Source: an uncultured Bacilli bacterium (GTDB taxonomy: Bacteria > Bacillota_I > Bacilli_A > RF39 > UBA660). From it: DNA of 64,000 bases. The stretch is taken from contig CASPVX010000001.1 in the NCBI GenBank assembly GCA_949425575.1, positions 10,789 to 74,788 of the forward strand, in the 5' to 3' direction. The notes below the pieces were generated by a model. The model saw nothing but the letters and a program-made list of their open reading frames with translations. It was not told the DNA's origin and ran no database searches. Made by a program: the position numbers and the translations under genes. Below are positions 1 to 64,000 of this stretch, in pieces. How positions within the stretch are numbered: the stretch's first letter is position 1; the number at the start of each line of letters is the position of its first letter.

Positions 1-1183
1 ATAGAACCATTATTTATTCGTCTTAAACGATATATAAGATTAAGAACAGTGCTTTTTCCGCTTCCACTATGCCCTATTATTGCATTAATTTCATTAGGAT
101 AAATTTTAAAAGAAACATTTTTAAGAATTTTTTCTCCTTTGTTTTCATATGTTACATTTTTAAATACAACTGTTCCATTTATATAATCATTATTAAATGT
201 TCCGTAATCTAGTTCCTTTTTAGGAGTATAGTCTAAAATAGTTTTAATTCTGTTCATTTGAACATTATAATTACTTAAATTTAATAAATGATTTAACATT
301 TCATCAGTACATGTGATTGTCATTTCAAAATAACTGATAAGTAACACTAATTTATCAAGAGTCATTACTTTATTGATTACAAGCAATCCCAAAATAACAT
401 AAAGCATAATCTTACCAAAATATACAATTGCTGGAATAGTACTATATCTATAGGTCATATTTTGTCTTCTTTGTATATATTGACTAGTCCACTTATTTCT
501 AAATCTATCTAGTTTTTTATTAAGACCTGGCATCATATTGAGTGTTTTTACTTGTTTAACATTTGTCATCATTTGATTAAGCATATCAATAAGCTTATCA
601 TTATATTTTCTTGTTCCCTCGTAGTGTTTTGCAACTTTTCTAGAGTTAATATCCATAAGTTTTAAATAAACTAAGTCTAAAACTAAAACAAATGTTGCAA
701 CAAAAATATTATAATACATAAATATTAAAATTATTATAACTAATTTTACAATAATCATGGTTGCTTCAACAAAGGCATCTATAACATCAACTATGTATCT
801 AACATCATCACTGCAAGTGTCTATAAGTTTTCCTTTTGACAATTTTTGTGAAATAGCATCATGATCTGCTATTTTTTCAAATAATTTCTTTTGAACTTCA
901 TTGTGATAATATTGTGCTATTTCGCTATATGTATAATATCTCCAATATCTAGAAGAAAAATAAATAACATAAAAAATTATATATAAAAATGCATAACCAA
1001 AAATAGCTGAAACATTATTTTGTGTTACCATTGCAATTATTCCCGCTGTTGCAACTGGTGGAAGTAAGCTTGAAATATGTCCTATTGCAGAAGCATAAAA
1101 CATATGCCTAATCGCTTTATTTTTATTTGGAACAAAACCTAGAATTTTCTTAAATATATCAATATATTTTTTCATTTTAATTC
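1..1183 (-). CDS. ABC transporter, fused permease/ATP-binding protein (exporter type), 3'-truncated by window edge
   Basis: Minus-strand ORF starts at ATG 1181-1183 and runs to the window edge. Translation MKKYIDIFKKILGFVPNK... has N-terminal transmembrane segments, and a Walker A GHSGSGKST is encoded near position 60. It resembles the complete ABC exporter at 15485-17245. Confidence 0.7.
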
Positions 1184-2365
1184 CTATTTAATATTTTTAT
1201 CATAATCAATATCAGAAATTTGATATTTACGATTTTCCTGAATATATCTCATTATTTTATTAACAGAAAAACCGATGATAGCTAAAATTATAAAATATAT
1301 AAATCCAAATGATGAAAAATCAGGTTTGCTTTCTGTAAATAAAGCAATAAGTGATGCACCTACACCCATTGATGTTACGATAGTTAAATTATTAACTGAT
1401 TTTGATGTTACTTCTTGTTGTAAATCGCGGAAAAGAGATGCAGCAGAATTAACATAATTTTGTGTCATTTTCCATAGTTGTTGCATATAAGCTAGAGTAT
1501 TTCCTAAAGTTTCATATCTATACCCTATTAAATCTAATGATTCTTTTAAACTTTCATCACCTTTAGCGATTTTTTCTCTTGTCTTAAGATATGTATTCAT
1601 TTGATTTATTCTAGCATCAATTAAGTTGATTGTTTTAGCATAACCATCTACTTTTGAACTAAATTTTATTATATTTTTTCCTGTTACTTTTGAATTCTCT
1701 TTTACATCTGCTATTTTTTCCCAAATAATTCTATGTAAATTTAAATATCTATGTAATTGACCTTTAAACTCACGAATAAAAATTTGTTCTTCAATATATC
1801 TTTCTACTTCTCTTATAGATTTAGTTTTATTATTGATAAAATAATACTTATTACCTCTTAAAACATCAAAATTACTATTACTAAACTCAAAATATTTTTC
1901 ATTTTCTGTTTTCTCAATCATTTCATTTATTTGTTCTTTAGGTACATTATTTAATACAATAAAATATGGATAAACCATTTCTATATTGGCAAGTTCTTTA
2001 GGTACAGGTGCTCCTAAACTAAATAAATAATTTAAAGATGGTGATAAAAGTTTTTCATAGTAATTTGCTAATTGATCAATATCATCGAATAAAGATTCTT
2101 CCTTAGTTTTATCTGTATTTAAAACAATAAGGCCGTCTTCAAATATTTTGAAATCAAATCCTTTGTTTGATTGTACATCTAAATACTCAAGACCATCTAT
2201 TTCATATTTAACACTTTCTATTCCAAGATCATTATGTAACTTTACTAATTTATTTTTATTTAATTTTAATTTTGATTCTACAGTTCTTAAAAAATCATAA
2301 ACTTCACTAAGTTGTAAAGTTGTTCTTTGAAACCAACCACCAATATATATTCTCTCAATATTCAT
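1184..2365 (-). CDS. hypothetical protein with C-terminal transmembrane helices (possible DUF155/RMD1-like)
   Basis: 393-aa ORF with a soluble N-terminal domain and two C-terminal hydrophobic segments. The family assignment is from memory only. Confidence 0.3.
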   Translation of the reverse strand: MNIERIYIGGWFQRTTLQLSEVYDFLRTVESKLKLNKNKLVKLHNDLGIESVKYEIDGLEYLDVQSNKGFDFKIFEDGLIVLNTDKTKEESLFDDIDQLANYYEKLLSPSLNYLFSLGAPVPKELANIEMVYPYFIVLNNVPKEQINEMIEKTENEKYFEFSNSNFDVLRGNKYYFINNKTKSIREVERYIEEQIFIREFKGQLHRYLNLHRIIWEKIADVKENSKVTGKNIIKFSSKVDGYAKTINLIDARINQMNTYLKTREKIAKGDESLKESLDLIGYRYETLGNTLAYMQQLWKMTQNYVNSAASLFRDLQQEVTSKSVNNLTIVTSMGVGASLIALFTESKPDFSSFGFIYFIILAIIGFSVNKIMRYIQENRKYQISDIDYDKNIK

Positions 2366-2377
2366 TTATACCACCTA

Positions 2378-2815
2378 TTAAATTTCTTTCTCAAAAAATT
2401 TAGCATCAACTACTTCAAATCCATAGTTTAAGTAACATGCATGTGCTGCTTCTCTAAAATTTTTAGACCATAAAGATAAATTTTTACATCCTTTTTCTTT
2501 GCTGATTTTTGTTATTTCATCTAAAAGTTTTGTTGCAAAATGATGTTTTCTATATTCTTCTTTTACACAAACATGATTTATTATTGAATAATTACCCATG
2601 CCTTCATACATTGTTGGAATGATTGTAGCTTTTGCATGTGCTACAATTTGTCCATCAACTGTGCCTATTAAATATATTTGATTAGAATCATTACATGTTT
2701 GATCATATGATTCTAAAGCTTTATCTAATGTAGTGTTTTCTTCAAAAACTTCATTACAAAGATCTATAATCCCTTTCACATCTTCTCTTGTTGCTAATCT
2801 TACATTTATTTCCAT
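2378..2815 (-). CDS. GNAT family N-acetyltransferase
   Basis: 145 aa with an acetyl-CoA binding-like motif in a GNAT fold context (..HHFATKLLDEI..). It is followed by its own hairpin. Confidence 0.7.
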   Translation of the reverse strand: MEINVRLATREDVKGIIDLCNEVFEENTTLDKALESYDQTCNDSNQIYLIGTVDGQIVAHAKATIIPTMYEGMGNYSIINHVCVKEEYRKHHFATKLLDEITKISKEKGCKNLSLWSKNFREAAHACYLNYGFEVVDAKFFEKEI

Positions 2816-2927
2816 TTTACTACCTCTTTCTATATTGTCTCATTTTTATTATAACATTCTAATAGATAAATTATCAAAAGCATTTTAGCTTTTTGACGTT
2901 ATATTTACAAAGTAAAAAGATTCATTT

Positions 2928-4043
2928 TCATGAATCCTTTTTATTATTTTTCTTTTTAATATCTTCTAAGACTAAAGTATAAATTATTGAACCTACTGGA
3001 ACAGCAAAAAGCATTCCTAAAAGTCCAAATAAACCTGCACCTATCATTACAGAAACTAATACCCAAATAGCTGGAAGTCCCACTGCTTTACCAATAAATC
3101 TTGGATAAAGAATATTTGAATCAACCTCTTTTAATATAAACATTAATATGATAAAAATTAATGCTTTAATTGGAGCTGTTGACACAATGAGTATTCCCCC
3201 TATAATCATTCCAATATAAACACCAACAACTGGAATAAATGCCATAAAACCAACTAAACAAGATATTTCTCCTGCATATGGAATATGTAAAACACGCATA
3301 CTGATATAACAAATGATACCAAATAAAACTGCCTCTATATATACTGGTGATATAAAATCACTAAATTTTTTTGAAAATAATTTTATAATATAAATTACTT
3401 TATCAGCTTTTTCTTTTTTCAAATAAGCATAACAAAACTGATTAAGCTGTTTCTTTAATTTTTCTTTTTCCATTAAAATATTAAAAGATAAAATTATAGC
3501 TAAAAATAATGATGTTATTAAACCTATTGCATTTTTAGCAACTTCAATAGAAAAGCTTATTAAATCTGGAGCCTTCAAAAATATTCCATTTTTAATATCA
3601 GTAAATGCATCATTAAAATAAGTATTTATTTCTTTTAAATCTAAATTTGGAAACTGTTCCTTTAAAGACAATAAAAAATTTCCAAGATAATCCTCATATA
3701 ACGGTATATTATTAATTAATGTTTTTATTATAGAGTAAATTTCTGGAATTACTATAAGTAATAATAATGAAGTTATAAATATAACAAGTAGAACTGATAA
3801 TACAATTGCTATTACTCTTTTAAGCTTCTTTTTCTTTTTACTTTTTCTATTAAGTAATTTTTCAAAATATTTCATTGGAATATTTAAAATAAAGGCTATA
3901 AATATAGCAAGTATTAATGGAAATAAAACAGCTATTATAAACTTTAAAATGGCTAAAACTATATTTAAATTAAAAATTGCGAATGTAAATACAATCGCTG
4001 AAAATATTAATATTCCAAGTTTTTTAATATCTATATTTTGCAT
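2928..4043 (-). CDS. AI-2E family transporter (PerM/YdiK-like membrane protein)
   Basis: 371 aa with about 8 transmembrane segments and an N-terminal lysine-rich loop (KSKKKKKLKR), typical of AI-2E family permeases. A terminator hairpin at 2915-2940 overlaps the stop codon. Confidence 0.6.
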   Translation of the reverse strand: MQNIDIKKLGILIFSAIVFTFAIFNLNIVLAILKFIIAVLFPLILAIFIAFILNIPMKYFEKLLNRKSKKKKKLKRVIAIVLSVLLVIFITSLLLLIVIPEIYSIIKTLINNIPLYEDYLGNFLLSLKEQFPNLDLKEINTYFNDAFTDIKNGIFLKAPDLISFSIEVAKNAIGLITSLFLAIILSFNILMEKEKLKKQLNQFCYAYLKKEKADKVIYIIKLFSKKFSDFISPVYIEAVLFGIICYISMRVLHIPYAGEISCLVGFMAFIPVVGVYIGMIIGGILIVSTAPIKALIFIILMFILKEVDSNILYPRFIGKAVGLPAIWVLVSVMIGAGLFGLLGMLFAVPVGSIIYTLVLEDIKKKNNKKDS

Positions 4044-4121
4044 TATATCTTCTCCTTTTATATGGCTTATTATATTATATAAATAATAAAAGTCAAATTA
4101 AAAAGACAATTTCTTGTCTTC

Positions 4122-5156
4122 TTATTCTAATACTAATTTTTTAGGTTCAGATGTTAAAACATCTAAATCTCCTGGAATAGAACCTGTAGCTACTAAAAAT
4201 TCTTTTCCATTTTCAGTAACTGGCATAATTAAAAATCTTTTTAGATTACCTTCTGGATCAGTTGCACCACTTATTCTGAATGCTTGATCAGAAATATCTT
4301 GGAATACTACCTTGCCATCTTGATATAAATCTCCATATCCTTTTTTTCTACAAAGTCCTTCAGACATAGAATCTTTATGATTTATTCTCAAATATATAAA
4401 ATCCATCCCTAATGGTGTTGCTGCTTCATTAATAAGCTCTACCAATTCACTACAAATTCCAAATCCACGATATTCAGGGTGAGTTGCTAATCCATATATA
4501 TATAGATTATTTAAGTTTGTAATTCCTTCGTGAAAATATGGTTTATGTTCATCTTCAACCTCATTCATAAGACCTGCATATCCCATTATTTGCCCTTTAT
4601 CATTATAACAAGCAATAGCCAATCCACCATTAATATATGCTTCAAATTCTTCCATTTTATCAACTACTGTTAATGGTTCTGCATATGGAGGTAATTTAAA
4701 TACATTAATAATATCAGCGAATTCATCAAAACTGGAAATAGTTTTTATAAAACCTTTAATTTCATCATTAGTACCTTTATGGTTGAAACTTACTACTATT
4801 GGATCCACGCCTAAAATATCTGTTGTATCTACTTTATATGCGTTAGGGTATAAACCATCATAAATTAATGCTTTTTCATAAACTCCAACGACTAAGTCAA
4901 TATATTTTTTTGTTTCTTGTTTAAGTGCTCCAGATTTTAATTCTTCAACAGCTTCTTCTAAACCGTTTTCTTTTATAAATTTTTTAATTCCTTCATCAGA
5001 GTCATCCTTTAATCCTTTTTCTTTTAAGAAATCTACAATTTGTATATTTGTAATTTCATTTTCTATATTATGTTTCTCAACAAAATTCATAATATCTTTT
5101 ATTTTATCATTATTTAATCCTTTTTCTTTTAATTGTTCTATAATTTGTTCTATCAT
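4122..5156 (-). CDS. two-domain protein with C-terminal GNAT acetyltransferase domain (possible short ArgA-like N-acetyltransferase)
   Basis: 344 aa. The C-terminal segment ..YIYGLATHPEYRGFGICSELVELI.. carries the GNAT motif A signature. The stop is followed by hairpin 4103-4120. The ORF overlaps the upstream M20 gene by 4 nt, indicating translational coupling. Confidence 0.55.
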   Translation of the reverse strand: MIEQIIEQLKEKGLNNDKIKDIMNFVEKHNIENEITNIQIVDFLKEKGLKDDSDEGIKKFIKENGLEEAVEELKSGALKQETKKYIDLVVGVYEKALIYDGLYPNAYKVDTTDILGVDPIVVSFNHKGTNDEIKGFIKTISSFDEFADIINVFKLPPYAEPLTVVDKMEEFEAYINGGLAIACYNDKGQIMGYAGLMNEVEDEHKPYFHEGITNLNNLYIYGLATHPEYRGFGICSELVELINEAATPLGMDFIYLRINHKDSMSEGLCRKKGYGDLYQDGKVVFQDISDQAFRISGATDPEGNLKRFLIMPVTENGKEFLVATGSIPGDLDVLTSEPKKLVLE

Positions 5157-6226
5157 TTTATCACTCCTTCTTTCAATACCTTTTTATAAATTTTATATAA
5201 ATCTAATAATGAATTTTTATTTACATATTCTTTTGGATGATGAGGGTAATCCCCTACTGGATTCATAAGCACTGTTGGAATCTTTTTATCAGAAAAATAT
5301 ATTGCATCTGATGTTGATTCACTTGCCACTATTTTAGGCATATGTCCTAAAACTTCTTCACATTTTTTCAAATACATTTGTATATTATCGTTATTAATAT
5401 CTGTAATAAAAGCACTACCACTAGCAACCACTTCAATTTCTAAAGCAGAATTAATTTTTTTAATTTCATTTATAATATCTTCCTTTTTTTCTGAAGCAAT
5501 ATGTCTTATATCTAAATACATCTCAGCATATCCAGGCACTTGATTTAAAGCATCTCCGCCAACTATTTTTGTTAGTGTTATAGATGTCTTATAATCATCA
5601 GAACTTTTAGGTGTTGGAAATTTTTCTATTATTTTTGTATAAACAGCAAATAAAGTTTCAATTGCATTAACACCATTATATGGTTGTGAAGCATGACATG
5701 TTTTAGTTTTTACTGATAGTTTTAATTGTAGTAACCCTTTTTCTTCACTTATAAGTTCAAAATTCTTTCCACCATCTGGCACAACTGCAAGTTTTATGTT
5801 TGGATATAATTCAACTAATTCTTTAGCACAGTTACCATCTATTTCTTCATCACTAGTTATAAATAAAGCTACTTTTTTATCCGTTTCTAATTCTTTAAAT
5901 AATGTTAAACAAACAGCAACTTGTCCCTTCATATCAATTGCCCCGCGTCCATATACATTTTCCATATCTTCTTCATATTTGTACTGTTCGCATGGTACAA
6001 CATCTATGTGTGTACAAAAAACAATGTCATAGTTTTCTTCTTCAGCATTTGAAATAACCAAAGAACCAAAACCATTAAATTCATGTTTTTTTATAAATAA
6101 ACCTTTTGGCATACTCATCTTTATTTCATCAAGTAACCGATTTGTTTTTTCCTTATCTTTAGATACTCCATCGAACTCTATTAAATATTTTAATAATTTT
6201 AATATTTCCTCTAATTTATTTTCCAT
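5153..6226 (-). CDS. M20 family metallopeptidase, ArgE/DapE-type deacetylase
   Basis: 357 aa with metal-ligand motifs HIDVVP, GRGAIDMKG and ITSDEEIDG characteristic of ArgE/DapE/CPG2 M20 enzymes. An RBS AAGAGAGGAA sits upstream of the ATG at 6226. Confidence 0.8.
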   Translation of the reverse strand: MENKLEEILKLLKYLIEFDGVSKDKEKTNRLLDEIKMSMPKGLFIKKHEFNGFGSLVISNAEEENYDIVFCTHIDVVPCEQYKYEEDMENVYGRGAIDMKGQVAVCLTLFKELETDKKVALFITSDEEIDGNCAKELVELYPNIKLAVVPDGGKNFELISEEKGLLQLKLSVKTKTCHASQPYNGVNAIETLFAVYTKIIEKFPTPKSSDDYKTSITLTKIVGGDALNQVPGYAEMYLDIRHIASEKKEDIINEIKKINSALEIEVVASGSAFITDINNDNIQMYLKKCEEVLGHMPKIVASESTSDAIYFSDKKIPTVLMNPVGDYPHHPKEYVNKNSLLDLYKIYKKVLKEGVIK

Positions 6227-6245
6227 ATAATTCCTCTCTTTTCAT

Positions 6246-6278
6246 AATAAAAACCTATGCTTATATATGCATAGGTTT
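6246..6278 (-). terminator. intrinsic terminator/attenuator hairpin immediately upstream of the M20 gene RBS
   Basis: On the minus strand the stem AAACCUAUGC, loop AUAUAUAA and stem GCAUAGGUUU are followed by a U-tract UUUUUAUUAUG. This places the terminator between a promoter and the gene start, as expected for an attenuator. Confidence 0.5.
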
Positions 6279-6369
6279 TATAATTTATCAAAATGAAATT
6301 ATTTCCCTCGCAGATACAAGCAACACAAATAGTACTTGCACCTACGATATTTTAATCGTTAAGCAAGTA

Positions 6370-6417
6370 CTAACTGAAGCGTCTGCGGTTGTTAACATTT
6401 ACTTGGAATAATTTCAT
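6370..6417 (-). other. putative leader peptide ORF (MKLFQVNVNNRRRFS) with three consecutive Arg codons
   Basis: A GGGAG RBS lies 7 nt upstream of the ATG. The 15-codon ORF contains CGC-AGA-CGC, and these Arg codons form the 5' arm of a long nested hairpin (94-172 nt from the promoter) that precedes terminator 6246-6278. Confidence 0.35.
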
Positions 6418-6447
6418 AATATCTCCCTTTCTTTTGCGTTGTTACAT

Positions 6448-6476
6448 AATTTACACTATATTTTTTATTTTGTCAA
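6448..6476 (-). promoter_or_regulatory. sigma-A type promoter for the leader/M20 operon
   Basis: On the minus strand, TTGACA is followed by 17 nt and then TGTAAATT (a TG-extended -10), starting 4 nt after the rlmD stop codon. Confidence 0.4.
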
Positions 6477-6479
6477 GTT

Positions 6480-7658
6480 TTAATTTTTCCTTTTTAGTTT
6501 TGTTATACTTTCAACATGATACGTATGTGGAAATAAATCCAAAGGTATTATTTCTTCCACAGTATAACCATCTTTAAATAAATTTATATCTCTTGCAAGT
6601 GTCATTGGATCACATGATACATATATAATTTCTTCTGGTTCAACATCTAAAATGTCTTTTATTGTTTTTTGTGAAAGACCCTTTCTTGGTGGATCAACCA
6701 CTATAATATCAGCTTTTTCTTTTAGCCCATTATCAAGATTTCCAACATAAAACTTACAATTTTCTATATTATTATTTTTAGTATTCTCCTTGGCATCCAT
6801 AACTGCCTTTTCGCTTATTTCAATTCCAATTACTTTTTTAAAATGCTTACTTAAAAATATGCCAATAGTTCCTGTACCACAATATAAATCGAGTAATGTT
6901 TTTGTTTTATCTTTAGTTATAATATCTTCTACTTTTTTATATAACTTAAATGCCATTTTTGTATTTACTTGAAAAAATGCCTTATCACTAACTAAAAAAT
7001 TAAAGTTGCCTAAATTAGCCTTTATTTTTTCTTGACCCAAAACAAGTTTGTCATCAATGTAAATACTAGAAACACCATTTAATTCTTTTATATCAATATT
7101 ACCTTTAAAACAAACCATAGTTTCATCAAATGATCTAATCATAACTTCAGAAACATTATTTAAATCCATTTTATTTATTTCTTTAATTATTTTATTTATC
7201 TTTTCATCTAATAATTCACATCTATCTATGCATATTAAATTATGAGAATCATTTTCACTATATGCCAGTTTTTCTTTTACCTTTAAAGTAACTTTATTTC
7301 GGTAATTATAAATATCATCACTAGGAATAATCTTTTTAACTACTTTTTCTAAATTTGTATATCTTTTAATTATATTTTTTATTTTTTCTTCTTTAAATTC
7401 AAGCTGTTTTTCATAAGGTACATGTTTTAAAGCACATCCACAATTTAAAATATTACACTTTGAATCTATTCTAAATGGACTTTTGTACTCAAAATCAACT
7501 ATTTCACCTTCCAAAAATTTCTTTTTTTCTTTTGTTATTTTAACAGTTACTTCTTCATTAATATAAGCATTTTTTACAAAAATTATTTTCCCCTCAACTC
7601 TACCGATTCCTCTACCTAAGTGATCAAGACCAGTTATTTTTACCAAAACATTATTCAT
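6480..7658 (-). CDS. rlmD: 23S rRNA (uracil-5-)-methyltransferase RlmD/RumA family (TRAM + SAM-dependent MTase)
   Basis: 392 aa with an N-terminal TRAM-like beta domain and Cys cluster (CNILNCGCALKH). SAM-binding DLYCGTGTIG and DPPRKG motifs are present. Confidence 0.8.
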   Translation of the reverse strand: MNNVLVKITGLDHLGRGIGRVEGKIIFVKNAYINEEVTVKITKEKKKFLEGEIVDFEYKSPFRIDSKCNILNCGCALKHVPYEKQLEFKEEKIKNIIKRYTNLEKVVKKIIPSDDIYNYRNKVTLKVKEKLAYSENDSHNLICIDRCELLDEKINKIIKEINKMDLNNVSEVMIRSFDETMVCFKGNIDIKELNGVSSIYIDDKLVLGQEKIKANLGNFNFLVSDKAFFQVNTKMAFKLYKKVEDIITKDKTKTLLDLYCGTGTIGIFLSKHFKKVIGIEISEKAVMDAKENTKNNNIENCKFYVGNLDNGLKEKADIIVVDPPRKGLSQKTIKDILDVEPEEIIYVSCDPMTLARDINLFKDGYTVEEIIPLDLFPHTYHVESITKLKRKN

Positions 7659-7736
7659 AAAATTTCTCCTTTAAAAAAATTATATCATAACTTCCTTTTT
7701 TTGGTTAATAATAATAGCATGAAAAGAAGGGATATT

Positions 7737-9170
7737 ATGAATTCGAAAGATAGATTTTTAAAGATAAAAGAAAGATTGGGAGATTGTCCTGATTTAAAGT
7801 TTAGAAATATAAGGATTGGTAAAAAAAATTCAGTAGTTTTCTTTTTAGAAAGTACTAGTAATGGTAGTACTATTAGCCAATTTATTATTGATGATATAAA
7901 TGACAAACTCGAAAAAGGAATTTTTTGCGATTTTTTTGATGCGGTTAAAAATGAAATTGCTAATTCTTCTCTTACAACAATGGAAGACGATAATGCTATT
8001 CCTTTTTACTTATCATCTGGTTTTACTATTATTTTTATTGATGATGAAAAACAGTTCATTTTATTAGAAACTAAAGCAGACCTAGATAGAGGTGTTGCTA
8101 CTTCTGAAAGTGAACCATCTTTAAGAGGACCAAAAGATAGTTTTACTGAAAATTATGCTAAAAATATTGGACTTATCAGAAAAAGAATTAAAGATGAAAA
8201 TTTATGGTTTAAGGAATTAAAAATTGGAAGAAGAACTAGAACAAAAGTAGCTATTAGTTATATTAAAGATATTGCTGATGAAAAGATCGTCAAAGATGTT
8301 AAAAAAAGACTTCAAAAAATTGATATTGATGGCATTTTAGAATCAGGTAATTTAAGAAGTTATTTATTAGATAAAGATGCTGCATTCCCGCAAATGCAAA
8401 GTACTGAAAGACCTGATACTGTATGCCAAGCACTACTTGATGGAAAAATTATTATTATGGTTGAAAATACTCCATTTACTTTAATTATTCCAACTGTTTT
8501 TGTAGATTATATTCATACTCCAGAAGATTATTATCAAAAACCATTAAATGTAAGTTTTACTAGAATTCTTAAAATATGTGCTTTCTTTATAACTATATTT
8601 ACACCTGCTATATATATTGGGGTTGTTACATTTAATCAAACTGTCGTCCCAGACGAATTATTAATATCTTTAGCAGTTCAAAGAGAAGGCGTTCCCTTTC
8701 CTACCGCATTTGAAATTATTTTACTAATGATGGTATTTGAAATCTTAAGAGAAAGCGATATCAGAATGCCTACTAATAGTGGTACTACAATGAGTATTGT
8801 GGGAGCTTTAGTTTTAGGTCAAGCAGCAGTTGATGCTGGAATTGTTTCACCAATTGCTGTTATAGTAGTTGCAATAACCTCAATATGCAGTTTAATATTT
8901 ACTGATATTGATTTTATTAATGGGATCAGATTATGGCGTTTATTATTTATTTTTGCTGCATCTTTCTTAGGTTTAATTGGTGTTTTACTTGCAGCTTTAT
9001 TACTTTTATTTAAACTATGTGATTTAAAATCTTATGGTACTGATTTTCTATCTCCTTTCGCACCTTTAAATATTAAAGATCAAAAAGACTCTTTGATTTT
9101 ATTTCCACTTAATAAAATTTTTAAAAGGCCAAGCTATATTACTGATAAAAATAAAAGGAGGCAATCATGA
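7737..9170 (+). CDS. spore germination protein, GerA/GerKA family (A subunit)
   Basis: The ORF opens at 7620, but a GAAGGGA RBS precedes the ATG at 7737 (MNSKDRFLKIKERLG...). The C-terminal 4-5 transmembrane segments are typical of GerAA. Confidence 0.8.
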   Translation: MNSKDRFLKIKERLGDCPDLKFRNIRIGKKNSVVFFLESTSNGSTISQFIIDDINDKLEKGIFCDFFDAVKNEIANSSLTTMEDDNAIPFYLSSGFTIIFIDDEKQFILLETKADLDRGVATSESEPSLRGPKDSFTENYAKNIGLIRKRIKDENLWFKELKIGRRTRTKVAISYIKDIADEKIVKDVKKRLQKIDIDGILESGNLRSYLLDKDAAFPQMQSTERPDTVCQALLDGKIIIMVENTPFTLIIPTVFVDYIHTPEDYYQKPLNVSFTRILKICAFFITIFTPAIYIGVVTFNQTVVPDELLISLAVQREGVPFPTAFEIILLMMVFEILRESDIRMPTNSGTTMSIVGALVLGQAAVDAGIVSPIAVIVVAITSICSLIFTDIDFINGIRLWRLLFIFAASFLGLIGVLLAALLLLFKLCDLKSYGTDFLSPFAPLNIKDQKDSLILFPLNKIFKRPSYITDKNKRRQS

Positions 9171-10339
9171 AAAAATTATTAATTATTTTACTTATTATCC
9201 CCTTTTTAATGACTGGATGCTGGAATTATAGCGAATTAAATACTGTAGCTATAGTTACAGGATTTTCTGTTGATTATAAAAATGATGAATATGAAGTTAG
9301 CATGCTTATTGCTAATTCTAAAAAAAATGAAAGCTCATCTAAAGAAGGAGAATCACAAACTACAGTATATAGTGGAACTGGTAAAACGCTTTCTGACGCT
9401 ATAAAAGAAATTGAAAGAAAAAGTCCTAAATCTATATATATCGGACATTTAAGCGTAGTTGTAATATCAGAAGATGTTGCTAAAAAGGGAATTTTAGAAA
9501 TGTCTGATTTACTTTTAAGAAGTGCTGAATCAAGAAAAAAATTCTACTTCTTACAAGCTCGAGATACTAGTGCTAAAGACATTCTATCACTTGTTATGCC
9601 ACTTGAATCATTTCCATCACATGGAATAGCCGCACTTTTAAAAACAACAAGTGAAGCACAAGCTATTACTACAACAGTTCCCTACAGTTATTTTATAACT
9701 GATGTTTTAAAACCCGGAGTAAATCCTGTTTTACCAACTGTTGAAATTATAGGAAATGCTGATGAAGGTAGAAAATCAAGTTCTTTAGAAACAACAAAAA
9801 TTAAAACATATCTTAAAGTATCAGATTTAGCTATTTTTAAAGATGATAAATTTATAAATTATGCGGAAAATGATGATAGTCAAATGATTAACATTTTAAA
9901 TGGAAACACTAATTCATTATTGACTACTATTGATAACGATAATCTTTCTATTGGTTTTAATTTGACTGCATTAAAATCAGATACTAAGCTTATTGATCCA
10001 GCTAATATAAAAATCAAAGTTACTGGAAAAGCTGACATAAGAGAAATCAATAATAAAATTAATTTAGAAGAATCAAAAACTGTAGATGAAATTCAAAATA
10101 TTCTTAATAAAAATTTAAAAGGAAGACTTAAAGATACCTTAGACACAGTGCAGCATCAATACAAAACTGATGTCTTTGGTTATGGTAATATGATTTATAA
10201 AAAATATCCAAAATTGTGGAAACAATTAGAAAATAATTGGGATGATACTTACTTTCCAAAAATAAATGTTTCTATAGAAACTGATATTAAAATAGTCTCT
10301 ACTGGTTCTTTGAAACAGACCATTAAGGAGGTAAAATGA
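9167..10339 (+). CDS. spore germination protein, GerAC family lipoprotein (C subunit)
   Basis: Lipobox MTGCW follows a signal peptide, in a 390-aa protein. Its start overlaps the stop of the A subunit. Confidence 0.8.
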   Translation: MKKLLIILLIIPFLMTGCWNYSELNTVAIVTGFSVDYKNDEYEVSMLIANSKKNESSSKEGESQTTVYSGTGKTLSDAIKEIERKSPKSIYIGHLSVVVISEDVAKKGILEMSDLLLRSAESRKKFYFLQARDTSAKDILSLVMPLESFPSHGIAALLKTTSEAQAITTTVPYSYFITDVLKPGVNPVLPTVEIIGNADEGRKSSSLETTKIKTYLKVSDLAIFKDDKFINYAENDDSQMINILNGNTNSLLTTIDNDNLSIGFNLTALKSDTKLIDPANIKIKVTGKADIREINNKINLEESKTVDEIQNILNKNLKGRLKDTLDTVQHQYKTDVFGYGNMIYKKYPKLWKQLENNWDDTYFPKINVSIETDIKIVSTGSLKQTIKEVK

Positions 10340-11430
10340 AAAAAATAAAATTAACCGAATATAATGCAATGATATGGTTTCTTTTAAGATCATCGCTTAT
10401 TGGAACTGGAGTTGCGATTATATTAAGTACTGGAAGACAAGATACTTATATAAGTGGTATTATTACTCTTATTTTAGGTCTTATTCCTATCCTACTTTTT
10501 AATAAGCTAAAAAAAATTGATCCTTCTAAAAATATTATTAAACTCAATACTGATTCTTTAGGGTCTTTTGGATATATTTTAAATATTTTTATGATGGTAG
10601 CTGTTTTTGCTTTTATATTTTTAATTTTTTGGAATTTAACAAATTTTATATCAACAGAATTTTTATATAAAACACCAAGGTTTTTTATCAGTATATGCTT
10701 TTTACTTCCTGTTTTATATGCAACATTTAAAGATTTTCATGTAGTAACTAAAGCAAGTTTAATTTCGTTTTATTTTATTATTGGTTTTGTTGTTTTTATA
10801 ATATTAGGATTAATAAAAGAAATTGATTTTGGAAATCTAATGCCAATTATGCAAACAGAACCTGGTAATATTTTAAAAGTTTCATTTATAATGCTTGTAT
10901 ATAATGTGTTACCAATTTTTCTTTTACTTATTGTTCCTGAAAATATGCTTCAAAAAGATTCATCTAAATCAACTATGATTTTTTACATAATAACATTTAT
11001 TTTTATAATCAATATATTTTTATTCATTATTGGATGTTTTTCAATAGAACTTTCTTTATTATATGATTATACAGAGTTTCATATTTTTAAAAGATTATCT
11101 ATTGGAACCTTTATTGATAAAATTGAAAGTTTCTTATCAATAGAATGGATTTTAGGAATGCTTTTAACAATTATTATTGGAATACATTATTTGAAAAAAT
11201 CATATATGCAGATGATGAAAAAGGATAAAAAACGAGGCAATATTTTTTGTATAATAATTTGTATAGTTTTAATTATTTTAGTTAATTACTCATTTAAAAA
11301 TTTAATACAAATTCAATCTTTTGTAGCAAATTATTTAGTTTATTTCTTATTCTTTGGATTATTTATATGTCCATTAATTACATATATTTTTACAAGAAAA
11401 AAGAGATCACATGAATCTCTTATAAACTAA
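10336..11430 (+). CDS. spore germination protein, GerAB family (B subunit, APC-like permease)
   Basis: 364 aa with about 10 transmembrane segments, overlapping the stop of the C subunit. A-C-B order. Confidence 0.75.
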   Translation: MKKIKLTEYNAMIWFLLRSSLIGTGVAIILSTGRQDTYISGIITLILGLIPILLFNKLKKIDPSKNIIKLNTDSLGSFGYILNIFMMVAVFAFIFLIFWNLTNFISTEFLYKTPRFFISICFLLPVLYATFKDFHVVTKASLISFYFIIGFVVFIILGLIKEIDFGNLMPIMQTEPGNILKVSFIMLVYNVLPIFLLLIVPENMLQKDSSKSTMIFYIITFIFIINIFLFIIGCFSIELSLLYDYTEFHIFKRLSIGTFIDKIESFLSIEWILGMLLTIIIGIHYLKKSYMQMMKKDKKRGNIFCIIICIVLIILVNYSFKNLIQIQSFVANYLVYFLFFGLFICPLITYIFTRKKRSHESLIN

Positions 11431-12186
11431 AATACCTGCACAACCAACAATAATAAGTATTAGTAAAATAATTACTATAATTGAAAAGACACTTGTCTTT
11501 TTTTCTTTTTCTTCACTATCAATAAAATCTGATTTACTCAAATTTAAACTTGATGTAAAGAAAGATTTATCTAATGAATTTTCCAAATTATTAGTTGGCG
11601 TCACGCTTGTTTCTTTTATATACTCTTTTAATGATTTTGGTTCCTCTTTTTCATTCTCATCAGCTGCTAAATCACTAAATAAATCTTTAGCTAAAGTAGC
11701 ATCACCAACTTTATTTAACATACTTGTAGCTGTTATAGTATTAATTAGTTCTTTTAAATCTTCCTCTTCTGGAGTAGATTCTTTCTCTTTTTGAACCCTA
11801 TTTAAAAATTCATACTTACTATCTCTAAGAACTCTTTCTTTATCATCCTTAGGCATTGATTCCTTAGCTTTTACTAAAATATCTCTAATATCATAATTTC
11901 TTTCTTCCAAAGGTTCTTCTATAGTTTCTTCTTCTGGAATAATTGGTCTTTGCATTTCTATTGTTTTATGAAATTCTCTTCTTTTTTGATAATTTTCTCT
12001 ATTATTAATTAATTCTTTTATCTTAGTAATATCAATTTCATTAGTATTTCCTAGAGATGCAATACCTTCAATATTTGAATATTCTCCATATTCATAAATA
12101 TCATGATATAATTCTTTATTTCTTTGACTACGGCTACTAGCACTGCCGCTTTGTTTATATCTTTGCATTCTTGTAGCCATAGACAT
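11407..12186 (-). CDS. hypothetical tail-anchored membrane protein (acidic, Glu/Lys-rich, single C-terminal TM)
   Basis: 259 aa with a C-terminal hydrophobic segment VFSIIVIILLILIIVGCAGILVY. No recognizable catalytic motif. Confidence 0.4.
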   Translation of the reverse strand: MSMATRMQRYKQSGSASSRSQRNKELYHDIYEYGEYSNIEGIASLGNTNEIDITKIKELINNRENYQKRREFHKTIEMQRPIIPEEETIEEPLEERNYDIRDILVKAKESMPKDDKERVLRDSKYEFLNRVQKEKESTPEEEDLKELINTITATSMLNKVGDATLAKDLFSDLAADENEKEEPKSLKEYIKETSVTPTNNLENSLDKSFFTSSLNLSKSDFIDSEEKEKKTSVFSIIVIILLILIIVGCAGILVYKRFM

Positions 12187-12288
12187 TCACCTCTATTGTT
12201 AATAATATCATATTTTGTCTATTTTTTAAAGATGAGGTGGTTGTTTTTTATAAGTATTTTTTTTATAATATATTTAAGGAGGTATATC

Positions 12289-12474
12289 ATGGCAAAAGTT
12301 GAAGTTGATAAAGATTTATGCATCGGATGTGGAGCTTGCGCATCTATTGATGATGAAGTATTTGAAATTACTGATGAAGGATATGCTAAAGCAATCAAAG
12401 ACGAAGTAAATGATGACGTTAAAATGGCAGCAGATAGTTGTCCTACAAGTGCAATTAAAATAGAAGAAAATTAA
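12289..12474 (+). CDS. 4Fe-4S ferredoxin
   Basis: An AGGAGG-like RBS (AAGGAGG) precedes the ATG at 12289. The 61-aa protein MAKVEVDKDLCIGCGACASI...CPTSAI has two Cys clusters. Confidence 0.85.
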   Translation: MAKVEVDKDLCIGCGACASIDDEVFEITDEGYAKAIKDEVNDDVKMAADSCPTSAIKIEEN

Positions 12475-12477
12475 AAA

Positions 12478-12500
12478 AGCTTCACGAAATGTGAAGTTTT
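12478..12500. terminator. bidirectional intrinsic terminator between ferredoxin and rluB
   Basis: The hairpin AAGCTTCAC-GAAAT-GTGAAGTTT is flanked by A-run and T-run. Confidence 0.5.
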
Positions 12501-13213
12501 TATTTGCACTCATTATATAATTTTTTTACTTCTTTTATGGTTAATTTTCTATATTCTCCAGATTTCAAACCATTTAGATCAAGGAAAGACACTCTATCTC
12601 TTTTTAATTTAATAACCGGGTGGTTAATAATATCAAACATTTTTTTAACTTGATGATTTTTTCCCTCATGAATAGTAAGTTCAACAATAGAATAATCTAA
12701 TTTTTTATTAATCTTTCTAATTCTGGCTTTTGCTTTAGACGTTTTAACACCGTCAATTATTACACCTCTGCATATAACTGCAAGTTCACTTTTATTTACT
12801 ACTCCACTTACTTTTGCTGTATATACTTTATCAATTTGATTTTTAGGATGAGTAAGTAAATTTGTAAGTTCTCCATCATTAGTTAAAATCAATAAACCTG
12901 AAGTATCATAATCCAATCTACCTACCGGATATAATCTTTTATTTGTTTTTACTAAATCTAAAACTGTTTTCCTACCCTTTTCATCATTAGTAGTTGTTAT
13001 AATACCTCTTGGTTTATATAAAAGAATATACTCTTTTTCTTCATATTTAATGGCTTCTCCATTAACAACAATATCATCACTAAAATTAGCCTTAGTTCCT
13101 AAATCAGTAATAATTTTACCATTAACTTCAACTTTTCCATTTTTAATTAATTCTTCAGCTTTTCTTCTAGATGTATAACCAGATAAAGCGATTATTTTTT
13201 GTAGTCTTTCCAT
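12500..13213 (-). CDS. rluB: 23S rRNA pseudouridine synthase, RluB/RsuA family
   Basis: An S4 domain at the N-terminus (SGYTSRRKAEELIKNGKV) is followed by the catalytic motif GRLDYDTSGLLILTNDG. Confidence 0.85.
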   Translation of the reverse strand: MERLQKIIALSGYTSRRKAEELIKNGKVEVNGKIITDLGTKANFSDDIVVNGEAIKYEEKEYILLYKPRGIITTTNDEKGRKTVLDLVKTNKRLYPVGRLDYDTSGLLILTNDGELTNLLTHPKNQIDKVYTAKVSGVVNKSELAVICRGVIIDGVKTSKAKARIRKINKKLDYSIVELTIHEGKNHQVKKMFDIINHPVIKLKRDRVSFLDLNGLKSGEYRKLTIKEVKKLYNECK

Positions 13214-13244
13214 AAGTAATCACCAAAGAGATTATACATTAATA

Positions 13245-13766
13245 TCAGCCAAAAAACAAGTTCACTGTAATAATACTTACAATGACTGCAATTAAATCAC
13301 AAAGAAGACCAACCCAAAGAGCATACTTTATTTTTTTGATGCCTATTGTTCCAAAATATAATGTCAATATATATAAAGTTGTATCACTTGATCCTTGAAT
13401 AACCGAAGCCATAATACTTATTAAACTATCTGGTCCATACTGAGCATACATGTCATTAAGAAGCGCGAGTCCAAAACTCCCAGAAAGTGGCCTCATTACT
13501 GCAACTGGAAGTATTTGAAGTGGCACATCAATCAAAATAAAAATCGGTTTTAAAAAAGTAAAAATGCTATCTACAATTCCACTATTTATAAAAATATTAA
13601 CACCAAAAACCATGGCTAATACTGCAGGAAACATATTTAAAATCATATCAAAACTTTCCTTAGCGCCATCTATAAAAGAATCATAAACATTTATCTTTTT
13701 TTTAACCCCATGTATTATTACTATTAAAACAATAACTGGAATAAAAAAGTTCGAAATCATTTTCAT
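13245..13766 (-). CDS. spmB: spore maturation protein B
   Basis: 173-aa nucleoside-recognition-domain membrane protein immediately downstream of spmA and dacB, matching the conserved dacB-spmA-spmB operon. Confidence 0.75.
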   Translation of the reverse strand: MKMISNFFIPVIVLIVIIHGVKKKINVYDSFIDGAKESFDMILNMFPAVLAMVFGVNIFINSGIVDSIFTFLKPIFILIDVPLQILPVAVMRPLSGSFGLALLNDMYAQYGPDSLISIMASVIQGSSDTTLYILTLYFGTIGIKKIKYALWVGLLCDLIAVIVSIITVNLFFG

Positions 13767-14353
13767 TTATCTTTTCCTTTAAAAAATTTATCAATAATAA
13801 GGCCAATTATAAGTGATGTAAATGTAGCTATAATGCATGGAAGCACTATATCAGTAGGATTTGTACTATCATGCATCATTCTAAGTGAAATTATGGTAGT
13901 AGGTATAATTGTAAGCCCGCATGTATTGATTACTAAAAATGTAATCATACTGTGGCTAGCTTCATCCTTTTTTTTATTTAAAGTTTGCATTGATTGCATA
14001 GCTTTAATTCCAAATGGTGTTGCTGCATTACCAAGGCCAAAAATATTAGCTATCATATTAGATGAAATTAGACCAAGTGATTCATGTCCTTTTGGTATTT
14101 CAGGAAAAATTTTAGAAAGCAGAGGCGAAATAAAATTAGATGCACTCTTTAATAATCCTGAATCTTTAGCTATATTCATAATACCTAACCATAAAGCCAT
14201 TAAAGGAAATATTTGCAAAATTAAATCTAATGATGTTTTTCCACTAGAAATAATTTGACTATTCAAAACATCTGCCTTGCCATTAATTAATAAATAAAGT
14301 GAACCACTTATTATAAAAAAGGCCCAAAATTTATTTATCATTATTTTTTCCAA
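13763..14353 (-). CDS. spmA: spore maturation protein A
   Basis: 196-aa membrane protein whose start and stop overlap its neighbours, in operon context. Confidence 0.75.
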   Translation of the reverse strand: MEKIMINKFWAFFIISGSLYLLINGKADVLNSQIISSGKTSLDLILQIFPLMALWLGIMNIAKDSGLLKSASNFISPLLSKIFPEIPKGHESLGLISSNMIANIFGLGNAATPFGIKAMQSMQTLNKKKDEASHSMITFLVINTCGLTIIPTTIISLRMMHDSTNPTDIVLPCIIATFTSLIIGLIIDKFFKGKDK

Positions 14354-15425
14354 ATAAATTTTTTAATTTATCAAAAAATGAAGGCTTTTCCTTTTTTTCC
14401 ACATATATATTTTTTTCTGTTATTTTTTTATCACCTAAAAATACTTTAACTATTCCTACCTTATCATTAGTTTTATAATTTTTATTTTTTTCTAATTCAA
14501 ATTTTAAATTCAATGAATCTTTTTCACTATCTAAAAGAGGATAAGTAAAGTCTTCTTTGATGTACAATTTGTTTTCCTTGTAATAATCCTCACCTAAAAT
14601 ACTAATAGTTCCCTTTTTTAAGATTCTATAATTTGTATAATTATCAAAAGCCTCTTCAAATAATTTTTGATGGTCTGCAAAGTCACTTCCATCATTAATA
14701 GTAACGACTGCTAAATTCAAGTTATTTTTGCTAGCAGTAGTTACTAAAGTTCTTTTTGCTTTTTTTGTAAAACCAGTCTTTCCTCCTGTTGTATATTTAT
14801 AGGAAAATAAAAGTTTATTTTTATTTGTCCATTTATAGTAATTCATATTTGTTTTTACGTTATGACTTTTAGTACCTACTATCTTTTTAAATTCCTTATT
14901 TTTCATAGCATAACTCATTAAAATTGCCATATCATAGGCACTTGAAAAATTTCCCTTTTGCTCTTTCTCATCTAAGCCACTAGGATTATTAAATGTGGTA
15001 TTTTTCATGCCTATTTCTTTTGCTTTTTTATTCATCTCTTTTACAAAATTATCAACACTGCCACCTGCATAATTAGCAATTGCTACCGCAGCATCATTAC
15101 CACTTCTAAGCATGAGCCCATATAATAAATCTTCCAATTTTATTTTTTCACCTTGTTTAACATAAATTCCTGATCCATAAGCTTTTAAAATCTCATCACC
15201 AATAGTAACTACATCATTTACATCTTTTTTTTCAATGGATAAAATAGCTGTCATGATTTTAGATATTGATGCCACACTTTGAGTATAATTAACATCTTTA
15301 GCATATAAAATTCTTTTACTGTCCATATCCATTAAAATTGCTGATTTAGCATTAGTGCTAAATGCGTTTACACAACTTGGAATTAACAAAAGTAAAATTA
15401 ATAATATTTTTTTCAAGTTCCTCAC
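14331..15425 (-). CDS. dacB: D-alanyl-D-alanine carboxypeptidase (serine-type, sporulation-specific DacB-like)
   Basis: A signal peptide is followed by the SxxK active site (SISKIMT) and by SGN and KTG motifs. Confidence 0.85.
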   Translation of the reverse strand: MRNLKKILLILLLLIPSCVNAFSTNAKSAILMDMDSKRILYAKDVNYTQSVASISKIMTAILSIEKKDVNDVVTIGDEILKAYGSGIYVKQGEKIKLEDLLYGLMLRSGNDAAVAIANYAGGSVDNFVKEMNKKAKEIGMKNTTFNNPSGLDEKEQKGNFSSAYDMAILMSYAMKNKEFKKIVGTKSHNVKTNMNYYKWTNKNKLLFSYKYTTGGKTGFTKKAKRTLVTTASKNNLNLAVVTINDGSDFADHQKLFEEAFDNYTNYRILKKGTISILGEDYYKENKLYIKEDFTYPLLDSEKDSLNLKFELEKNKNYKTNDKVGIVKVFLGDKKITEKNIYVEKKEKPSFFDKLKNLFGKNNDK

Positions 15426-15484
15426 CTAAATAATTCTATGAACTAAGAAATAACTTTATTAAAAAAAACACTAATAAAGTGTTT

Positions 15485-17245
15485 TTAATCTAATTCTTTG
15501 GTATATAGCTGTTTATAAAATTCATTATTTTTCAAAAGTTCTTTATGTGTTCCTTCACCTACAACATGACCTTTATCAATAACAATTATTCTATCACTAT
15601 CTATTACTGTTGAAAGTCTATGAGCAATAATTAATATAGTATATTCTCCTTTCATATTATTTATTGCTTCTTGTATTTTTTCCTGTGTTTCATTATCTAA
15701 TGCACTTGTAGCTTCATCAAATAATATTATTTCTGTTTTTTGTACTAAAGCTCTTGCGATAGCTAAACGTTGTCTTTGACCACCTGATAAATTAATTCCA
15801 CCTTCTCCAATAACTGTATCATATTTATCTGGAAGCTCATTTATAAAATCATCAAGGCATGCTACTTTACACGCATTTATCATTTCTTCATCAGTAAGAT
15901 TTTCTTTTACTAATTTTAAATTATCTCTAATAGAAAGATTAAAAATATATGGATTTTGAGAAATAATAGTAATATTACCTCTGATTGATTTCCTATCTAA
16001 TTTGTTAATATTAATTCCATCTAATAATATTTTCCCCCTATCAATATCATACATTTTACATAAAAGAGAAAATATTGTTGTTTTTCCTGCACCAGATTTA
16101 CCTACAAATGAAACAGTTTCATTTGGTCTTATTTTAAAACTCAAATCATCAATTATTTTCTTTTTACCATATGAAAATGAAACATTTTTAAATTCAAAAT
16201 TCCCTTCTACCTTATCTAAATGTGTTGTTCCAAATACCTCTTTTTTAAAATCATTTCCATTAAATATTTCTGATATTCTAGAGCATGACAAATTAAAATC
16301 TTTAATAATATCTAAGAAAGAACTCAAATAATAAATAGTGCCTCCAACCCTACCAGAATAATTATAAACTACTAGCGCTGAAGCGACTGCTAAAGAATTA
16401 TTAGAAATTAGTATAACTAATAATACGATTAATAAAAAATCACTTAAATCATATACAAAAGATGAAAGTAAATTGTAAGCTCTATTTGTTTTTTGCATAT
16501 CATATCTTTTAAAATTAAGTTTTCTTATTTTGGCATGCAAAGTATTTACAAAACTCTCTTCAGCATTTAACATTTTTATATCTCTTACGCCTCTTACCAT
16601 TTCGCCTGTAAAACTAGTTGTTTTTTCTTCTTCTTTTCGGTATAGTTTATCTTCATTATTCCATTTTTTCACTCTTGTTTTTTCGATCAAATAAACAACA
16701 GTAATGTCTATTAACATATATAAACATGCAATTTTACTTATAAAAAACACTGCAAAGAATATACCTATAGACGTAATAATATTTGTTCCACTCCAACTAA
16801 TATTATTAAAAATATCAGAAATTTTTTCGGTATCTCCTGTAAGTCTTTGAATAAAAACACCTGTACCATGTTTATCTAATGATGAATTATTTATTTTTAA
16901 TATTTCTTTTCCTATTTCTGTTTGCATTCTAATAAATGTTTCTCTGTATACTCTTTGTGAACAATATCTTGAATACCAAATTAATAAATTTCTAAGATTT
17001 TCCACAATAAATATTATAGCTGCTATAAATAATAATTGTGTTAATTTATTATCAGTTAAATTTATAATTAATTTAGCACTCAAAATCGGAATAACAATGC
17101 TTATTCCAATCATAATTATATTACAAATTAAAAATTTAATAATATTTGCTTTTTGGTACTTTGCATAAGTCCATGCAAACTTTAAATGTTTCATTAATTC
17201 TTTCATTATGACCACCAACTGTTTCTTTGTTTTATAGTATATCAC
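15485..17245 (-). CDS. ABC transporter, fused permease/ATP-binding protein (exporter)
   Basis: 586 aa with an N-terminal 6-TM domain. The C-terminal half carries Walker A GKSGAGKTT, the ABC signature LSGGQRQRLAIARAL and Walker B ILFDEATSALD. Confidence 0.85.
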   Translation of the reverse strand: MIYYKTKKQLVVIMKELMKHLKFAWTYAKYQKANIIKFLICNIIMIGISIVIPILSAKLIINLTDNKLTQLLFIAAIIFIVENLRNLLIWYSRYCSQRVYRETFIRMQTEIGKEILKINNSSLDKHGTGVFIQRLTGDTEKISDIFNNISWSGTNIITSIGIFFAVFFISKIACLYMLIDITVVYLIEKTRVKKWNNEDKLYRKEEEKTTSFTGEMVRGVRDIKMLNAEESFVNTLHAKIRKLNFKRYDMQKTNRAYNLLSSFVYDLSDFLLIVLLVILISNNSLAVASALVVYNYSGRVGGTIYYLSSFLDIIKDFNLSCSRISEIFNGNDFKKEVFGTTHLDKVEGNFEFKNVSFSYGKKKIIDDLSFKIRPNETVSFVGKSGAGKTTIFSLLCKMYDIDRGKILLDGININKLDRKSIRGNITIISQNPYIFNLSIRDNLKLVKENLTDEEMINACKVACLDDFINELPDKYDTVIGEGGINLSGGQRQRLAIARALVQKTEIILFDEATSALDNETQEKIQEAINNMKGEYTILIIAHRLSTVIDSDRIIVIDKGHVVGEGTHKELLKNNEFYKQLYTKELD

Positions 17246-17297
17246 TTATTTAAAAAATAACAAAAAAATAAACACCTTTAAATTGTGTTTATTTTAT

Positions 17298-18014
17298 CTA
17301 TTCTAAAATGGAATTGTCATCTGCTTCATTTTTAGTATCATCTGAATCTCTTTGATCATTCATTAATGGATTATCATTTTGATTCTCTTCATTATCTTTA
17401 TCAGTATCTAAATTATCATTTAGTTTATTATCATCTGATTCATTTATGTTTGAACCAATATTTGTTCCATCATTATAAAGTCCATTTATTTTTTGTTCAT
17501 CTGTTTCAGATAATTCATCCATTATCCATTCGCCATCTTTTTTAGTTAATGTTATTTCTAAAGTATAGGTTTTCTTTTCTGTAACATCTTTTAATTTAGT
17601 TAAACGATATTTACTGAATAAACCAGCACTATAATTACCTGTTTCATCATTGAACTCTTTAGCATTTGTTTCCTTATATGTATCTGCATCGCCTAAAACT
17701 TTAGAATAGTCTCTAACTGTTACTTCTGTTGTAACTGTGGCTTTATCTCCATCAATTTTTTCATCTTTGATTTTATATTCTAAATCTTGATAATGTTTTT
17801 TCATAAAATCACGATATTCACTTCTAGAAGCTTCATCTATTGAAGTATCATCAGCAATCGTTAAATCTAAATCATTTAAAACGTTTGAATCTAATGTTTG
17901 ATATTTATCAAAAAATGCTTCTACTTTTTTAGTTGGAGTATTATCCATATTACCACATCCAGTTAAAGTAACTACTAAAACTAAAGATAATAATAACTTT
18001 GAAAGCTTTTTCAT
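17298..18014 (-). CDS. lipoprotein, acidic C-terminal tail
   Basis: Lipobox LTGCGN follows a signal peptide. The C-terminal region is Asp/Asn-rich and low complexity. Confidence 0.5.
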   Translation of the reverse strand: MKKLSKLLLSLVLVVTLTGCGNMDNTPTKKVEAFFDKYQTLDSNVLNDLDLTIADDTSIDEASRSEYRDFMKKHYQDLEYKIKDEKIDGDKATVTTEVTVRDYSKVLGDADTYKETNAKEFNDETGNYSAGLFSKYRLTKLKDVTEKKTYTLEITLTKKDGEWIMDELSETDEQKINGLYNDGTNIGSNINESDDNKLNDNLDTDKDNEENQNDNPLMNDQRDSDDTKNEADDNSILE

Positions 18015-18076
18015 TTTTTTACCTCCTCGTTATTATTTTGTGTTTTCTTTTTTATTTTTATACAAAAAAATCATAA

Positions 18077-18739
18077 TTACTTATGATTTTTAATAATCCA
18101 TTTAACATGTGGAAATGCATGAATAATACGCCTTGTAAATATTGATAGTTTTTGTTCTTCAGCTTTAATTTTTTTCATAAATATTTTATTAATTTCCTCT
18201 GTATTATCAGTATCAGCTGAAAATGTTTTATTTTTTAAATCGTACGTTAGCTTAAATGAAATAATATTATCTAAAATATATAAAACAAATAAAATAATTG
18301 AAATTATTAATAATACTTTATGGGGAATTATATGAATCAAATCCATTATTACTGGATTAATTATATACATTACTAATAAACTAAGTATTCCAAATGGAAT
18401 CATTGTTTCTAAACAAATTCGTCCATTAATATTATATTTTAAATGTGAATAATCCCACCATCTTGCATGAAATACTTTTTCTAACACATAACTTGTAATA
18501 TATTCTAATGCTGAACAAATTACTATTGCCATAAAAAATAAAGCAATTGGATCATCTAAATATTTGCGTAATAGTATTGTAATTAACAAGCAGCCCCAAC
18601 CATATATTGGAACCCATGGTCCAATTAAAAATCCACGGTTAACAAATTTTTTTTCTTTTACAAAAGCATGAACTGTTTCCATAACCCAGCCCAACATTGC
18701 ATAAATAATAAATATTAAAAAATATGTTTCTAAATTCAT
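18077..18739 (-). CDS. polytopic membrane protein (putative ABC-transporter type IV / CmpB-like family)
   Basis: 220 aa with about 6 transmembrane segments and an N-terminal YAMLGWVMET...GPWVPIYGWG pattern. The family is recalled from memory. Confidence 0.4.
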   Translation of the reverse strand: MNLETYFLIFIIYAMLGWVMETVHAFVKEKKFVNRGFLIGPWVPIYGWGCLLITILLRKYLDDPIALFFMAIVICSALEYITSYVLEKVFHARWWDYSHLKYNINGRICLETMIPFGILSLLVMYIINPVIMDLIHIIPHKVLLIISIILFVLYILDNIISFKLTYDLKNKTFSADTDNTEEINKIFMKKIKAEEQKLSIFTRRIIHAFPHVKWIIKNHK

Positions 18740-18775
18740 AAAACTACCTCGCTGATATCATTATATCATATTTTA

Positions 18776-20263
18776 TTATTTATTATTTTTTTTATATGAA
18801 ATATTATATCTACTAGGACCTTTTATACATTTTCCATCAATATCAAATCTTGATGAATGACATGGACAATCCCAAGTCTTTTCTATACTATTAAATATTA
18901 GACTGCATTTCATATGGGGACATTTATTATAAACTATATGTTCCTTATTATTTTCATCTTTATAAATTGCAATATTCTCACCATCTACTTTTTTAAATAT
19001 TACATTTTTATGATACCAATTTTTATTTTTTATTAATTTATTTCCAATAAACGATTTAGCACTACTATATAAATTTAAAGGAAAATGCGTTATTTTAGCT
19101 AGATTAAATGATCTTGTTGGACTAAACAAGGTACTATATTTATTATCATTTCCTAAAATTAAATCGCTTATAATTTTTCCTGCAATTGTTCCATTGGTCA
19201 TTCCCCAAGTATTATATCCAGTTCCAATATATAAATTAGGCTGATTATGACTAATAGATCCAATATATGGAAGATTATCACTAGTTATTAAATCAACATT
19301 AGACCAAATATATTCTGGTTCATATCCTAACCTTTTTACTGCCCTTTTTAAAATATTAAAGTTTTTCTCAATATCATTTTTATTACATAAATTATGAGAC
19401 CCATTTAAATATATCAAATATTTTTTAGTAGCATTACTATAATATCTAATAGATTTTATGGGTGTATTTGAAGTGATGGCAGAAAAATCTTTAGTTTCAT
19501 CTATTAATGATGCGGAAATGTATGATTGTTCCATATAAGCTTTAATAGGCATAAAAAACGGAAATAAGAAAAAAGGATAATGGCACGCTACTACAACTTT
19601 ATCTGCAATTATCTTATTTTTATTTGTAAGACAAATATATTTATCTCTTATTTTATCTATCGAAATAATTTTAGTGTCTTCATACATTTTAATACCTTTT
19701 TTTACACATATTTCTTTTAATGAAAGTAAATACTTTACAGGATTAAAAACTGCTGTATCAGAAACTTCAATAGCATATTTACTCTTAACATTAAATGGAA
19801 TATTTTTTGTTTCTTTTACCTTTATTCCAACTGATTCTAAAAAGTTTTTTTGCATTTTTATTTTAGCAACTTCTTTTTCATCATTTGTAAAAACAAACGA
19901 TGATGTTTTTTGATAATTACATTTAATTTTATTTTCTTTTATTGTTTTAGCAATTAACATAATAGCTTCAATTTGTGATTCTAAATATAATTTAACATCT
20001 CTGTGTGAAAATGTTTTTAAAAGTTTTTCATATATTAACTCTTGTAAATACGTTATTTTAGCTGTTGATTTAGAGGTTACTCCATGACCAATTAAATCTC
20101 TATCAACCAAAGCTATATTTAATTTAGAATCTTTTAAATTATAAGCTGTACTCATTCCAGTAATACCGCCACCAATAATTAAAACATCAACATTAATATT
20201 CTCTTTAAGTGGTTCTAAAGGTTTTACATCAATATTTTTAAGCCATATACTTTTATTTTCCAT
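18776..20263 (-). CDS. FAD-dependent oxidoreductase fused to C-terminal Rieske [2Fe-2S] domain
   Basis: The N-terminal dinucleotide-binding motif VLIIGGGITGMSTAY is followed by a C-terminal CPHMKC...CPCHSS Rieske signature. Confidence 0.75.
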   Translation of the reverse strand: MENKSIWLKNIDVKPLEPLKENINVDVLIIGGGITGMSTAYNLKDSKLNIALVDRDLIGHGVTSKSTAKITYLQELIYEKLLKTFSHRDVKLYLESQIEAIMLIAKTIKENKIKCNYQKTSSFVFTNDEKEVAKIKMQKNFLESVGIKVKETKNIPFNVKSKYAIEVSDTAVFNPVKYLLSLKEICVKKGIKMYEDTKIISIDKIRDKYICLTNKNKIIADKVVVACHYPFFLFPFFMPIKAYMEQSYISASLIDETKDFSAITSNTPIKSIRYYSNATKKYLIYLNGSHNLCNKNDIEKNFNILKRAVKRLGYEPEYIWSNVDLITSDNLPYIGSISHNQPNLYIGTGYNTWGMTNGTIAGKIISDLILGNDNKYSTLFSPTRSFNLAKITHFPLNLYSSAKSFIGNKLIKNKNWYHKNVIFKKVDGENIAIYKDENNKEHIVYNKCPHMKCSLIFNSIEKTWDCPCHSSRFDIDGKCIKGPSRYNISYKKNNK

Positions 20264-20341
20264 ATTATCAGTCCATTCTAATAATAGTATTGATTATTTA
20301 TATTTTTTAATACAAAAAAAGATTTAAAAAAATTTTTAAAT

Positions 20342-21316
20342 CTATCCTTTATATTGTCCTCCATTAATGTGAATTACTTGACCTGTGATAAACGAAGAAT
20401 CATCACTTGCTAAAAAAACAAATAATGGTGCAATTTCATAAGTTTGACCTGCTCTTTTCATAGGAATATCAGCACTTAATGTAGGTATTTTTTCGGCTTC
20501 CCAGCATGCTGGTTGAAGTGGCGTCCAGAAAAATCCTGGTGCAACTGCATTAACTCTTATATTTTTATCGGCCAAATTAGTAGCTAAAGATCTTGTAAAT
20601 CCAACAATTGCTCCTTTTGTTGTAACATAATCTATAAGTTCTGGTTCTCCATAAAATGTAGTTATTGATGAAACATTTATTATATTAGCACCTGGTTTCA
20701 TATATTTTAAAACACTTTTTGTTAAATAAAACATTCCATATACATTTGTCTGCATAGTATTATCAAATTGTTCATCTGATATATCAAGCAGACTTTTTTG
20801 TTGATATTGAACACCTGCATTATTCACTAGAATATCTATTTTACCAAATAAATCCATAGTTTCTGTAGCTAAGTACTCACAAAAATTTTTATCCCTAATA
20901 TCTCCAGGAATTAACACGCATGTTCCACCTAATGCTTCAATATAATCTTTTGTTTCATTAGCATCTTCATGTTCATTTAAATAAGCTATAACAACTTTAG
21001 CGCCTTCTTTTACATAATGAATCGCTACAGCTCTTCCTATTCCAGAATCTCCACCAGTTATAATTGCTACTTTACCTTTTAATTTACCTGCCGATTTATA
21101 ATTAGGGTTATCAAATATTGGCCTTGGTGTCATCAAATATTCCATTCCAGGTTGCACACTTTGGTGTTGTGGTGGAAATTCAATTTTAAATTTATCACAT
21201 TTATAACCATAGCCATCATCTACATATTTAAGTCCATAATCATCTTTTCCATTTATATTTGTATAATAATATTTATAGTTCAATAAAATCACATCCATCC
21301 GTTTTATAGTATTCAA
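20342..21316 (-). CDS. SDR family NAD(P)-dependent oxidoreductase (YhdF/general stress protein 39-like)
   Basis: FPPQHQ..QPG N-terminal signature, Rossmann motif KVAIITGGDSGIGRAVA and catalytic YxxxK (YVTTKGA). Confidence 0.8.
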   Translation of the reverse strand: MNTIKRMDVILLNYKYYYTNINGKDDYGLKYVDDGYGYKCDKFKIEFPPQHQSVQPGMEYLMTPRPIFDNPNYKSAGKLKGKVAIITGGDSGIGRAVAIHYVKEGAKVVIAYLNEHEDANETKDYIEALGGTCVLIPGDIRDKNFCEYLATETMDLFGKIDILVNNAGVQYQQKSLLDISDEQFDNTMQTNVYGMFYLTKSVLKYMKPGANIINVSSITTFYGEPELIDYVTTKGAIVGFTRSLATNLADKNIRVNAVAPGFFWTPLQPACWEAEKIPTLSADIPMKRAGQTYEIAPLFVFLASDDSSFITGQVIHINGGQYKG

Positions 21317-21345
21317 AAATTATAAAATTGTGATTTTCAACTAAA

Positions 21346-21378
21346 AACTCAGGAAAGCTTTCCTGAGTTATTTTTTTA
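21346..21378. terminator. intrinsic terminator downstream of the tRNA pair
   Basis: The perfect hairpin AACTCAGGAAAGCTTTCCTGAGTT is followed by a T9 run. Confidence 0.6.
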
Positions 21379-21381
21379 TTA

Positions 21382-21455
21382 TGGTGCCGAATGTAAGAAT
21401 CGAACTTACATCTAATCATTACGAGTGACTTGTTTTACCACTAAACTAAATCGGC
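21382..21455 (-). tRNA. tRNA-Thr (anticodon CGU)
   Basis: The minus-strand sequence GCCGATTTAGTTTAGTGGTAAAACAAGTCACTCGTAATGATTAGATGTAAGTTCGATTCTTACATTCGGCACCA folds as a cloverleaf with a TTCGATT T-loop, anticodon loop CTCGTAA and an encoded CCA. There is one U-U mismatch in the acceptor stem. Confidence 0.7.
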
Positions 21456-21458
21456 ATT

Positions 21459-21532
21459 TGGTTGTCCCAGTAAGATTCGAACTTACGGTCGTGGAGCCAG
21501 AATCCACTGCCTTACCGCTTGGCCATGGGACA
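21459..21532 (-). tRNA. tRNA-Gln (anticodon CUG)
   Basis: TGTCCCATGGCCAAGCGGTAAGGCAGTGGATTCTGGCTCCACGACCGTAAGTTCGAATCTTACTGGGACAACCA has a perfect 7-bp acceptor stem with the U1-A72 pair typical of tRNA-Gln. The anticodon loop is TTCTGGC, the T-loop is TTCGAAT and CCA is encoded. Confidence 0.75.
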
Positions 21533-21574
21533 ATGCCCATTAAAATTATAACATAAAAAAACTACATATGTAGT

Positions 21575-22021
21575 TTATAAATATTTTTTTAGTTTATTTA
21601 TTGCGTCTTCTTGAAAATTTTGCAATTCCTTTAATAACTTTAATATATCTTTATCTATTTTATCTTTATAGTCATCTATTTTTTTAGTTGCTTCTATACT
21701 TCCCATAGTAAGTCCTTTGATAAGCATATCAGCAATTCTTGCATCACTATTATCTTTCATAAGTTCCATCTTTATTCCCATCCAAGAACTTGCTTTGGCC
21801 ATCATACTCTCTTCTTTGACTTCTAACTTATTTTTATGAATTATTTTTTTTGATTCTTTTAAGTATTTTTCATAATCCTTTAAAACATCTTCCGCTACCT
21901 TTTTTATTTTATTGTCTTTTTCTTTAATTGTGTTTAATAAAGTTGTAATCGACTCTACTCCCATATTAGCATCTTTATAAATAAACTCTAATACCTCATT
22001 ATTTTCATTCATTAATACCAT
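21575..22021 (-). CDS. hypothetical protein (Lys/Glu-rich, helical)
   Basis: 148-aa ORF with good coding potential and no recognizable motif. Confidence 0.4.
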   Translation of the reverse strand: MVLMNENNEVLEFIYKDANMGVESITTLLNTIKEKDNKIKKVAEDVLKDYEKYLKESKKIIHKNKLEVKEESMMAKASSWMGIKMELMKDNSDARIADMLIKGLTMGSIEATKKIDDYKDKIDKDILKLLKELQNFQEDAINKLKKYL

Positions 22022-22102
22022 CCTTTCAAATTTATTATGGATAATATTTTTATTTTTATAATTAAAAAATCAGATTATAAAAATCTGATACTAATTCAAA
22101 AT

Positions 22103-22458
22103 TGGTGGAGGCGACGAGAGTCGAACTCGTGTCCGAAAACATTTCCCCGAAAACCTCTACAAGCTTAGTTAATTGATAATTTCCTAATATTTAAAGCAAT
22201 TAACAACCAAAATATTAGTTAGCCTATTAATTTCACTAATAGTGCTAGGCAACACTATTAGCATATCCCACAAATGCGAGCCCTTTTATTTTCTGGTGGG
22301 AGCAAAAAACAAAGAGCAGCTTCGCTTTTTATTAGGCGAAAGCTAATGTGCCAAAATTGGCTTTTTCTTTTCCAGTTATATTTAACTTTGATATGTAACG
22401 TATATCATCCGGCTTGCAGTTTAAGCTTCCACATTCCCGTCGAAACCAAAGCGCCCCC
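22103..22458 (-). ncRNA. ssrA: tmRNA (SsrA), tag reading frame decoded as (A)GKEKANFGTLAFA-UAA-UAA
   Basis: The minus-strand 5' end is GGGGGCGCUUUGGUUUCGACGGGAAUGUGG and the 3' end is GAGUUCGACUCUCGUCGCCUCCACCA (tRNA-like domain). An internal ORF GGA AAA GAA AAA GCC AAU UUU GGC ACA UUA GCU UUC GCC UAA UAA is preceded by UAUAAC-U, as in the B. subtilis resume context. Confidence 0.85.
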
Positions 22459-22518
22459 AACTATAACTATAGCCATAAAAGCATCTTAATTATAGTAAAA
22501 AAACATGAGGTTGTCAAA

Positions 22519-22953
22519 CTAAAACTTCATGTTTTTCTTTATTTCTCTTTCGATATCTCTCTTTTTTATAGTTTCCCTTTTATCATATAATTTTTTACCT
22601 TTAGCAAGTCCAAGTTCGATTTTAGCCCTACCATTTTTAAAGTAAAGTTTTAAAGGAACTAATGTATTTCCCTCTAAAGTAAGTTTATTATTAAGTTTTA
22701 CTATTTCTTTTTTATGCATTAGTAGTTTTCTAGTTCTTCTTTCTTCATGATTAAAGATATTTCCTTCAGCATAAGGACTTATATGCATATTAAGTAAAAA
22801 TAATTCACCATTTTTTATTATTGCATAACTATCTTTTAAATTAGCTTTACCGTTTCTAATTGATTTAATTTCGGTTCCTGTTAAAACAATTCCAACCTCA
22901 AATGAATCAATAATTTGATAATTATATCTAGCCTGCCTGTTTAGGATTTCCAT
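22519..22953 (-). CDS. smpB: SsrA-binding protein SmpB
   Basis: The ARYNYQIIDSFEVGIVLTGTEIKSIR motif is adjacent to the tmRNA gene. The likely start is MEILNRQ, internal to the longest ORF. Confidence 0.9.
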   Translation of the reverse strand: MEILNRQARYNYQIIDSFEVGIVLTGTEIKSIRNGKANLKDSYAIIKNGELFLLNMHISPYAEGNIFNHEERRTRKLLMHKKEIVKLNNKLTLEGNTLVPLKLYFKNGRAKIELGLAKGKKLYDKRETIKKRDIEREIKKNMKF

Positions 22954-25048
22954 GTTTTTCCTCCTTAGCGTTTTCATTTGCTAATTTAAAATTAATTTGG
23001 CCTTTTTCTTTTATTGCTTCAGTAGCTACTACTTTAACATTATCACCTAAACGATATCTCTTTTTAGATTTTCTACCAACAATACTAAACGTTGTTTCAT
23101 CATAATAGTAGTAGTCATCTCCAATATCTTCAAGTCTTACAAGTCCCTCTACTAAATTAGGAAGCATAACATACATTCCATAATTTGTAACTGTATCAAT
23201 CATTCCTGTAAATTCTTCACCTATATGATCCATCATATACTCAGCCATTTTCATATCATTTACGGCTCTCTCACAATCAACTGAAGCTTTCTCTCTTTCA
23301 GAAGAATGCTTAGCAACACCTGGAAGTGTTCTTTCATAATAATCTATTAATTCATAACCCATTTGTGATTCAAACAAATATTTTCTAAGTAATCTATGAA
23401 CTGTTAAGTCTGGAAAACGTCTAATTGGAGATGTAAAATGTGTATAGTTTCTACTAGCAAGACCAAAGTGTCCTATATTATTAGTATCATATACTGCTTT
23501 TTGCATTGTTCTAAGCATCATTGAAGAAAGGATAGGATATTCTTTTTTATCTTTTAACTGATCTAAAATATGTTCTACTGTAAGTGGTTTAATATCTTTT
23601 ATTTTAGCATTTACTTTATAACCTAATTGATTTAAAAATTTCAAAAATTCATTTATTTTTTCTTCATTTGGTGCCCCATGAATACGATATATAAATGGAA
23701 GTTTCATATAAAATATAGTTGTTGCTACTGCTTCATTAGCTAGAATCATAAAGTCTTCAATTAAATTTTCTCCTACACCGCGCTCTCTTTTAACAATATC
23801 AATAGCTTTTCCTTTTTCATCTACTATAATCTTAGGTTCATCAACATTAAAATCAATATATCCTCTATCAAGTTTCATTTTTCTAACTATTTTAGCAAGC
23901 TCAGCCATATTCTTAAGCGTTTTTTCATAAGGTTCATAACCTTCTGGAATTATATTCTTTTCTAATATTTGATTTACTTTTTTATATGTCATTTGAATTT
24001 TTGAATTAATAACACTTTCAAATATTTCACTAGTTATTGTTTTTCCTTTTTCATCTATTTCCATCACACATGAAATTGCGAGTCTATCAACATTTGGATT
24101 AAGAGAACAAATTCCGTTAGAAAGTTTATGTGGTAACATTGGTATTACTCTATCAGCTAAATATACACTTGTTCCTCTTGATAATGCCTCATCACCAATT
24201 GCCGTATTTTCTTTTACATAATAACTTACATCTGCAATATGAACACCTAGTTCATAATGACCATTATCTAAAATTCTTAAAGAAATAGCATCATCTATAT
24301 CCTTGGTATCATCACCATCAATTGTAAATATTTCCATATCTCTTAGATCTCTTCTGCCATTAATATTAGTAACTTCATTTGGTAACTTAGCTGTTTCTTC
24401 CATAACATCTTGTGAAAATTCATCTTTTATTTGAAATCTAGCAGCAATTGATAAAATATCAACACCTGGATCATTTTTATGACCTAGAATTCTGACTATT
24501 TCACCTTCATAGTAATTTGTATTGCTGATTTTATTTTCTACTTTAATGATAACTTTATGTCCTGGCATAGCACCTAAGTTATTGTCTTTTATCTCCACAA
24601 TAATATTTAATCTATCATCATCTAATTTTATGAAATTACGATTATCCTTTATGTAAAATTCTCCAACTAAAAGATCATTTAAATTTCTTTCATTAATTCC
24701 AATTATTTCTGCTTCTGTTTTTTCTTCATTAACTACTTTAATGACTACAACATCACCATTAATAGCACCATTTAATTTAGTTGGTGGTATAAAATAATCT
24801 TTATCATTTTCAACTATAACAAAACCAAAACCCCTGCTATTTGCAACTAGAGTCCCTAGTTTAATAGTTTTATCATTAAATGGTTCATATTTTCCTTTAT
24901 TGGTAATTCTTATTTTTAAATTTTTTTCTAATTTATTTAATGCTTTAGTAAGTTCTGGTTGTTCATCTTCTTCTAATCTATTAAATATTTCTTCATAAGT
25001 AATAGCCTTATTTTGGCCACTGATTATTTCTAAAACTTTTTCTTCCAT
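22928..25048 (-). CDS. rnr: ribonuclease R
   Basis: Cold-shock/OB domains, an RNB catalytic domain and a C-terminal S1 domain with a basic tail. The likely start is MEEKVLEI, with an AGAGGCG RBS. Confidence 0.9.
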   Translation of the reverse strand: MEEKVLEIISGQNKAITYEEIFNRLEEDEQPELTKALNKLEKNLKIRITNKGKYEPFNDKTIKLGTLVANSRGFGFVIVENDKDYFIPPTKLNGAINGDVVVIKVVNEEKTEAEIIGINERNLNDLLVGEFYIKDNRNFIKLDDDRLNIIVEIKDNNLGAMPGHKVIIKVENKISNTNYYEGEIVRILGHKNDPGVDILSIAARFQIKDEFSQDVMEETAKLPNEVTNINGRRDLRDMEIFTIDGDDTKDIDDAISLRILDNGHYELGVHIADVSYYVKENTAIGDEALSRGTSVYLADRVIPMLPHKLSNGICSLNPNVDRLAISCVMEIDEKGKTITSEIFESVINSKIQMTYKKVNQILEKNIIPEGYEPYEKTLKNMAELAKIVRKMKLDRGYIDFNVDEPKIIVDEKGKAIDIVKRERGVGENLIEDFMILANEAVATTIFYMKLPFIYRIHGAPNEEKINEFLKFLNQLGYKVNAKIKDIKPLTVEHILDQLKDKKEYPILSSMMLRTMQKAVYDTNNIGHFGLASRNYTHFTSPIRRFPDLTVHRLLRKYLFESQMGYELIDYYERTLPGVAKHSSEREKASVDCERAVNDMKMAEYMMDHIGEEFTGMIDTVTNYGMYVMLPNLVEGLVRLEDIGDDYYYYDETTFSIVGRKSKKRYRLGDNVKVVATEAIKEKGQINFKLANENAKEEKHGNPKQAG

Positions 25049-25138
25049 ATTATCGCCTCTATTATTATTATAATGCATAATTGTTTAAAATCCTAGTCAT
25101 TTAATTTTAAGTTTACAAAAAAAGCCAATACTTTATGG

Positions 25139-26041
25139 CTATTTTAAATTTTCTATTTCCTCTTTTGTTAAACCAGTAGAATTAGAAATAATTTCTAATT
25201 CTAAATTCATAGATAACATATTCTTTGCTATTTTAATTTTTTCTTCTTTTTGTCCTTCTAAAATACCTTGATGAATTCCTTGTTCGATCCCTTGTTCGAT
25301 CCCTTGTTCGATACCTATCGCTCTGCCTTCTTCCATGCCTTGTTTTAATCCCTCTGCTTTTGCCTCGTTCATAAGTGTATTTCTTAAAAGTTCAGCTTCC
25401 TCTTCAGCACTTAAAAACTCTACCATCTCTTTATTACTATTTAAATTTTCAACTTCTTCTTTAAATTTCTCCATATACTTATTTCCCCCACATATCTTAT
25501 CTAACTCTTTTTTATCTGAATTTAACATAGCTATAAAACTATATTTTTCTTCGCCTTTATTGTAACACATTTCTTTTATTTTATCTACGTTATATTCATA
25601 TATTATCAAGTTGTCTATATACTTTGTTTTACTTTCTTTATCTATTAATGAATATATCCCTATTTCTGGATTTTTCTTTGGTAAATTACATGTGAAATTT
25701 ATTTGGATATAATTTCCCATTTGTGAATAGTCTTCTCCTTTTTTTATTCCTTCTGCATATTTCTTAAATATATATGATGCATTTCTTCTATGCAAATTAC
25801 TATAATATCCTGAGTTTACCTCAATATTTATTATTTCCCCTTCTACTTCTACTAATACATCTAAGGTTTTTCCTTTTTCATATACATTTTTCTTTAATAG
25901 TTCTGGATAGTGAATTTCTTTTATTTTAATTTTTCTATCTAGGCATTTTTCTAATAAAAATTTTAATAAGTCCTCATTTTCTTTTTTACAAAATATGGCT
26001 TTAAACATTGCATCATATTTAGCTGTATAAAATTTTGTCAT
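25139..26041 (-). CDS. Rpn family recombination-promoting nuclease / putative transposase (PD-(D/E)XK, YhgA-like)
   Basis: The N-terminal YDAMFKAIF...LLKFLL motif and DVLVEV..E..INIEVN nuclease core are present. A C-terminal EGxxxG repeat region (GIEQGIEQGIEQGI) is typical of DUF4351. Confidence 0.7.
   Translation of the reverse strand: MTKFYTAKYDAMFKAIFCKKENEDLLKFLLEKCLDRKIKIKEIHYPELLKKNVYEKGKTLDVLVEVEGEIINIEVNSGYYSNLHRRNASYIFKKYAEGIKKGEDYSQMGNYIQINFTCNLPKKNPEIGIYSLIDKESKTKYIDNLIIYEYNVDKIKEMCYNKGEEKYSFIAMLNSDKKELDKICGGNKYMEKFKEEVENLNSNKEMVEFLSAEEEAELLRNTLMNEAKAEGLKQGMEEGRAIGIEQGIEQGIEQGIHQGILEGQKEEKIKIAKNMLSMNLELEIISNSTGLTKEEIENLK
25277..25312. repeat. 3 x 12-bp perfect/near-perfect tandem repeat (CCCTTGTTCGAT) inside Rpn gene
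   Basis: The units are tccttgttcgat, cccttgttcgat and cccttgttcgat, encoding the IEQG repeats. Confidence 0.8.
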
Positions 26042-26120
26042 TTTTTCTCTCCCTTCAAATAATGACTATAGCTAACATTAAAAATTAAAGCAAATGACTA
26101 ATTCACCAATTTTAAATAAA

Positions 26121-26150
26121 AAAATGCCTTCATTTTGGCATTTTTATTAT
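26121..26150 (-). terminator. intrinsic terminator after rmuC
   Basis: The hairpin AAAATGCC-TTCATTTT-GGCATTTT has flanking T-runs on both strands. Confidence 0.5.
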
Positions 26151-26218
26151 AAATAATTTCCTAATTTTTTATTTTTTATATAGTTAAATTTAGTAATTTA
26201 GTAACATTATCCATAAAT

Positions 26219-27283
26219 TTACATTTTTTTATCTTCAAGTTCTTCGAACTCAACTTGATTAATAGAATTAAATCTTTTTGTTATTTTATCTGTCGTAGTA
26301 TGGATATCTTTTACATCCTTACTAACTGTTTCAATACTACGATACAATTTGTCCCAACGTTCTTTATATCGTCCAAATTCTACATCTAATAAATTTAATT
26401 CTTGATGGATTATTTTTGTATATTTATCTCTTTCCATATTTTTAACAATAATTTGAAGAGTTGTTAAAGTGCTGATTAAAGTTGTTGGGCCTGTAATCCA
26501 AACCTTTTTCTTATATGCATAATCAATTATATCTGGATGATATGCATTTACTTCAGCAAAAATAGCTTCAGCTGGAAGAAATAAAATAGCCTGATCTGTG
26601 GTTACCCCTGGAATAATATATTTAGATGCGATTGCATCAATATGCTTTTTCATATCAGCTTTAAATAATCTTTCATAAGTGGTCCTATCACTATTATTTC
26701 TATCGACCATTGCTCTATAATTTTCTAATGGAAATTTAGAATCGATTGCTATTAATCCAAGTGGTTCTGGAGCATGAACCACGCTGTCAGCAATTGTTCC
26801 GTTAGGTAGTGAATATTGAAGTTCATAAATACTATTTTTATTTTCTCCAAAAACACTAACTAAAATATGTTTTAAATTTATTTCTCCAAAAATTCCTCTT
26901 GTTTTTTTATCAGTTAAAACACCTTGAAGAGAAACAATATCGTTTGATAAATTATCTATTTTCTTTTGCGCTTCATCTATTTTTGATAATCTTTCTAAAA
27001 CTGATGTAAATGTCTTATTGGTTTTTTCAAAATTTTGATCTAATCTTTCATTTACTTTTTCATTAATAATCATAAGTCTTTTTTCTACTTTTTCATTTAA
27101 AGTATTAAAGTCTTCATTCATGTTTTTAGTTAAATTAGCGTTAAATTCACCTAACTCTTTGACCATATTTGTTTCTACTTTTCCAAGTCTTTCAGTAATA
27201 TTTGATTCATTAATATTTTTTGTTAAAGAAATAATACTAATAATTAAAATAACAACTAAAAGTCCGATTATTACATATTCCAT
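26219..27283 (-). CDS. rmuC: DNA recombination protein RmuC
   Basis: N-terminal transmembrane segment, long coiled-coil and a C-terminal RmuC nuclease-like domain (...WITGPTTLISTLTTLQ...). Confidence 0.8.
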   Translation of the reverse strand: MEYVIIGLLVVILIISIISLTKNINESNITERLGKVETNMVKELGEFNANLTKNMNEDFNTLNEKVEKRLMIINEKVNERLDQNFEKTNKTFTSVLERLSKIDEAQKKIDNLSNDIVSLQGVLTDKKTRGIFGEINLKHILVSVFGENKNSIYELQYSLPNGTIADSVVHAPEPLGLIAIDSKFPLENYRAMVDRNNSDRTTYERLFKADMKKHIDAIASKYIIPGVTTDQAILFLPAEAIFAEVNAYHPDIIDYAYKKKVWITGPTTLISTLTTLQIIVKNMERDKYTKIIHQELNLLDVEFGRYKERWDKLYRSIETVSKDVKDIHTTTDKITKRFNSINQVEFEELEDKKM

Positions 27284-27362
27284 AAATCTTCTCCTATCTC
27301 TTATTTAATTATAGCCTATAAAAGAAAAAGCTTCAAGAAAAAACGAAACTAAGTTTCGCTTT

Positions 27363-27650
27363 CTAAGAGTATTTACTAAGGATATATGCCTCATAACCTC
27401 CAATTACATTTACAGTATTAAATCCTTTTATATTTAATATTTGACATAATTTTTTACTTGAATATCCGTGCTGGCAATAAATATAATATATTTCTGTTTT
27501 ACTTAAATATTTTTCTGGCATTATTAATAGTTCATTTTGTGATATATTTTTTGCATTTGGTAAATGATTATTGTTATAACTTTCTCTAGATCTGATATCT
27601 ATTATGTTCACATTTCCCTTTTTCATTAAATCTGTTACAGAAATTGACAT
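27363..27650 (-). CDS. rhodanese-like domain protein
   Basis: 95 aa with the active-site cysteine motif YIYCQHGYSS. Confidence 0.65.
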   Translation of the reverse strand: MSISVTDLMKKGNVNIIDIRSRESYNNNHLPNAKNISQNELLIMPEKYLSKTEIYYIYCQHGYSSKKLCQILNIKGFNTVNVIGGYEAYILSKYS

Positions 27651-27724
27651 TTAATCACCTCTAAGTAATTATATGCATTAAATGAAAACAAGAATATTTA
27701 ATATAACTAAAATTATATAAATAA

Positions 27725-27752
27725 AAACTAGTAGTTTAATCTACTAGTTTTA
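27725..27752 (-). terminator. intrinsic terminator at the virD4-like stop
   Basis: A perfect palindrome AAACTAGTAG-TTTAAT-CTACTAGTTT overlaps the stop codon and is followed by U-rich sequence on the minus strand. Confidence 0.55.
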
Positions 27753-30140
27753 TAAATCCTCGTCATCTGCAAAGAAATCATCAAAAAATTGATCATCTGT
27801 TACATATCTTTCTTTTTCATCTACTTTTTCTGGTAATGATTTTTCTTTTACCTCAGTAGTTAATTCCTTTTTTGATTTTTCCATTTCTGGAAGCATATTA
27901 AATTTTGATGTAGTATTTATATTCTCTTCATATTTCGGAATATTTTCACCTGCAACAATGTTTAAATCTGGAACATTTATTTTAGGTGCTTCTTTTTTTA
28001 CTACTTTTTCTAATGTTTCTTTTGCTTTCAATTCTAATTCAGTAGGTTCATTTACTACTGGCGCTTTTACTATTTCCTCTGTAGGTGCTGGGATTTCTGC
28101 TTCTGGTTCTTCAACATTTGAACTAGAATTATTTCCCATTCCCATAGAACGACCTTTTACTTCAGTTTGTACGAGTTCTTCTTTTTTATTATTAGCTTCC
28201 TCTTTTAAAGCAGACATTTTACTGTCTATTTTCTTTAAAATTTCATCAATTTCACTAACACCACTTGGAACTTTAGGTTCTTTTTCTGCAGATATTGGTT
28301 TAGGTGCTAATGATGGAAGATCATCAATACTTCCAATTGCTCTTGCGCCTAGTCCAGAATATTTTGTTTGTGTTGGATTTTTGAATTTTTCTAAAATACT
28401 ATTTGCTCTTTCCGCTTTTTTAGCTTCTACAAATCCTTTTAAATCAAACACTTTAACTTCTTGTCTTTCACGATGTGGATATCCAGCTTTCTTTCTTTCA
28501 TATCCCCAATCAATCTGATAATCATATTTTAATTTAACTTTTAAAGGATATTCTCTTGTTCTTAAAACAATTATTTCTCCTTTTCCCATTCTTTGTAAAT
28601 CACTAACTGTGATTAATGGTCTATTTTCTTCTTTTTCTTTACCATCTTTACCGCTTTTAACTTTAATTTCGCCACACATTTTACTAATTTCTTCTAGCGC
28701 AGCCATCTCACTACTAATTAAATAAATTATGTTATTACAGTTACCTTTAATAGTATCTCCTTTTTCTTTGCCATAAACATCATTTAATTGAGCAAAGTTT
28801 TGGATTATAAAGTTAAAACGCATATTTCTACTACGTGCTGCTGAAACCATTGTTTCAACATCTTTTAATGGAGGCATATTAGCAAACTCATCTAGAATAA
28901 AGTTTGTTCTATATTGTAATCTTCCCCCATTTTCTTGTGCTACATCTACTAATGTTTCATAACATTGTTTTAAGAAAATTGTTACAAGTGGATGATATGT
29001 TTTCTTTTCGTCTTGAATAATAATAAATACTGCAGTTTTCTTCCTTCCGATATCTTTCATATCGAAATCACTATGTGAAAGCATTTCTGAAATATTTTCA
29101 CGTGAAGCAAATAATCTTAATTTTTGTTTAAAAACAGCTAGAATACCACCTTTTGTTTCATTAGGGGCAATTAAAGTAGATGATGCACTTACATATGCTG
29201 GAGATGTTGGAGGTTTTGTTTCAAAGTATTTTTTAATATATGTTGAAGGACCAATTCTCTCTTCACCAACAGTAGCTAGTAAATTTATACTATTTAAATT
29301 TATTTCTTCTTCTTTTGCATCTTCAAATAAAGCTAAAGTTAATCCTGAAAAATAATCAGCTGATGTTTTTTCCCAGAAAGGGTCTTGCTTTTGTGCATTT
29401 TGATCATACAAAATATTGATTGCTAAGTCGTCAATTAACTCATTTGCTTTATCTCCATTATGATTTTTATAATACTCATATGGTAAATATACTGGATTCC
29501 ATCCACTTCCTTCTTGTGGATTACGGAAATTAAGTAAAACAACATTATAGCCTTTTTCTTTAAGCATTTCACTTGTTTTTTCATAAATTTCACCTTTAGG
29601 GTCAGTAATGATCATTGATTCATTATTTTTGGCTAGAGACTCAACTAATGGTAAAACGACAATTTGGGTTTTACCACTACCAGTAGAACCGATAATGATA
29701 CTATGACTTTCACCATCATCAACCCACATATATTTTCCATCATTAACAAGTGGAATTCCGCCAGCTTCTGCGGTTTTATCAGTTACTTTTACTTTTTTTA
29801 ATAATTCTTTATATTCCTTTTCAGATGCCCATCTAGAAAAACCTTTTTCTTTTTTAGGCTTAGAAAATAAAAGTCCAAAACCTTTATCACGATCAAAAAA
29901 TTTATCAGATACACTAATAATACATCCTACTAAAGCAGCGATATAAACAACCAAAGTTATTCCTATATAATCTTTAGTAAATGCTGGAAATGGATTAAAA
30001 CCATGGAATGGTTTATCTAAATCACTAGCTGCAAATTGAGCTAAATTAAGAACCGCTATTGCAACAAAATATAAAAGAACAACACAGAATATTCCAAAGA
30101 AAGCCCAATCTTTTGGTTCTGCCTGAAACTTCAATTTCAT
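27750..30140 (-). CDS. type IV secretion coupling protein, VirD4/TraG (T4CP) family ATPase
   Basis: 796 aa with two N-terminal transmembrane segments. Walker A IIIGSTGSGKTQ, the ITDPKGE motif, Walker B FILDEFANMP and a C-terminal Glu/Lys-rich extension are present. It has its own upstream TG-extended -10 (TGTGGTATACT). Confidence 0.8.
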   Translation of the reverse strand: MKLKFQAEPKDWAFFGIFCVVLLYFVAIAVLNLAQFAASDLDKPFHGFNPFPAFTKDYIGITLVVYIAALVGCIISVSDKFFDRDKGFGLLFSKPKKEKGFSRWASEKEYKELLKKVKVTDKTAEAGGIPLVNDGKYMWVDDGESHSIIIGSTGSGKTQIVVLPLVESLAKNNESMIITDPKGEIYEKTSEMLKEKGYNVVLLNFRNPQEGSGWNPVYLPYEYYKNHNGDKANELIDDLAINILYDQNAQKQDPFWEKTSADYFSGLTLALFEDAKEEEINLNSINLLATVGEERIGPSTYIKKYFETKPPTSPAYVSASSTLIAPNETKGGILAVFKQKLRLFASRENISEMLSHSDFDMKDIGRKKTAVFIIIQDEKKTYHPLVTIFLKQCYETLVDVAQENGGRLQYRTNFILDEFANMPPLKDVETMVSAARSRNMRFNFIIQNFAQLNDVYGKEKGDTIKGNCNNIIYLISSEMAALEEISKMCGEIKVKSGKDGKEKEENRPLITVSDLQRMGKGEIIVLRTREYPLKVKLKYDYQIDWGYERKKAGYPHRERQEVKVFDLKGFVEAKKAERANSILEKFKNPTQTKYSGLGARAIGSIDDLPSLAPKPISAEKEPKVPSGVSEIDEILKKIDSKMSALKEEANNKKEELVQTEVKGRSMGMGNNSSSNVEEPEAEIPAPTEEIVKAPVVNEPTELELKAKETLEKVVKKEAPKINVPDLNIVAGENIPKYEENINTTSKFNMLPEMEKSKKELTTEVKEKSLPEKVDEKERYVTDDQFFDDFFADDEDL

Positions 30141-30244
30141 AAAAGCCCTCCCTTTAATAATTAATGGTTTTTAGTATACCACAAATTAGCTTTAATTTAA
30201 ATAAATTTCATTTAAACACATACATATTCATTATATCACAAAAA

Positions 30245-30268
30245 AACAATATTAGTTATAATATTGTT
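30245..30268 (-). terminator. intrinsic terminator ending the long tad/T4SS operon
   Basis: The palindrome AACAATATTA-GTT-ATAATATTGTT is followed by a T-run on the minus strand and lies 10 nt below the stop of the 244-aa lipoprotein gene. Confidence 0.55.
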
Positions 30269-30277
30269 TTTAAGTTA

Positions 30278-31012
30278 TTAAAGTTTATTTGAACGTTTAT
30301 GCTTAACAAAGATGAATAATGCGATAAGTCCTAAAACTAATACAATACTAATAATTATAATTACAATCTTAAGAATAGTTTTTCCAATTACATTATCATA
30401 ATTAGAAACTGTTTCTTCTTTACTAAATTGAAATTCAATTGGTTTATTCTCATAATTATCTTTTGTTATATACCATTTATAAACATTATCTTTTACTTCA
30501 TCAGCATTACTTTTAATTACCTTATGATTTGTTTTGATATTAACAGTAACAGTATCTAAAATAGGCACTTCCTTAAAATATTTAAATACTTCGCCTGTAG
30601 AAATAATTATATTTCCATCAATTGTTCCTATTAAAAATCTATTATATGAATCATTAACAATTTTAGAATTTTCGTATTCATCTTTAGTAAATGAATGCTT
30701 GAATTTAATGCCTGTTATATCTTCTGTTGTTAAATCCTCTTTTTCATAATATGTAACATAATCACTTTTAGTATTGTCTTCCGAAAATGCACCTTCCTCT
30801 ACAGAAGTTGGTGTTGGTTTATCTAAATTATAATCATTATAGTCTTCGATAGACATATCATAAGCAATTAGGTTTGTACTACTATCTTCTGATGCAGTTA
30901 CACTTAATTCTTCTTTGTATTCATCATTTACTATTTCTAGATTATATTCGGCATTACATCCGCATAAAACAAAAGGTAACATCATTACAAATAAATATTT
31001 AAATTTCTTCAT
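30278..31012 (-). CDS. lipoprotein with additional C-terminal TM anchor, unknown function
   Basis: The N-terminal lipobox VLCGCN and a C-terminal transmembrane segment ILKIVIIIISIVLVLGLIALFIF are followed by a basic tail. Confidence 0.45.
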   Translation of the reverse strand: MKKFKYLFVMMLPFVLCGCNAEYNLEIVNDEYKEELSVTASEDSSTNLIAYDMSIEDYNDYNLDKPTPTSVEEGAFSEDNTKSDYVTYYEKEDLTTEDITGIKFKHSFTKDEYENSKIVNDSYNRFLIGTIDGNIIISTGEVFKYFKEVPILDTVTVNIKTNHKVIKSNADEVKDNVYKWYITKDNYENKPIEFQFSKEETVSNYDNVIGKTILKIVIIIISIVLVLGLIALFIFVKHKRSNKL

Positions 31013-31020
31013 TTTTCCAC

Positions 31021-33690
31021 CTACCTTTTATTTTTAGGGTTATTATAATAATTTTCCATATCAAACAAGTAATAATCTCCAATACTAGAATATTTTCTCT
31101 TTTTAATTAACATACCTTCAGAAGTTTGTGCTGCTTCTGCTACATAATAACCATCATCATATGTCCCTATTATCATTACGGTATGATGACTATTAACTAA
31201 GAAATCTCCTGGCTGACCACCTTTGATTGCTCCCATTTTACCATGAGGCAGATTAGAAATATATGTTCCTGTAGTTCCTGTAGCAAATTTAAATCCAGCA
31301 TGGTAAATAGCCCAACCAATAAATCCACTACAGTCTAGCCCAAACGGATCTTTTACTGGTTCTTTTGTTAAATGTTCATTTGAGTGTCCTCCACCCCATG
31401 TATATTTAAGACGAACGCCTGTATCCATACTATAATCGCCAATTAAGGCAATTGAGGCAGCTACTACAGCAGCTCTTGTTCCATAACCTGCACTATTTAT
31501 TGCTTGTTTTATATGTTCATTAAACTGAGATATTGATTTAAAATTTTTACCTTTACTTTTTAATGTACAATCAACCATAGATTTTCCGCCACTAATACAA
31601 GTAATCGGCATTGAGGCATTTTGGGTTGCCTTATAATATTCTTCTAAATCATATTCACCAATTTCTCCACGGCAATCAGAGGTTACTTCATATCCATATG
31701 AATCTTTTACTATATCTTGATATTTTTTACCTGCTTTTGCTTGAGATTCCCAAGAGTTTTGTTCTTTAGAGGCAAAATTAGTATATTGTACGAATCCGTT
31801 TTTAGTAGCAACTTGTCCCTTTGTTGATGCAACTTCAGTTCTAATCGATGCGTCTTCTGGAATTGGCTGTCTTGTTAATTTACCATTATAACCACCAGCA
31901 TAAACAGTTGCAGCTCCACTAGTAGTTCCTTGCATACTTCCTGTCATAGATCCACAACCTAAATCAGGATGGCAGAACACCTGATCAGAGGTACTTGTTC
32001 TAATTCTAAGTACCCACTGACCGCCTTCAATACCTATTTGGCCAATACGTCCTCCCATGTGTTGTCCTCTGGTTAAAGCAAAACTTCTAGCTACCACTGC
32101 TTGTGTTTTCCATGTTTCAGCTGATGATCCACCAACTTCTGGATTTACAACACCTAATATATAAGTTTCAAAATCAACTAACCCTTCTCCAGGAATATCT
32201 TCATATTTATCTTTCCCTGGAGGATTACCTGATTCACTTAGTATTGTTCTAACTTGGATATCAGAAATTTCTTCATCTATACCAGATACTTTGTAATAAC
32301 ATACTGCACCTTGTGTATTTTTTGAATTTGTAGACCCTTCTTTTTCCTCAGCCTCACGATAATACTCAGCAAGTTTTATAATATCATCCGCAATTTCATT
32401 TTTACGTTTTTCTTTTATATCATCATCTTGAATTTTATATACATCTGGAATCATGCCTTCAATAAAGCCATATTCACATATACGATATACATTATTTCTG
32501 TCTCGCCAATAAAAGCCCATTGAGCCTACAGTTGAACTAAAAATAACATCTGAAATTGGTTTTGGGGTAAAATATTCAAACGGAATTCTACCTTGGTTAA
32601 TAGCATTATCAAATGCATCTTTTGACATACCAGCATTATCACTAAATCTTTGGAAAAAGCTTGTTACAGAATGACCTATTGTATTTCCTGTACAATATAA
32701 AGGTCTAAAAATATCGTTTTTATAGTTTGCTGTTAGCCATTTCTTATAGTTTTCATCACTGTAAGTATCACCACTATTAGCCATTCCATCAGCTACATAT
32801 TGTAATAAAGATATATTTACAGAAGAATACTGCCCAAAATCATTACCAGCTTCTCCATTTGTATATTGCCAAAAGTTCTCAATAAATCCACTTGATAATT
32901 GTCCAAGCCAATCATCTTGATCATAATTTTCTTGATATTCTACCTCTATAATATCTGATAATTCTGAAGTATATGTAACTGTCGCAATTAAAGCTGCCCT
33001 ATCTATTTTAGAACCATATTTTGATTCTAAAGCTTCTATCTTATCATGCCACTGCTTTTCTTTTATAGACCTAAGTTCTTCTGTGGTACATCCTTGACAA
33101 GCGGCTAATGTTGAATTTGCTGCCTTTTCGGTATCAAAGTATTCTGAAAACCAACTGGCAATCGCATATGGGATTAAAGCTACTATACAAAAAACCAAAA
33201 CAGGAATTGCAAAAGTTGATAAACAACCAACAGTTGCACAACCACCACAACCTGCAATTAAACAGCCTCTTTTCTTTACTTTCTTTTCTTCTTGCTCTTG
33301 CTGTTCTTCCTCTTCTTCTCTTACTGGGTTTATGCCTTTTAATTCTTCCTCTTCATATACTTCTTGTTGTTTTTCTTCAATCTTATTACTTGCATAATTC
33401 TTTACATACTTTTTTAAATTACTTTTTGCCCCATCAGGTATTTTATTATACACACTTTTTGCTCTGGAAGCGATATTTTTACCACCTTGTGCAGCTCTTC
33501 CCGCAGTTGCTCTAGCAGCGCCTGTTCCTGCACGTGCAGCAGTACCTGCGGCTACTCCACTAGTCCCAGCAGCAGCCCCTCCGGTGGCTGCAGTTCCTCC
33601 TACAGCGGCTGTTCCAGCTGCAGCGGTTCCTCCAGCAGCAGCTCCTCCTGCGGCACTTGTAGCGGCAGCAGCGGCAATTGGTGCTGGCAT
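31021..33690 (-). CDS. membrane-anchored cell-wall hydrolase: SpoIID/LytB-like domain + C-terminal NlpC/P60 (CHAP-like) domain, with Ala/Gly-rich N-terminal tail
   Basis: The first 75 residues are A/G/T low complexity, followed by a Cys-rich TM helix (GCLIAGCGGCATVGCLSTFAIPVLVFCIVAL). The central region has SpoIID-like TWKTQAVVARSFAL. The C-terminal region has the catalytic-Cys context GLDCSGFIGWAIYHAG and a downstream His (HHTVMIIG). Confidence 0.65.
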   Translation of the reverse strand: MPAPIAAAAATSAAGGAAAGGTAAAGTAAVGGTAATGGAAAGTSGVAAGTAARAGTGAARATAGRAAQGGKNIASRAKSVYNKIPDGAKSNLKKYVKNYASNKIEEKQQEVYEEEELKGINPVREEEEEQQEQEEKKVKKRGCLIAGCGGCATVGCLSTFAIPVLVFCIVALIPYAIASWFSEYFDTEKAANSTLAACQGCTTEELRSIKEKQWHDKIEALESKYGSKIDRAALIATVTYTSELSDIIEVEYQENYDQDDWLGQLSSGFIENFWQYTNGEAGNDFGQYSSVNISLLQYVADGMANSGDTYSDENYKKWLTANYKNDIFRPLYCTGNTIGHSVTSFFQRFSDNAGMSKDAFDNAINQGRIPFEYFTPKPISDVIFSSTVGSMGFYWRDRNNVYRICEYGFIEGMIPDVYKIQDDDIKEKRKNEIADDIIKLAEYYREAEEKEGSTNSKNTQGAVCYYKVSGIDEEISDIQVRTILSESGNPPGKDKYEDIPGEGLVDFETYILGVVNPEVGGSSAETWKTQAVVARSFALTRGQHMGGRIGQIGIEGGQWVLRIRTSTSDQVFCHPDLGCGSMTGSMQGTTSGAATVYAGGYNGKLTRQPIPEDASIRTEVASTKGQVATKNGFVQYTNFASKEQNSWESQAKAGKKYQDIVKDSYGYEVTSDCRGEIGEYDLEEYYKATQNASMPITCISGGKSMVDCTLKSKGKNFKSISQFNEHIKQAINSAGYGTRAAVVAASIALIGDYSMDTGVRLKYTWGGGHSNEHLTKEPVKDPFGLDCSGFIGWAIYHAGFKFATGTTGTYISNLPHGKMGAIKGGQPGDFLVNSHHTVMIIGTYDDGYYVAEAAQTSEGMLIKKRKYSSIGDYYLFDMENYYNNPKNKR

Positions 33691-33721
33691 AATATCACCT
33701 CCTAATACATTTAACTAAAAC

Positions 33722-34024
33722 TTATTTTTTATATTTTTCATTTTCCTGAAGTTCCCTGCATCCTACTTTCATAAATTCAATAAATTCATCCCATGACATT
33801 TTGTTTTTATATTCTTTTTCAAAATACATTCTAACATCACAAAAATCTGGACGACTCTCATAAATCGAACAAAGGTGTGTTTGTTCATTAAGATACTTAC
33901 ACACCCCATCTCCACGATCTAAATATTTTGCAGGTTCATACATTTCTAAATGACGACAACAAATTGTACATTTATCACAAGGAAATTTACGTTCTTCCAT
34001 TTTATAAACCTCCGCCATCTCCAA
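33722..34024 (-). CDS. YkgJ family CxxCxxCC zinc/iron-binding protein
   Basis: 100 aa with a PCDKCTICC cluster plus additional Cys/His residues. It overlaps the virB4-like stop by 23 nt. Confidence 0.5.
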   Translation of the reverse strand: MEMAEVYKMEERKFPCDKCTICCRHLEMYEPAKYLDRGDGVCKYLNEQTHLCSIYESRPDFCDVRMYFEKEYKNKMSWDEFIEFMKVGCRELQENEKYKK

Positions 34025-35786
34025 ATGACTCTAATTCTTGATCTGTTACTCTAACAGTTATTTGCATACGTTTGCTTCCACAAACAAATAATGCTTCTCC
34101 TTGGTTATAACCTTTTATACCATCTATTTCTTGTTCATTTAAGTCAATTAATTTACTTAAATCCTCTGCAGCTTGCTTACGTAGTTGCATTACTAAATAA
34201 TAAGAGGCATTATCAAAAATTGCTTTACCTTGAGTGATTACCTGTGGATCACTAAAGTCAGTTGGTTGTTGTGTGATAATAATTGTTCCTGTGTTATACT
34301 TTCTTGCACGTCTTTGAACTTGAGCTAAGAAATCAGCACCATAAGTATTACCACCTGTTAATAATACGTGTGCTTCATCAACCATAAGTACTGTATTTAC
34401 ATTAGGGTTTAATGTTAAACTCCATGCATATTTCAAGATATTAAAGAATAGTGCATTTCTTATATTTGAATCAGCATTTAATAACTCTTTGATGTTAAAT
34501 ACAATAAAATCACTCTCAGGTTTTATTGTTGTTTTAGCGTCAAAGTAATATCTTAATTCTCCAACAAGAGGTCTTAATTTTATTTCTAATTGTTCTAAAA
34601 TATCTCTTTCCCTTGTCTTTTCTGGCATAGCTGTTATTTTACCTTTCACCGTAGCATAAACATCCTTAAATGTAGGATAATTCTCTGATTTTAATTTTGT
34701 AAAATCTACACCAAAATCAATACCAAAACGTTTATATGTTTCTTGAAGTGCTTCACTAAATACATTTAAAACATCTTCTGGCATTGATGGATCATAATAT
34801 TTCATAAACGCTTTAATTGTCTGAATTGTTCTTGTTAAAACAGCATGACTTTGTCCAGTTCTAATTTCTTCTTCATCAGCATCCATTATTACTTCTAATG
34901 GGTTGATCATTCCAAATGCTCCACCTTTACCAAGTGAAATATAATCTCCACCATAACGTTTTGTCATACCTTCTAATTCACCTTCAGGATCAATTACAAC
35001 TATTTGATAATCATTTCTGATATGTGATCTAATCATTAACTTAGCAGCAGTTGATTTACCACTTCCTGAAGTACCTAAAATAATCATATTGGCATTATTT
35101 CTATTATGTTCTTTCTTTTGTTGATATAAAAATTGATTAAATAATACTACTCCTCCAGAGAAATCAACACCTAGTAAAGTTGATAATCCTGGATCTTTAA
35201 TTGTATCAAAGATAAATGGATACATAGCAGCGATTGTAGGCGATGGAATTGGAGTACCAATTCTTTCTTCTACATCTTGCCTTGGGAAGATTGGAAGCAT
35301 AGATTTAAGAACTTTTTCTTGTTCAAACATTAAAGGAATAGCTCTCATTTCCATTGCTTCTAAATAACTTTTAACTTGAACTTTTAACATAGTAAGCTCA
35401 TCATCTGAATTAGCTGTAAGCATTATATGCATTTGAAAATCATAAACCTTTGATTGACTTGCTGCCAAATCTTGAATGAAATACTCTAACGATTCATAAT
35501 CTTGTCTAATTCTTTCTTGAACAGTTAAATCATGTTCTTCTTGATATCTTGATTTTAAATCAACAATTTCCTTATTGATCATTCTTTGAACAATACTAAA
35601 TGCCATTGGAATATGTTTAATAACAATTTTTACTCCTGACATACTAGTTATATTTGATAAATATCCTGGATAAATAAATTTAGGATACCCTATTACAGTT
35701 AAAATAGTAGAATGTTTATCACTAACTATAAGTTCAGTTGGTTTAAACTCTAGCCCCTTAGGAGCTATTTCATTTTTTATATTCAT
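34002..35786 (-). CDS. conjugal transfer ATPase, VirB4/TrsE/PrgJ family
   Basis: 594 aa with Walker A ILGTSGSGKSTAAK and the hallmark IDPEGELEG. Walker B is LMVDEAHVLL, and the C-terminal IIITQQP motif is present. Confidence 0.8.
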   Translation of the reverse strand: MNIKNEIAPKGLEFKPTELIVSDKHSTILTVIGYPKFIYPGYLSNITSMSGVKIVIKHIPMAFSIVQRMINKEIVDLKSRYQEEHDLTVQERIRQDYESLEYFIQDLAASQSKVYDFQMHIMLTANSDDELTMLKVQVKSYLEAMEMRAIPLMFEQEKVLKSMLPIFPRQDVEERIGTPIPSPTIAAMYPFIFDTIKDPGLSTLLGVDFSGGVVLFNQFLYQQKKEHNRNNANMIILGTSGSGKSTAAKLMIRSHIRNDYQIVVIDPEGELEGMTKRYGGDYISLGKGGAFGMINPLEVIMDADEEEIRTGQSHAVLTRTIQTIKAFMKYYDPSMPEDVLNVFSEALQETYKRFGIDFGVDFTKLKSENYPTFKDVYATVKGKITAMPEKTRERDILEQLEIKLRPLVGELRYYFDAKTTIKPESDFIVFNIKELLNADSNIRNALFFNILKYAWSLTLNPNVNTVLMVDEAHVLLTGGNTYGADFLAQVQRRARKYNTGTIIITQQPTDFSDPQVITQGKAIFDNASYYLVMQLRKQAAEDLSKLIDLNEQEIDGIKGYNQGEALFVCGSKRMQITVRVTDQELESFGDGGGL

Positions 35787-36331
35787 TAACTCATCACCGT
35801 CCCAAACTTAGTAGTTGCACCACCATTAAGAAAATTATCTAAAACAATTCTTAAATCATCATTAGATACTGGGGCTGTTTGAAGTCCAGCATTTAAAAAT
35901 GCACCCATTAAATCTCTTATTTTCTTTTGAGCTTTATCTATATCTTTCTCTTTAAATAATAGATAGAACTCAGTATCTACTATATTATCATTAACAAATT
36001 CATTAGCCTTGTTCATATCTTCTATAATCATTTTTCTTCTTACAGGGTTATTAGTTTGGTTGTATAAAAGTTGTAATTGTGAAACATAAACATTTATATC
36101 AACTGGTCTATCAGCCACAATAAGCCAAAATTCATAATTAATAATGTTATAAACATTTCTTAAATTTGAAATAATTAATTCTTGAGTTGCAGTATCAAGA
36201 ATAAAAATATTTCTAGGGTATATTTTTATTCCTGTCACCTTCTCATTATTATCTAAAATGATAGTTCCATTAGTAATAGCTTTTACTGGAACAAAATCAC
36301 TTGTATATTTACTATTTGTCGCCGAACTCAT
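35786..36331 (-). CDS. hypothetical cytoplasmic protein in T4SS block
   Basis: 181 aa with no transmembrane segment. It overlaps VirB4 start and stop by 1 nt, indicating translational coupling. Confidence 0.4.
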   Translation of the reverse strand: MSSATNSKYTSDFVPVKAITNGTIILDNNEKVTGIKIYPRNIFILDTATQELIISNLRNVYNIINYEFWLIVADRPVDINVYVSQLQLLYNQTNNPVRRKMIIEDMNKANEFVNDNIVDTEFYLLFKEKDIDKAQKKIRDLMGAFLNAGLQTAPVSNDDLRIVLDNFLNGGATTKFGTVMS

Positions 36332-36629
36332 CTTTTACACACCAACCTTTCCATATATAGCACCTTCTTCTTGTATAAAATAAATAAATTTCTTTTATTA
36401 AAGTATGTGCATTATGATAATTTGGAAGCGGAAGCACCAGAAATGCGCCTATTACGCCTGGTGCTAAATCTATTATTGCTCCCCCTATAGAGTTGGGACT
36501 TATTATAAGTAGCATAAGCATTGATAAACAAATCCCACCTGCAAATAACCCTAAATCAAAAGGTGTGAACAGACTAAGTATTAAAGTCGATTTTTTTGAG
36601 TTCGCTGGTATCAAAAATTGATTTTTCAT
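36312..36629 (-). CDS. small membrane protein, VirB3/PrgI-like candidate
   Basis: 105 aa with two hydrophobic segments (LFAGGICLSMLMLLIISP, GVIGAFLVLPLP) and a basic C-terminus. Size and topology match Gram-positive PrgI/TcpE-type proteins. Confidence 0.4.
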   Translation of the reverse strand: MKNQFLIPANSKKSTLILSLFTPFDLGLFAGGICLSMLMLLIISPNSIGGAIIDLAPGVIGAFLVLPLPNYHNAHTLIKEIYLFYTRRRCYIWKGWCVKDEFGDK

Positions 36630-36651
36630 ATACTCGCCCCTTTCTAATAAA

Positions 36652-37173
36652 CTAATATTGTCTATTAATTTCTTTTATTTCATTTGACGCTTTAAATGCG
36701 GTTAAATTATTTTCTTGAATAATCGAATCTAGATATTCAAATACGCTTTCAGTATCATTAATATTACCGATTGTTTCAACAAAAGGAATTCCCATTCTTT
36801 CTATTGAAACAATAAGCTCAATGGCTATCAAATCATGTGGAGAAGCATTTTTTAATTTTTCTTCTCCATAAGCCATAATTTGTAATAAACTCAATACTGT
36901 CTCTCCAATCATTTCTCTTAATACTTTTTGGAGATTATCTTCCAATTCAATAGAAATAGTTGGATCATAACTAATACCTTTTGAAATGGATACTTGCCTT
37001 CGTATTTTATCTAATTCTATATTGCTTTGTGCTAAAAGATAAGCGTTGGTCTCTTTTGCAACCTTTTCTCTATTTTCAATTAGTCTTTTAACCAAATTTA
37101 CTAGTTTTTCTGCATCATATTGGACATATGATAATTCAGTATCTTTTCCCAACAATTTTGAAAATAATTTCAT
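36652..37173 (-). CDS. hypothetical cytoplasmic helical protein in T4SS block
   Basis: 173 aa with no motifs. Confidence 0.4.
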   Translation of the reverse strand: MKLFSKLLGKDTELSYVQYDAEKLVNLVKRLIENREKVAKETNAYLLAQSNIELDKIRRQVSISKGISYDPTISIELEDNLQKVLREMIGETVLSLLQIMAYGEEKLKNASPHDLIAIELIVSIERMGIPFVETIGNINDTESVFEYLDSIIQENNLTAFKASNEIKEINRQY

Positions 37174-37183
37174 AATCTATCCT

Positions 37184-40063
37184 CTAATGAATTCCCGAAA
37201 TATCACCAGAATTAAATGTTTCATCCACAACACCCATTCCTCTAGTGCCTGTTTCGATTTCTTCAATTTCTCTTGATAATCTAACAATTTCTGCATCTGC
37301 GGCATCTTGAGCATCTTTAAATAATGTTCTAACTTCTTGATAAAATTTTTCATTTTTATTACCATTAGCATCTACAACACTAACTGCTTTTAATTTTTCC
37401 AAGAATTCTTTATCTTCAGATCTTGCTCTTGCTAAATTTTTCAAATGTTCAAGCATATTTTTAACTTCATTGTCTATTTCAAATAAACTCTCATAGTCAT
37501 CTTTTGCTAAATTTGCAAAATCTTTATCCATAAAGTATTGAGATAAATCTCTTTCTTGAACTAAACGAGATCTCAATCCATTCTCATTAGCATCTAATGC
37601 CTTTTTCATTTCATCTATATCGCCATCATAATTATCATTTAAAATTTCATATAACGCTAACCATCTATTAGCAACTTTACCTGTTCTTACTTTTTTGTAA
37701 TCTTCAAAATCTTTTTGTAAATCTAAAACCTCTTGTTGCTTTTGTCTAATTACAGTTTCAACTCCTCTAGACATTTGATCTAAAGATTGTTGATCAGATT
37801 TAATTGTTGAGGCTGTTGCAGCTATTGATGCTGTTGCTGTTGCTATTGCCGCATCAATATTTGTACTTTGTTCAGAATTAGAATTTATTTTTGCAGTAAT
37901 TTCACCTATTTCAGCTTCCAATTGTGCTTTTTGCGTTTCTAATGCATGGACATCAACACCACTTAATTGAGAATCAATATCTTGCAATTTAGTTTGAAAT
38001 TCCTGTTGTCCCATTTGTAATGTTCCACTAAGCATTTCACTAGTTAATTGTTGCCTCTGAGCTTCTAAACTTTTAATTGTACTTAATCTACTTGTAATTG
38101 ATGATAAATTATTGCCAATTTGATGTCTTTGAGATAATAAATTAGAATTTTCTTGTTGTATACCTTGCTTCTGTTCTATTAATGATCTTTGTGATTCACT
38201 TTGTTGTACATGCTCTGATTGAGCTTGTTTAATCTTTGTTTCTAAGGCTTCCATTTCTTTTGTTTTACCTGTTTTAACAATATTTTCTAGTTCACCTTGT
38301 GCCTGTTCATAACCTTTTTGTCTCATTTTTAAATTATTATCTTTTTTAGATGCATTATCAAGTGCTGTATCAACAACTTTCCCTGAAGCCTTCGCTACTT
38401 TTTCCTCAGTTTCTTTTGCCTCTTTTAATGGAAATTGTTTACCTAATACTTTATCCATCATATGAGCACCAGCACGTGAAGCTTTGTTGTAACCTTCTTC
38501 TGCTGCTTTAGTCTGACTATCTAGAATAGCTTCTGTAATAGGTTGTTTAGTTTCCTGAAGATCTTTTGCTGTTTTTTTAGCGCTTCGACCAATATTTCCT
38601 ACATTAGCAACCGCTTTTTGCGCTAAATTGCTATATGCATTAAACTTTGCCTTTCTCTTTTGTGAAGCACTTAATTTTGTATTTCCTTTTATGCCTGCAG
38701 CAAATTTATTTCTTTTTCTATTTAAATCTTTTAATTGTGGTAAAGCTCTCGCAGCTCCGAATCCTGCTCCTATAGCTCCACCTACACTACCCATCAATGA
38801 TTTTGACTCTTTTAATTGTCTAATTGGGTTTTTAAACATTCCACCATCTAGTTTAAATCCAAAAATATTTTCAATCATCTTAGGAGCTTGATCTGCAAAT
38901 AGAAATGCTGCTAAAAATATAACACACTGTAATTGTCCACTCATTAAAGCATCTGAGACAAAATTATCATGGAATAAATTCTCACCACTATAATTTTTAA
39001 GTCCTCCAGCTGTAACATCTGTTACCATAATTATAACTAAAATTACAAAATATAATGCTGCAAGTCTTATGAAAATCATTAAATATGTTTTTCCTAATTC
39101 TTTTGCCCAATTACCTAACATTTTGTCACTTCCTGGTGAAATATACCCAATTATCGGAATTGGCGCAATTAAAGCTAAAAATGCCAGTTTAATAACACGA
39201 ACACCCAATTGAAGTGCCAATGATAAAAAACAAAATATAAAAGCTATAGCTAACACAAGTAAAATGATTATATTATAATCTATATATGGAATTATATTGA
39301 TATCAAAAAACGCATAAAAGTTTGTAGGTTGGATTAACGAATCAAATGTTGTTGTTCCATCACCAGCTCGTAAAAAATCCACCACTTTACCCATAAGTTC
39401 TTGATCTAACAATGTATTAAACTCATCGATACATTTTTCTGCATCTGCTTTAACCTGTTTATCTGATGACTTACGCATCATCTCCAATTCTGCTATTGTA
39501 TAAGCTTTTTCTGCACTTCCGCTATTGTACCAACACGATTTCGCTTCTCCAGAAATTTTATAAGCATCATCAACTGTCGTCAATGATTTCAATATGGTAG
39601 AAGGAATCATATCACCAAAATTCCTTTGTTTATTTTCAATATCGCCTGATTCTGCAGCACCTAAAATAATAGTACCTAGAACATTTTCTTCTAACACTAC
39701 TTTTTGAAAATTCATAGCTAATTTAAGCGCAGGTTGAAATAATACAAGAATTAATAAAGCAATTACAGCCTTTTTAACTAAATTACCTACTCCCGTATTT
39801 TTATCTGTCATTTTATCAGGATTTACAATGTATTGTAACATTGAAAACCCAACTCTAAATAACATAAAAACACCAAGTAATATATATATACGAGTTGATA
39901 AAGTACCAAACCAGCCATATTCAGATGCAGAACTAAGTGTACCACCAAATAAATCTAAATTTGCAATAGCCATAATCATATTATAAGAATATGAAACTAA
40001 GGCAAACAATGGTCTTAATATAAAGCCAACTAAAAAATCGACTGCATCAGAAATAATACCCAT
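37184..40063 (-). CDS. VirB6/TrbL-like polytopic membrane protein with ~500-aa C-terminal coiled-coil/Gln-rich extension
   Basis: 959 aa. The first 420 residues contain about 6-7 transmembrane helices. The C-terminal half has heptad-rich, Q/E/K-rich sequence (QQENSNLLSQRHQ..., repeated LxxE patterns). The architecture resembles Gram-positive TcpH/Orf15-type channel proteins. Confidence 0.45.
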   Translation of the reverse strand: MGIISDAVDFLVGFILRPLFALVSYSYNMIMAIANLDLFGGTLSSASEYGWFGTLSTRIYILLGVFMLFRVGFSMLQYIVNPDKMTDKNTGVGNLVKKAVIALLILVLFQPALKLAMNFQKVVLEENVLGTIILGAAESGDIENKQRNFGDMIPSTILKSLTTVDDAYKISGEAKSCWYNSGSAEKAYTIAELEMMRKSSDKQVKADAEKCIDEFNTLLDQELMGKVVDFLRAGDGTTTFDSLIQPTNFYAFFDINIIPYIDYNIIILLVLAIAFIFCFLSLALQLGVRVIKLAFLALIAPIPIIGYISPGSDKMLGNWAKELGKTYLMIFIRLAALYFVILVIIMVTDVTAGGLKNYSGENLFHDNFVSDALMSGQLQCVIFLAAFLFADQAPKMIENIFGFKLDGGMFKNPIRQLKESKSLMGSVGGAIGAGFGAARALPQLKDLNRKRNKFAAGIKGNTKLSASQKRKAKFNAYSNLAQKAVANVGNIGRSAKKTAKDLQETKQPITEAILDSQTKAAEEGYNKASRAGAHMMDKVLGKQFPLKEAKETEEKVAKASGKVVDTALDNASKKDNNLKMRQKGYEQAQGELENIVKTGKTKEMEALETKIKQAQSEHVQQSESQRSLIEQKQGIQQENSNLLSQRHQIGNNLSSITSRLSTIKSLEAQRQQLTSEMLSGTLQMGQQEFQTKLQDIDSQLSGVDVHALETQKAQLEAEIGEITAKINSNSEQSTNIDAAIATATASIAATASTIKSDQQSLDQMSRGVETVIRQKQQEVLDLQKDFEDYKKVRTGKVANRWLALYEILNDNYDGDIDEMKKALDANENGLRSRLVQERDLSQYFMDKDFANLAKDDYESLFEIDNEVKNMLEHLKNLARARSEDKEFLEKLKAVSVVDANGNKNEKFYQEVRTLFKDAQDAADAEIVRLSREIEEIETGTRGMGVVDETFNSGDISGIH

Positions 40064-40086
40064 AATTTATCCTCCTTCCTATAAAA

Positions 40087-41082
40087 TTATGAAAAAAATA
40101 TATCCACACAAGAATCACGAATACCTTCTACACCAGATAATACTAAAATATCTAATACAAGTGCAATAATTACTGGAGCTAACAATAAAATAGCTGCTGC
40201 AATTAAACGAAAAATAAATTTTTTGCTTAATTTTTTAATTCTATCTTGTTCATCACTTGCAATTCCACGCATAAAATCAACAATTGATAAAACCACTAAT
40301 AATACAACTCCTGCAACTTGCATAATTGTAAAAGCTAATTGTAACATTTTTAGAAATTCGCCATCTTTTTTAAACATAGTACAACCAGCAGTGTGTCCAA
40401 CACCACCAGTTGTATCTAATCCATTACTATTTGTAGAATGGCCATTATTATTTTTTTCTTTTTCAATTGAATTAGCAACACCATCAGTTTTGTTGCCACT
40501 ATATATTCCAGCTTTAAGTGTTGGATTACCTGTTTTTGAACTAAAATTACTTTTTTGCGTAATTTTTTTCCAATCTTTACCAGTCTGCTTCTTATAACTT
40601 AATTCAACTGTTGTATTTACATCTGTTCTTGTATTTCCAATTTTAGCATACAATGTTGGACACTTCCATTTATCACTTGTTTTGTCTAAAGGATCATCAC
40701 CAACATTATTAGTAACACTACTACTAGCAAAATATTTTTTTAAATCTTTACGATTAAACATTTCACTATAGTTAGAAATTTTACATCTATTTTCATCATA
40801 ATATGATGCACTATTTTTATTTGTGCTTTCAACATTTCCACAACCAGTTATAGCATATCCATCATAATTACCATCAGTATTTTTAAAAACTGTTATTCTA
40901 ATCGCAAACAATCTTTGCTGAGTATCAGATGCGCCAGTTTCTTTAGCCACCTTATATTCGCATTCTGCAAACCCTTTGCCATTTGGCTTTCCCATTGCCT
41001 TAGTTTCATTTACATTAATAAACATCATACTAAAAACAAGCATAAAAGAAATCATTAATGTTTTTACCAATTTATTATTCAT
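40087..41082 (-). CDS. exported protein with signal peptide and C-terminal TM anchor, Cys-containing
   Basis: 331 aa with signal MISFMLVFSMMFINVNETKA and C-terminal transmembrane segments (VVLLVVLSIV.., AAAILLLAPVIIALVLDILVL). Several Cys residues are present. Confidence 0.4.
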   Translation of the reverse strand: MNNKLVKTLMISFMLVFSMMFINVNETKAMGKPNGKGFAECEYKVAKETGASDTQQRLFAIRITVFKNTDGNYDGYAITGCGNVESTNKNSASYYDENRCKISNYSEMFNRKDLKKYFASSSVTNNVGDDPLDKTSDKWKCPTLYAKIGNTRTDVNTTVELSYKKQTGKDWKKITQKSNFSSKTGNPTLKAGIYSGNKTDGVANSIEKEKNNNGHSTNSNGLDTTGGVGHTAGCTMFKKDGEFLKMLQLAFTIMQVAGVVLLVVLSIVDFMRGIASDEQDRIKKLSKKFIFRLIAAAILLLAPVIIALVLDILVLSGVEGIRDSCVDIFFS

Positions 41083-41187
41083 ATGTTTACACTCCTAAAA
41101 ATTAATTTACATTTTTCTTTACATTTCTACATTTATCATTATAACACAAAAAAAAGCAATGATAAACAAATATCTTGCTTTTTTTCA

Positions 41188-41601
41188 TTATTCTGTATCT
41201 TCCTTTGAATCTTCTTTATCTCCAAGGTCTACACCGTTAATAAATTTCTTTGTACAGTCCCATACGGAACCAGTATCAGACGAACTTCCTGACTTTGTTT
41301 CAACCTTATCTAAAGTACTAAAAACTAATTGTACAACAAATATAATAAAGAAAACTAAAACTGCGCTTATTACACGTGACACAAACATTTTTTGATGACT
41401 CTTAATATCATCTTCTTTTTTCGCTATAATAGCTTTTGCAAAATCAAGCATTCCCCATACAATAAGTAAAAGAGGAACCGCAATTTTAATGAAGTTTATA
41501 ACAGTAGCTACTGTATTAAATAATGTATTTGGAACTTCTATTCCCATACACATTGTAGTAGCTTCTTCAGTCACTTCTAAAACGTTTATTAAATTTAACA
41601 T
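41188..41601 (-). CDS. small two-helix membrane protein (paralog 1), VirB2/TrbC-pilin-like topology
   Basis: 137 aa with two hydrophobic helices separated by the WGMLDFAKAIIAKKEDDIK loop, an acidic C-tail and one Cys pair region. It is a paralog of 41637-42038. Confidence 0.45.
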   Translation of the reverse strand: MLNLINVLEVTEEATTMCMGIEVPNTLFNTVATVINFIKIAVPLLLIVWGMLDFAKAIIAKKEDDIKSHQKMFVSRVISAVLVFFIIFVVQLVFSTLDKVETKSGSSSDTGSVWDCTKKFINGVDLGDKEDSKEDTE

Positions 41602-41636
41602 TTTATCAAACCTTTCTTAAGGTATTATTACAACAA

Positions 41637-42038
41637 TTAACCTGCTACACAATCAGGATTATCTTTTGTACCTTTAACAAAACATGAAATGCATTTTGTC
41701 ATAGTTGATTGTTTAGGTTCTCCGTTTCCTGAATCTGCATTTACGTTTGCAACAATTCCAACCATTAAGTTAACAACTGTTACTACTAAGAATACTACAA
41801 CTGCAACAATAAGTCTTGAAATAAAAGTTTTTTGTCCAGCTTTAATATCTTCATCTTTACCTTTTGTAAGACCTTTAGCAAAATCAAGCATTCCCCAAAT
41901 AATTAATAAAATTGGCACAACAATTTGAATAATTAAAACAACATAGTGTACTAAATTAAATACTGCTCCTGGTATTCCAAAATCTAATTCACCACACTTG
42001 TAGTTTGTTAATACATTTACCATATCTAACATTTTCAT
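41637..42038 (-). CDS. small two-helix membrane protein (paralog 2), VirB2/TrbC-pilin-like topology
   Basis: 133 aa sharing the IxxIVPxLLIxWGMLDFAKG core with paralog 1. The C-tail has 4 Cys (KCISCFVKGTKDNPDCVAG). Confidence 0.45.
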   Translation of the reverse strand: MKMLDMVNVLTNYKCGELDFGIPGAVFNLVHYVVLIIQIVVPILLIIWGMLDFAKGLTKGKDEDIKAGQKTFISRLIVAVVVFLVVTVVNLMVGIVANVNADSGNGEPKQSTMTKCISCFVKGTKDNPDCVAG

Positions 42039-42112
42039 CCTTCTCCTTTTCCTTTTTCTCTTTAATGTTACTTTATTTATTGGTTTTTGTCAATATATAT
42101 AAGCATTTATTG

Positions 42113-42742
42113 TCAATTTGTATACGTAATTTGGGCTTTTGTTCCCATCACCCCTGTATCAAGTTTTCCTTTTTCTTGTTTTATTATGACTTCTGTTAGA
42201 TTTGGATTTTTAGTGAGGGCAAAAAGATTGATTTCTTTAACACTTTTTCCCACAGTAAAACTTTCTAAATCATTTTCATAAAATGCATAATGTCCTATTT
42301 TTTCTACCTTATCAGGTATAATTACATTTTTAAGTTTATTAGTTTCAAATGCACCATAACCGATTGTTTTTAAATCATTTGGAAGTTTTACTTCAGTCAA
42401 TTCATTTTCTAAAAACGCAAAATCACCTATAGAAGTTATTGTATTTGGCATTTTTATTTTAGTTATGCCTTTTTTTCTAAAAGCATATTGCTCTATTCCA
42501 ATTACTTTTTTATCATTTATTTTTTCTGGTATATCTACTTCTTTTCCACATTCAATATTATAACTAGTAATAGTTACTTCTGTTTTTCCTTCAGTGGCAA
42601 AACAATTATTTTTAAGCTCTTTTTCTAACACTTTTTTACTTTCAGGAAATTTAATAGCAGAAACTACTACCATTATAAGTATAATAACAGCTATTATAGT
42701 AGCTGTTATTTTTGCAATTCTATTAGCCATTAAACAAACCAA
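42113..42742 (-). CDS. BspA-type leucine-rich-repeat surface protein, N-terminal membrane anchor
   Basis: An N-terminal transmembrane segment is followed by four LRR_5-like repeats (IGxxAFxxxxLxxVxIPxxVxxI). Confidence 0.6.
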   Translation of the reverse strand: MVCLMANRIAKITATIIAVIILIMVVVSAIKFPESKKVLEKELKNNCFATEGKTEVTITSYNIECGKEVDIPEKINDKKVIGIEQYAFRKKGITKIKMPNTITSIGDFAFLENELTEVKLPNDLKTIGYGAFETNKLKNVIIPDKVEKIGHYAFYENDLESFTVGKSVKEINLFALTKNPNLTEVIIKQEKGKLDTGVMGTKAQITYTN

Positions 42743-43754
42743 AAATGCCTTTCTTTTTCTCAGTTTCGCCTGCAGATTGTCTTACAAATCCAAGTTTAAC
42801 TAAAAATGCGTCTAATGCAGCATTATCACTTTCTTGATCATAAAGTGGAGGCAAATTGTAAAATACCTTTGTATTAGTTTCATATTCAAAATCTAATAAA
42901 TCATGATTACTTAATAAACTTTTATTAAGTACCATTTTTTTCTTTCTACAATCAGCAAATGCTTTAGCATTTGTTGATAAAAGTTTGTTTAATTTTATTT
43001 TTGATGGTTCTACTAAATAAATAACATCATCTACTAAACTCTCTGCAATATCACTCTTATTCATATCAACAAGTATTGCATCAGCCTTAGCATTTGAATT
43101 TATAATATTTGAAAGCATTTGACCATTTGTGCTGATTAGTTTTGGATCTCCAAAATACATAAAATCTCTCTTGTCAACTTCAACAGCAACAACATTATAA
43201 TTATGGGCTAGTTGATTTTTAATCATATATATTAAACTAGTAGCACCAGCTCCCTCAGTTACATTTTTAAAACCGATTACTGTTGCTGTTCCCCCCATAT
43301 CGAATACTTTAGCAGCTCCTGCACTGACAGCACCTGAATCCGAAACAATTTCGTGTGTAGTATCTAATTGGTGATATTGGGCTACATCACGATAACTATT
43401 TGGATTATTATATAAATATTTAATTCCTTCAACATTCATTGTGAAATTATATATACGCATTGAAATTAAATCAGATAAAAATTCTGGATCAGTTACTTCT
43501 GGTGAATCATCCAAAAGTAAAATTAATCTATCCATATCTAAAGACAATGATAATTGTTGTAAAGTTTTAATGTCTTTATAATTTTTTAAAGCTGTAATAT
43601 CTAAAATCATACGTTGAAAAAAGAAATTCTTAAAAGTATTAATAATTTCATCAACCGTAAATTCCCCTTCTAGACTTTTAATAACTTCAATATCTAAATT
43701 TGATAAAGCGTCTTTATATCTATTAGAAATTATAACGTTCAAATTAATCACCAT
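42723..43754 (-). CDS. TadZ/CpaE-like pilus-assembly protein (degenerate ParA/MinD ATPase fold)
   Basis: The listed ORF starts with TTG at 43811, but the first ATG is at 43754 (MVINLN..). The Walker A is degenerate (FDMGGTATVIGFKNVTEGAGATSLIYMI), matching the CpaE-type GGxGATT variant. Confidence 0.45.
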   Translation of the reverse strand: MVINLNVIISNRYKDALSNLDIEVIKSLEGEFTVDEIINTFKNFFFQRMILDITALKNYKDIKTLQQLSLSLDMDRLILLLDDSPEVTDPEFLSDLISMRIYNFTMNVEGIKYLYNNPNSYRDVAQYHQLDTTHEIVSDSGAVSAGAAKVFDMGGTATVIGFKNVTEGAGATSLIYMIKNQLAHNYNVVAVEVDKRDFMYFGDPKLISTNGQMLSNIINSNAKADAILVDMNKSDIAESLVDDVIYLVEPSKIKLNKLLSTNAKAFADCRKKKMVLNKSLLSNHDLLDFEYETNTKVFYNLPPLYDQESDNAALDAFLVKLGFVRQSAGETEKKKGIFGLFNG

Positions 43755-44268
43755 CCTTAAATTTATGAATATCTCTAAATGTTGTTGTTTCTCCAGCAAC
43801 TGGAACTTCAATTAAATCTCCAATAATTGGAAGATCTAAATACATAAATGTTACAACCCTATAATAAGTTCCGCAGCTTTTATTACCTACCTTGGTATTA
43901 GTATATCTACTACCACATGTATCTGTTCTATATATACAATAATGGTAATTATTATTAACCGTAATTCTCGAAACTGGTGTCATACCATCACCATATCTAG
44001 CACAGTTTTCATTCATGCCTGCAGTTAATTGTCTGTAACCAATACCACCTGCATCATTACTTCCAACTGCACTACCATTTAACCAATTTTCAATACCAAT
44101 TGCTGCTTCTCTGTTATAACCTTCATTTTTTTCTATTTCTTCAACAATTTTATTTTTAACTTTATAAGCCTTTGAATAACTAGTTGACCCAATAAACACT
44201 ATAATTAATACTGAAACAAACACTATTATTATATTGAAAAGGGCCGCCATACTAATAGATTCTTTCAT
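43744..44268 (-). CDS. TadE/TadF-like minor pilin (pseudopilin)
   Basis: 174 aa with an N-terminal hydrophobic segment MAALFNIIIVFVSVLIIVFIG, then a soluble Cys-rich domain with 6 Cys. It is immediately downstream of another TadE-like gene. Confidence 0.5.
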   Translation of the reverse strand: MKESISMAALFNIIIVFVSVLIIVFIGSTSYSKAYKVKNKIVEEIEKNEGYNREAAIGIENWLNGSAVGSNDAGGIGYRQLTAGMNENCARYGDGMTPVSRITVNNNYHYCIYRTDTCGSRYTNTKVGNKSCGTYYRVVTFMYLDLPIIGDLIEVPVAGETTTFRDIHKFKDGD

Positions 44269-44729
44269 TAGCTTCGCCCCCCATCAGTACCAGTAAATCT
44301 ATAGATTCTTTCAGCTTTAGTATGTACTGGAATTCTAAATCTATCAATTATCGGAATATCAACATATATATAACTTACAACACTATAGTTATAATATGTA
44401 CCATTATCTTCATCTGTACTTGTATCATCAGGATAATAATATACACATATTGGATAAGGTAAAGCCCCATTACTCATAGCAGCAACATCTCCTCTTGTTG
44501 GACATGTACTGTTTTGATCTACTGTATAACCTATAGTTTCTAATGTATTACCTATTTCTTCTTGCGCTAAAGTATTATATCCTTCATACTTTTCCAAAGA
44601 TGAAATAATTCTATTATTAACTTTAAAAGCTTTATAATAGCTTACAGCGGCAGCTAGAATACCAAAAACTATTACAATAAATAAAATTATCATATTATAT
44701 ACAAATGTATGAGTAATACTCTCTCTCAT
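44268..44729 (-). CDS. TadE-like minor pilin (pseudopilin), contains RGD tripeptide
   Basis: 153 aa with an N-terminal hydrophobic segment FVYNMIILFIVIVFGILAAAV. The soluble domain carries CPTRGD and a second Cys. Confidence 0.5.
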   Translation of the reverse strand: MRESITHTFVYNMIILFIVIVFGILAAAVSYYKAFKVNNRIISSLEKYEGYNTLAQEEIGNTLETIGYTVDQNSTCPTRGDVAAMSNGALPYPICVYYYPDDTSTDEDNGTYYNYSVVSYIYVDIPIIDRFRIPVHTKAERIYRFTGTDGGRS

Positions 44730-44757
44730 CTAGCCACCTCCTTACTATTTTTAATAA

Positions 44758-44925
44758 TTAGTTACAAGTACCGTTATCCCAAGTACCACCATTATTTAAA
44801 CATTCAGATCTTTCTTGAGTAGAACTCATTAAATTATTAACTATCATAGTAGCAACACCAGCAATTACACCAATTAAGATGATAGCTACTACAGTTAAAT
44901 TTGCTTCACTTGCCGCCTCTTTCAT
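44758..44925 (-). CDS. Flp/Fap-family-like major pilin, 55 aa (not in ORF track, below length cutoff)
   Basis: An AAGGTGGTG RBS lies 9 nt upstream of the ATG at 44925. The protein is MKEAASEANLTVVAIILIGVIAGVATMIVNNLMSSTQERSECLNNGGTWDNGTCN. Its hydrophobic core aligns with the Flp mature region (..AIIAGVTTLG..), and a C-terminal Cys pair is present. Confidence 0.55.
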   Translation of the reverse strand: MKEAASEANLTVVAIILIGVIAGVATMIVNNLMSSTQERSECLNNGGTWDNGTCN

Positions 44926-44972
44926 TTATATCACCACCTTACTATTAGTAATTATAACATAATTTTTTTATT

Positions 44973-45770
44973 TTAGATATCAAAGAACATCATCATTGAC
45001 ATTAACATGAAAAGTAAAATTCCTCCGCCTGTTGCTCCTAGCATCATCATGGTTTTATTTTCCATTTTTTCTAAACGTTCTTTATATTTTTGTTCACGAG
45101 ACTTATTTTGAAGAGAAGAAATTGTTCTTGAGAACATTAATAATTGTTCTTGCTTATTTTCTTGACTTCCTAATCCTAAACGATATAAAAGTCTCATCAT
45201 TCTCATTGAATCTCTAACTGGATATTCTTGTGCAAAATCCATATAAGGTTGAACTGAAGAATCCCCAGATTCAATTTTACTAATTAGTGTTTTTAGTCCT
45301 GGTTTAAAAATTTCAGGAGCTGTTTCAATTGATTTTGATAAAGCTACTGGAACAGTATAATGTTGAATTAAAATTTCAAGACCTTTTAAATAATAAGGGA
45401 GCATCAAATTAATACGGTTCAAATTAGCTTTGTAATAACTTTTTAAATTATTGTATGGCATTTTAAATACTATAAAACCTAAAATGAATGCAAGTAGTAC
45501 ATAAGCAAACGATAGTCTAGACATAAATAAGAATAAACATGCAACTATTGTTACTATTCCATTTCTTACTCTTATTCCATACAATTTTTCTAGATCTACA
45601 TCAGATCCATACTTTAAATTAAGTAAAAATTTATAATCATCTTCCATTAAAAAACGGAAATAAGGTTCAGTCTCTTGAACGAATTTTTTAGAACTAAAAT
45701 GTGAATTAGCTGACAATATTACAACAAAGATTGCAGCGATTATAACAAATACTATACCTGGTCCTATCAT
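44973..45770 (-). CDS. TadC-like (GspF-family) pilus platform membrane protein
   Basis: 265 aa with N-terminal and C-terminal transmembrane segments flanking a cytoplasmic helical domain. It is paired with an upstream TadB-like gene and overlaps its stop. Confidence 0.55.
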   Translation of the reverse strand: MIGPGIVFVIIAAIFVVILSANSHFSSKKFVQETEPYFRFLMEDDYKFLLNLKYGSDVDLEKLYGIRVRNGIVTIVACLFLFMSRLSFAYVLLAFILGFIVFKMPYNNLKSYYKANLNRINLMLPYYLKGLEILIQHYTVPVALSKSIETAPEIFKPGLKTLISKIESGDSSVQPYMDFAQEYPVRDSMRMMRLLYRLGLGSQENKQEQLLMFSRTISSLQNKSREQKYKERLEKMENKTMMMLGATGGGILLFMLMSMMMFFDI

Positions 45771-46675
45771 TATTCCGCCCCCACATCTTCATTATAATAT
45801 TTTTCTCCACTTAATAAGAAATAAGTATTAATTACTATTATTCCATGAAGTAATAACTGAACCCACCATGTTTCTAACATGGTATGGTATCTTTCAACAC
45901 CTAACATAAATTGAACTAACATTACCATTAAATATAGAATTATTCCAAATTGTAAGAACTTCTTATGGAATGTAGCCCTATCAATACGGTCACGATAAAC
46001 GCTTTCAACAAGCATATCTATATCTTGACTCATATTTTCTAAGGATTCTCCTGAATCTCTAGATCCTTCATTCGTAATTTGTAAGAAAAGTTGATGCATA
46101 TTTCTTACGATATGATAATCATATTTAGCGTTCATATACGCTAACGACTCATCAATAGTACCATTATCATACGCCATATCAATCATTGTCTTAACATCAG
46201 ATTTAACTGGATCTTCTAATACGTTAGATTCATAAACACCTTCTAATGCCTTAACAAATGATTGTGTAACAGCAAACTCCATTATTGTATTTGTTGTATA
46301 TGTTTGAATTTGTTCAAATATAAATTCACTATACAACCTTTTACAACGTAAATAAGTTAAATAAGGTATTACAGAAACAGCAAGTATAACATACACAATT
46401 GAAATAAGTACATTATAGAAATATAAGAATGACACTATAGCAGCACCTACTGCAAATGTAGCTATTTGAATTATATATTGTTTTGTTGTATATTCTTGTC
46501 CTAAATCTTTAACCTTTTCACGCATTTGTCTGAATGAATAAGGAGCATATTTATTATAAATACTTGTTACACTAGTTGTTATAAATTTATAAGCACTTTG
46601 ATTCTTATTACTAACGCGATATGCGATAATAAATATTAAAATCGCTGCAATTATGATAAATAGAAACGCTGTCAT
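45770..46675 (-). CDS. TadB-like (GspF-family) pilus platform membrane protein
   Basis: 301 aa with the same topology as the TadC-like protein. It lies immediately downstream of the CpaF ATPase. Confidence 0.55.
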   Translation of the reverse strand: MTAFLFIIIAAILIFIIAYRVSNKNQSAYKFITTSVTSIYNKYAPYSFRQMREKVKDLGQEYTTKQYIIQIATFAVGAAIVSFLYFYNVLISIVYVILAVSVIPYLTYLRCKRLYSEFIFEQIQTYTTNTIMEFAVTQSFVKALEGVYESNVLEDPVKSDVKTMIDMAYDNGTIDESLAYMNAKYDYHIVRNMHQLFLQITNEGSRDSGESLENMSQDIDMLVESVYRDRIDRATFHKKFLQFGIILYLMVMLVQFMLGVERYHTMLETWWVQLLLHGIIVINTYFLLSGEKYYNEDVGAE

Positions 46676-46689
46676 TATTATTACCTCCT

Positions 46690-47982
46690 TTATTCATTTA
46701 TATTCCCAGCATTTACTGGAACTGCACTTACTGTTGGTGCAGGATTAATTGGTGCAGGGTTCACTACAGGTGCATTATTTACTACCGTAGTAGGTCTTAC
46801 CACTGCAGGAGCTACTGGAGCATTATTTACTACAGGAGCTTCTTTTTTTATACTTAAACTAGGATCTAGTTTAATATCTGGCTCAATGCTTGTATCAGCT
46901 TTAACTTCTAAATTAGAATTATCCTCGGCTAAAGTTGTTAATTCTTTTGGTAAAGTAACACCTTGAGCATCTAAATAATCTATTAAATATTTACTTGGAT
47001 TATTTCTAATTATATTTCCAGTAGTAGTTTTACGATAAATCGTATTACTTTCTGCTTCATTTTCATCAGTTACATAAAATTCAGTAACTTCCGCAATTTC
47101 CCTTACAAAACGTTTAGTTTCCTTATCTTGATAACCCCTTATATACACACCAATTTGAACATAACGATAAATCATTTTTAAAAATTGATCTATATCTTGG
47201 CTTGATTCAAGTAAACTATACATACGATGTGGAATTGCAGCAGCTTTATCAGCATGGATTGTTGATAAAATGTAGTGTCCAGAAGAAATTGAGTTTCTTA
47301 CAGCAAGTACTGCTTCAGCACTACGCACTTCTGAAAGTAATATCCATTTAGGATTTTGACGCATACAAGTTACTAAAACTTCTGAATATGAAGCAATATT
47401 ATTTGTTTTCATAGCAACAATATCTCGGTGTGGGAAGATTCTGTCTAAGTGTAATTCTAATGTATCTTCAATAGTAATTACTTTTTCATCTTCTCTAATA
47501 TGTGATGCTAAATATTTTACAAATTCTGTTTTACCAGAACCAGTTTCACCACAAACGATAATGTTACAATGTCCTTCTACGCATTTAAATAATAAATCAT
47601 GAATGTCTAACTCTATATATTTTTCATTCAATAACTTTTCTTTTTCAAGTCTAATTTTTGCTGGAGTCTTACGGATAACGCAAGCAATTCCATTTGATGC
47701 AATAGATTCATGAACGAAATTTAAACGAAGTTCAGCACTTTCAGCATCCAAAAATGGATGTGCCATATTAAAGGTAGTACCCATAACATTTGAACACTGA
47801 AAGGCTAATTTTTCCATAAATGCATTATTAATGGCTGGATTATCAACTCTATAAATACCCTTTGATAAGGTTTTTAAATGAACTTGTCCACCATTACTAT
47901 AAGAAATATCTGTTATATCATCATTATTTAAATACTCTGCAAGTGGCCCAAAATCAATTTGGGAGAACATATTATCGTTCAT
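46690..47982 (-). CDS. CpaF/TadA-family type II/IV secretion ATPase with Pro/Val-rich C-terminal tail
   Basis: Walker A IIVCGETGSGKTEF, the Asp box, Walker B and the His box (..ILSTIHA..) are typical of VirB11/CpaF ATPases. The last ~55 residues are PV low complexity (NNAPVAPAVVRPTTVVNNAPVVNPAPINPAPTV). Confidence 0.85.
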   Translation of the reverse strand: MNDNMFSQIDFGPLAEYLNNDDITDISYSNGGQVHLKTLSKGIYRVDNPAINNAFMEKLAFQCSNVMGTTFNMAHPFLDAESAELRLNFVHESIASNGIACVIRKTPAKIRLEKEKLLNEKYIELDIHDLLFKCVEGHCNIIVCGETGSGKTEFVKYLASHIREDEKVITIEDTLELHLDRIFPHRDIVAMKTNNIASYSEVLVTCMRQNPKWILLSEVRSAEAVLAVRNSISSGHYILSTIHADKAAAIPHRMYSLLESSQDIDQFLKMIYRYVQIGVYIRGYQDKETKRFVREIAEVTEFYVTDENEAESNTIYRKTTTGNIIRNNPSKYLIDYLDAQGVTLPKELTTLAEDNSNLEVKADTSIEPDIKLDPSLSIKKEAPVVNNAPVAPAVVRPTTVVNNAPVVNPAPINPAPTVSAVPVNAGNINE

Positions 47983-48890
47983 TATCTAGCTCCAGTAGTA
48001 TTATTTGTTTGATTGTTAACTTTATCATTTGTTTTATCAGCATTTGATCCTGTACTATCTCCTACTGCAGAATCAGTTGCCTTATCGTTATTAGTGGTTA
48101 AATCATCTGCTTCATCAAGTTGAACATTTACAGTATGTGCTTCAATATAACTCTTAAGTTGTGCAGCAGTTACATTTACATCACCTTCAGAACTTGCAGT
48201 TCCTCCATGTGGTACTGGGAATAGTTCAACATCGATACTTTCTAAGTAATATGCTTTTCTAAGTAAGTTATTAATATCAGAAGGAACTCCAAATATTAAT
48301 GTAGCTGGTGTTCTTCTTTCGCTTGTATCTTCAAATACATGTCTTCCTTGTGCATCTTTAACAGCTAAAACTGTAACATTTTCTACCAATTTACCAACCA
48401 TAACTTTTCCTGTTGAATCTTCTACTGCTTTCATATAAATATCAATTTTATTACCTGGGAAAATTGAATTTCCATAAGTTGTTGACATATTAACTGGGAA
48501 ATTATAAACAATTTCTCCTTCTTTTACTTCAGTAAATGCTGAATCAGGAAGTTCTTTTTTATCAACTAATGTATCTTTATAAAACATACTTCCTTGTGGA
48601 ATTACTGAATTTACATTGGCATATTTACCAATAACATCTTTTTTATATCTGTAAACATTGTCTGTAACCGCTACTGCTGGAACATCGATTAAATCAACAT
48701 TGTCAGCTGTAACCTCTTCTCTAGGTTGAATTGTTTCTTTTGCAACTGGTATTTTTACAGGGTCAACAGCACTTTTAATTTGAGCACTGTAAACTACATA
48801 AAGTAATACCAGGATTATTACTATTCCAAGAATAGTAACTGTGTTTTTGTTTTTTAGGAATCGTTTTAACGAAACCGATAAATTACTCAT
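47982..48890 (-). CDS. CpaB/RcpC-like Flp pilus assembly protein (N-terminal TM + SAF-like domain)
   Basis: 302 aa with transmembrane segment TVTILGIVIILVLLYVVY followed by beta-rich domains. The stop overlaps the CpaF start. Confidence 0.55.
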   Translation of the reverse strand: MSNLSVSLKRFLKNKNTVTILGIVIILVLLYVVYSAQIKSAVDPVKIPVAKETIQPREEVTADNVDLIDVPAVAVTDNVYRYKKDVIGKYANVNSVIPQGSMFYKDTLVDKKELPDSAFTEVKEGEIVYNFPVNMSTTYGNSIFPGNKIDIYMKAVEDSTGKVMVGKLVENVTVLAVKDAQGRHVFEDTSERRTPATLIFGVPSDINNLLRKAYYLESIDVELFPVPHGGTASSEGDVNVTAAQLKSYIEAHTVNVQLDEADDLTTNNDKATDSAVGDSTGSNADKTNDKVNNQTNNTTGAR

Positions 48891-48915
48891 AATCTTTCTC
48901 TCCTCTTTCTTTCTT

Positions 48916-49323
48916 TTAATATGGCACTTCTAATATTGCATTTATTCTATTAGAAAGTGTAACATCTGTTGCTTCTCCACTAAAGCCATTGCTTCCTGTT
49001 GTTTCACTAGTTACTTTAACACTAACCTTTGGTGGGAATTCATTAATATCATAAAAATCTATTTTATAATGTCTTGAAGTTTCAGCACTTTCGGCATATC
49101 TTCTTGTAAAGTTTTCAACAAACTTTTCCCTATCTATTCTAACCACACCATAAGCAGCATAGCCAGCATAGTCAAAAGCATCCCACATTGCAGCCTCTGT
49201 AACTTCTTTTAATAATTGCGAATTGTGTTCATCGGTATTTGTAACATTTTGGAAAAATACTAATAATAGTAGTGATACTGATCCAAGTAATACTACAAAT
49301 ATACCCCACATTGCCTCTTTCAT
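48916..49323 (-). CDS. small N-terminally anchored protein, possible TadE/TadG-like pseudopilin
   Basis: 135 aa with hydrophobic segment WGIFVVLLGSVSLLLLVFF followed by a soluble domain. Confidence 0.35.
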   Translation of the reverse strand: MKEAMWGIFVVLLGSVSLLLLVFFQNVTNTDEHNSQLLKEVTEAAMWDAFDYAGYAAYGVVRIDREKFVENFTRRYAESAETSRHYKIDFYDINEFPPKVSVKVTSETTGSNGFSGEATDVTLSNRINAILEVPY

Positions 49324-49329
49324 AAATTA

Positions 49330-52119
49330 TCACTCTCCATTGCAAGAACCAAAGTTATTACAATTTTTAGTAGCAAAGCTTCCTACAAATCTACTTATAC
49401 ATTCTTGCCCTTTTATATTACAATTTAAATTGAAATCATCATATGATGTTTCGCGATTGTAATCTTTTATTGTTCTTATTGTTTGTCCATCTAATTCAAC
49501 TGTATACATTGGGGTTAAATCATAAACTGAATCACCTTTAACACCTCTATTATTTAAAATATAAGTATCAACCACTTCATTCTTTTCATTCCAATAACAA
49601 CTGAATTTATTATTTTTTTGATTATATTGACACCAGTTAAGCCCTGAATATCTATTACTTCCTGCCCTTCCTGGGAATGGATTATCTAAATCTATTGTTC
49701 TATATATAATATTTCCATTTCCTGTTGCAGGAACACAAACACCATTAATCTCTTTAATACATGTTGATGGTGCGTCTGGATCTGGATCTGGAATTTTAAA
49801 TCCTGGATCTGGTTCTACACAACCGGGACAATCAGGTACTGGTATGTCTGGTATATCTGGAATATCAGGTTCTGCTTCTATTTTACAAGCATAATCATTT
49901 CCACTTTCATTTCTACTTTTAACATAACAATTAGTACCAGTAGTGTTTCCTATTTTATTAACTGTCCTATTTTTAATACAAGTATCAACACCTGACTTTT
50001 TACATGTTATTCCATCCTTTGTTCCACTACATAAATATAATTTAGAACAAGATGAATTGATTAATTCACTTCTCTTATTTGCTTCAGTTATTCCTGTAAC
50101 AGCCGTCTTAGAAAGTTTCCCCTTAGATGTAACATATTTATATATATTAGAATTTTCACCACCTGATGTTTTTGAAGCACACGATGGTAAATAATTATTA
50201 TCTTTTATAAATGATTTAGATAAATGCATATCTTTATCCAGCATAAATTTAAGTGATATTGTTCCATCATTTTCAGTATAGACACTATTATTTGGTGAAA
50301 CTGGAATTGTCGCAATACCTAAATCAATATAGTCATTACCTGTTTTTGTATTAGTAAATATTCCACTATCTTTTAGAACATATCTAAATGTATTGCCTGG
50401 TAATTTGTACGAAATTGTTTGAACATCTTTAAATACATAGTTACTTTTCAACTGTTTATCTTCTGAAACGTATTTACTTGCACTTACGTTGGTAACTTGT
50501 CTAGTTGATGAGCCAAACTCTTTTTCTCCTTCAGCATCTAAACTTAAGTTCGTTAATGCTTTTTCGTACTCTTTATCTGCCGTTGTTTTATCATCAGAGT
50601 TTCCTCTATAAGTAAGTTGAACATTTGGATTTTGTTTGAATTTTAAATTATTTATATTATTTTTTAAACAACTTTGCTCGTTTGAAGCATTTTTCATACG
50701 ACATTCTCTAGTTTTAATAATTTTGATATCACCCCAGTTATGATTATATTTATTATCATTTAGTATTTTAATAACATCGTCATAACCTGCAACTTTTTCT
50801 CCATATGCATTAGTACCTATTACTTGATTATCCTTATTAATATCTCTAAAAGGCGAATGAACTGTAAAATATCTTCCTGTTTGAACTGTTGGTGTATTAT
50901 TTGCGTTAGGAAATACTACTTTAACTTCTTCTCTACAATAAATAGTTTTTTTTCCACAGCTCATTTTTTTATAATAATTTTTAACGTTATTTTTTTGACT
51001 CGATGTTGCTGCTTCACATGTATAATTCTTGTCGTCGCTTCTAAAAATATTATCCCATTCTGTTGTATCTTGAATTACGTAAGAAGCTCTATCCTTGTTT
51101 TTTTCATTGTCATCACAACCTACACAAGCAGCATCAACTGTATAATCACCTGCATCACATTGAGGCTCATCTCCAGATGGAGGCAGTGGCGAAACTAGTA
51201 TACCAACAAAATATCCGCTTTTATTGCTTTTTGTATGTTTTTTAAAATCATTTTTACTGCAGCCGTTTTGAGTGCCGACCTTAAAAGTATGATTTGTAAC
51301 TTGTAGTCTCCATAATCCCAAGTTGCAATTTGAAAACTTCTTTGTATCACAACTGTTTTTTGTAATTTTTACCGCATTTGCCATAGCAGATAACACGGAA
51401 CAGTGCATCTTACTTCCACTATAAGCTTGACTAGTTTTATAAAGTAGTTCACTTCCAGTACCAACAGTTACATCTTTTCCTGTTCCACCATAACTAGTAA
51501 GTGGTTCATAAATAATATAAGCTTTTTTCAAATTATTCTTATTTGCTGAACAAGCTGCTGCTTCTGAACTTTTAAATGCTTCGTCATAACTAAGTCCAAA
51601 GCAAGCTTTAAATAATTTTTTTGCTGCATTTGGATTTTTTTCTATATTTTTAAATGAAGCATTCGGTGTTTTTCCATTACCACTTATAAAATTACCGAAA
51701 CTAATTCCATAATCTGAAGCATTCCCCCAAGAATAATCTCCTTGCTTCCACCCTTTATATGTACCTATTGATAAATCTGTTTTTGAACATAGTGAAGTAT
51801 TACCATCTGGTTTTTTACACAAAGTGTGCTGAGCACTTGAAGTAACTCTCTCTACACCATTCTTGCTTGAACGACTTCCATACAAATCTATACTATTACT
51901 ATAATAAGATGTCCCATTGGCCATTATTTTTAATCTAGTACCATCCGCGTTTACAAAAGTGACACGAATACCAACGACACCACTATTCCAATTACCTTTT
52001 CCTGATTGTGCACTAGAACCACTTGATGTTCCTGTTCCTGATTGATCCCACCCATTGGCAATCAAAGGAAAAAGCGACGCTGTCATTATAGCTAATAAAC
52101 AAATTATTTTCTTTTTCAT
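49330..52119 (-). CDS. large secreted cysteine-rich protein (~45 Cys), possible pilus-associated adhesin/tip protein
   Basis: 929 aa with signal peptide MKKKIICLLAIMTASLFPLIANG and a Gly/Ser/Thr-rich N-terminal region. Cys are spaced throughout. A PDIPDIPDIPVPDCPGC linker is present. There is no C-terminal anchor or LPxTG. Confidence 0.5.
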   Translation of the reverse strand: MKKKIICLLAIMTASLFPLIANGWDQSGTGTSSGSSAQSGKGNWNSGVVGIRVTFVNADGTRLKIMANGTSYYSNSIDLYGSRSSKNGVERVTSSAQHTLCKKPDGNTSLCSKTDLSIGTYKGWKQGDYSWGNASDYGISFGNFISGNGKTPNASFKNIEKNPNAAKKLFKACFGLSYDEAFKSSEAAACSANKNNLKKAYIIYEPLTSYGGTGKDVTVGTGSELLYKTSQAYSGSKMHCSVLSAMANAVKITKNSCDTKKFSNCNLGLWRLQVTNHTFKVGTQNGCSKNDFKKHTKSNKSGYFVGILVSPLPPSGDEPQCDAGDYTVDAACVGCDDNEKNKDRASYVIQDTTEWDNIFRSDDKNYTCEAATSSQKNNVKNYYKKMSCGKKTIYCREEVKVVFPNANNTPTVQTGRYFTVHSPFRDINKDNQVIGTNAYGEKVAGYDDVIKILNDNKYNHNWGDIKIIKTRECRMKNASNEQSCLKNNINNLKFKQNPNVQLTYRGNSDDKTTADKEYEKALTNLSLDAEGEKEFGSSTRQVTNVSASKYVSEDKQLKSNYVFKDVQTISYKLPGNTFRYVLKDSGIFTNTKTGNDYIDLGIATIPVSPNNSVYTENDGTISLKFMLDKDMHLSKSFIKDNNYLPSCASKTSGGENSNIYKYVTSKGKLSKTAVTGITEANKRSELINSSCSKLYLCSGTKDGITCKKSGVDTCIKNRTVNKIGNTTGTNCYVKSRNESGNDYACKIEAEPDIPDIPDIPVPDCPGCVEPDPGFKIPDPDPDAPSTCIKEINGVCVPATGNGNIIYRTIDLDNPFPGRAGSNRYSGLNWCQYNQKNNKFSCYWNEKNEVVDTYILNNRGVKGDSVYDLTPMYTVELDGQTIRTIKDYNRETSYDDFNLNCNIKGQECISRFVGSFATKNCNNFGSCNGE

Positions 52120-52129
52120 TTTATCACTC

Positions 52130-52807
52130 CTATAATAAATCTTGTCCCTTTCTTCTTTTAACTATTTTAATCACAACAAACGCGATAATACCAATAACCA
52201 AAATAGTTCCTAAGCCAATTATTAAAAATTTATATTCATCAAAGAAATTGACTTTATTTTTTTTAGCTTTCGATATATCAGACTTATTACCATTCTTATA
52301 TTTTTCTAATGCTGCATTAAAATCGTCTACATTCAAATTAGAAGTATCTAACCAGGTTTTACAATATTTAAAATCAGGATATTCTTCACATTCATCAAAC
52401 GTTGAATATTCATTAAATTTAGGAAAAGTTATGTATTTACTAGTTAACGATTGACCTTTACAGTTAGGATCATTTGAATAAATTGTATATGTAATACTTT
52501 TCCCTGATTCAAATTTCGTCGGATCGGTTGTTTCTCCTGTTCCCACATGAGTATTGCCCGTTTCTGTGTTTTCAATATAAATGTCATTTGTTAGATTACT
52601 AATATGTGTGGAAAATAGAGCCGCCATGATTTCTGACTTTCCTCCATCATCTGGTACAGTTTTATCAAATTCATATGTATAGCTTAAATTAACATTGTTA
52701 GCGATTTTATTAAGTTCTGCAATTCTTTCACTACTACATTCTGCATGAGCCGATATAGGCAAAAAGCATAGGGCCGCAGCTATGCCTAAAAAGTATTTTG
52801 TCCTCAC
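52130..52807 (-). CDS. exported protein with signal peptide and C-terminal TM anchor
   Basis: 225 aa with signal LGIAAALCFLPISAHA and C-terminal transmembrane segment FLIIGLGTILVIGIIAFVVI followed by a KRRKG stop-transfer. Confidence 0.4.
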   Translation of the reverse strand: MRTKYFLGIAAALCFLPISAHAECSSERIAELNKIANNVNLSYTYEFDKTVPDDGGKSEIMAALFSTHISNLTNDIYIENTETGNTHVGTGETTDPTKFESGKSITYTIYSNDPNCKGQSLTSKYITFPKFNEYSTFDECEEYPDFKYCKTWLDTSNLNVDDFNAALEKYKNGNKSDISKAKKNKVNFFDEYKFLIIGLGTILVIGIIAFVVIKIVKRRKGQDLL

Positions 52808-52846
52808 TTTCCTATCCTCCTTATATCATTATAGCATAATTCATAA

Positions 52847-54454
52847 TTATTTTAAAATATATTTATACTCCTCATTTCTTACTTTAAAATCAAAATATAT
52901 ACTTGTTGCTTTTGCAACCTCTGGAACTACTTCTATATAATAAGTATCTTCTAATTTTGCTTTCTGTGGAGTAACCCTTCTTAACGTTGTTGGATGAGTA
53001 TATGTTTTACCATCAACAACATAAGTTAAAATACCGAATGAATTTATAAAATCAAATAAATCATTCATTTTACTAATATTTACAGAACTATCTTTTTTAA
53101 ACGTTCCCTCTATTTTCATAATTACTTTGTTATAATTTGAAGAAGCTGTTGGATTAACATATTCTACCGAATTAACACACTTTGAAGCAGTGTAACAATA
53201 ATTATAAGAAATTTTAAATTTTTCAGCTATTTGATAACTGTTAATTTTTAAAGTGGTTTGTCCTAAAATGCTATCTTTTAAATTTAATGTTTCCCCTATT
53301 TTTTGAGTTTTATTTTCTTTAATTTTATCTAAATTTATTGGTTTTAATTTAACATAAATACTTTTAGCCCCTACTTCACCTCTTACAAAACTAACCGTAT
53401 CATTAAACTTAAGTTGCATACTCTCTTTCATAAGACCTTTTGGAATTTCATAAACCAAAATATATGATTTATAATCGCCATCTAATTTTTGATCAAAATA
53501 TATATTTCCTAAATCCTTAACCGTATTAATATATTTTGTAGTAGGTCCAAAACTATAATTTTTAATTCTTAAATTAGCAAGTCCTGTATTTAATTTTTCC
53601 GTATTTTGATTATTAGCCTTAACTTCTATTCTTAAAACAACTAAGGCCTTATCATTATTAAGTTCATTTAATTTATAATCTTTATTTGTAACATAAGCAG
53701 ATTTAACAATCATACCTACACCGCTTGCTACAAAAGGTGTTCTTTCATTTACCTTCATAGTATAAATACCTACATTAAAATAAATAAGTAACCCTACAAA
53801 TAAAGCAATAATAATTGAAGCAACTGTTACAAAAAATTTATTTTCAACAATTGCATATTTTGCATGTCTAAGTTTTGATCTAAAACTTCTTTCCACAACA
53901 TTTCTATTAAATTCAACATCAACTTCAAATTCTTCATTATCTTCAGTTTTAATATCCAACTGTTCTAAATCTTCACCAAAATCAAATTTTTTAATATCAA
54001 ATCCAGTAGAACGAATAATCGCAGTAATAAATACACCAATTTGAAGTAACATTGAAATAGTTAAAAAGTCTCTAATTAATGTTACTGTTGTGATTTCTAA
54101 AATTTGTGAACTAACAGTTCTTAATGCAGAAAATGCGAAACCATAAATAATAATAGTTTCAGCATAAGCAACTAAGTTATAAATATATTGAATAAAAGGT
54201 TTCTTTTTAACTATCATTACTGATAATAAAATCACATTAAAAACAATTACTAAAAAAACCAAAAGAAAAGTATAAATGTTAATATAACTACTAATATCAA
54301 AATCATTAATTAATTGACTCGTTTTAGCATAATCAGAAAAAAATGAAACCATTTTTATAGTTTTTAGAATTAAAAACGCTGATAATATAGCTATTGCAAC
54401 ATGAAACCATCTAAAGTATTTGATAAAAAAGGCATATGGCTTTCTTAAAATCAT
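52847..54454 (-). CDS. polytopic membrane protein with large extracytoplasmic C-terminal domain; first gene of the tad/T4SS operon
   Basis: 535 aa with 4 N-terminal transmembrane segments, an acidic loop, a fifth transmembrane segment, then a beta-rich domain of about 300 aa. A divergent promoter region lies upstream at 54455-54637. Confidence 0.4.
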   Translation of the reverse strand: MILRKPYAFFIKYFRWFHVAIAILSAFLILKTIKMVSFFSDYAKTSQLINDFDISSYINIYTFLLVFLVIVFNVILLSVMIVKKKPFIQYIYNLVAYAETIIIYGFAFSALRTVSSQILEITTVTLIRDFLTISMLLQIGVFITAIIRSTGFDIKKFDFGEDLEQLDIKTEDNEEFEVDVEFNRNVVERSFRSKLRHAKYAIVENKFFVTVASIIIALFVGLLIYFNVGIYTMKVNERTPFVASGVGMIVKSAYVTNKDYKLNELNNDKALVVLRIEVKANNQNTEKLNTGLANLRIKNYSFGPTTKYINTVKDLGNIYFDQKLDGDYKSYILVYEIPKGLMKESMQLKFNDTVSFVRGEVGAKSIYVKLKPINLDKIKENKTQKIGETLNLKDSILGQTTLKINSYQIAEKFKISYNYCYTASKCVNSVEYVNPTASSNYNKVIMKIEGTFKKDSSVNISKMNDLFDFINSFGILTYVVDGKTYTHPTTLRRVTPQKAKLEDTYYIEVVPEVAKATSIYFDFKVRNEEYKYILK

Positions 54455-54637
54455 GTATGTGCAACCCCTTCCCTATTCTCTATTCATTATACATTATTTT
54501 ACTGTAAAAAAAAAGTAATTTTTTGGAAAATATTAACTTTTTATTAATAATTTCTGCACTTTGATACATAGTAAAATTGTTTACACTTAAAATATTTTTT
54601 TATTGTTAAACATAATTTGAATGTGCTAAAATAATTA

Positions 54638-55303
54638 ATGAAAGTAGGGATCAAAATGGCATCTTCACTTATTCATATTTGTGTAGCAAAAAAAGTTAAT
54701 GAAACATTAAACATGGATGAAAAACAAATATATTTAGGTGCAATAGCCCCAGATATAAGCAAACTTATTAATGAAACAAAAATAAAATCACATTTCCTAA
54801 TTGATGAAGAAACTGGTGTGCCTGATATAAATAAATTTTTAGAAAAATATAAAACCAATTTAAATGATCCCTTTGTAATGGGATACTTTGTTCATCTATA
54901 TACCGATAAAATTTGGTGGGAAGAATTTATGCCTAATAAATTTCTATTTACAAAAGTAAGATTATTAGATGGTTCACTTGTAGAATTAAAACAAAAAGAG
55001 TGGCTTCACCTTTTATATAATGACTATACAAATTTGACCACACAATTACTTGATTATTATAATTTAGATTTATCACTTTTTTATGAAGAATTAAAGTTAC
55101 CTAAAAACATAATTAAAGAAATTCCTACCGAGAAATTACCACTCCTTTTAAATGATGCTGGTAAAATAATTATGAATAGCAAAGAAGAGAAAACCTATAT
55201 GTTAGATATTTCTAATATTATAGATTTTATAAATAATTGTACTGAAAGAATCATTAAATCTTTAAATAAGATGGACATAAATAAAAACTCAGATAATATC
55301 TGA
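54638..55303 (+). CDS. hypothetical protein, possible zinc-dependent phospholipase C/P1 nuclease-fold protein
   Basis: 221 aa with His/Asp-containing segments (SSLIHICVA, GAIAPDISK, GYFVHLYTDKIWWEE) reminiscent of metal ligands. Assignment is weak. Confidence 0.3.
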   Translation: MKVGIKMASSLIHICVAKKVNETLNMDEKQIYLGAIAPDISKLINETKIKSHFLIDEETGVPDINKFLEKYKTNLNDPFVMGYFVHLYTDKIWWEEFMPNKFLFTKVRLLDGSLVELKQKEWLHLLYNDYTNLTTQLLDYYNLDLSLFYEELKLPKNIIKEIPTEKLPLLLNDAGKIIMNSKEEKTYMLDISNIIDFINNCTERIIKSLNKMDINKNSDNI

Positions 55304-55317
55304 GTTATTTTTATATA

Positions 55318-55404
55318 TGGTGCTCGTATTCGGACTTGAACCGAAACTTCCAAAGGAAAATAGATTTTGAGTCTATCGCGTCTACCAATTTCGCCATACG
55401 AGCA
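55318..55404 (-). tRNA. tRNA-Leu (anticodon CAA), long variable arm
   Basis: The minus strand GCTCGTATGGCGAAATTGGTAGACGCGATAGACTCAAAATCTATTTTCCTTTGGAAGTTTCGGTTCAAGTCCGAATACGAGCACCA has anticodon loop CTCAAAA, a class II variable stem-loop, T-loop TTCAAGT and an encoded CCA. Confidence 0.85.
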
Positions 55405-55450
55405 ACTGTTAATAATTATATCATAACAGCGTAATTTTTTATATATTTTT

Positions 55451-56104
55451 TTAGTTTTTTCTTAAACATTTTCTAATATCACTTTTATATGTTGATGGAG
55501 CACAGTAAGTTACATAACCATGGTTATTTTCTTTAACACCTACATATATATCATCAGTCATCCATTTATTTTGAAGTTCTAATGATTCCAAATCGCATTT
55601 TACTATAAAACCATCTTTATATTTTGATTTACTATCACATTCAATCTCATCAATAGGATCATTTGTAAAATTAGCAAGATATGATTCTGCCCTATTTAAA
55701 ACCCATTTATTATCTTTAAATAAATTTTCACCAATTTCAATGAACAAACCAAAAATTTTTATAATTACAATTAAAACTACAACAATAATTAAAGCATATA
55801 TTACTCTATTCATAGTTTCTTTAGTAACAATTGGTGTTTCTTCATTAATATCAGAAACTGCGTGAGCAACTTTAGTAGAAATTTCTTCTGAAACTTTTGA
55901 AATTTTATCAGCAGCTACTTTTGCTTCCTCTTTTATTGCTTCAGCACTTTTATCTACAAAATCTTTTATTTCATCAGTTTCTATGTTTTTTTCAACTTTT
56001 TGTGTAGTTTGTTTTTTAGAAACTTTTTTTGCTGTGGATTTCTTTTTTTCTTCTGGTTTTATTACCTTTGCTTTAGGTTTCTGTTTTTCTTCTTTTTCAG
56101 CCAT
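55451..56104 (-). CDS. hypothetical membrane protein with Lys/Glu-rich N-terminus
   Basis: 217 aa with a central transmembrane segment LIIVVVLIVIIKIFGLFI. Confidence 0.4.
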   Translation of the reverse strand: MAEKEEKQKPKAKVIKPEEKKKSTAKKVSKKQTTQKVEKNIETDEIKDFVDKSAEAIKEEAKVAADKISKVSEEISTKVAHAVSDINEETPIVTKETMNRVIYALIIVVVLIVIIKIFGLFIEIGENLFKDNKWVLNRAESYLANFTNDPIDEIECDSKSKYKDGFIVKCDLESLELQNKWMTDDIYVGVKENNHGYVTYCAPSTYKSDIRKCLRKN

Positions 56105-56118
56105 AATCTTCCCCTTTT

Positions 56119-56673
56119 CTAAACTTCTGTATATTTAGAAGAAAATAGATCTTCTTCTTTTTCTTCTTCAATTTCTGGTGCCTTTGGCAAATCTTCTATA
56201 GAATTTAATCCAAAGTAATCTAAAAACTCATCAGTAACACCATATAAAATAGGTCTACCAGGTAAATTCGATCTACCTTTTTCTTTTATCAAATTTCTAA
56301 ATACTAATTTTCTAACAATATGGGCACTTGAAACACCCCTAATTTCATCAATCATAACTCTTGTTACTGGTTCATTATAAGCAATGATTGCGAGTGTTTC
56401 TAAAGCAGATGGACTAAGATTCCCATTATCCTCATTATTAAATAATTTTTTATAATATTCCGCATGTTCCTTACGTGTTACAAATTTAAATTTTGCACCA
56501 AACGTTTCAATAGTCATTCCCCTATTTTCATAATCATTTTTAAGTTCACTTATTAAAGTGTCAATTTCTTCACTAGAAAGTTCTAAGACACTTTCTAATT
56601 GATCATGAGAAATACCTTCATCGCCTGAAACAAAAAGTAATCCTTCTAATACTGCTTTCATTTTAATTTTCAC
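56119..56673 (-). CDS. scpB: segregation and condensation protein B
   Basis: N-terminus MKAVLEGLLFVSGDEGIS with winged-helix repeats. It overlaps the scpA stop. Confidence 0.85.
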   Translation of the reverse strand: MKIKMKAVLEGLLFVSGDEGISHDQLESVLELSSEEIDTLISELKNDYENRGMTIETFGAKFKFVTRKEHAEYYKKLFNNEDNGNLSPSALETLAIIAYNEPVTRVMIDEIRGVSSAHIVRKLVFRNLIKEKGRSNLPGRPILYGVTDEFLDYFGLNSIEDLPKAPEIEEEKEEDLFSSKYTEV

Positions 56674-57379
56674 CTCGTGCTAAAATAAAAATTTGACTTA
56701 AATTCTTATCCTGTTTTATATTTAAATGACCTTTACGTGCTAAATCCAAAATAGATAAAAAAGTCACAACAACATATTCTTTATTTACAACCTCGAACAA
56801 TTCTGTAAATTCAATCTTTTTATATTTTTTTAACCTATTCATTATATCATGACTACGTTCACTTACAGAATACTCCTTCTTAGTGATTGTTGTATTTAAT
56901 GGCTTATCGTTTTCTTTTCTAACATTAAAATTAGCAAATGCTTTTAATAAATCATCTAAAGTAATATCATTATCAATAATAATTCCATCTTCTTTAAATT
57001 CATCTAGATAACTTGGATTTTTACCAAATAGCTCTTGTCTTGAAAATTCAAGATCTTTAAATGCTGCTGATAATTCTTTATATTTTTGATACTCTATTAA
57101 TCTGTTTATTAATTCTTCTTTTGGATCTTCTTCCTCTTCTTCAGATGTTTCACTTGGAAGTAATGTTTTTGATTTCATATATGTAAGTTCAGAAGCCATA
57201 ACCAAATATTCACTACTGACATTTAAATCAAGTTCATTCATTTGTCTTATAAATTCTAAATATTGCTCTGCTATTTCGCTTACATTTATATCTTTGATAT
57301 CTATATCATTTTCTTTGATTAAATGAAGTAACAAATCTAGTGGTCCTTCAAACTGATCAATTGTGAATTTTATCTCCAT
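56663..57379 (-). CDS. scpA: segregation and condensation protein A
   Basis: The FEGPLDLLLHLI N-terminal motif is characteristic of ScpA kleisin. Confidence 0.85.
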   Translation of the reverse strand: MEIKFTIDQFEGPLDLLLHLIKENDIDIKDINVSEIAEQYLEFIRQMNELDLNVSSEYLVMASELTYMKSKTLLPSETSEEEEEDPKEELINRLIEYQKYKELSAAFKDLEFSRQELFGKNPSYLDEFKEDGIIIDNDITLDDLLKAFANFNVRKENDKPLNTTITKKEYSVSERSHDIMNRLKKYKKIEFTELFEVVNKEYVVVTFLSILDLARKGHLNIKQDKNLSQIFILARGEN

Positions 57380-57458
57380 ATTTTCACCATTACTTTCCTA
57401 CATAGATGATTATATCAAATTTTTTCAAATGGTACAAAGAAAAAAGGCTTATCGCCTT

Positions 57459-58856
57459 TTATTTTTGGTTATCTAAAAATAAACCTTTGTAATATTTCCA
57501 TGCTAGAACCCTAAGTGCAGCTTTATCGACTACTTTTTCGCTTAAAGTTCCCTCATTAACAGCTTTTAATAATGTATTAACACTACCTTCTGAATCAGTT
57601 ACAATTAATAAATCATTACCTGCCATAAGGGCCTTTACAAGTGCATCAGAATCAGTAATAGCTGCCATTGAAAGATCATCAGTAATAGAAATGCCAGTAA
57701 ACCCAACTTCATTTGTTAATAAGTTATGTACACTTGCAGAAAGTGTAGCTGGATTCTTAGAATCAACACTACTAACTATACTATGACCTACTAAAACTGC
57801 TTCTGCACCTGCTTTAACACCAGATATAAAAGGAGGTAAATCATTTTTTACAAGTTCTTCATATGTTCTACTATCAGTAGATATTCCATTATGTGTGTCT
57901 TTATTATTTCCATACCCAGGGAAATGTTTTAATGTATAAGAAACACCAGTTCCTTTGCTTGCTTGTATAACTGTTTTAGCATAATCAGATGTAACGTCTG
58001 TATTTTGGCCTAATGTTCTTTTATAAATATATGAATCTTTATCATCAGAAACATCAACTACAGGTGCTAAATTAACATTGATTCCTAAATTCTCTAAAAT
58101 TTTACTTTTATTTATAGTATCATTTTTAATTAAGTTAAGTCCTCCTGTATTATATAATTCCTGTGATGATTTAAATGGCTCAGATACCAATTTTGAATTA
58201 CTACTAACCCTAATTACAGAACCACCTTCTTCATCAACAGCAATTAATAATGGAATCTTTGATGATCTTTGTAATGAATTAATATGTTTTATAACCTCAT
58301 TAGGGGTTTTTCCATCAAAATCTCTTTTGTATAAAATATAACCACTATAATTATTTCTTTGTAATGCTTCAATTTGATTATTTTCTGGGGCACCTGCTAA
58401 AATAACTTGACCAATTTTCTCTTGTGTTGTCATTTTATTTAAAGTATTATAAGCCATTTTATAAAAATCTTTAAACATTCCATTATCGAAAAGAGAATCA
58501 TCGTCTGCTACATCCATTTTAGCCACCTTTAAAATCGATGCAGTTTGTTCACATGTATTTTTATTTAAAGTTCCTTTATAGTTAAAAACAAAACTATCCC
58601 CAATCGTTAAATTTCCATCATCTTTAAATTTTTTAAATGTATAAATTAAGTTTTCATCATCTTGAATCGTAAGCTCATCACTAGACACAGATAAAATTTT
58701 TCCGCTTATTTCCTCAGATGTTTCTAAATCACGATTTTCTTTTTTATGATTAATAGTTAAAATGACAAATACTATTAATATAATGATCGCAACAATACCT
58801 AAAATTTTTACTTTATTCATAATCCTTCTCCTCCTATGGCAAGTATATGCGGACAA
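57459..58856 (-). CDS. glycoside hydrolase family 3 beta-N-acetylhexosaminidase (NagZ/YbbD-like), membrane anchored
   Basis: An N-terminal transmembrane segment precedes a GH3 catalytic domain with KHFPGYG and the catalytic Asp region. The likely start is MNKVKILGIV at about 58820. Confidence 0.8.
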   Translation of the reverse strand: MSAYTCHRRRRIMNKVKILGIVAIIILIVFVILTINHKKENRDLETSEEISGKILSVSSDELTIQDDENLIYTFKKFKDDGNLTIGDSFVFNYKGTLNKNTCEQTASILKVAKMDVADDDSLFDNGMFKDFYKMAYNTLNKMTTQEKIGQVILAGAPENNQIEALQRNNYSGYILYKRDFDGKTPNEVIKHINSLQRSSKIPLLIAVDEEGGSVIRVSSNSKLVSEPFKSSQELYNTGGLNLIKNDTINKSKILENLGINVNLAPVVDVSDDKDSYIYKRTLGQNTDVTSDYAKTVIQASKGTGVSYTLKHFPGYGNNKDTHNGISTDSRTYEELVKNDLPPFISGVKAGAEAVLVGHSIVSSVDSKNPATLSASVHNLLTNEVGFTGISITDDLSMAAITDSDALVKALMAGNDLLIVTDSEGSVNTLLKAVNEGTLSEKVVDKAALRVLAWKYYKGLFLDNQK

Positions 58857-59125
58857 ATAAGATTAAATGTATTTAATTAATTTCTTTTTATTTAATATGA
58901 TTAATTAGGTGATATAAATGTCTATGCGAATCTTTTTTTTCTTATTAGGTTTTGGGCTAAGTGTTATTGGATGTGTTTATATCATTAGTTATATGAATTT
59001 GATGGCATTAGGGTATAATTTTTTAGATTATGTAAATTTTATTTGTAGAAAGTTTGAATGTTTAATTGCACCTATTGGTTTATTTATTACCTTTTTAGCA
59101 ATTTACATACCGAAAGGAGAAAAAG

Positions 59126-59764
59126 ATGAACTTTATTTACGACATAATATTAAATTTTAATGATGAATTATACGAAAGTTTTGAATGGGAAATTGGAGAT
59201 ACACTTCTCCATGTAAAAAAAATGCCTATTTTTAGGCTACCCAAAAAAGATTACTTTAATATTAAAAACAATAAAATAATATTTGATGAAGAAGTTTCAC
59301 AAAAAATTTATAAACAAAGTAATGTTTATAAAAACAGTAGAATAAATGGAGAATACTATATTGCTTTAATCGCATTTGAAGAAGAAGCAATTGCGATTAA
59401 ATTAAATAATAAAGGCGAATTACTACAAAAAAGTCACTTGCTAATTGATGAAGAAAGAAGCACATTAAAAGTTGTTCATAGGTTAGAAACAACTCACCTT
59501 AATTACAAATTAGTAAATTCTGAAAATACTAACCCTTACTTAACTAGACAAGAAAAAAATGATATTAAAAGGATAATTAATAAAATCACTAAATTATATA
59601 AAAATAAAGAGAAAAGTAAGTTAGAATACCTTTATTTAGAATGTTTTAACAAAAAAGAAAAAAATATAGATATCATTTTTGAAAATTTAAAAAAAGAAGT
59701 TGTAAAAACTTCTGATATATTTAATAAAATAATAGATTTTTTTGAATTAATTAAACAAAAATAA
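59126..59764 (+). CDS. hypothetical protein (Lys-rich, helical)
   Basis: 212-aa ORF with a GGAG RBS (AAAGGAGAAAAAG) upstream and no motif. Confidence 0.4.
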   Translation: MNFIYDIILNFNDELYESFEWEIGDTLLHVKKMPIFRLPKKDYFNIKNNKIIFDEEVSQKIYKQSNVYKNSRINGEYYIALIAFEEEAIAIKLNNKGELLQKSHLLIDEERSTLKVVHRLETTHLNYKLVNSENTNPYLTRQEKNDIKRIINKITKLYKNKEKSKLEYLYLECFNKKEKNIDIIFENLKKEVVKTSDIFNKIIDFFELIKQK

Positions 59765-59776
59765 AAAGGATATTTA

Positions 59777-60304
59777 TTAATATCCTAAATAATTTTTTAT
59801 CATTGGCAAAGCAATAATAAATGCTACGATTATGATCACAAGTGCTAAAATTAATACAACAGCACCTTTTGATCCTTTTTTTGTTTTTTCCTCAGTTACC
59901 TCTTCGGTTACAGAAGCTGTTTCTACTGGAGCTACTGCAGGTGCAGGTGCTACAGGTGTTTCAGTCACTGGAGCTACTGGAGTAACTGTCTCAGCAGCAG
60001 GTGCAACTGGTACAGATGCATTTGCTTCTGGAGCAGCAGGAACTGGAGTTACAGTTTCTACTGGTGCAGGAGTTACTACGGCTGGAGCTTCAGGGGCAAC
60101 AGCAGATACTGAAGTAGCTGCAACAGGTTGTGTTGGAGCTGGTTGAACTGGAGCAGGTGCTACAGTTTGGGCAGCCCCTCCAAATACTTGTCCAGCTGAT
60201 GCTTCAGGGGCAACAGCAGGTGTTGAAGCTGGAGTTACAGTTTCTGCAGCATCACCAAATACAGTTGTTGGAGTCTCTTCAATATTTTCTTTAGGTTCGT
60301 TCAT
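59777..60304 (-). CDS. tail-anchored membrane protein with Pro/Ala/Val/Thr-rich repetitive N-terminal region
   Basis: 175 aa with repeated TVTPV/APAPA/VETV-type units, then C-terminal transmembrane segment AVVLILALVIIIVAFIIALPMI. The local sequence is GC-rich relative to its surroundings. Confidence 0.5.
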   Translation of the reverse strand: MNEPKENIEETPTTVFGDAAETVTPASTPAVAPEASAGQVFGGAAQTVAPAPVQPAPTQPVAATSVSAVAPEAPAVVTPAPVETVTPVPAAPEANASVPVAPAAETVTPVAPVTETPVAPAPAVAPVETASVTEEVTEEKTKKGSKGAVVLILALVIIIVAFIIALPMIKNYLGY

Positions 60305-60407
60305 TTTAAATACCTCCTATTCTTAACATATTATAACAGACTTTATTTCAAAAATAAAGTTTTTTTAATATAAAGTTATTTTCAAAAAAAATGCACAAAA
60401 AGTGCAT

Positions 60408-62384
<1,977 letters not shown>

Positions 62385-62498
62385 TTATCACCATTATTTA
62401 TTATAACCTAAACTATATAAAACATCAATAAAATTAACATAATATAAGCCAGTCACTATCTGCAAATTTTTTTATAAAATTAAAAACTTTAGATTTTT

Positions 62499-63350
62499 CT
62501 AAAGTTCTTTTTGTTTTAAAAATGATTTAAACTCTTTTAAGTCTTCCCTATTAAGTGCGAAATCAACATTTGCTTTTAAATAGCCAATCTTACTACCTAT
62601 ATTATAATAAGTACCTTCAAATGGACAAGCTCTCATTTCTTGATATTTCATAAGTGGTTCAAAAGTTAAAGTAAATTGATATTCTCCATTAGGACTCATT
62701 TCTAATCTATCTAATTCATTAAATACTTCAGGATTTAATACATATCTTCCCACTCCAGCATAATTACTTGGAGCTTCTCCAACTTTTGGTTTTTCAACAA
62801 AAGAATCAATTATATTTGTTCCTTCTTTAAGCTTCATAATACCATAATTACAAACTTCTTCTGGATTAACTTCTAATGCTGCAATAACATTACACCCATA
62901 TTCTTCATGAATATCAATTAGTTGTTTTAAAACTGGTTTACCATTATACATCATTAAATCATCACCATATAAAAGTGCAAAAGGTTCTCCATCAACAAAA
63001 TCTTTTGCCATTTTTATGGCCATTCCATTCCCAGAGAATGTATCTTCATAGGCAAAATCTATTGTTATATCATAGTTAGTTTCCTCTACTAATTTAAGTA
63101 AATCAAATTTACCCTTTTCTTCTAAATGATTTTCTAAATCAATATCTTCAGTAAAATAGTTTTCTATCTCTGGTTTATTGTGACTAGAAACAATTAGAAT
63201 TTCTGTTATTCCACTTTCAATAGCCTCTTCTACAATATATTGTAAATTAGGTTTATCCACAATTGGAAGCATTTCTTTTGGCAATGATTTAGTTATTGGT
63301 AAAAATCTAGTTCCCAGTCCTGCAACTGGGATTACTGCTTTTCTAACCAT
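62499..63350 (-). CDS. galU: UTP--glucose-1-phosphate uridylyltransferase
   Basis: MVRKAVIPVAGLGTRFLPITKSLPKEMLPIVDKP matches the GalU N-terminal signature. The start is taken at the internal Met of the longer ORF. Confidence 0.85.
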   Translation of the reverse strand: MVRKAVIPVAGLGTRFLPITKSLPKEMLPIVDKPNLQYIVEEAIESGITEILIVSSHNKPEIENYFTEDIDLENHLEEKGKFDLLKLVEETNYDITIDFAYEDTFSGNGMAIKMAKDFVDGEPFALLYGDDLMMYNGKPVLKQLIDIHEEYGCNVIAALEVNPEEVCNYGIMKLKEGTNIIDSFVEKPKVGEAPSNYAGVGRYVLNPEVFNELDRLEMSPNGEYQFTLTFEPLMKYQEMRACPFEGTYYNIGSKIGYLKANVDFALNREDLKEFKSFLKQKEL

Positions 63351-63513
63351 TTTTATGAAGTGCTCCATAAACAATTGAAAAAACTAATACTCCTGCCAAA
63401 AACATTCCAAGCCAAAATATCGGATTTGAACCATGTTCAACAATAAAGTCTTTAATTGGTTCTCCTAAACTATTTAACCATTCAAAAAATCTTTGTATAA
63501 TCATATAATCACC

Positions 63514-64000
63514 CTACACCTTTCTAATACTCTTGTGACCTTTAATAAGTTTTTTTATGCCTATTGGATGAGCGAATGCTACTGTCAAAATCATTTTATT
63601 TATTCCTACAATAACACCTTTACCATAAGAATCATGAATAATTTTGTCGCCTACCAAATATTCAGCACTTTCATCAATCATTTCTTTTTTGTGGAAACTC
63701 TCTTTTACTTCCTCTTCATTTTTAACAAAATCTTTATCTAAATATTTATCATCTATTTCTTCAATAAACCTACTTGGAGGATTAGCATTTGTATTACCAT
63801 AAAGCATTCTTCTCCTAGCATTAAGCAAAGTCAAACTTTCTTTAGCTCTAGTAACAGCAACATAACATAGTCTTCTTTCCTCTTCAATATCCTCTCCATT
63901 ATTAAATGAATTGGTATGAGGAAAAATTCCTTCTTCTAATCCAATAATATAAACATGTTTAAACTCTAAACCTTTAGCTGAATGGACAGTCATTAGTGTT
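63514..64000 (-). CDS. pcrA: ATP-dependent DNA helicase PcrA/UvrD family, C-terminal part (gene continues past window end)
   Basis: The translation ...TVHSAKGLEFKHVYIIGLEEGIFPH...RRLCYVAVTRAKESL is helicase motif VI and the C-terminal domain. The ORF is open to the window edge, and the pcrA-ligA arrangement is conserved in Firmicutes. Confidence 0.8.
   Translation of the reverse strand, partial: TLMTVHSAKGLEFKHVYIIGLEEGIFPHTNSFNNGEDIEEERRLCYVAVTRAKESLTLLNARRRMLYGNTNANPPSRFIEEIDDKYLDKDFVKNEEEVKESFHKKEMIDESAEYLVGDKIIHDSYGKGVIVGINKMILTVAFAHPIGIKKLIKGHKSIRKV

Follow-up and report, generated by a model that had tools for sequence, protein, structure and literature searches.

The window, that is, the whole 64-kb stretch of DNA analyzed here, carries on its minus strand a leader region lying between a gene of the rlmD type and a two-gene operon. 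The features of the locus, in the order in which they would be transcribed, are as follows.

6480-7658, minus strand: rlmD-type gene (TIGR00479 at 1.2e-84), with its TAA stop at 6482-6480
6448..6476, minus strand: sigma-A-type promoter, -35 TTGACA at 6476-6471, 17-nt spacer, -10 TAAATT at 6453-6448
6423..6430, minus strand: Shine-Dalgarno (SD) site AAAGGGAG of the leader ORF, 5 nt ahead of the ATG
6370..6417, minus strand: leader ORF MKLFQVNVNNRRRFS, 15 codons, ATG to TAG, coordinates including the stop
6379..6387, minus strand: CGC AGA CGC, the three consecutive Arg codons that form the putative sensor
6249..6279, minus strand: intrinsic terminator, CCUAUGC-AUAUAUAA-GCAUAGG followed by U5, with flanking A residues back to 6279
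5153..6226, minus strand: first gene of the operon, an M20 metallohydrolase of the ArgE/DapE family (Pfam PF01546 and PF07687)
4122..5156, minus strand: second gene, a GNAT acetyltransferase (Pfam PF00583), sharing a 4-nt ATGA overlap with the M20 stop

The first-pass annotation of this DNA had described a sigma-A-like promoter after the rlmD stop, a strong ribosome-binding site with a 15-codon ORF containing CGC AGA CGC, a long nested hairpin with these Arg codons as its 5' arm, and a canonical intrinsic terminator ahead of the M20 gene. All of these elements are present at the locus. The promoter (TTGACA-17-TAAATT) matches 10 of 12 consensus positions, and a TTGACA-type -35 (TTGACA or TTGCAA) with a 17-18 nt spacer and a TAnnnT -10 lies upstream of the leader in 35/44 orthologous loci. 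The layout exceeds chance expectation. The leader ORF is the only SD-preceded ORF of at most 40 codons in the 64-kb window to encode RRR; Arg makes up 3.0% of the codons in the window's genes, with CGC only 1.2% of the Arg codons there, and one terminator-like site was found against 0.1 expected.

Folding also returned the nested hairpin, in which CGCAGA/UCUGCG encloses UAGUACUUGC/GCAAGUACUA, which in turn encloses ACGAU/AUCGU. The 219-nt leader has a predicted energy of -56 kcal/mol compared with a shuffle mean of -37 (z = -4.7). The predicted helices and the strands that compete for them are listed here, again in the direction of transcription.

6405..6417, minus strand: P0 5' arm AUGAAAUUAUUCC, which is the start of the leader ORF and pairs with 6306-6293 in minimum-free-energy (MFE) folds
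6379..6387 with 6314-6309, minus strand: helix P1, CGCAGA of the Arg codons paired with UCUGCG
6363..6372, minus strand: segment 1 UAGUACUUGC, the 5' arm of P2, starting at the leader stop codon
6344..6359, minus strand: apical hairpin P3 of the predicted folds, ACGAU-UAAAAU-AUCGU
6330..6346, minus strand: segment 2 CGUAGGUGCAAGUACUA, which pairs with segment 1 (P2) or with segment 3 (2:3 hairpin)
6305..6322, minus strand: segment 3 UGCUUGUAUCUGCGAGGG, the switch strand, with the Arg codons (P1), segment 2 and the terminator 5' half as partners
6293..6306, minus strand: P0 3' arm GGAAAUAAUUUCAU in MFE folds
6275-6258, minus strand: antiterminator 3' strand, inside the terminator
6275-6269, 6268-6261, 6260-6254 and 6253-6249, minus strand: terminator 5' arm, loop AUAUAUAA, 3' arm and U-tract

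An ArgE/DapE-type deacetylase and a GNAT protein had been named as the downstream genes, and at the level of protein family Pfam agrees with both; the more specific part of that naming did not hold, as every specific NCBIfam model for the M20 protein fell below its cut-off. Pfam, NCBIfam, a PDB sequence search and two large homolog searches gave names at the family level only. The closest solved structure to the M20 protein is 2rb7, itself an uncharacterized M20 protein, and the best matches to the GNAT protein are aminoglycoside acetyltransferases at E values of about 0.002-0.003, marginal matches that reflect the GNAT fold in general. Little was learned from PADLOC and resistance models, where ArsN1 was the sole hit and scored 20 bits, below its cut-off of 170. 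The two genes are syntenic in most orthologous loci, in either order. In the Candidatus Faecimonas neighborhood the arrangement is tsaE-tsaB-rimI / leader-M20-GNAT / tsaD, with no arg genes near the operon. Besides the leader, the operon's only link to arginine is an Arg T-box found in series with it in five loci (see below).

Orthologous leaders and covarying helices

About 60 orthologous leaders from uncultured RF39-like Bacilli share the plan seen in the window. Forty-seven were aligned with MAFFT (alignment A2), and about 16 more were recovered through a covariance model; a second alignment (A3) comprises 63 sequences. The short ORF, which the first-pass annotation expected to find in orthologs together with its Arg codons, is there in 47/47 aligned leaders; a run of three to six consecutive Arg codons is found in 46 of these and RR in the remaining one. 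Nearly all of the Arg-run ORFs are preceded by an SD site, and the SD, ATG, reading frame and stop are conserved across ORFs of 12-21 codons whose indels are in frame. The peptide outside the Arg run varies, with flanks that differ by subfamily (NNRRRFS, LIRRRRY, NIRRRRRRVLV, LSLRRRLKHTLGEKR). Within the runs of the 47 leaders the codons are AGA (71), CGT (44), CGC (42), CGA (7) and CGG (1), and they vary both synonymously and in order, as CGY-AGA-CGY, AGA-CGC-CGC, CGA-AGA-AGA-CGU and others. In leaders such as L018, L029, L033 and L042 the Arg codons are kept although they apparently lie outside P1, as read by eye from the sequence. Since the runs appear to persist outside P1 and the codons are exchanged and permuted, we argue for selection at the level of translation.

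The geometry is likewise conserved. In all 47 leaders segment 1 begins 16-24 nt (median 18) after the first Arg codon, and the stop codon lies at -5 to +19 relative to segment 1. A terminator hairpin with its U-tract stands 10-60 nt before the structural gene in nearly all loci. A helix equivalent to P0 is the outer helix in most orthologous folds, its region aligning poorly, and the position of P3 is occupied by a hairpin of variable sequence in most orthologs. An SD-preceded ORF with a run of three to six Arg codons stands ahead of nearly every M20 ortholog, and the leader is always found before the M20/GNAT pair. This holds also where the gene order is GNAT-M20 (L020, L024, L030-L032) and where the upstream gene differs.

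Covariation across these orthologous leaders, a check that the first-pass annotation had suggested, backs four helices: the terminator, stem 1:2 (P2), the 2:3 hairpin, and an antiterminator not proposed before, formed by segment 3 (6322-6305) with the terminator 5' arm and loop. The terminator stem is 99.5% paired with compensatory changes in 8/9 pairs (A2) and the P2 core 93% paired with changes in 6/8 pairs (AU 20/GC 18; CG 27/UA 18), counts that, like all of those given here, are inflated by related sequences. P1 is 82% paired, and the wobble position of its first Arg codon covaries with the segment 3 partner (UA 13, CG 11, UG 10). The joint covariation score of terminator, P2 and P1 was reached in 0/500 shuffles. 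The 2:3 hairpin, which is the RNAalifold consensus structure, is 92.7-93.0% paired with compensatory changes in 8/12 pairs, and its covariation score was also reached by 0/500 shuffles.

The antiterminator is 82-83% paired. One of its pairs changes between GC and AU (GC 21/AU 20 in A2; GC 30/AU 24 in A3), and for that segment 3 column pairing is also seen to C or U, both at the wobble position of the Arg codons and within segment 2. The register of the antiterminator differs from one subfamily to another, and most sequences leave its weakest pair open. Conservation of the terminator loop (AUACAAGC) is unusually high, and its sequence complements segment 3. In a swap test, segment 3 formed duplexes averaging -16.9 kcal/mol with its own terminator half, a value reached in 0/5000 permutations, compared with -12.6 kcal/mol for non-cognate halves; cognate duplexes were thus 4.3 kcal/mol more stable. 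The segment 3 pairing supplies the mutually exclusive model, with covariation support, that had been missing from the first-pass annotation. The candidate offered there, CGUAGGU pairing with ACCUAUG, is peculiar to the window sequence: it is 75-77% paired across the alignments, its central pair is unpaired in 43/47 and 59/63 leaders, and its covariation score was reached by 170/500 shuffles in A2 and 19/500 in A3, where it is marginally better than shuffled sequence. We therefore set this unconserved and little-covarying pairing aside.

The proposed switch and its alternatives

We consider it likely that the leader is a ribosome-mediated transcription attenuator sensing charged tRNA-Arg, with the M20/GNAT operon switched on when arginine is limiting. 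This is the leader-peptide attenuation originally suggested for the locus, and it gains support from the orthologs, the lack of an Rfam match, the covarying and mutually exclusive helices, and the Arg T-box. The leader combines a conserved ORF with its SD site, a codon run for a single amino acid, an intrinsic terminator and an antiterminator that covaries and excludes it. From these parts, their conservation and geometry, and folds that depend on the position of the ribosome, all obtained in silico, we infer a stalling ribosome, a direction of regulation and an order of folding.

The proposed switch turns on a single strand, segment 3, for which the Arg codons (P1), segment 2, and the terminator 5' arm and loop would be rival partners. 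When arginine is plentiful, the ribosome would reach the stop codon and cover segment 1, so that segment 2 takes segment 3 into the 2:3 hairpin, which would act as an anti-antiterminator; after the ribosome is released, segment 3 would be captured by the whole P0/P1/P2 fold. By either capture the terminator would form, and transcription would end at 6253-6249. When arginine is scarce, the ribosome would stall over the Arg run, its A site at the first or second codon, blocking P0 and P1. Segment 1 would stay free under the stalled ribosome because it begins 16-24 nt downstream, and would tie up segment 2 in stem P2, leaving segment 3 single-stranded. Segment 3 could then pair with the emerging terminator 5' half, the terminator 3' arm would be without a partner, and RNA polymerase would read into the operon.

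Folds with ribosome footprints were calculated on transcripts ending just before the terminator 3' arm, because full-length folding with ribosome masks did not discriminate between states. With the first, second or third Arg codon occupied, the median antiterminator probability was 0.93, 0.93 and 0.78, compared with 0.05 for a ribosome on the stop codon and 0.23 for ribosome-free RNA; the scored pairs were taken from the stalled-state MFE structure, which makes this measure partly circular. For the window leader the corresponding values were 0.92, 0.92, 0.50, 0.00 and 0.89. An earlier metric, in which the terminator 5' arm was scored as paired with anything, was too noisy and was replaced by these specific antiterminator pairs. 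Folds of truncated transcripts and the geometry agree with a choice of the antiterminator on stalling and of the terminator when the ribosome has reached the stop codon, whereas full-length equilibrium folds gave the terminator in every state (probability 1.00 for the window leader, stalled or not). The ON state would therefore rest on co-transcriptional kinetics. In the closest relatives of the window leader, as in the window leader itself, the ribosome-free truncated RNA favors the antiterminator, so the OFF state would depend on kinetic trapping by P1/P0 or on a ribosome standing at the stop codon.

A second sensor of arginine stands in the same leader region of some relatives. Five loci (L025, L028, L038, L041 and L055) have a T-box (RF00230, 98-121 bits) downstream of the promoter and directly upstream of the leader, and its specifier is CGC following GAA in the three alignments inspected (L055, L028 and L041). 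As judged from these sequences, the T-box ties the operon to tRNA-Arg charging independently of the leader. In the window RF00230 was absent at the gathering threshold and, in 6100-6600, at E values up to 10, and the window leader has neither a Stem I with specifier loop nor the T-box sequence AGGGUGGUACCGCG in an antiterminator. No Rfam family matches the window leader at gathering or permissive thresholds, a result that also answers the suggestion that the region be checked for a known riboswitch model. Below threshold the best matches were the trpB motif (29 bits, cut-off 59) and L10_leader (25 bits, cut-off 44); each of them covers the terminator hairpin, which is probably what produces the match. 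The covariance models His_leader, Leu_leader, Thr_leader, Trp_leader and Leu/Phe leader gave no match to the window leader either.

The Arg run might instead encode an arrest peptide, in which a nascent RRR peptide together with arginine or ornithine would arrest the ribosome and the operon would be induced by high ligand, a reading that we regard as very unlikely. Ligand-dependent arrest peptides include SpeFL, TnaC and the fungal arginine attenuator peptide, and SpeFL, the peptide of orf34, was reportedly shown at a later date to sense ornithine. There is a precedent for such a reinterpretation in that the first reading of Salmonella orf34 took its two Arg codons for sensors of arginine starvation (PMC6386406), and arrest at the stall position would favor the RNA fold expected under starvation. 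A T-box, however, answers uncharged tRNA-Arg, so arrest at high arginine would set the two switches against each other. Moreover, known arrest peptides to our knowledge require a conserved sequence, whereas here only the Arg run is common across subfamilies in peptides of 12-21 residues.

The same folds can be asked to support the inverse logic, namely that stalled or queued ribosomes cover segment 1, so that the 2:3 hairpin and with it the terminator form in starvation and the operon is expressed only with plentiful arginine. The footprint at the third Arg codon does reach segment 1, and it is there that the antiterminator falls to its median of 0.78 (0.50 in the window leader); the preference of the ribosome-free window leader for the antiterminator (0.89) points the same way. 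Starvation, however, halts ribosomes at the first hungry codon, and there the antiterminator stands at 0.93 compared with 0.05 at the stop codon, the replete position. The conserved spacing of 16-24 nt from the first Arg codon places segment 1 just past a footprint, and the tandem Arg T-box implies induction by starvation. We find the inverse arrangement very unlikely.

It is more improbable still that the leader is a structured RNA switch responding to a protein or metabolite, with the ORF and its Arg codons a by-product of P1. The CGCAGA:UCUGCG pairing could explain part of the codon conservation on structural grounds, and a z-score of -4.7 marks a highly structured leader. Pairing of this kind does not account for a conserved SD, ATG, frame and stop, for in-frame indels, for permuted and synonymous Arg codons, or for those retained outside P1 by our reading of the sequence, and the alignment is without any prominent conserved unpaired pocket or Rfam match. 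Finally, a sensor of translation stress or antibiotics of the ermC/vmlR type controlling a resistance acetyltransferase would share the layout of leader ORF and terminator common to antibiotic-inducible attenuators (e.g., PMC9226507) and would suit the aminoglycoside acetyltransferases among the GNAT structure matches, but it has barely any probability in our view, as those matches are marginal and fold-generic, the partner gene is an M20 hydrolase, the conserved leader feature is an Arg run rather than an arrest motif, and an Arg T-box stands in series.

Relation to known regulators and wider occurrence

Arginine attenuation had been described at the outset as essentially undocumented, and our literature searches found no Arg-codon attenuator with an intrinsic terminator. 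Classical leader-peptide attenuators of E. coli and Salmonella respond to Trp, His, Leu, Thr, Ile/Val and Phe (trpL, hisL, leuL, thrL, ilvL and pheL). The window leader shares with them a translated short leader, a run of codons for one amino acid, alternative hairpins, an intrinsic terminator and the predicted choice of the antiterminator by a stalled ribosome. It differs in that arginine is the regulatory amino acid, the host belongs to the Bacilli, the regulated enzymes are not a recognized arginine pathway and no Rfam leader family matches. In trp the stalled ribosome masks segment 1, whereas here it would keep stem 1:2 and free the switch strand by occupying the Arg codons, which adds a further layer to the logic.

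Naville and Gautheret (2010) noted that, before their own His leader from bacilli, amino-acid-specific leader peptides were known only in Proteobacteria and Actinobacteria (PMC2965389). That His leader, upstream of hisS/hisZ paralogs (PMC2965389), and the ilv-leu leader of Staphylococcus aureus (PMC13009471) are elements of the same kind in the same phylum as the window leader, but they respond to other amino acids, are unrelated in sequence and precede bona fide biosynthetic or synthetase genes. Arginine genes of Firmicutes have been reported as T-box regulated (PMC1262725). An Arg T-box also reads tRNA-Arg charging through an antiterminator/terminator decision; it binds the tRNA directly, whereas the window leader, having no T-box sequence or Stem I, would sense charging through the translating ribosome.

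The only bacterial leaders that we found to sense arginine through Arg codons work differently. The consecutive Arg codons of Salmonella speF orf34/SpeFL, reported to link the speed of the ribosome to mRNA folding (PMC6386406), resemble the Arg run of the window leader, but they number two, lie in a conserved 34-residue peptide of gammaproteobacteria, and act through Rho-dependent termination, unmasking of a ribosome-binding site and RNase G decay; the window leader conserves only its Arg run and ends in an intrinsic terminator. The small leader peptide rbfL of S. aureus senses arginine limitation through pausing at Arg codons (PMC13009471), and is thus a Bacillota leader with the same kind of sensing. 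Its Arg codons are not consecutive (MVLKYRKR), it operates translationally by occluding the rbf ribosome-binding site, it represses in starvation, and it lacks a switch between terminator and antiterminator.

An Arg-codon attenuator with an intrinsic terminator, kept across a lineage of uncultured gut Bacilli, would add arginine to the list of amino acids regulated by attenuation. In Bacillus subtilis, and possibly many other bacteria, runaway transcription lets the polymerase outpace the ribosome (PMC7858274), which would disfavor ribosome-mediated attenuation unless the polymerase pauses. Ribosome-coupled attenuation would here be at work in a lineage whose relatives appear to let transcription run ahead of the ribosome. 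The leader also suggests arginine shortage as the condition under which RF39-like bacteria of the human gut, where the M20 hydrolase and the GNAT acetyltransferase are common, produce the two enzymes, and both would then have a role connected with arginine.

Covariance model R1 found no second copy of the leader in the 64-kb window, and none away from an M20/GNAT operon in about 1.3 Mb of locus sequence. A pattern scan of metagenomes returned 85 stretches, with true leaders in only 13 loci. Nine other matches were inspected and rejected: four are one coding sequence of a common gut organism and the rest are chance-like. Many other pattern matches share that coding sequence's 70-nt match length. 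A scan of viral contigs returned one stretch, which is not a leader.

Two copies of the RNA scaffold from metagenomes have His codons, as CAU-AGU-CAU or CAU-CAU, at the position of the Arg codons (L122, 80 bits; L095, 61 bits) and sit upstream of unrelated genes; downstream of the variant leaders L122, L095 and L117 are uncharacterized proteins or nothing obvious. The four-segment scaffold may have been retargeted to other amino acids in RF39-like Bacilli by a swap of sensor codons, much as T-boxes swap their specifier codon. Only tentatively, and with more doubt than confidence, do we join three ideas into one reading: a family of reprogrammable attenuator scaffolds, a two-sensor gate of T-box and leader, and an arginine-salvage route run by the M20/GNAT pair. 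If this is correct, the gate would read uncharged tRNA together with the lack of charged tRNA at the ribosome, possibly serving different isoacceptors (CGC in the T-box, AGA and CGY in the leader), and the orphan M20/GNAT pair would be a previously unrecognized salvage route in arginine-auxotrophic gut bacteria. The design is compact, with a single switch strand and three decoys, and could be reused in synthetic biology. In some genomes the leader is duplicated in tandem.

The Arg-codon leader and its orthologs

The first-pass annotation had described, from the sequence, a promoter, a Shine-Dalgarno (SD) site, an Arg-codon ORF, a hairpin and a terminator ahead of an M20 gene, and our element-by-element reading of the minus strand confirmed this observation. 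The leader occupies the 253-nt intergenic gap between an rlmD-type gene and the M20 gene, on the minus strand.

Elements of the leader and its operon (window coordinates)
6480-7658, minus: rlmD-type methyltransferase gene (TIGR00479, 1.2e-84)
6482-6480, minus: rlmD stop codon TAA
6476-6471 and 6453-6448, minus: promoter, TTGACA, 17 nt, TAAATT
6430-6423, minus: leader SD site AAAGGGAG
6417-6370, minus: leader ORF ATG...TAG, peptide MKLFQVNVNNRRRFS
6387-6379, minus: Arg codons CGC AGA CGC
between leader ORF and terminator, minus: nested hairpin
6275-6249, minus: terminator CCUAUGC-AUAUAUAA-GCAUAGG-UUUUU
6226, minus: M20 ATG, preceded by an SD site
5153-6226, minus: M20 metallohydrolase gene (ArgE/DapE family), first gene of the operon
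4122-5156, minus: GNAT acetyltransferase gene, second gene, ATGA overlap with M20

The 219-nt window leader folds at -56 kcal/mol vs -37 +/- 4 for shuffles (z = -4.7), and its ORF is the only SD-preceded ORF of at most 40 codons with RRR across the 64-kb window. Arginine accounts for 3.0% of codons in the genes of the window; among these Arg codons AGA makes up 71% and CGC only 1.2%, so that two CGC in 15 codons are unusual. Because its two flanks are an A-tract and a U-tract, the hairpin at 6249-6279 looks like a terminator for both strands; a scanning tool called it on the plus strand only, and it could also halt convergent plus-strand transcripts.

Close relatives of the M20 protein were found only in uncultured 'Bacilli/Tenericutes' gut MAGs (e.g. 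Candidatus Faecimonas, Coprovivens), which we read as RF39-like. Orthologs were collected at 80 loci by an alignment-based scan, and the 450 nt upstream of each were inspected; at almost every one, a short ORF that follows an SD site and encodes three, four or more consecutive Arg residues lies 100-230 nt before the gene. Conservation of the short ORF and its Arg codons, a check named at first pass, was borne out by a run of at least two Arg codons in 47/47 aligned leaders. Run length varies (3 in 25 leaders, 4 in 18, 5 in 2, 6 in 1, 2 in 1), as do the codons used (AGA 71, CGT 44, CGC 42, CGA 7, CGG 1) and their order, and outside the run the peptides are widely divergent (e.g. MKLFQTNNRRRLS, MKNTIILIRRRRY, MNHIYSLNIRRRRRRVLV, MKKIINLSLRRRLKHTLGEKR). 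Such a pattern typifies regulatory leader peptides, with selection acting on the encoded amino acid and not on the peptide. A promoter (TTGACA-type -35 hexamer, 17-18 nt, TAnnnT) lies upstream of 35 of 44 leaders.

Competing structures of the leader RNA

The architecture was derived from MFE folds of all leaders together with A2, a MAFFT alignment of 47 sequences made without fitting to a structure. The common order is leader ORF, segment 1 (AGUACUUG or ACACUUG, at or past the stop codon), the small apical hairpin P3, segment 2 ((GU)AGAURCAAGU..), segment 3 (GCUUGUAUCUGCG..), the 3' strand of the outer helix P0, which pairs back onto the start of the leader ORF, and the terminator. Conservation of the terminator is unusually high and extends to its loop (..CCUAUGCAUAUACAAGCAUAGG..), apparently because the reverse complement of segment 3 recurs three times: in the Arg codons (AUCGCAGA), in segment 2 (AUCGUAGAUGCAAGUA) and in the terminator 5' arm and loop (CCUAUGCAUAUACAAGCA). 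Segment 3 is therefore the switch strand, with three competing partners.

In A2 the terminator stem is 99.5% paired, with compensatory changes in 8 of 9 pairs; the core of P2 (segments 1:2) is 93% paired, with two pairs at AU 20/GC 18 and CG 27/UA 18; and P1 (Arg codons:segment 3) is 82% paired, with UA 13/CG 11/UG 10 where the third base of the first Arg codon pairs. None of 500 shuffles reached the combined covariation score of these three helices. The 2:3 hairpin, also the unaided prediction of RNAalifold, is 92.7% paired (8 of 12 pairs compensatory), and the proposed antiterminator, in which segment 3 (6322-6305) would pair with the terminator 5' half (6275-6258), is 83% paired (6 of 13 compensatory); one of its pairs is divided GC 21/AU 20, and the segment-3 nucleotide involved has a C or U partner in the other two helices as well, at the Arg wobble position and in segment 2. 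These figures hold in A3, for which 63 sequences were aligned to a covariance model built on the OFF fold (2:3 hairpin 93.0%; antiterminator 82.2%, split pair GC 30/AU 24). Covariation counts are supportive and not proof, since relatedness inflates all of them. As subfamilies differ in the register of the antiterminator, an alignment-free swap test was added, in which segment 3 paired with its own terminator half at a mean of -16.9 kcal/mol vs -12.6 with the halves of other leaders; 0/5000 permutations equalled the own-half mean.

A ribosome covers roughly 13 nt downstream of its A site, and in every leader the first Arg codon (Arg1) lies 16-24 nt (median 18) upstream of segment 1, which places segment 1 just past this cover. 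The stop codon falls anywhere from 5 nt ahead of the first nucleotide of segment 1 to 19 nt beyond it, so that a terminating ribosome always covers segment 1. For state-dependent folds, each leader was cut just before the terminator 3' arm, at the decision moment, and a 28-nt footprint was forced single-stranded.

Antiterminator pair probability by ribosome position; values are partly circular, as the pairs scored are those defined from the stalled-state fold (median of all leaders; window leader)
Arg1 in A site: 0.93; 0.92
Arg2 in A site: 0.93; 0.92
Arg3 in A site: 0.78; 0.50
Ribosome on stop codon: 0.05; 0.00
No ribosome: 0.23; 0.89

Leaders with the ribosome on the stop codon are predicted to fold into the 2:3 hairpin. 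Equilibrium folding of the full-length window leader gives the terminator in all ribosome states, so the ON state must depend on kinetics, as it commonly does in attenuators. A weak point for the model is that the truncated window leader folds preferentially into the antiterminator when no ribosome is present.

We consider it quite probable that the leader is an Arg-starvation-induced, ribosome-mediated attenuator. With arginine limiting, the ribosome would stall at the first Arg codons and block P0 and P1; segments 1 and 2 would then pair, leaving segment 3 free to capture the emerging terminator 5' half and permit readthrough. With arginine present, a ribosome at the stop codon would mask segment 1, and segment 2 would sequester segment 3; after ribosome release P0, P1 and P2 would sequester it, and the terminator would form either way. 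The leader-peptide attenuator of the first-pass annotation is supported; the possible antiterminator named there, CGUAGGU:ACCUAUG, is replaced by segment 3 with the terminator 5' half. The covariation of CGUAGGU:ACCUAUG lay within that of shuffles in A2 (170/500 reach its score) and was marginal in A3 (19/500), and its central pair is unpaired in 43/47 and 59/63 sequences, respectively.

Relation to known regulators

The Arg leader is predicted to operate as do the classical attenuators of trp, his, leu, thr, ilv and phe. It shares with this class a conserved short ORF with its own SD site, a run of codons for one amino acid, an intrinsic terminator ahead of the first gene, and a competing antiterminator with covariation support. 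A match to a known riboswitch covariance model had been named at first pass as evidence against the attenuator; the window leader lies outside every Rfam leader family and the T-box family. Below threshold, window 6241-6406 (minus strand) matched the trpB ncRNA motif (29 bits vs a gathering score of 59) and L10_leader (25 vs 44), both across the terminator hairpin, which probably drives these matches, and we regard them as chance.

Salmonella speF orf34 contains two Arg codons and acts via Rho and RNase G (PMC6386406), and the Arg-codon leader rbfL of S. aureus acts at the translational level by occlusion of a ribosome-binding site (PMC13009471); both are without an intrinsic terminator/antiterminator switch. 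These were the only bacterial Arg-codon leaders found in a search of mostly non-subscription literature, and an earlier description of an Arg-codon attenuator with an intrinsic terminator may exist. A comparative study listed arginine genes as T-box regulated, not attenuated (PMC1262725), and Naville and Gautheret (2010), who described a His leader in bacilli, were aware of no earlier amino-acid-specific leader-peptide system outside Proteobacteria/Actinobacteria (PMC2965389). Given the runaway transcription of B. subtilis (PMC7858274), it is noteworthy that a switch of a Bacilli lineage should be coupled to the ribosome.

Five orthologous leaders have a T-box upstream (Rfam 98-121 bits vs gathering score 93).

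T-box and leader in series (locus:positions)
L055:5570-5992 (T-box 5611-5790, leader 5807-5971)
L025:3260-3622
L028:121-484
L041:5622-5975
L038:5627-5987

The order in L055 is promoter, T-box, T-box terminator, leader SD immediately after, and finally M20; the U-tract of the T-box terminator runs straight into the leader SD site. The specifier position, which we take to be the triplet after the specifier-loop GAA and before the conserved purine, is CGC, an Arg codon, in the L055, L028 and L041 alignments. The M20 operon is thus, in some genomes, under a recognised sensor of uncharged tRNA-Arg, which supports both the arginine assignment and induction on starvation. We know of no earlier description of such a T-box/leader-peptide attenuator tandem.

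Regulated genes, tandem and variant leaders

The M20 protein falls below the cut-off of every specific NCBIfam model, and among solved structures its best match is to an M20 protein that is itself uncharacterised. The GNAT gene, which the ATGA overlap indicates is translationally coupled to M20, encodes a protein with only generic likeness to other acetyltransferases, its function named by no source. This 344-residue protein exceeds most homologs (213-230 residues), which match the C-terminal ~56-67% of its length; its Lys/Glu-rich N-terminal ~115-150 residues occur only in its closest relatives (99% and 72% identical). The M20/GNAT pair is conserved across the clade, and we infer that it may serve arginine supply, e.g. 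by freeing Arg or ornithine that is acylated or bound in peptides.

On a Candidatus Faecimonas contig (L081:3337-8071), leader-M20-GNAT lies between tsaE-tsaB-rimI and tsaD, splitting the t6A tRNA-modification genes; no arg genes are near this M20/GNAT pair. Since the neighbours differ (tsa genes in Faecimonas, rlmD in the window), leader-M20-GNAT moves as a cassette. The order leader-GNAT-M20 occurs at L020, L024 and L030-L032. Elsewhere on the minus strand of the window (22103-22458, 21382-21532 and 55318-55403), tRNA-Thr(CGU) and tRNA-Gln(CUG) adjoin a tmRNA gene that scores 188 bits and encodes the tag peptide GKEKANFGTLAFA, with tRNA-Leu(CAA) farther on; the window has no tRNA-Arg gene.

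The leader covariance model R1 matched the window leader at 132 bits and 62 further places in the first locus set, the leader-GNAT-M20 loci among them, with no second copy elsewhere in the window or in the rest of the loci's flanks. Two complete leaders stand in tandem at eight loci (L019, L021, L037, L039, L040, L047, L087, L145), head to tail and ~175 nt apart before one M20 gene (e.g. L039:5620-5790 and 5795-5965), each with its own SD, RRR ORF and terminator; by analogy with tandem riboswitches, this arrangement should sharpen the response. A strict-pattern scan of metagenomes gave 13 more loci with true leaders, 10 of them upstream of M20 orthologs. At another, L117:1548-1735 (minus strand), an Arg leader of typical form with the peptide MKIFMTNIIRRRRLRRHLRTR (131 bits) precedes not M20 but genes for two Gln/Glu-rich proteins (298 and >197 residues) with no Pfam match; either the locus has been rearranged or the leader has a second kind of target.

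The other two of the 13 loci, L122:7844-8020 (plus strand, 80 bits) and L095:8393-8562 (minus strand, 61 bits), match the leader model over its full length and encode the peptides MFNIIARLHSHNNLHLLIRH and MFNYYMVDHHNSLHLFNRH, with CAU AGU CAU or CAU CAU (His) at the Arg position. The genes after the L122 leader encode a SLOG-family protein and small proteins of unknown type, not M20, and no clear gene, M20 or other, lies downstream of the L095 leader. Both keep the SD, ORF and segments 1-3, with a different but co-varying terminator, and may represent the leader scaffold retargeted to another amino acid.

Follow-up and report, generated by a model that had tools for sequence, protein, structure and literature searches.

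Among single-membrane bacteria, one comparable case alone has been reported: the T4SS of Patescibacteria (Saccharibacteria and relatives). Encoded on the chromosome, it descends from conjugation systems of the monoderm class, has in most cases no relaxase and includes arrays of VirB2-like pilins (PMC12102498); it has also been reported to be essential (PMC12857230). The locus described here lies in an uncultured bacterium of the order RF39 (Bacillota), whose members have reduced genomes with many auxotrophies (PMC12306168) and a predicted incomplete synthesis of peptidoglycan precursors (PMC10868615). We analysed a window of 64,000 nucleotides, the whole stretch to which positions refer, which a preliminary description had taken to hold a plain T4SS without mobility genes beside a tRNA-Leu gene. 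The block instead proved to be bigger and better ordered: 26 co-oriented ORFs on the minus strand, from 54454 to 27750, form one gene run joining a Tad-like pilus module, a VirB2-like "T4SS_pilin" array and a Gram-positive-type T4SS. We consider it very probable that this block is a domesticated, non-self-mobile system belonging to the core of its lineage. Its edges are:

55318-55403 (-): tRNA-Leu(caa), a neighbour that is neither an attachment site nor part of the system
27724..27751 (-): terminator-like hairpin ending the gene run, directly 3' of the VirD4 stop codon, with an 11-bp stem followed by a T-rich tail
27363-27650: rhodanese gene (Pfam, 1.5e-15)
25139-26041: Rpn/PDDEXK_2 gene (Pfam, 1.9e-18)

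The run opens with three genes that lead into the Tad-like module:

52847..54454 (-): polytopic membrane protein of 535 aa (p535), first in the run, with a large extracytoplasmic C-terminal part
52130..52807 (-): secreted protein of 225 aa (p225), anchored in the membrane by its C-terminus (the translation shows a signal peptide and a C-terminal TM segment)
49330..52119 (-): Cys-rich secreted protein of 929 aa, a candidate surface or pilus-associated adhesin
48916..49323 (-): DUF5411 protein (Pfam, 6e-52), a probable minor pilin, with a pilin-like 'MKEA' N-terminus and then a TM helix
47982..48890 (-): CpaB/RcpC-like pilus assembly protein with an SAF domain (Pfam RcpC, 5.6e-07)
46690..47982 (-): CpaF/TadA-type secretion ATPase (Pfam T2SSE, 5.7e-26)
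45770..46675 (-): putative TadB-like platform membrane protein, directly 3' of the ATPase gene
44973..45770 (-): putative TadC-like platform membrane protein
44758..44925 (-): pilin-like protein of 55 aa, the probable major Tad-type pilin, with a short leader, a hydrophobic helix and a variable Cys-rich tail
43744..44729 (-): two paralogous minor-pilin-like proteins, of 153 aa (44268-44729) and 174 aa (43744-44268)
42723..43811 (-): TadZ-like protein (likely start 43754) with an N-terminal alpha/beta domain and a ParA/MinD-type domain
42113..42742 (-): BspA-type leucine-rich-repeat surface protein (Pfam LRR_5, 2.3e-26)

Neither p535 nor the 929-aa protein has a Pfam match. Other species have homologues of p535 (26-37% identity) upstream of their Tad module, directly before the p225 homologue in three of them (L091-L093); weak homologues of p225 occupy the same region in several other species, and similarity to the 929-aa protein elsewhere is partial and patchy. 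In the Bacillus plasmid pBMB67, a DUF5411-like gene (8.9e-06) also lies ahead of the CpaB gene, and its SAF protein is 26% identical to the CpaB/RcpC-like protein of the block, for which the RcpC score was 29.9 bits against a cutoff of 28.8. The ATPase, which corresponds to the gene named 'VirB11' in Bacillus plasmids, has CpaF (4.4e-16) and VirB11 (4.5e-15) as its top PDB sequence matches and a median identity of 76.6% across species. The TadB- and TadC-like proteins are weakly assigned, by similarity to two membrane proteins of pBMB67, the one that follows the ATPase (21% identity, 4.9e-08) and the second one (25%, 7.3e-06); the former, with a median identity of 73% across species, matched nothing in Pfam or among PDB sequences, and the latter nothing in Pfam. 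The 55-aa pilin keeps the N-terminus MKEAAGEAN[LM]TV..I.LI in the 49 loci examined and has a variable C-terminus. The two minor-pilin-like paralogues, 32% identical to each other, have a common 'M[KR]ES I..' leader and then a TM helix, and are so assigned by topology and position since they match no consistent Pfam family. The AF2 model of the TadZ-like protein (C-domain pLDDT ~85) retrieved ParA, MinD, FlhG, FleN and the two-domain E. rectale protein 3fkq in Foldseek; as modelled, this sole conserved cytoplasmic unknown of the block is not a relaxase. No prepilin peptidase was found in the block. The leucine-rich-repeat protein has no tblastn match in other species and appears to be a species-specific insert.

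The pilin array follows:

41188..42038 (-): two tandem VirB2-like 'T4SS_pilin' paralogues (41637-42038 and 41188-41601)
40087..41082 (-): long-form pilin, a secreted domain of ~210 aa fused to a VirB2-like hairpin

Loci carry one to seven VirB2-like pilins, and 52 of the 74 family members match Pfam PF18895 (best 2.8e-05); in a mixed scan that included long-form pilin homologues, 15 sequences did so (best 1.6e-06). The AF2 model is a helical hairpin (24-57 and 62-99, pLDDT 86-90), for which a Foldseek search of the PDB gave no significant match. Residues 237-330 of the long form align with the family at a probability of 97.2% (hhalign, E 3.4e-11). Many sub-threshold Pfam matches and a generic helical hairpin thus suggest the VirB2-like assignment.

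The T4SS module, comprising a VirB6-like protein, a PrgI-like protein, a split VirB4, a cell-wall hydrolase and VirD4, completes the run:

37184..40063 (-): VirB6/TrbL-like channel protein, extended C-terminally by a coiled-coil region of ~550 aa
36652..37173 (-): cytoplasmic helical protein of 173 aa, poorly conserved
36312..36629 (-): putative PrgI/VirB3-like two-TM protein, positioned as PrgI in pBMB67
35786..36331 (-): VirB4 N-terminal domain as a separate gene (p181; NCBIfam Mbov_0397 ICE VirB4, 1.7e-14)
34002..35786 (-): VirB4 ATPase, C-terminal motor part (Pfam TraG P-loop, 9.4e-16; AAA_10; DUF87)
33722..34024 (-): small CxxCxxCC zinc/iron-chelating-domain protein (Pfam, 9.7e-07)
31021..33690 (-): cell-wall hydrolase (SpoIID + NlpC/P60) with an Ala/Gly-rich N-terminus and a TM segment
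30278..31012 (-): lipoprotein with a C-terminal TM anchor (lipobox in the translation)
27750..30140 (-): VirD4-type coupling protein (Pfam T4SS-DNA_transf, 5.5e-63) whose tail is long, disordered and acidic
27771..27797 (-): core DDQFFDDFF of the VirD4 C-terminal peptide VTDDQFFDDFFADDEDL, a putative docking peptide

The identities first given to the rhodanese, tRNA-Leu, Rpn/PDDEXK_2, VirD4 and VirB4 genes were confirmed. VirD4 matches the NCBIfam equivalog conju_CD1115 (323.8 bits against a cutoff of 250) and 31% identical to VirD4 of pBMB67; VirB4 matches the PDB entry 4ag5 VirB4 at 2.1e-57. The separate N-domain aligns to positions 98-276 of the Mbov_0397 model, is 28% identical to the gene preceding VirB4 in pBMB67 and has a weak TraC-like match among precomputed Pfam results. 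The VirB6-like and PrgI-like assignments are weak: the former draws on sub-threshold matches (Pfam TrbL_4, 0.0021; NCBIfam conjugation membrane proteins pLS20_p028 and MMCAP2_0566, 1.4e-05), with tblastn matches to other species spanning a median 46% of the protein, and the latter, at 51% median identity across species, on weak similarity to pBMB67 PrgI (E 0.011). The 173-aa protein has no family match in Pfam or NCBIfam and no tblastn match in other species; the CxxCxxCC protein likewise has no tblastn match in other species and appears species-specific. Of the hydrolase domains, SpoIID was matched at 3.2e-06 and NlpC/P60 under the cutoff at 0.0015 (Pfam), and the same interval holds different hydrolase domains in 35 other species, a new lead which suggests that these domains are swapped rapidly between species. 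The lipoprotein family is variable and multi-copy, with one to three paralogues per locus in the VirB4-VirD4 interval.

A VirD4+VirB4 set without mobility genes had rightly been called unusual. Its closest mobile relatives, pBMB67 and an ICE of Thomasclavelia ramosa, carry the genes that are missing here. By Pfam, no relaxase, Rep_trans, tyrosine or serine recombinase, excisionase or DDE transposase was found in any long ORF of the block or of both flanks, to positions 1 and 64000, in keeping with the preliminary description. The same method detected the MobL relaxase of pBMB67 (1.8e-22), and precomputed Pfam matches list a Resolvase/Recombinase gene in the Thomasclavelia ICE. Nor do mobility genes lie just outside the block within the window, as both flanks consist of housekeeping genes (GerA operon, PBP5, SmpB, RNase R, ScpA/B, LigA, PcrA). 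Gaps between block genes measure at most ~185 bp, too little to accommodate a relaxase pseudogene. The tRNA-Leu 3' end is, as claimed, not repeated near the boundaries: its first 25 and 16 bases are single-copy in the window, allowing 3 or 2 mismatches, and direct repeats over 25000-58000 are only short AT-rich chance matches. The meaning attached to this neighbour did not survive, however. Its adjacency is incidental, because in species L093 tRNA-Leu adjoins ScpB/ScpA as in the window but with the segment inverted relative to the block, and species L092 has tRNA-Gln at that edge.

The block could still be a conjugation apparatus, working for a relaxase and oriT that mobilisable elements or another part of the genome would encode. 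Relaxosome recruitment is normal for VirD4-type coupling proteins, and some conjugative systems place coupling protein and relaxase away from virB4 (PMC12102498). Nevertheless, tblastn with the pBMB67 MobL relaxase as query gave nothing below E=1 either in the window or across 136 related loci, no relaxase appears in 20-kb windows of 80 other species, and the VirB4-VirD4 interval of 35 species contains solely peptidoglycan hydrolases and lipoproteins. The position directly beside VirD4, which in pBMB67 holds the relaxase, is here taken by the terminator and the rhodanese gene. A site and gene order fixed throughout the order, diverging together with a housekeeping gene, are also unlike self-transmissible or helper elements, and we regard such conjugation in trans as improbable.

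The comparison with relatives that had been proposed for the locus found the block syntenic as a unit: the order from p535 to VirD4 and the rhodanese-RmuC flank are found again across order RF39, in at least 80 species-level genomes. Among the matches listed, at least 80 species genomes have a VirB4 of 73-79% identity; the VirB4 clade collapses at 50% clustering into a single full-length cluster, and the next full-length relatives are at most 42% identical. Pairwise distances of VirB4 and RmuC correlate (r = 0.78, Mantel p <= 0.001, n = 38), a test partly dependent on linkage because RmuC adjoins the block, and VirB4 has diverged less quickly than RmuC (mean distance 0.185 versus 0.239). The block therefore appears, from its order and sequence, to have been inherited vertically at one chromosomal site across RF39. 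This lineage-wide vertical conservation at a fixed site is the decisive fact. A decaying ICE remnant without current function might be suspected from the lack of mobility genes and the adjoining tRNA gene, but we give it almost no credence: it is already contradicted by the intact state of all 26 ORFs, the Walker motifs in the translations of all three ATPases, the conservation of VirB4, CpaF and TadB at or above the level of RmuC, SmpB and RNase R, the very large VirB4 family with its conserved 594-aa length, and the invariant short peptide that ends the variable VirD4 tail.

This peptide, TDDQFFDDFF, is a second new lead. It comes after a hypervariable linker and takes the form [VI][TS]DD[QE]FFDDFFxD[DE] in 58 of 60 species, with a single substitution in one more; such a peptide occurs once in the window and is absent from pBMB67 VirD4. 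A conserved tail of this kind would equally be expected of a coupling protein that docks a relaxosome, as in the F-plasmid TraD-TraM pair, and here the acidic-aromatic residues could dock a relaxosome accessory protein, a point in favour of conjugation in trans.

Our working model, in which we have moderate confidence when cargo and role are included, is that the block is a chromosomally fixed, vertically inherited descendant of a conjugation module that lost all DNA processing and integration and now works for the cell instead of a mobile element. A Tad-type pilus, built from the CpaF ATPase, the TadB/C-like platform, the TadZ-like and CpaB-like proteins, the 55-aa pilin and the minor pilins, would contact a neighbouring cell, and the large hydrolase would open the peptidoglycan. 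The split VirB4 with the VirB6-like and PrgI-like proteins would form the membrane channel, which the VirB2-like pilins, including the long form with its extra outer domain, may lengthen outward. The invariant acidic-aromatic peptide at the C-terminus of VirD4 would recognise an adaptor or a cargo in the cytoplasm, which VirD4 would then pass to the channel. That cargo is most probably something other than a relaxase-DNA complex; we favour, by analogy, a protein or another macromolecule exchanged with neighbouring cells. Such exchange, if true, would support a reduced-genome, dependent lifestyle, the same supporting role proposed for the Patescibacteria T4SS. Of the three options first put forward, two agree with the evidence, domestication of a once conjugative element and a substrate that is not relaxase-bound DNA, and a trans-acting relaxase is unlikely.

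Relaxase-independent DNA exchange or uptake, in which the Tad pilus joins cells and the T4SS moves chromosomal DNA, is an unlikely but more serious alternative, which would resemble archaeal Ced/Ups pairing, mycoplasma chromosomal transfer or the relaxase-less pXO16. The block does combine a type-IV-type pilus with a T4SS bearing VirB2-like pilins and no relaxase, the same pairing as Ced with type IV pili (PMC12102498), and the pXO16 apparatus, with no identified relaxase or oriT, still moves plasmids and chromosomal loci (PMC9673590). The top named matches of p181 and the VirB6-like protein are mycoplasma ICE proteins, RF39 genomes are reduced, and the conserved neighbour RmuC is a recombination-associated gene, although that adjacency may be synteny alone. 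However, the block has no SSB, primase, ComEA/ComEC or other DNA-handling gene, whereas the Thomasclavelia ICE keeps SSB and primase; and VirD4 has been kept and is highly conserved, a coupling protein pointing to export from the cytoplasm. The DNA importers ComB and Ced are not known to carry a VirD4.

The system that we consider most probable, a domesticated descendant of a conjugation module, can be set against its known relatives. It appears to descend from one of those Gram-positive conjugation modules in which a T4SS and a Tad-like pilus occur together. The top plasmid matches are Bacillus cereus-group plasmids (pBMB67, NC_009841.1; the pAW63/pXO2 family with VirB4, VirD4 and 'VirB11'). 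As in the block, pBMB67 has a T4SS module of VirD4 (CD1115 family), TrbL, PrgI, VirB4 N-domain gene and VirB4, and a Tad module of DUF5411-like, SAF/CpaB, ParA-like ATPase, CpaF-type ATPase and two membrane proteins, but identity is only 21-31%, module order differs, a MobL/MobP3 relaxase lies directly upstream of VirD4, the PF18895 pilin array was not detected, VirD4 lacks the FFDDFF tail, and the module is plasmid-borne with partition, toxin-antitoxin and IS genes. The Thomasclavelia ramosa ICE carries the nearest named VirB4 (34% identity) and the same core order of VirB6-like protein, small TM protein, VirB4 N-domain gene, 606-aa VirB4 and hydrolase; it has SSB, a Toprim primase and a large serine recombinase at its edge, all absent from the block, and sortase/SpaA pili in place of the Tad module. 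Tad/Flp (type IVc) pili have in common with the block a CpaF-type ATPase, RcpC/CpaB, a TadZ-like ParA/MinD protein, two platform-like membrane proteins and a short pilin with minor pilins. In contrast to them, the block lacks a prepilin peptidase, its module is embedded in a T4SS gene run, its platform proteins match no Pfam family or PDB sequence, and its pilin leader (MKEAAG/EAN) differs from the classical G/XXXXEY motif. In its features the system is most like the Patescibacteria T4SS; the nearest named relatives of this VirB4 are from Erysipelotrichales. Both systems are chromosomal and lineage-conserved in single-membrane hosts with reduced genomes (PMC12102498, PMC12857230), and both derive from Gram-positive-type conjugation machinery. 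They have in common VirB4, VirD4, VirB6-like and VirB3-like proteins, a hydrolase, a cluster without relaxase, and tandem divergent VirB2-like pilin arrays matching the same Pfam model, PF18895. Unlike the Patescibacteria system, that of RF39 belongs to a Bacillota host, has a split VirB4 and an invariant FFDDFF tail on VirD4, and shares a single gene run with a Tad-like pilus module, to which it is physically fused.

The T4SS-containing block is a single co-oriented run of 26 ORFs, reading on the minus strand from 54454 to 27750, with intergenic gaps of at most about 185 bp and a terminator-like hairpin directly 3' of VirD4. Promoter-like sites were no more frequent than in shuffled sequence. 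The run starts with three envelope proteins and continues with a Tad-like pilus module, a second module comprising a pair of small two-helix proteins, and the T4SS itself. The window is AT-rich (GC 0.23-0.36 in 2-kb windows), with nearly all of its genes on the minus strand, and the block is flanked by housekeeping genes, namely a GerA-type germination operon, PBP5, SmpB with tmRNA and RNase R, ScpA/ScpB, LigA and PcrA (Pfam). The tRNA-Leu, rhodanese and Rpn genes lie where the preliminary description had placed them.

Main features of the block and its edges (entries without coordinates belong to the block run; pBMB67 is the Bacillus thuringiensis plasmid NC_009841.1).
55318-55403: tRNA-Leu(caa)
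48916-49323, minus strand: DUF5411 protein (Pfam, 6e-52)
CpaB/RcpC (Pfam RcpC, 29.9 bits against a cutoff of 28.8)
CpaF-type ATPase (T2SSE, 5.7e-26; best PDB sequence match is CpaF)
Two TadB/TadC-like membrane proteins, homologous to the pBMB67 proteins after its ATPase
44758-44925, minus strand: 55-aa pilin-like gene, conserved N-terminus MKEAAGEAN[LM]TV, variable tail, atypical leader
44268-44729 and 43744-44268, minus strand: the minor-pilin-like paralogues p153 and p174
TadZ-like 343-aa protein (AF2 model with a ParA/MinD-type domain, matching the two-domain E. rectale protein 3fkq)
VirB4 N-domain, a separate gene (NCBIfam, 1.7e-14)
34002-35786, minus strand: VirB4 (Pfam)
27750-30140, minus strand: VirD4 (Pfam)
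27363-27650: rhodanese gene (Pfam)
26219-27283: RmuC (Pfam)
25139-26041, minus strand: Rpn/PDDEXK_2 gene (Pfam)

GC content per 2-kb window was 0.24-0.36 in the block versus 0.23-0.29 in the flanks, with the maximum at 31-35 kb, where the hydrolase and VirB4 genes lie. Since the Ala/Gly-rich beginning of the hydrolase gene falls under this peak, it is a weak signature of foreign DNA. In the flanks, the GerA/GerAC/spore-permease operon (7620-11430, plus strand), from a genome roughly 1.3-1.5 Mb in size, agrees with a published prediction that sporulation is retained in RF39 (PMC10868615). A trans-translation cluster of classic type (22103-25078, minus strand) comprises tmRNA (tag GKEKANFGTLAFA), SmpB and RNase R, adjoined by tRNA-Thr and tRNA-Gln. 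The Rpn/PDDEXK_2 gene, with its GIEQ-repeat tail, was found in few species and shifts location, lying between VirD4 and rhodanese in one related locus (L048, 16900-17703) and within the block in another (L072, 14559-15476).

The preliminary description held that this VirD4- and VirB4-containing block, lying next to a tRNA-Leu gene, carries no relaxase, recombinase or excisionase. Indeed, Pfam searches of every long ORF across the window (1-64000) confirmed this and extended it to the full 64 kb, where no relaxase, Rep_trans, tyrosine or serine recombinase, excisionase or transposase was detected; as a positive control, a serine recombinase appears in the precomputed Pfam matches of the Thomasclavelia ICE. 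A relaxase and integrase with direct repeats just outside the block, which would make it a conventional ICE, were likewise not found within the 64 kb. Among the 126 ORFs lying between VirB4 and VirD4 in 35 species, Pfam identified neither relaxase nor recombinase, and the MobL relaxase of pBMB67 used as a query had no match in the window or in 136 related loci, each compared as an anchor gene plus 10-kb flanks. A relaxase could still act in trans from elsewhere in the genome, which we regard as unlikely.

Attachment and transfer sites were equally absent. The 3' end of the tRNA-Leu has no second copy in the window even with mismatches allowed, in line with what had been described for the block boundaries, other direct repeats occur at chance level, and the window holds no oriT candidate, its inverted repeats being short and AT-rich. 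One direct repeat, D6, has copies near both block edges (27680-27722 and 54261-54303; 72% over 43 nt); it was rejected as an att pair, being AT-rich and imperfect with one copy inside the ORF of the 535-aa block protein p535. Block and tRNA are unlinked: in one related locus (L093) tRNA-Leu adjoins ScpB and ScpA in an orientation inverted relative to the block, and in another (L092) it is tRNA-Gln that abuts p535.

To compare the locus with its relatives, we ran tblastn of the window proteins against VirB4-containing loci and 32 CpaF-anchored metagenome loci. The exact VirB4 protein occurs on same-species contigs from several metagenome samples, with identical neighbouring genes in all six places examined. 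More widely, VirB4 has over 7,000 database relatives, the best 120 of which are 77-100% identical and nearly all exactly 594 aa long. At least 80 distinct loci, one genome per species, encode a VirB4 that is 73-79% identical; their records are labelled uncultured Bacilli, Tenericutes or Mollicutes, with one Acholeplasma sp. CAG:878, and the GTDB genus CAG-878 falls in order RF39 (PMC8035907). The block recurs in these relatives in the order p535, p225 (a 225-aa protein), DUF5411, CpaB, CpaF, TadB, TadC, pilins, TadZ, T4SS_pilin array, VirB6, PrgI, VirB4 N-domain, VirB4, a variable interval and VirD4, followed by rhodanese, RmuC and often RNase R, and the rhodanese-RmuC flank was found in most of 67 species loci. 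Median tblastn identities were 75.5% for VirB4, 76.6% for CpaF and 73% for TadB, compared with 73.5%, 72% and 57% for the housekeeping proteins RmuC, SmpB and RNase R. Pairwise distances of VirB4 and RmuC were correlated (r = 0.78, Mantel p <= 0.001, n = 38), with VirB4 the slower of the two, and in 50% clustering of VirB4 the clade formed one full-length cluster, the next full-length relatives standing at 42% and further ones at 34% or less.

An ICE would be expected to show an integrase or recombinase, a relaxase and oriT, flanking repeats, and variable presence and site; the first two were absent from the window, the relaxase search of the compared loci was also negative, and the last two were not observed either. 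The shared gene order and site, the high identity, the co-divergence with RmuC and the unlinked tRNA therefore indicate that the block is vertically inherited at a fixed site under purifying selection, and does not fit an ICE. That the block is a decaying remnant is, alongside this conservation, highly improbable. The suggestion that it is a domesticated element was thus essentially right in view of the fixed-site, vertical pattern, but the block, with its Tad module and pilin array, is richer than had been described.

Several MAGs labelled Muribaculaceae, Bacteroidaceae or Vescimonas (L018, L028, L029, L054, L059, L064 and L008) carry a Bacilli-type locus with VirB4 at 73-79% identity; mislabelling or contamination of these bins is the probable cause. 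Two complete RF39 chromosomes, each about 1.5 Mb long, have the locus no more than about 130 kb from the start of the record, which may or may not be dnaA (L010, OZ007038.1, 105943-127724; L013, OZ007022.1, 78231-100012); for the T4SS clusters of Patescibacteria, proximity to the origin has been noted.

The Tad/Flp identity of the pilus module is carried by the CpaF/TadA ATPase and RcpC/CpaB, from Pfam and PDB sequence matches, and by TadZ, from its model fold. The TadZ-like protein was the only conserved cytoplasmic block protein without an assigned function before this fold match, which came from AF2 models built with database homologues; its match 3fkq is the solved structure of TadZ. The two TadB/TadC-like proteins had no Pfam or PDB sequence match, the TadB-like family profile likewise had none among PDB sequences, and they are tentatively assigned by homology to the equivalent pBMB67 genes. 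A family of 40 p153/p174 members returned no consistent Pfam family, and Pfam detected no prepilin peptidase (peptidase A24) in the block. An 'M[KR]E' leader with a hydrophobic helix behind it is common to the DUF5411 protein, the 55-aa pilin and both minor-pilin-like proteins, as though a single system processed or recognised them. Two CpaF-anchored loci, L099 and L100 (2255-12830), encode a 76% identical CpaF together with p225-like, p929-like (a 929-aa block protein), DUF5411-like, CpaB, TadB and TadC proteins, followed downstream of the Tad genes by unrelated ORFs with no pilins and no T4SS; some relatives may thus possess the Tad module without the T4SS. Three minus-strand genes with no counterpart detected in other species, encoding a CxxCxxCC-domain protein (33722-34024), a 173-aa helical protein (36652-37173) and a BspA-type LRR protein (42113-42742), look like lineage-specific inserts.

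The second module is built of VirB2-like pilins, present in 1-7 copies per locus. The Pfam family PF18895 "T4SS_pilin" was matched by 52 of 74 family members from related loci, single matches being weak (best 2.8e-05). The gene that follows (40087-41082) combines an outer domain of about 210 aa with a C-terminal copy of this hairpin module (hhalign 97.2%). When the pilin model was compared with the PDB by Foldseek, no match had an E value below 1, a helical hairpin being too generic for a fold test.

As for the monoderm T4SS core, VirB4 is well supported (Pfam P-loop_TraG, AAA_10 and DUF87; PDB 4ag5, 2.1e-57), as is VirD4 (NCBIfam conju_CD1115 equivalog, 323.8 bits against a cutoff of 250; Pfam 5.5e-63). 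The VirB6/TrbL-like protein gave sub-threshold matches (TrbL_4, 0.0021; pLS20_p028, 1.4e-05) and no BLASTP similarity to pBMB67 TrbL, and the two-TM PrgI-like protein gave a weak PrgI comparison (E 0.011); both proteins fit VirB6 and VirB3/PrgI, respectively, in position and topology. The VirB6-like protein (37184-40063, minus strand) is extended by a Q/E/K-rich coiled coil of about 550 aa (residues about 410-959), and its tblastn matches to other species span a median of 46% of its length. The lipoprotein family at 30278-31012 is a candidate VirB8-like (PrgL/TcpC) component. An inverted repeat (30235-30278; 20-nt arms, 85% complementary, 4-nt loop) lies between this gene and VirD4; it may form a regulatory or attenuator hairpin, or may have arisen by chance in such AT-rich sequence.

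Between VirB4 and VirD4 (30141-34001 in the window) lies a large hydrolase with a SpoIID domain (3.2e-06, above cutoff) and NlpC/P60 similarity (0.0015, below cutoff), a peptidoglycan hydrolase by these matches. We surveyed this interval by Pfam across 35 species (L007-L051), where it ranges from 2.4 to 6.7 kb; most of the 20 families found are domains of peptidoglycan hydrolases, the remainder being a few lipoprotein families and assorted weak matches. The position of the large hydrolase is constant, and its catalytic domains are exchanged between species, including SpoIID, CHAP, C39-like, M23, NlpC/P60, glucosaminidase, endolysin-like, Amidase_5, lysozyme and Amidase_2. In a locus that is inherited vertically, such turnover suggests that the pressure comes from outside, with the walls of partner cells as one possible source. 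RF39 bacteria are predicted to lack some steps of peptidoglycan precursor synthesis (PMC10868615). A link to a SpoIIIA-like sporulation channel, prompted by the SpoIID domain, was rejected, as other species have different hydrolase domains here.

VirD4 ends in the peptide [VI][TS]DD[QE]FFDDFFxD[DE] in 58 of 60 species (L007-L086), with one more a single substitution away. In the window it lies at 27771-27797 (minus strand), and it is preceded by a hypervariable acidic linker that is otherwise unalignable. The FFDDFF motif has no second copy in the window and is absent from pBMB67 VirD4. Because a short invariant peptide sits on a variable tether, it marks a predicted docking site for a conserved partner, and the tail could serve as bait in a search for cargo.

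From these genes we infer a function for the block. The Tad-type pilus would contact a neighbouring cell and the hydrolase would open the wall; VirB4 with the VirB6-like and PrgI-like proteins would form the channel, which the VirB2-like pilins would carry outward, and VirD4 would pick the cargo. Since the coupling protein is retained, we favour the view that the machine exports from the cytoplasm and is not purely an importer; the absence of every DNA-processing gene leads us to favour a cargo that is not relaxase-bound DNA. The machine may instead serve relaxase-independent DNA exchange or uptake between cells, for which the archaeal Ced system, which acts together with type IV pili (PMC12102498), and pXO16 (PMC9673590) are precedents; set against the retained coupling protein and the missing DNA-processing genes, we think this rather doubtful and prefer export of another cargo.

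RF39 is an abundant uncultured order of gut Bacillota, and our literature search found no paper linking it with a T4SS. A more speculative proposal, which we put forward tentatively and would not ourselves expect to hold, is that RF39 bacteria use this T4SS-Tad-pilin machine for a physical contact with other cells on which they depend, paralleling the dependence of Saccharibacteria on their hosts. The machine would then be near-essential, its fast-changing hydrolases would be tuned to partner walls, and the resistance of the order to cultivation would be explained; an epibiont-style T4SS would also have arisen twice, independently, among single-membrane bacteria. In any case, the locus offers a concrete and testable handle on RF39 biology and cultivation, and an example of a conjugation module turned into a cellular organ.

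Among plasmids, those of Bacillus thuringiensis match the block best. Like the RF39 block, pBMB67 has both the T4SS and the Tad module; unlike it, the plasmid has a gene for a MobL/MobP3 relaxase immediately upstream of VirD4. The closest named VirB4 is that of Thomasclavelia ramosa (34% identity), which is encoded in a classical ICE; this element also carries SSB, a Toprim primase and a large serine recombinase, none of which occurs in the RF39 block. The closest counterpart in function is the T4SS of Patescibacteria, which is chromosomal, derived from the monoderm conjugation class, mostly without relaxase and equipped with 2-11 divergent VirB2-like pilins in arrays (PMC12102498). It has been reported as essential, and a 2025 review regards it as unique among single-membrane bacteria on the grounds that growth requires it and that it may build pili (PMC12857230). 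The RF39 block is likewise chromosomal and lineage-core, conserved without a relaxase in the compared loci, and has VirB2-like arrays next to virB4, the latter on weak individual matches. It differs in lying in Bacillota, in its fusion to a Tad module, in its split VirB4 and in having its nearest relatives in Erysipelotrichales. Since the nearest named VirB4 relatives come from that order, sequence affinity suggests that the RF39 and Patescibacteria domestications were independent. A Patescibacteria-like genomic signature thus now appears in a different phylum-level setting, in a widespread animal-gut order with reduced genomes.

What the first reader, a model, noticed from the sequence alone, without database searches (positions are those of the whole stretch)
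27750..54454. Candidate novel hybrid apparatus: Tad/Flp (type IVc) pilus gene set physically fused with conjugation-type T4SS core genes in one ~27 kb co-directional cluster
All genes from 54454 down to 30278 are on the minus strand, with overlapping or near-abutting boundaries. A single intrinsic terminator at 30245-30268 closes the block. The gene order is as follows.
- A polytopic membrane protein, an anchored exoprotein and a 929-aa Cys-rich secreted protein.
- The Tad pilus set: a small pseudopilin-like protein, CpaB-like, CpaF/TadA ATPase, TadB-like, TadC-like, a 55-aa Flp-like pilin, two TadE/F-like pseudopilins and a TadZ/CpaE-like protein with degenerate Walker A.
- A BspA-type LRR protein, two paralogous VirB2-like two-helix proteins and an exoprotein.
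- The T4SS set: a VirB6-like polytopic protein, two unknown proteins plus a VirB3/PrgI-like protein, a VirB4 ATPase (IDPEGE hallmark), a YkgJ Cys-cluster protein, a SpoIID+NlpC/P60 hydrolase, a lipoprotein, and then a separately transcribed VirD4/TraG coupling ATPase.
Gram-positive conjugative T4SSs (MPF-FA/FATA types) are not known to assemble type IV pili. Gram-positive Tad loci are not known to carry VirB4/VirD4/VirB6. The nearest conceptual analogues are archaeal Ced/Ups DNA-exchange systems and Tad-dependent DNA uptake in some Actinobacteria. This cluster could be a pilus-assisted DNA transfer or uptake machine, or a contact-dependent secretion/adhesion machine. Its codon usage and GC content match the host genome, so it looks resident rather than recently acquired.
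Basis: partly seen in the sequence, partly recalled or inferred. Interest (0 to 1): 0.92.

Follow-up and report, generated by a model that had tools for sequence, protein, structure and literature searches.

The report
Domesticated conjugation machine with pilus module
A 27-kb chromosomal gene cluster in an uncultured low-GC gut bacterium joins a conjugation-type secretion machine to a Tad-like pilus-building module; the same pairing exists on known Gram-positive conjugative plasmids, but here it has no mobility genes and is conserved in hundreds of related gut species, so it looks like a tamed, core cell-to-cell apparatus.

Summary
Genes 54454→27750 form one co-directional minus-strand cluster.

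**Supported parts**
- T4SS set: VirD4 of the CD1115 family (above the curated cut-off), a VirB4 split into two ORFs, a VirB6/TrbL-like protein, two VirB2-like T4SS_pilin paralogues, and a SpoIID+NlpC/P60 hydrolase.

**Unsupported labels:** Flp, TadE/F and TadZ could not be confirmed.

**Novelty claim is overstated.** Homologous Tad-like and T4SS genes sit together in tra regions of Gram-positive conjugative plasmids (pBMB67, pZB18, and pAW63/pXO2 as published). There the ATPase was simply called "VirB11".

**What is different here**
- The cluster is chromosomal, with no relaxase, integrase or att repeat in 64 kb.
- It is syntenic in at least ~550 species-representative genomes of RF39-type gut Bacilli, between the same housekeeping genes.
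- VirB4 (69-79% identity) is more conserved than RNase R (42-70%).

**Best reading:** a vertically inherited, co-opted conjugation-type machine with a Tad-like filament module. It parallels the relaxase-less T4SS of Patescibacteria. Substrate and role are inferred, not shown.

**Verdict:** new variant of a known kind; moderate interest.

The parts
52847..54454 (-). g01: 535-aa polytopic membrane protein with a large extracytoplasmic domain; first gene of the cluster
   Evidence: No Pfam or NCBIfam hit. Conserved at 31-44% identity at the same position in related contigs.
52130..52807 (-). g02: 225-aa exported protein with a C-terminal membrane anchor
   Evidence: Sequence shown. Conserved at 22-39% identity in relatives. 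No family hit.
49330..52119 (-). g03: 929-aa secreted Cys-rich protein (candidate adhesin or tip protein)
   Evidence: Signal peptide and many Cys residues. No Pfam hit. 25-44% identity in relatives.
48916..49323 (-). g04: DUF5411 protein with a pilin-like N-terminus (MKEAMWG + hydrophobic helix)
   Evidence: PF17424 at 176 bits. 46-68% identity in relatives.
47982..48890 (-). g05: CpaB/RcpC-like (SAF + RcpC) protein
   Evidence: PF16976 scores 29.9 bits against a cut-off of 28.8. TIGR03177 scores 37 bits, below its cut-off. Homologous to the SAF-domain protein of pBMB67 at 26% identity.
46690..47982 (-). g06: T2SSE-family hexameric ATPase (CpaF/VirB11-like; subfamily unresolved), with a low-complexity Pro/Val/Asn-rich tail
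   Evidence: PF00437 at 91.5 bits. Best NCBIfam hits are VirB11 (108 bits), TadA conjugal-transfer-associated (93) and TrbB (92), all below their cut-offs. In the PDB search CpaF scores 62 bits and VirB11 59 bits. 67-85% identity in relatives.
45770..46675 (-). g07: platform protein with one GspF/PilC (T2SSF) fold domain (TadB-like)
44973..45770 (-). g08: second polytopic platform-like protein (TadC-like by position only)
   Evidence: hhalign to the pBMB67 297-aa protein gives probability 96.5%. No Pfam or PDB sequence hit. No detectable similarity to g07.
44758..44925 (-). g09: 55-aa major pilin-like protein (leader MKEAAS, hydrophobic helix, small Cys-containing head)
   Evidence: The family N-terminus is conserved as MKEAAG/EANMTVITIVLI. 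No Flp_Fap or N_methyl hit.
44268..44729 (-). g10: 153-aa minor pilin-like protein
   Evidence: Family N-terminus is M[KR]E[SAG]IG followed by a hydrophobic helix. No significant TadE hit.
43744..44268 (-). g11: 174-aa minor pilin-like protein, paralogue of g10
42723..43754 (-). g12: 343-aa conserved cytoplasmic protein with a degenerate P-loop-like motif (GAGATS); the TadZ/CpaE-like label is unresolved
   Evidence: No Pfam or PDB hit. The single-sequence AlphaFold2 model is unusable, with pLDDT 36.7. hhalign to the pBMB67 AAA ATPase aligns only 46 columns, at probability 23%. 33-68% identity in relatives.
42113..42742 (-). g13: membrane-anchored BspA-type LRR protein; a lineage-specific insertion
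   Evidence: PF13306 at 92.6 bits. Absent from all related loci.
41637..42038 (-). g14: VirB2-like two-helix T4SS pilin
   Evidence: 12 of 18 family members hit PF18895 T4SS_pilin, best E-value 4e-5.
41188..41601 (-). g15: VirB2-like two-helix T4SS pilin, paralogue of g14
40087..41082 (-). g16: 331-aa exported protein whose C-terminus resembles the g14/g15 two-helix domain
   Evidence: Sequence inspected by eye. 20-47% identity in relatives.
37184..40063 (-). g17: VirB6/TrbL-like polytopic protein with a long C-terminal coiled-coil region
   Evidence: Weak hits to TrbL_4, pLS20_p028 and MMCAP2_0566. Many homologues hit PF19597.
36652..37173 (-). g18: 173-aa soluble protein of unknown function; lineage-specific
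   Evidence: No family hit. No homologue in related loci.
36312..36629 (-). g19: 105-aa two-TM protein in the VirB3/PrgI position
   Evidence: Conserved at 41-63% identity directly upstream of VirB4 in all 80 loci. It occupies the same position as the PrgI-family gene of pBMB67. No direct HMM hit.
35786..36331 (-). g20: VirB4 N-terminal domain encoded as a separate 181-aa ORF
   Evidence: NF045975 positions 98-276. Homologues hit PF26593 TraC-like. Homologous to the pBMB67 227-aa protein. The split is conserved in all loci.
34002..35786 (-). g21: VirB4 ATPase domain (594 aa; Walker A GTSGSGKST; IDPEGE)
   Evidence: P-loop_TraG and AAA_10 hits. NF045975 scores 345 bits and CD1110 scores 162 bits. 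More than 7000 homologues were found, and the top 120 are all 586-595 aa.
33722..34024 (-). g22: CxxCxxCC (YkgJ/YcgN-type) Cys-cluster protein; lineage-specific
   Evidence: PF03692 at 29.8 bits. Absent from the other lineages.
31021..33690 (-). g23: membrane-anchored cell-wall hydrolase (SpoIID + NlpC/P60) with an Ala/Gly-rich N-terminus; VirB1 analogue
   Evidence: Its position matches the bifunctional hydrolases of pZB18 and pAW63.
30278..31012 (-). g24: 244-aa lipoprotein with a C-terminal membrane anchor
   Evidence: Sequence shown. 23-42% identity in relatives. No family hit.
30230..30270 (-). A/T-rich terminator hairpin (30243-30270) followed by an extended -10 element (30230-30238) for VirD4
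   Evidence: Read directly from the sequence.
27750..30140 (-). g25: VirD4-type coupling protein, CD1115 family
   Evidence: PF02534 at 214 bits. NF045973 scores 324 bits against a cut-off of 250. A terminator lies at 27724-27751.

Best explanation
The cluster is a chromosomally fixed, vertically inherited derivative of a Gram-positive conjugation apparatus of the pAW63/pBMB67/pZB18 kind. That kind of apparatus already contains two modules.

**Module 1: monoderm T4SS.**
- VirD4 coupling protein.
- VirB4, split into two ORFs.
- VirB3-like and VirB6-like proteins.
- VirB2-like pilins.
- A two-domain wall hydrolase.

**Module 2: Tad-like type-IV-filament module.**
- T2SSE ATPase.
- One or two GspF-fold platform proteins.
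- CpaB-like protein.
- One small major pilin-like protein and several minor ones.

**Shown.**
- The gene content.
- The homology to plasmid tra genes.
- Chromosomal residence without relaxase, integrase or att sites.
- Conservation across an order-level group of gut Bacilli.

**Inferred mechanism.**
- The ATPase and platform assemble a short pilus or pseudopilus from the pilin-like proteins, through a CpaB-like collar and a wall opened by the hydrolase.
- This filament makes or stabilises contact with another cell.
- The large Cys-rich and LRR surface proteins act as adhesins.
- VirD4 then recruits a cytoplasmic substrate, and VirB4 with the VirB6 channel translocates it outward into the partner.

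No relaxase accompanies the system and it behaves as a core gene set. It has therefore most likely been co-opted for a host-beneficial contact-dependent transfer of protein, or of relaxase-independent DNA. This would parallel the relaxase-less T4SS of Patescibacteria.
For: **Gene identities:**

**Homology to plasmid tra genes.**
- pBMB67 carries homologues of g05, g06, g07, g08, g20, g21 and g25.
- pZB18 has the same elements in one co-directional cluster.
- The pAW63/pXO2/pBT9727 gene table shows the same order (PMC1196294).

**Residence and vertical descent.**
- 555 stretches in species-representative genomes encode this VirB4.
- One of them lies on a circular 1.54-Mb MAG chromosome, and another on Acholeplasma sp. 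CAG:878. That genus is placed in order RF39 (PMC8035907).
- Rhodanese, RmuC and RNase R lie on one side and ScpA/ScpB on the other in many loci.
- VirB4 is 69-79% identical across relatives, against 42-70% for RNase R.
- Pairwise distances of VirB4, VirD4, g12 and flanking RmuC are correlated: Spearman 0.45-0.71, with 0 of 500 permutations reaching the observed value.
- No plasmid in PLSDB has a VirB4 more than 31% identical.

**No mobility genes.**
- No relaxase, integrase or recombinase domain in the 64-kb window.
- No repeat of the tRNA-Leu 3' end.
- No MobP3 homologue in 2.5 Mb of related loci.

**Precedent for co-option:** the Patescibacteria T4SS (PMC12102498).
Against: - The function is not tested by anything here.
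- A relaxase could be encoded elsewhere in the genome or belong to an unrecognised family. Only one relaxase family was searched for in the related loci.
- The two modules are unlinked in some lineages. L153 has g01-g09 without the T4SS. L025, L035 and L001 have the T4SS without the Tad-like genes. Obligate coupling is therefore unproven.
- No prepilin peptidase is in the cluster.
- In this genome the residue before the presumed cleavage site is S, T or S rather than G.
- The Flp, TadE/F and TadZ assignments lack HMM support.
- The distance correlations are only moderate.
Confidence: 0.6

Rival explanations
1. Two independent systems lie side by side by chance: a Tad-like adhesion pilus and a separate T4SS. 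They would have unrelated functions and regulation.
For: - The halves are found apart in some lineages.
- VirD4 has its own promoter-like element and terminator.
- Tad-like pilus clusters without a T4SS exist in other uncultured gut Firmicutes such as TANB77 (PMC11680825).
Against: - The same pairing recurs on unrelated plasmid backbones in Bacillus and Enterococcus, inside tra regions.
- In this window the genes overlap or abut across the junction 42-44 kb, with no terminator found there.
- The pairing is kept in most loci that reach far enough.
- VirB4 and g12 distances correlate at 0.71.
Confidence: 0.15
2. It is a DNA-uptake (competence) machine. A Tad-like pilus would capture DNA and the T4SS core would import it, as in H. 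pylori ComB, archaeal Ced, or Tad-dependent transformation in Micrococcus.
For: - No relaxase is present.
- The lineage has small, auxotrophic genomes according to the literature (PMC12306168).
- Tad loci are needed for transformation in some Actinobacteria, as cited in PMC5696575.
Against: - A full-length, well-conserved VirD4 coupling protein of a conjugative family is retained (53-70% identity).
- The known import systems ComB and Ced lack a VirD4 (PMC12857230).
- The closest homologues are export-type tra regions.
Confidence: 0.12
3. It is an active or recently immobilised integrative conjugative element or integrated plasmid, whose relaxase and integrase lie outside the window.
For: - All core conjugation proteins are intact.
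- A tRNA-Leu gene lies 0.9 kb upstream and a tmRNA gene downstream; both are classic integration sites.
- An Rpn-family PD-(D/E)XK nuclease/putative transposase gene lies at 25139-26041.
Against: - The same insertion context is found in genomes diverged to 42-70% RNase R identity.
- There is no att repeat.
- No relaxase or integrase in 64 kb.
- Housekeeping genes (RNase R, SmpB, tmRNA) lie between the cluster and the tmRNA gene.
- VirB4 is under stronger constraint than the flanking genes.
- There is no close plasmid relative.
Confidence: 0.08
4. It is a decaying remnant of a conjugative element with no current function.
For: - VirB4 is in two ORFs.
- The Walker A-like motif of g12 is degenerate.
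Against: - The VirB4 split is conserved in all 80+ loci and is also found on functional-type plasmids.
- All ORFs are intact.
- The motor proteins are 60-85% identical across hundreds of species.
Confidence: 0.02

Closest known systems
tra regions of Bacillus cereus-group conjugative plasmids (pAW63 / pXO2 / pBT9727; pBMB67)
   Same: - Homologous CpaB/SAF protein, T2SSE ATPase and two membrane proteins directly after the ATPase.
- Small pilin-sized ORFs.
- PrgI/VirB3-position gene.
- VirB4 split into a ~220-aa ORF plus a ~630-aa ORF.
- VirB6/TrbL, VirD4 (CD1115 family) and an NlpC/P60 hydrolase.
   Different: - The plasmid systems come with a MobP3 relaxase, a replicon and transposons.
- Identities are low (21-31%).
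- On pBMB67 the two modules are about 9 kb apart.
- In the literature the ATPase is called VirB11, and the neighbouring genes are listed as hypothetical proteins.
Enterococcus faecium conjugative plasmid pZB18 transfer cluster
   Same: One co-directional cluster with this order: CpaF/VirB11-family ATPase, two membrane proteins, small ORFs, TrbC/VirB2 protein, VirD4 (CD1115), pLS20_p028-type VirB6, a small two-TM protein, VirB4, and a bifunctional hydrolase.
   Different: - It is plasmid-borne with a MOBP relaxase.
- VirD4 sits in the middle rather than at the end.
- Only the ATPase, VirB4 and VirD4 are detectably similar by BLAST.
- The platform-like proteins are not significantly similar by hhalign to single sequences.
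Chromosomal relaxase-less T4SS of Patescibacteria (CPR)
   Same: - Monoderm MPF-FATA-like T4SS.
- Chromosomal and clade-wide.
- Usually without a relaxase.
- Has PF18895 T4SS_pilin (VirB2-like) genes.
- Occurs in organisms with reduced genomes.
- Proposed to be co-opted for a non-conjugative role (PMC12102498; PMC12857230).
   Different: - It is a different phylum.
- Its type IV pili are encoded separately and are of the PilB/PilC type.
- Whether the VirB4 proteins are sister groups was not tested.
- Essentiality is shown for Saccharibacteria but not here.
Tad/Flp (type IVc) pilus systems, including Gram-positive ones (Bifidobacterium, Micrococcus, TANB77, C. acnes plasmid)
   Same: - CpaB/RcpC-like protein.
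- T2SSE ATPase about as close to CpaF as to VirB11.
- Separate platform proteins with a single GspF-fold domain.
- Very small major pilin plus larger minor pilins.
- Evidence: PMC11680825.
   Different: - No Flp_Fap or TadE Pfam match.
- No G/XXXXEY motif.
- No prepilin peptidase in the cluster.
- TadZ/CpaE is unconfirmed.
- The module is embedded in a T4SS operon.
IncI (R64, TP114) and PAPI-1 conjugation systems that use a type IV pilus
   Same: A type-IV-filament machine is encoded with a conjugative T4SS and assists mating-pair formation (PMC12857230; PMC9045228, listed).
   Different: - These are diderm hosts.
- The pili are type IVb (PilQ/PilS/PilV).
- The modules are not homologous beyond the superfamily level.
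- The elements are mobile.
Mycoplasma ICE T4SS (Mbov_0397-family VirB4)
   Same: It gives the best NCBIfam match for both VirB4 ORFs (345 and 52 bits). The VirB6-like protein weakly matches the MMCAP2_0566 family.
   Different: - The scores are below the curated cut-off of 590.
- In the NCBIfam model the Mycoplasma VirB4 is a single ~894-aa protein.
- Mycoplasma ICEs are mobile and, from memory, have no Tad-like module.

Membership tests
Monoderm conjugation-type T4SS (MPF-FATA/FA kind; CD1110/CD1115, pAW63-like) | VirB4-family ATPase | tested here: met
   P-loop_TraG, AAA_10 and DUF87 hits. NF045975 scores 345 bits and CD1110 scores 162 bits, both below their equivalog cut-offs. Walker A and IDPEGE are present.
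Monoderm conjugation-type T4SS (MPF-FATA/FA kind; CD1110/CD1115, pAW63-like) | VirD4-type coupling protein | tested here: met
   NF045973 (CD1115 family) scores 324 bits against a cut-off of 250. PF02534 scores 214 bits.
Monoderm conjugation-type T4SS (MPF-FATA/FA kind; CD1110/CD1115, pAW63-like) | VirB6/TrbL-like polytopic channel protein | tested here: inconclusive
   The window protein has only sub-threshold hits (TrbL_4 at 17.9 bits; pLS20_p028 at 24 bits). Many homologues carry PF19597.
Monoderm conjugation-type T4SS (MPF-FATA/FA kind; CD1110/CD1115, pAW63-like) | VirB3/PrgI-like small membrane protein next to VirB4 | tested here: inconclusive
   A conserved 105-aa two-TM ORF lies directly upstream of VirB4 in all loci. 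It has no HMM hit.
Monoderm conjugation-type T4SS (MPF-FATA/FA kind; CD1110/CD1115, pAW63-like) | Dedicated peptidoglycan hydrolase (VirB1 analogue) | tested here: met
   SpoIID scores 28 bits against a cut-off of 23. NlpC/P60 scores 18.9 bits, sub-threshold. Both domains are in one membrane-anchored 889-aa protein.
Monoderm conjugation-type T4SS (MPF-FATA/FA kind; CD1110/CD1115, pAW63-like) | VirB8-like (TcpC/PrgL, NTF2-fold) subunit | not tested
   g24, g02 and g16 are candidates. No structure was predicted for them.
Conjugative element (plasmid or ICE) | Relaxase and oriT | tested here: not met
   No relaxase domain in any ORF of the 64-kb window. No MobP3 homologue in 165 related loci. The rest of the genome could not be searched.
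Conjugative element (plasmid or ICE) | Integrase or recombinase, flanking att repeats, and variable presence among relatives | tested here: not met
   No integrase was found. No repeat of the tRNA-Leu 3' end was found. The chromosomal context is the same across divergent relatives.
Tad/Flp (type IVc) pilus system | TadA/CpaF-subfamily ATPase | tested here: inconclusive
   T2SSE family membership is met. The subfamily is ambiguous: VirB11 108 bits, TadA-like 93 bits, and in the PDB search CpaF 62 bits against VirB11 59 bits.
Tad/Flp (type IVc) pilus system | TadB and TadC platform proteins, each with one T2SSF domain | tested here: inconclusive
Tad/Flp (type IVc) pilus system | Flp-type pilin with G/XXXXEY processing motif | tested here: not met
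   No Flp_Fap hit. The family motif is MKEAAG/EANMTV, and the window protein has Ser in place of the Gly.
Tad/Flp (type IVc) pilus system | Dedicated prepilin peptidase (TadV/CpaA) | tested here: not met
   No Peptidase_A24-like ORF in the cluster or the window. Presence elsewhere in the genome is not testable with these tools.
Tad/Flp (type IVc) pilus system | CpaB/RcpC protein | tested here: met
   PF16976 scores 29.9 bits against a cut-off of 28.8. TIGR03177 scores 37 bits, below its cut-off of 71.
Tad/Flp (type IVc) pilus system | TadZ/CpaE ParA-like protein and TadE/TadF pseudopilins | tested here: inconclusive
   No HMM or PDB sequence hits for the g10, g11 or g12 families. The g12 model is unusable. 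There is only a 46-column match to a plasmid AAA ATPase.
Patescibacteria-type co-opted chromosomal T4SS | Chromosomal, clade-wide, relaxase-less, with T4SS_pilin genes | tested here: met
   This is a functional analogy only.
Patescibacteria-type co-opted chromosomal T4SS | VirB4 inside the Patescibacteria VirB4 clade | not tested
   No phylogeny with Patescibacteria sequences was made.

The most novel reading that the evidence does not exclude
The cluster could be a core, order-wide organelle of RF39-type gut Bacilli. It would be a relaxase-less conjugation-type T4SS that obligatorily works with its own Tad-like filament machine. These small-genome, auxotrophic bacteria would depend on it for contact with, and transfer to or from, partner cells. 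That role could be an epibiont- or parasite-like lifestyle as in Patescibacteria, or a dedicated chromosomal DNA-exchange system.

A corollary concerns Gram-positive plasmid tra regions. Their 'VirB11' would really be the motor of a Tad-like pilus module. That would contradict the textbook view that monoderm T4SSs have neither a VirB11-class ATPase nor pili.
Probability: 0.3. Interest if true: 0.8.

Novelty: new variant of a known kind. Interest (0 to 1): 0.58.

Why it matters
**Gap between the current reviews and the sequence data.**
[quoted passage not shown] The Patescibacteria paper says they lack VirB2-type pilin genes and rely on adhesins instead (PMC12102498).
- This locus and its plasmid relatives show a whole subclass of monoderm T4SSs that travel with extra parts. 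These are a T2SSE ATPase, GspF-fold platform proteins, a CpaB-like protein, pilin-like proteins and VirB2-like proteins.

**A natural experiment.**
- In RF39-type bacteria this apparatus has lost all signs of mobility and become one of the most conserved loci in the genome. RF39 is an abundant, uncultured human and animal gut lineage with reduced genomes.
- That points to a contact-dependent function important for their biology.
- It would be the second such case after Patescibacteria.

**Concrete use.** The locus gives gene targets for metatranscriptomics, imaging and cultivation strategies. It also offers a tractable route to test the role of the Tad-like module, through the plasmid homologues in Bacillus and Enterococcus.

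Tried and rejected
**Searches that gave nothing useful**
- A fused g07+g08+g12 query for the last homologue search returned one irrelevant hit, so the search was wasted.
- Profile searches of the g07, g08 and g12 families against PDB sequences found nothing.
- A Pfam scan of 54 diverse g08-g12 homologues gave only noise-level hits: Pilin_N 0.013, Tad 0.022.
- hhalign found no similarity between g07 and g08, so paralogy is not shown.
- hhalign of the g07 and g08 families against the two pZB18 membrane proteins was not significant. The g14/g15 family against the pZB18 TrbC/VirB2 protein was also not significant.
- tblastn of g07 against all PLSDB plasmids gave no match at E 1e-3.
  - The BLAST E-values therefore apply only to a tiny database.
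  - The g07/g08-plasmid homology rests on hhalign probabilities (90% and 96.5%) plus gene position.

**Structure prediction limits**
- The single-sequence g12 model has pLDDT 36.7 and was discarded.
- The afdb50 fold library was unavailable.

**Organism name**
- It could not be recovered.

**Hypotheses rejected**
- ICE integrated at tRNA-Leu or tmRNA: rejected for lack of repeats and because of the conserved context.
- Pseudogenised VirB4: rejected because the split is conserved and shared with plasmids.

**Literature**
- Searches for RF39 with T4SS, pili or competence found no description of this locus.

Full report
**1. The observation**

The window has about 28% G+C. From 54454 down to 27750 every substantial ORF is on the minus strand. 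Boundaries overlap by 1-20 nt or leave gaps of at most 105 nt. The exception is a 137-nt gap before the last gene.

That gap holds a 12-bp A/T-rich hairpin (30243-30270) running into a T-tract. An extended -10 (TGATATAAT, 30230-30238) and a strong Shine-Dalgarno sequence follow it. The generic terminator scan missed the hairpin because it requires G-C pairs. It did find a terminator after VirD4 at 27724-27751.

**2. Gene identities**

*T4SS half, supported by HMMs:*
- VirD4: PF02534 214 bits; NCBIfam CD1115 family 324 bits against a curated cut-off of 250.
- VirB4: P-loop_TraG and AAA_10; NF045975 345 bits, CD1110 family 162 bits; Walker A and IDPEGE present.
- A SpoIID + NlpC/P60 membrane-anchored hydrolase and a CxxCxxCC protein.
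- A BspA-type LRR protein.

*Split VirB4.* The 181-aa ORF upstream of VirB4 is not an unknown. It matches positions 98-276 of the Mycoplasma-ICE VirB4 model, and the 594-aa ORF matches positions 294-893. Its homologues carry PF26593 TraC-like. VirB4 is thus split into two translationally coupled ORFs. This split is present in all related loci.

*VirB6-like protein.* The 959-aa protein has only weak TrbL_4, pLS20_p028 and MMCAP2_0566 hits. Many of its 25-33% identical homologues hit PF19597.

*VirB2-like proteins.* The two small two-helix paralogues belong to a family in which 12 of 18 members hit PF18895 T4SS_pilin. The 331-aa exoprotein ends in a similar two-helix segment (by eye).

*Tad-like half, supported:*
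- DUF5411 at 176 bits.
- RcpC/CpaB at 29.9 bits, just above the cut-off.
- T2SSE ATPase at 91.5 bits.

*The ATPase subfamily is unresolved.* It is equidistant from VirB11 and TadA/CpaF. NCBIfam gives VirB11 108 bits and TadA conjugal-transfer-associated 93 bits. The PDB search gives CpaF 62 bits and VirB11 59 bits.

*Platform proteins.* What separates a type-IV-filament machine from a lone VirB11 is a platform protein.
- The 301-aa protein after the ATPase has no Pfam hit.
- An AlphaFold2 model built with distant homologues (pLDDT 83.4, pTM 0.71) gives as top PDB matches the cytoplasmic domains of EpsF and OutF. Foldseek probability is 0.97-0.99 and target-normalised TM 0.63-0.72.
- The second membrane protein (265 aa) could not be modelled. 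It shows no similarity to the first.

*Pilin-like proteins.*
- The 55-aa protein and the two 150-175-aa proteins have no Flp, TadE or N_methyl hits, even across 54 diverse homologues.
- Their families share a striking N-terminus: a six-residue leader followed by a hydrophobic helix. It reads MKEAAG in the small protein and M[KR]E[SAG]IG in the larger ones.
- In this genome the Gly is replaced by Ser, Thr and Ser.
- No prepilin peptidase is present in the cluster.

*TadZ-like label.* It is unresolved.

**3. Context and distribution**

*Flanking genes are housekeeping:*
- Upstream: tRNA-Leu, a 217-aa ORF, ScpB, ScpA, a GH3 enzyme and LigA.
- Downstream: rhodanese, RmuC, an Rpn-family nuclease, RNase R, SmpB and tmRNA.

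*No mobility signals.*
- No ORF in the 64 kb has a relaxase, integrase or recombinase domain.
- There is no second copy of the tRNA-Leu 3' end and no other att-like repeat.

*VirB4 homologues.*
- The 594-aa VirB4 has more than 7000 homologues in the protein collection. The best 120 are 586-595 aa long and 77-100% identical, from gut MAGs.
- Record titles include 'uncultured Tenericutes', 'Mollicutes', 'Bacilli bacterium' and 'Acholeplasma sp. CAG:878'. One is a circular 1.54-Mb MAG chromosome.
- GTDB genus CAG-878 is placed in order RF39 (PMC8035907).

*Synteny.* tblastn of all window proteins against these loci, and against 80 metagenome contigs anchored on the ATPase, shows the whole set g01-g12 and g14-g25 in the same order. 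Rhodanese, RmuC and RNase R lie on one side and ScpA/ScpB on the other in many of them.

*Identity to the window proteins across relatives:*

| Group | Protein | Identity |
|---|---|---|
| Motor and membrane parts | ATPase | 67-85% |
| | g07 | 63-82% |
| | g08 | 51-81% |
| | VirB4 | 69-79% |
| | VirD4 | 53-70% |
| Surface parts | VirB6-like | 23-46% |
| | hydrolase | 22-41% |
| | g03 | 25-44% |
| Housekeeping comparison | RNase R | 42-70% |

*Further points.*
- Pairwise distances of VirB4, VirD4, g12 and the flanking RmuC are positively correlated. Spearman values are 0.45-0.71, and 0 of 500 permutations reach the observed value.
- The LRR protein, the 173-aa protein and the CxxCxxCC protein occur only in the window's own lineage.
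- In a few lineages the two halves are apart. L153 has g01-g09 and then unrelated genes. L025, L035 and L001 have the T4SS half without Tad-like genes upstream.

**4. Comparison with what is known**

*Plasmid homologues.*
- No plasmid in PLSDB has a VirB4 more than 31% identical, but 2185 Firmicutes plasmids have a homologue.
- The ATPase has 'CpaF/VirB11 family' homologues on Bacillus, Enterococcus and Clostridium plasmids.

*E. faecium pZB18.* One co-directional cluster has this order: ATPase, two membrane proteins, small ORFs, a TrbC/VirB2 protein, VirD4 (CD1115), a pLS20_p028-type VirB6, a small membrane protein, VirB4 and a bifunctional hydrolase.

*B. thuringiensis pBMB67.*
- First module: a MobP3 relaxase, VirD4 (CD1115), TrbL, PrgI, a 227-aa protein and VirB4.
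- About 9 kb further on: a SAF-domain protein, an AAA ATPase, the T2SSE ATPase, two membrane proteins and small ORFs.
- Window proteins g05, g06, g20, g21 and g25 match these by BLAST.
- The g07 and g08 families match the two membrane proteins by hhalign, at probability 90% and 96.5%.

*Published precedents.*
- The published gene table of pAW63/pXO2/pBT9727 shows the same order. The ATPase is named VirB11 and its neighbours are listed as hypothetical (PMC1196294; review PMC9673590).
- A tad locus next to VirB4/TcpC genes on a C. acnes plasmid has been noted. Its authors explicitly asked whether the pili serve conjugation (PMC5696575).
- Tad-like pilus clusters without a T4SS occur in another uncultured gut order, TANB77 (PMC11680825).

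*Calibration of novelty.*
- The gene combination is not new.
- It is, however, under-recognised. A 2025 review states that Gram-positive T4SSs universally lack VirB11 homologues. It also calls Patescibacteria unique among monoderms in having potential conjugative pili (PMC12857230).
- The closest conceptual precedent for a chromosomal, clade-wide, relaxase-less monoderm T4SS with T4SS_pilin genes is the Patescibacteria system (PMC12102498).
- No paper in the library connects RF39 with a T4SS or this pilus module.

**5. How it most likely works**

*Shown:*
- Homology to plasmid transfer machinery.
- A type-IV-filament-type platform protein next to a T2SSE ATPase.
- VirB2-like pilins.
- A conjugative-family VirD4.
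- Chromosomal fixation.
- Strong purifying selection.

*Inferred mechanism:*
- The ATPase, platform and CpaB-like proteins assemble a short filament from the pilin-like proteins, through a wall opened by the hydrolase.
- This filament, with the large surface proteins, makes contact with another cell.
- VirD4 recruits a cytoplasmic substrate, which VirB4 and the VirB6 channel export.

*Arguments on direction and mobility:*
- Retention of VirD4 argues for export rather than import, because ComB and Ced lack it (PMC12857230).
- Absence of a relaxase, together with core-gene behaviour, argues for co-option rather than selfish transfer.

*What remains open:* whether the substrate is protein or DNA, and whether the target is a bacterium or a host cell. 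The occasional unlinking of the halves means that obligate coupling is not proven.

**6. Verdict**

- Novelty: a new variant of a known kind. It is a domesticated, order-wide chromosomal version of a plasmid-type T4SS-plus-Tad-like apparatus.
- Interest is moderate (0.58).
  - It touches a textbook generalisation about monoderm T4SSs.
  - It gives a handle on the biology of an abundant uncultured gut lineage.
  - But the function is untested and the parts have precedents.

Noticed in passing
window 34002-36331 (-): VirB4 is encoded as two translationally coupled ORFs of 181 aa and 594 aa that overlap by 1 nt. The split is conserved in all related loci. It also occurs on pBMB67 (227 + 630 aa) and pAW63 (223 + 645 aa), so it is an ancestral feature of this T4SS subclass and not a frameshift.
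   Followed up: yes
window 44758-44925, 44268-44729, 43744-44268, 48916-49323 (-); loci L002-L082: The pilin-like families share a six-residue leader ending in Gly before the hydrophobic helix: MKEAAG in the small protein and M[KR]E[SAG]IG in the larger ones. In this genome the Gly is replaced by Ser, Thr and Ser. No prepilin peptidase gene is nearby. Whether these proteins are cleaved at all is unexplained.
   Followed up: partly
window 7620-11430 (+) and 12500-15425 (-): A GerA/GerAC/spore-permease germinant-receptor operon and a dacB-spmA-spmB-rluB block are present. The organism therefore appears to be a spore-former, even though its T4SS relatives are small-genome RF39-type or 'Tenericutes' MAGs.
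   Followed up: no
window 42113-42742, 36652-37173, 33722-34024 (-): Three genes inside the operon have no counterpart in any related locus: the BspA-type LRR protein, a 173-aa soluble protein and a CxxCxxCC Cys-cluster protein. They are lineage-specific insertions into an otherwise conserved cluster.
   Followed up: partly
window 34002-36331 and 37184-40063 (-): The best NCBIfam matches for both VirB4 ORFs, and a weak match for the VirB6-like protein, are the Mycoplasma ICE families (Mbov_0397 and MMCAP2_0566). These score above the Firmicutes CD1110 and pLS20 families. That hints at an evolutionary link between this chromosomal system and Mollicutes ICE machinery.
   Followed up: no
window 25139-26041 (-): This is an Rpn-family PD-(D/E)XK recombination-promoting nuclease/putative transposase gene with a FliH-like coiled-coil tail. 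It lies between RmuC and RNase R. A counterpart is found in only a few related loci (L037, L051, L059, L066, L067).
   Followed up: no
window 26219-27650 (-): Rhodanese and RmuC genes directly follow VirD4 in most related genomes, and RmuC is 65-82% identical. Whether this is mere synteny or a functional link of a DNA-recombination protein to the T4SS is unknown.
   Followed up: no
window 46690-46850 (-): The T2SSE ATPase ends in a Pro/Val/Asn-rich low-complexity tail that contains a 27-nt direct repeat 48 nt apart (46764-46838). Many homologues align only to about residue 345-370, so the tail is variable.
   Followed up: no
window 33400-33690 (-): The hydrolase begins with about 70 residues of Ala/Gly/Thr low-complexity sequence. 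This accounts for the local G+C peak (0.357 in 32-34 kb) in an otherwise 25-31% G+C region.
   Followed up: no
loci L153, L139, L143; L025, L035, L001: In some lineages the two halves are unlinked. L153, L139 and L143 have g01-g09 followed by unrelated genes. L025, L035 and L001 have the T4SS half without Tad-like genes. L001 instead has N_methyl (Com/T4P-type) pilin genes upstream and a 1278-aa N_methyl protein downstream.
   Followed up: partly
window 12500-15425 and 55451-57379: From memory of B. subtilis gene order, scpA-scpB-ypuI-dacB-spmA-spmB-rluB is contiguous there. Here about 40 kb separates the 217-aa ORF after ScpB from DacB. That stretch holds the cluster plus RNase R, SmpB, tmRNA and transporters.
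   Followed up: no
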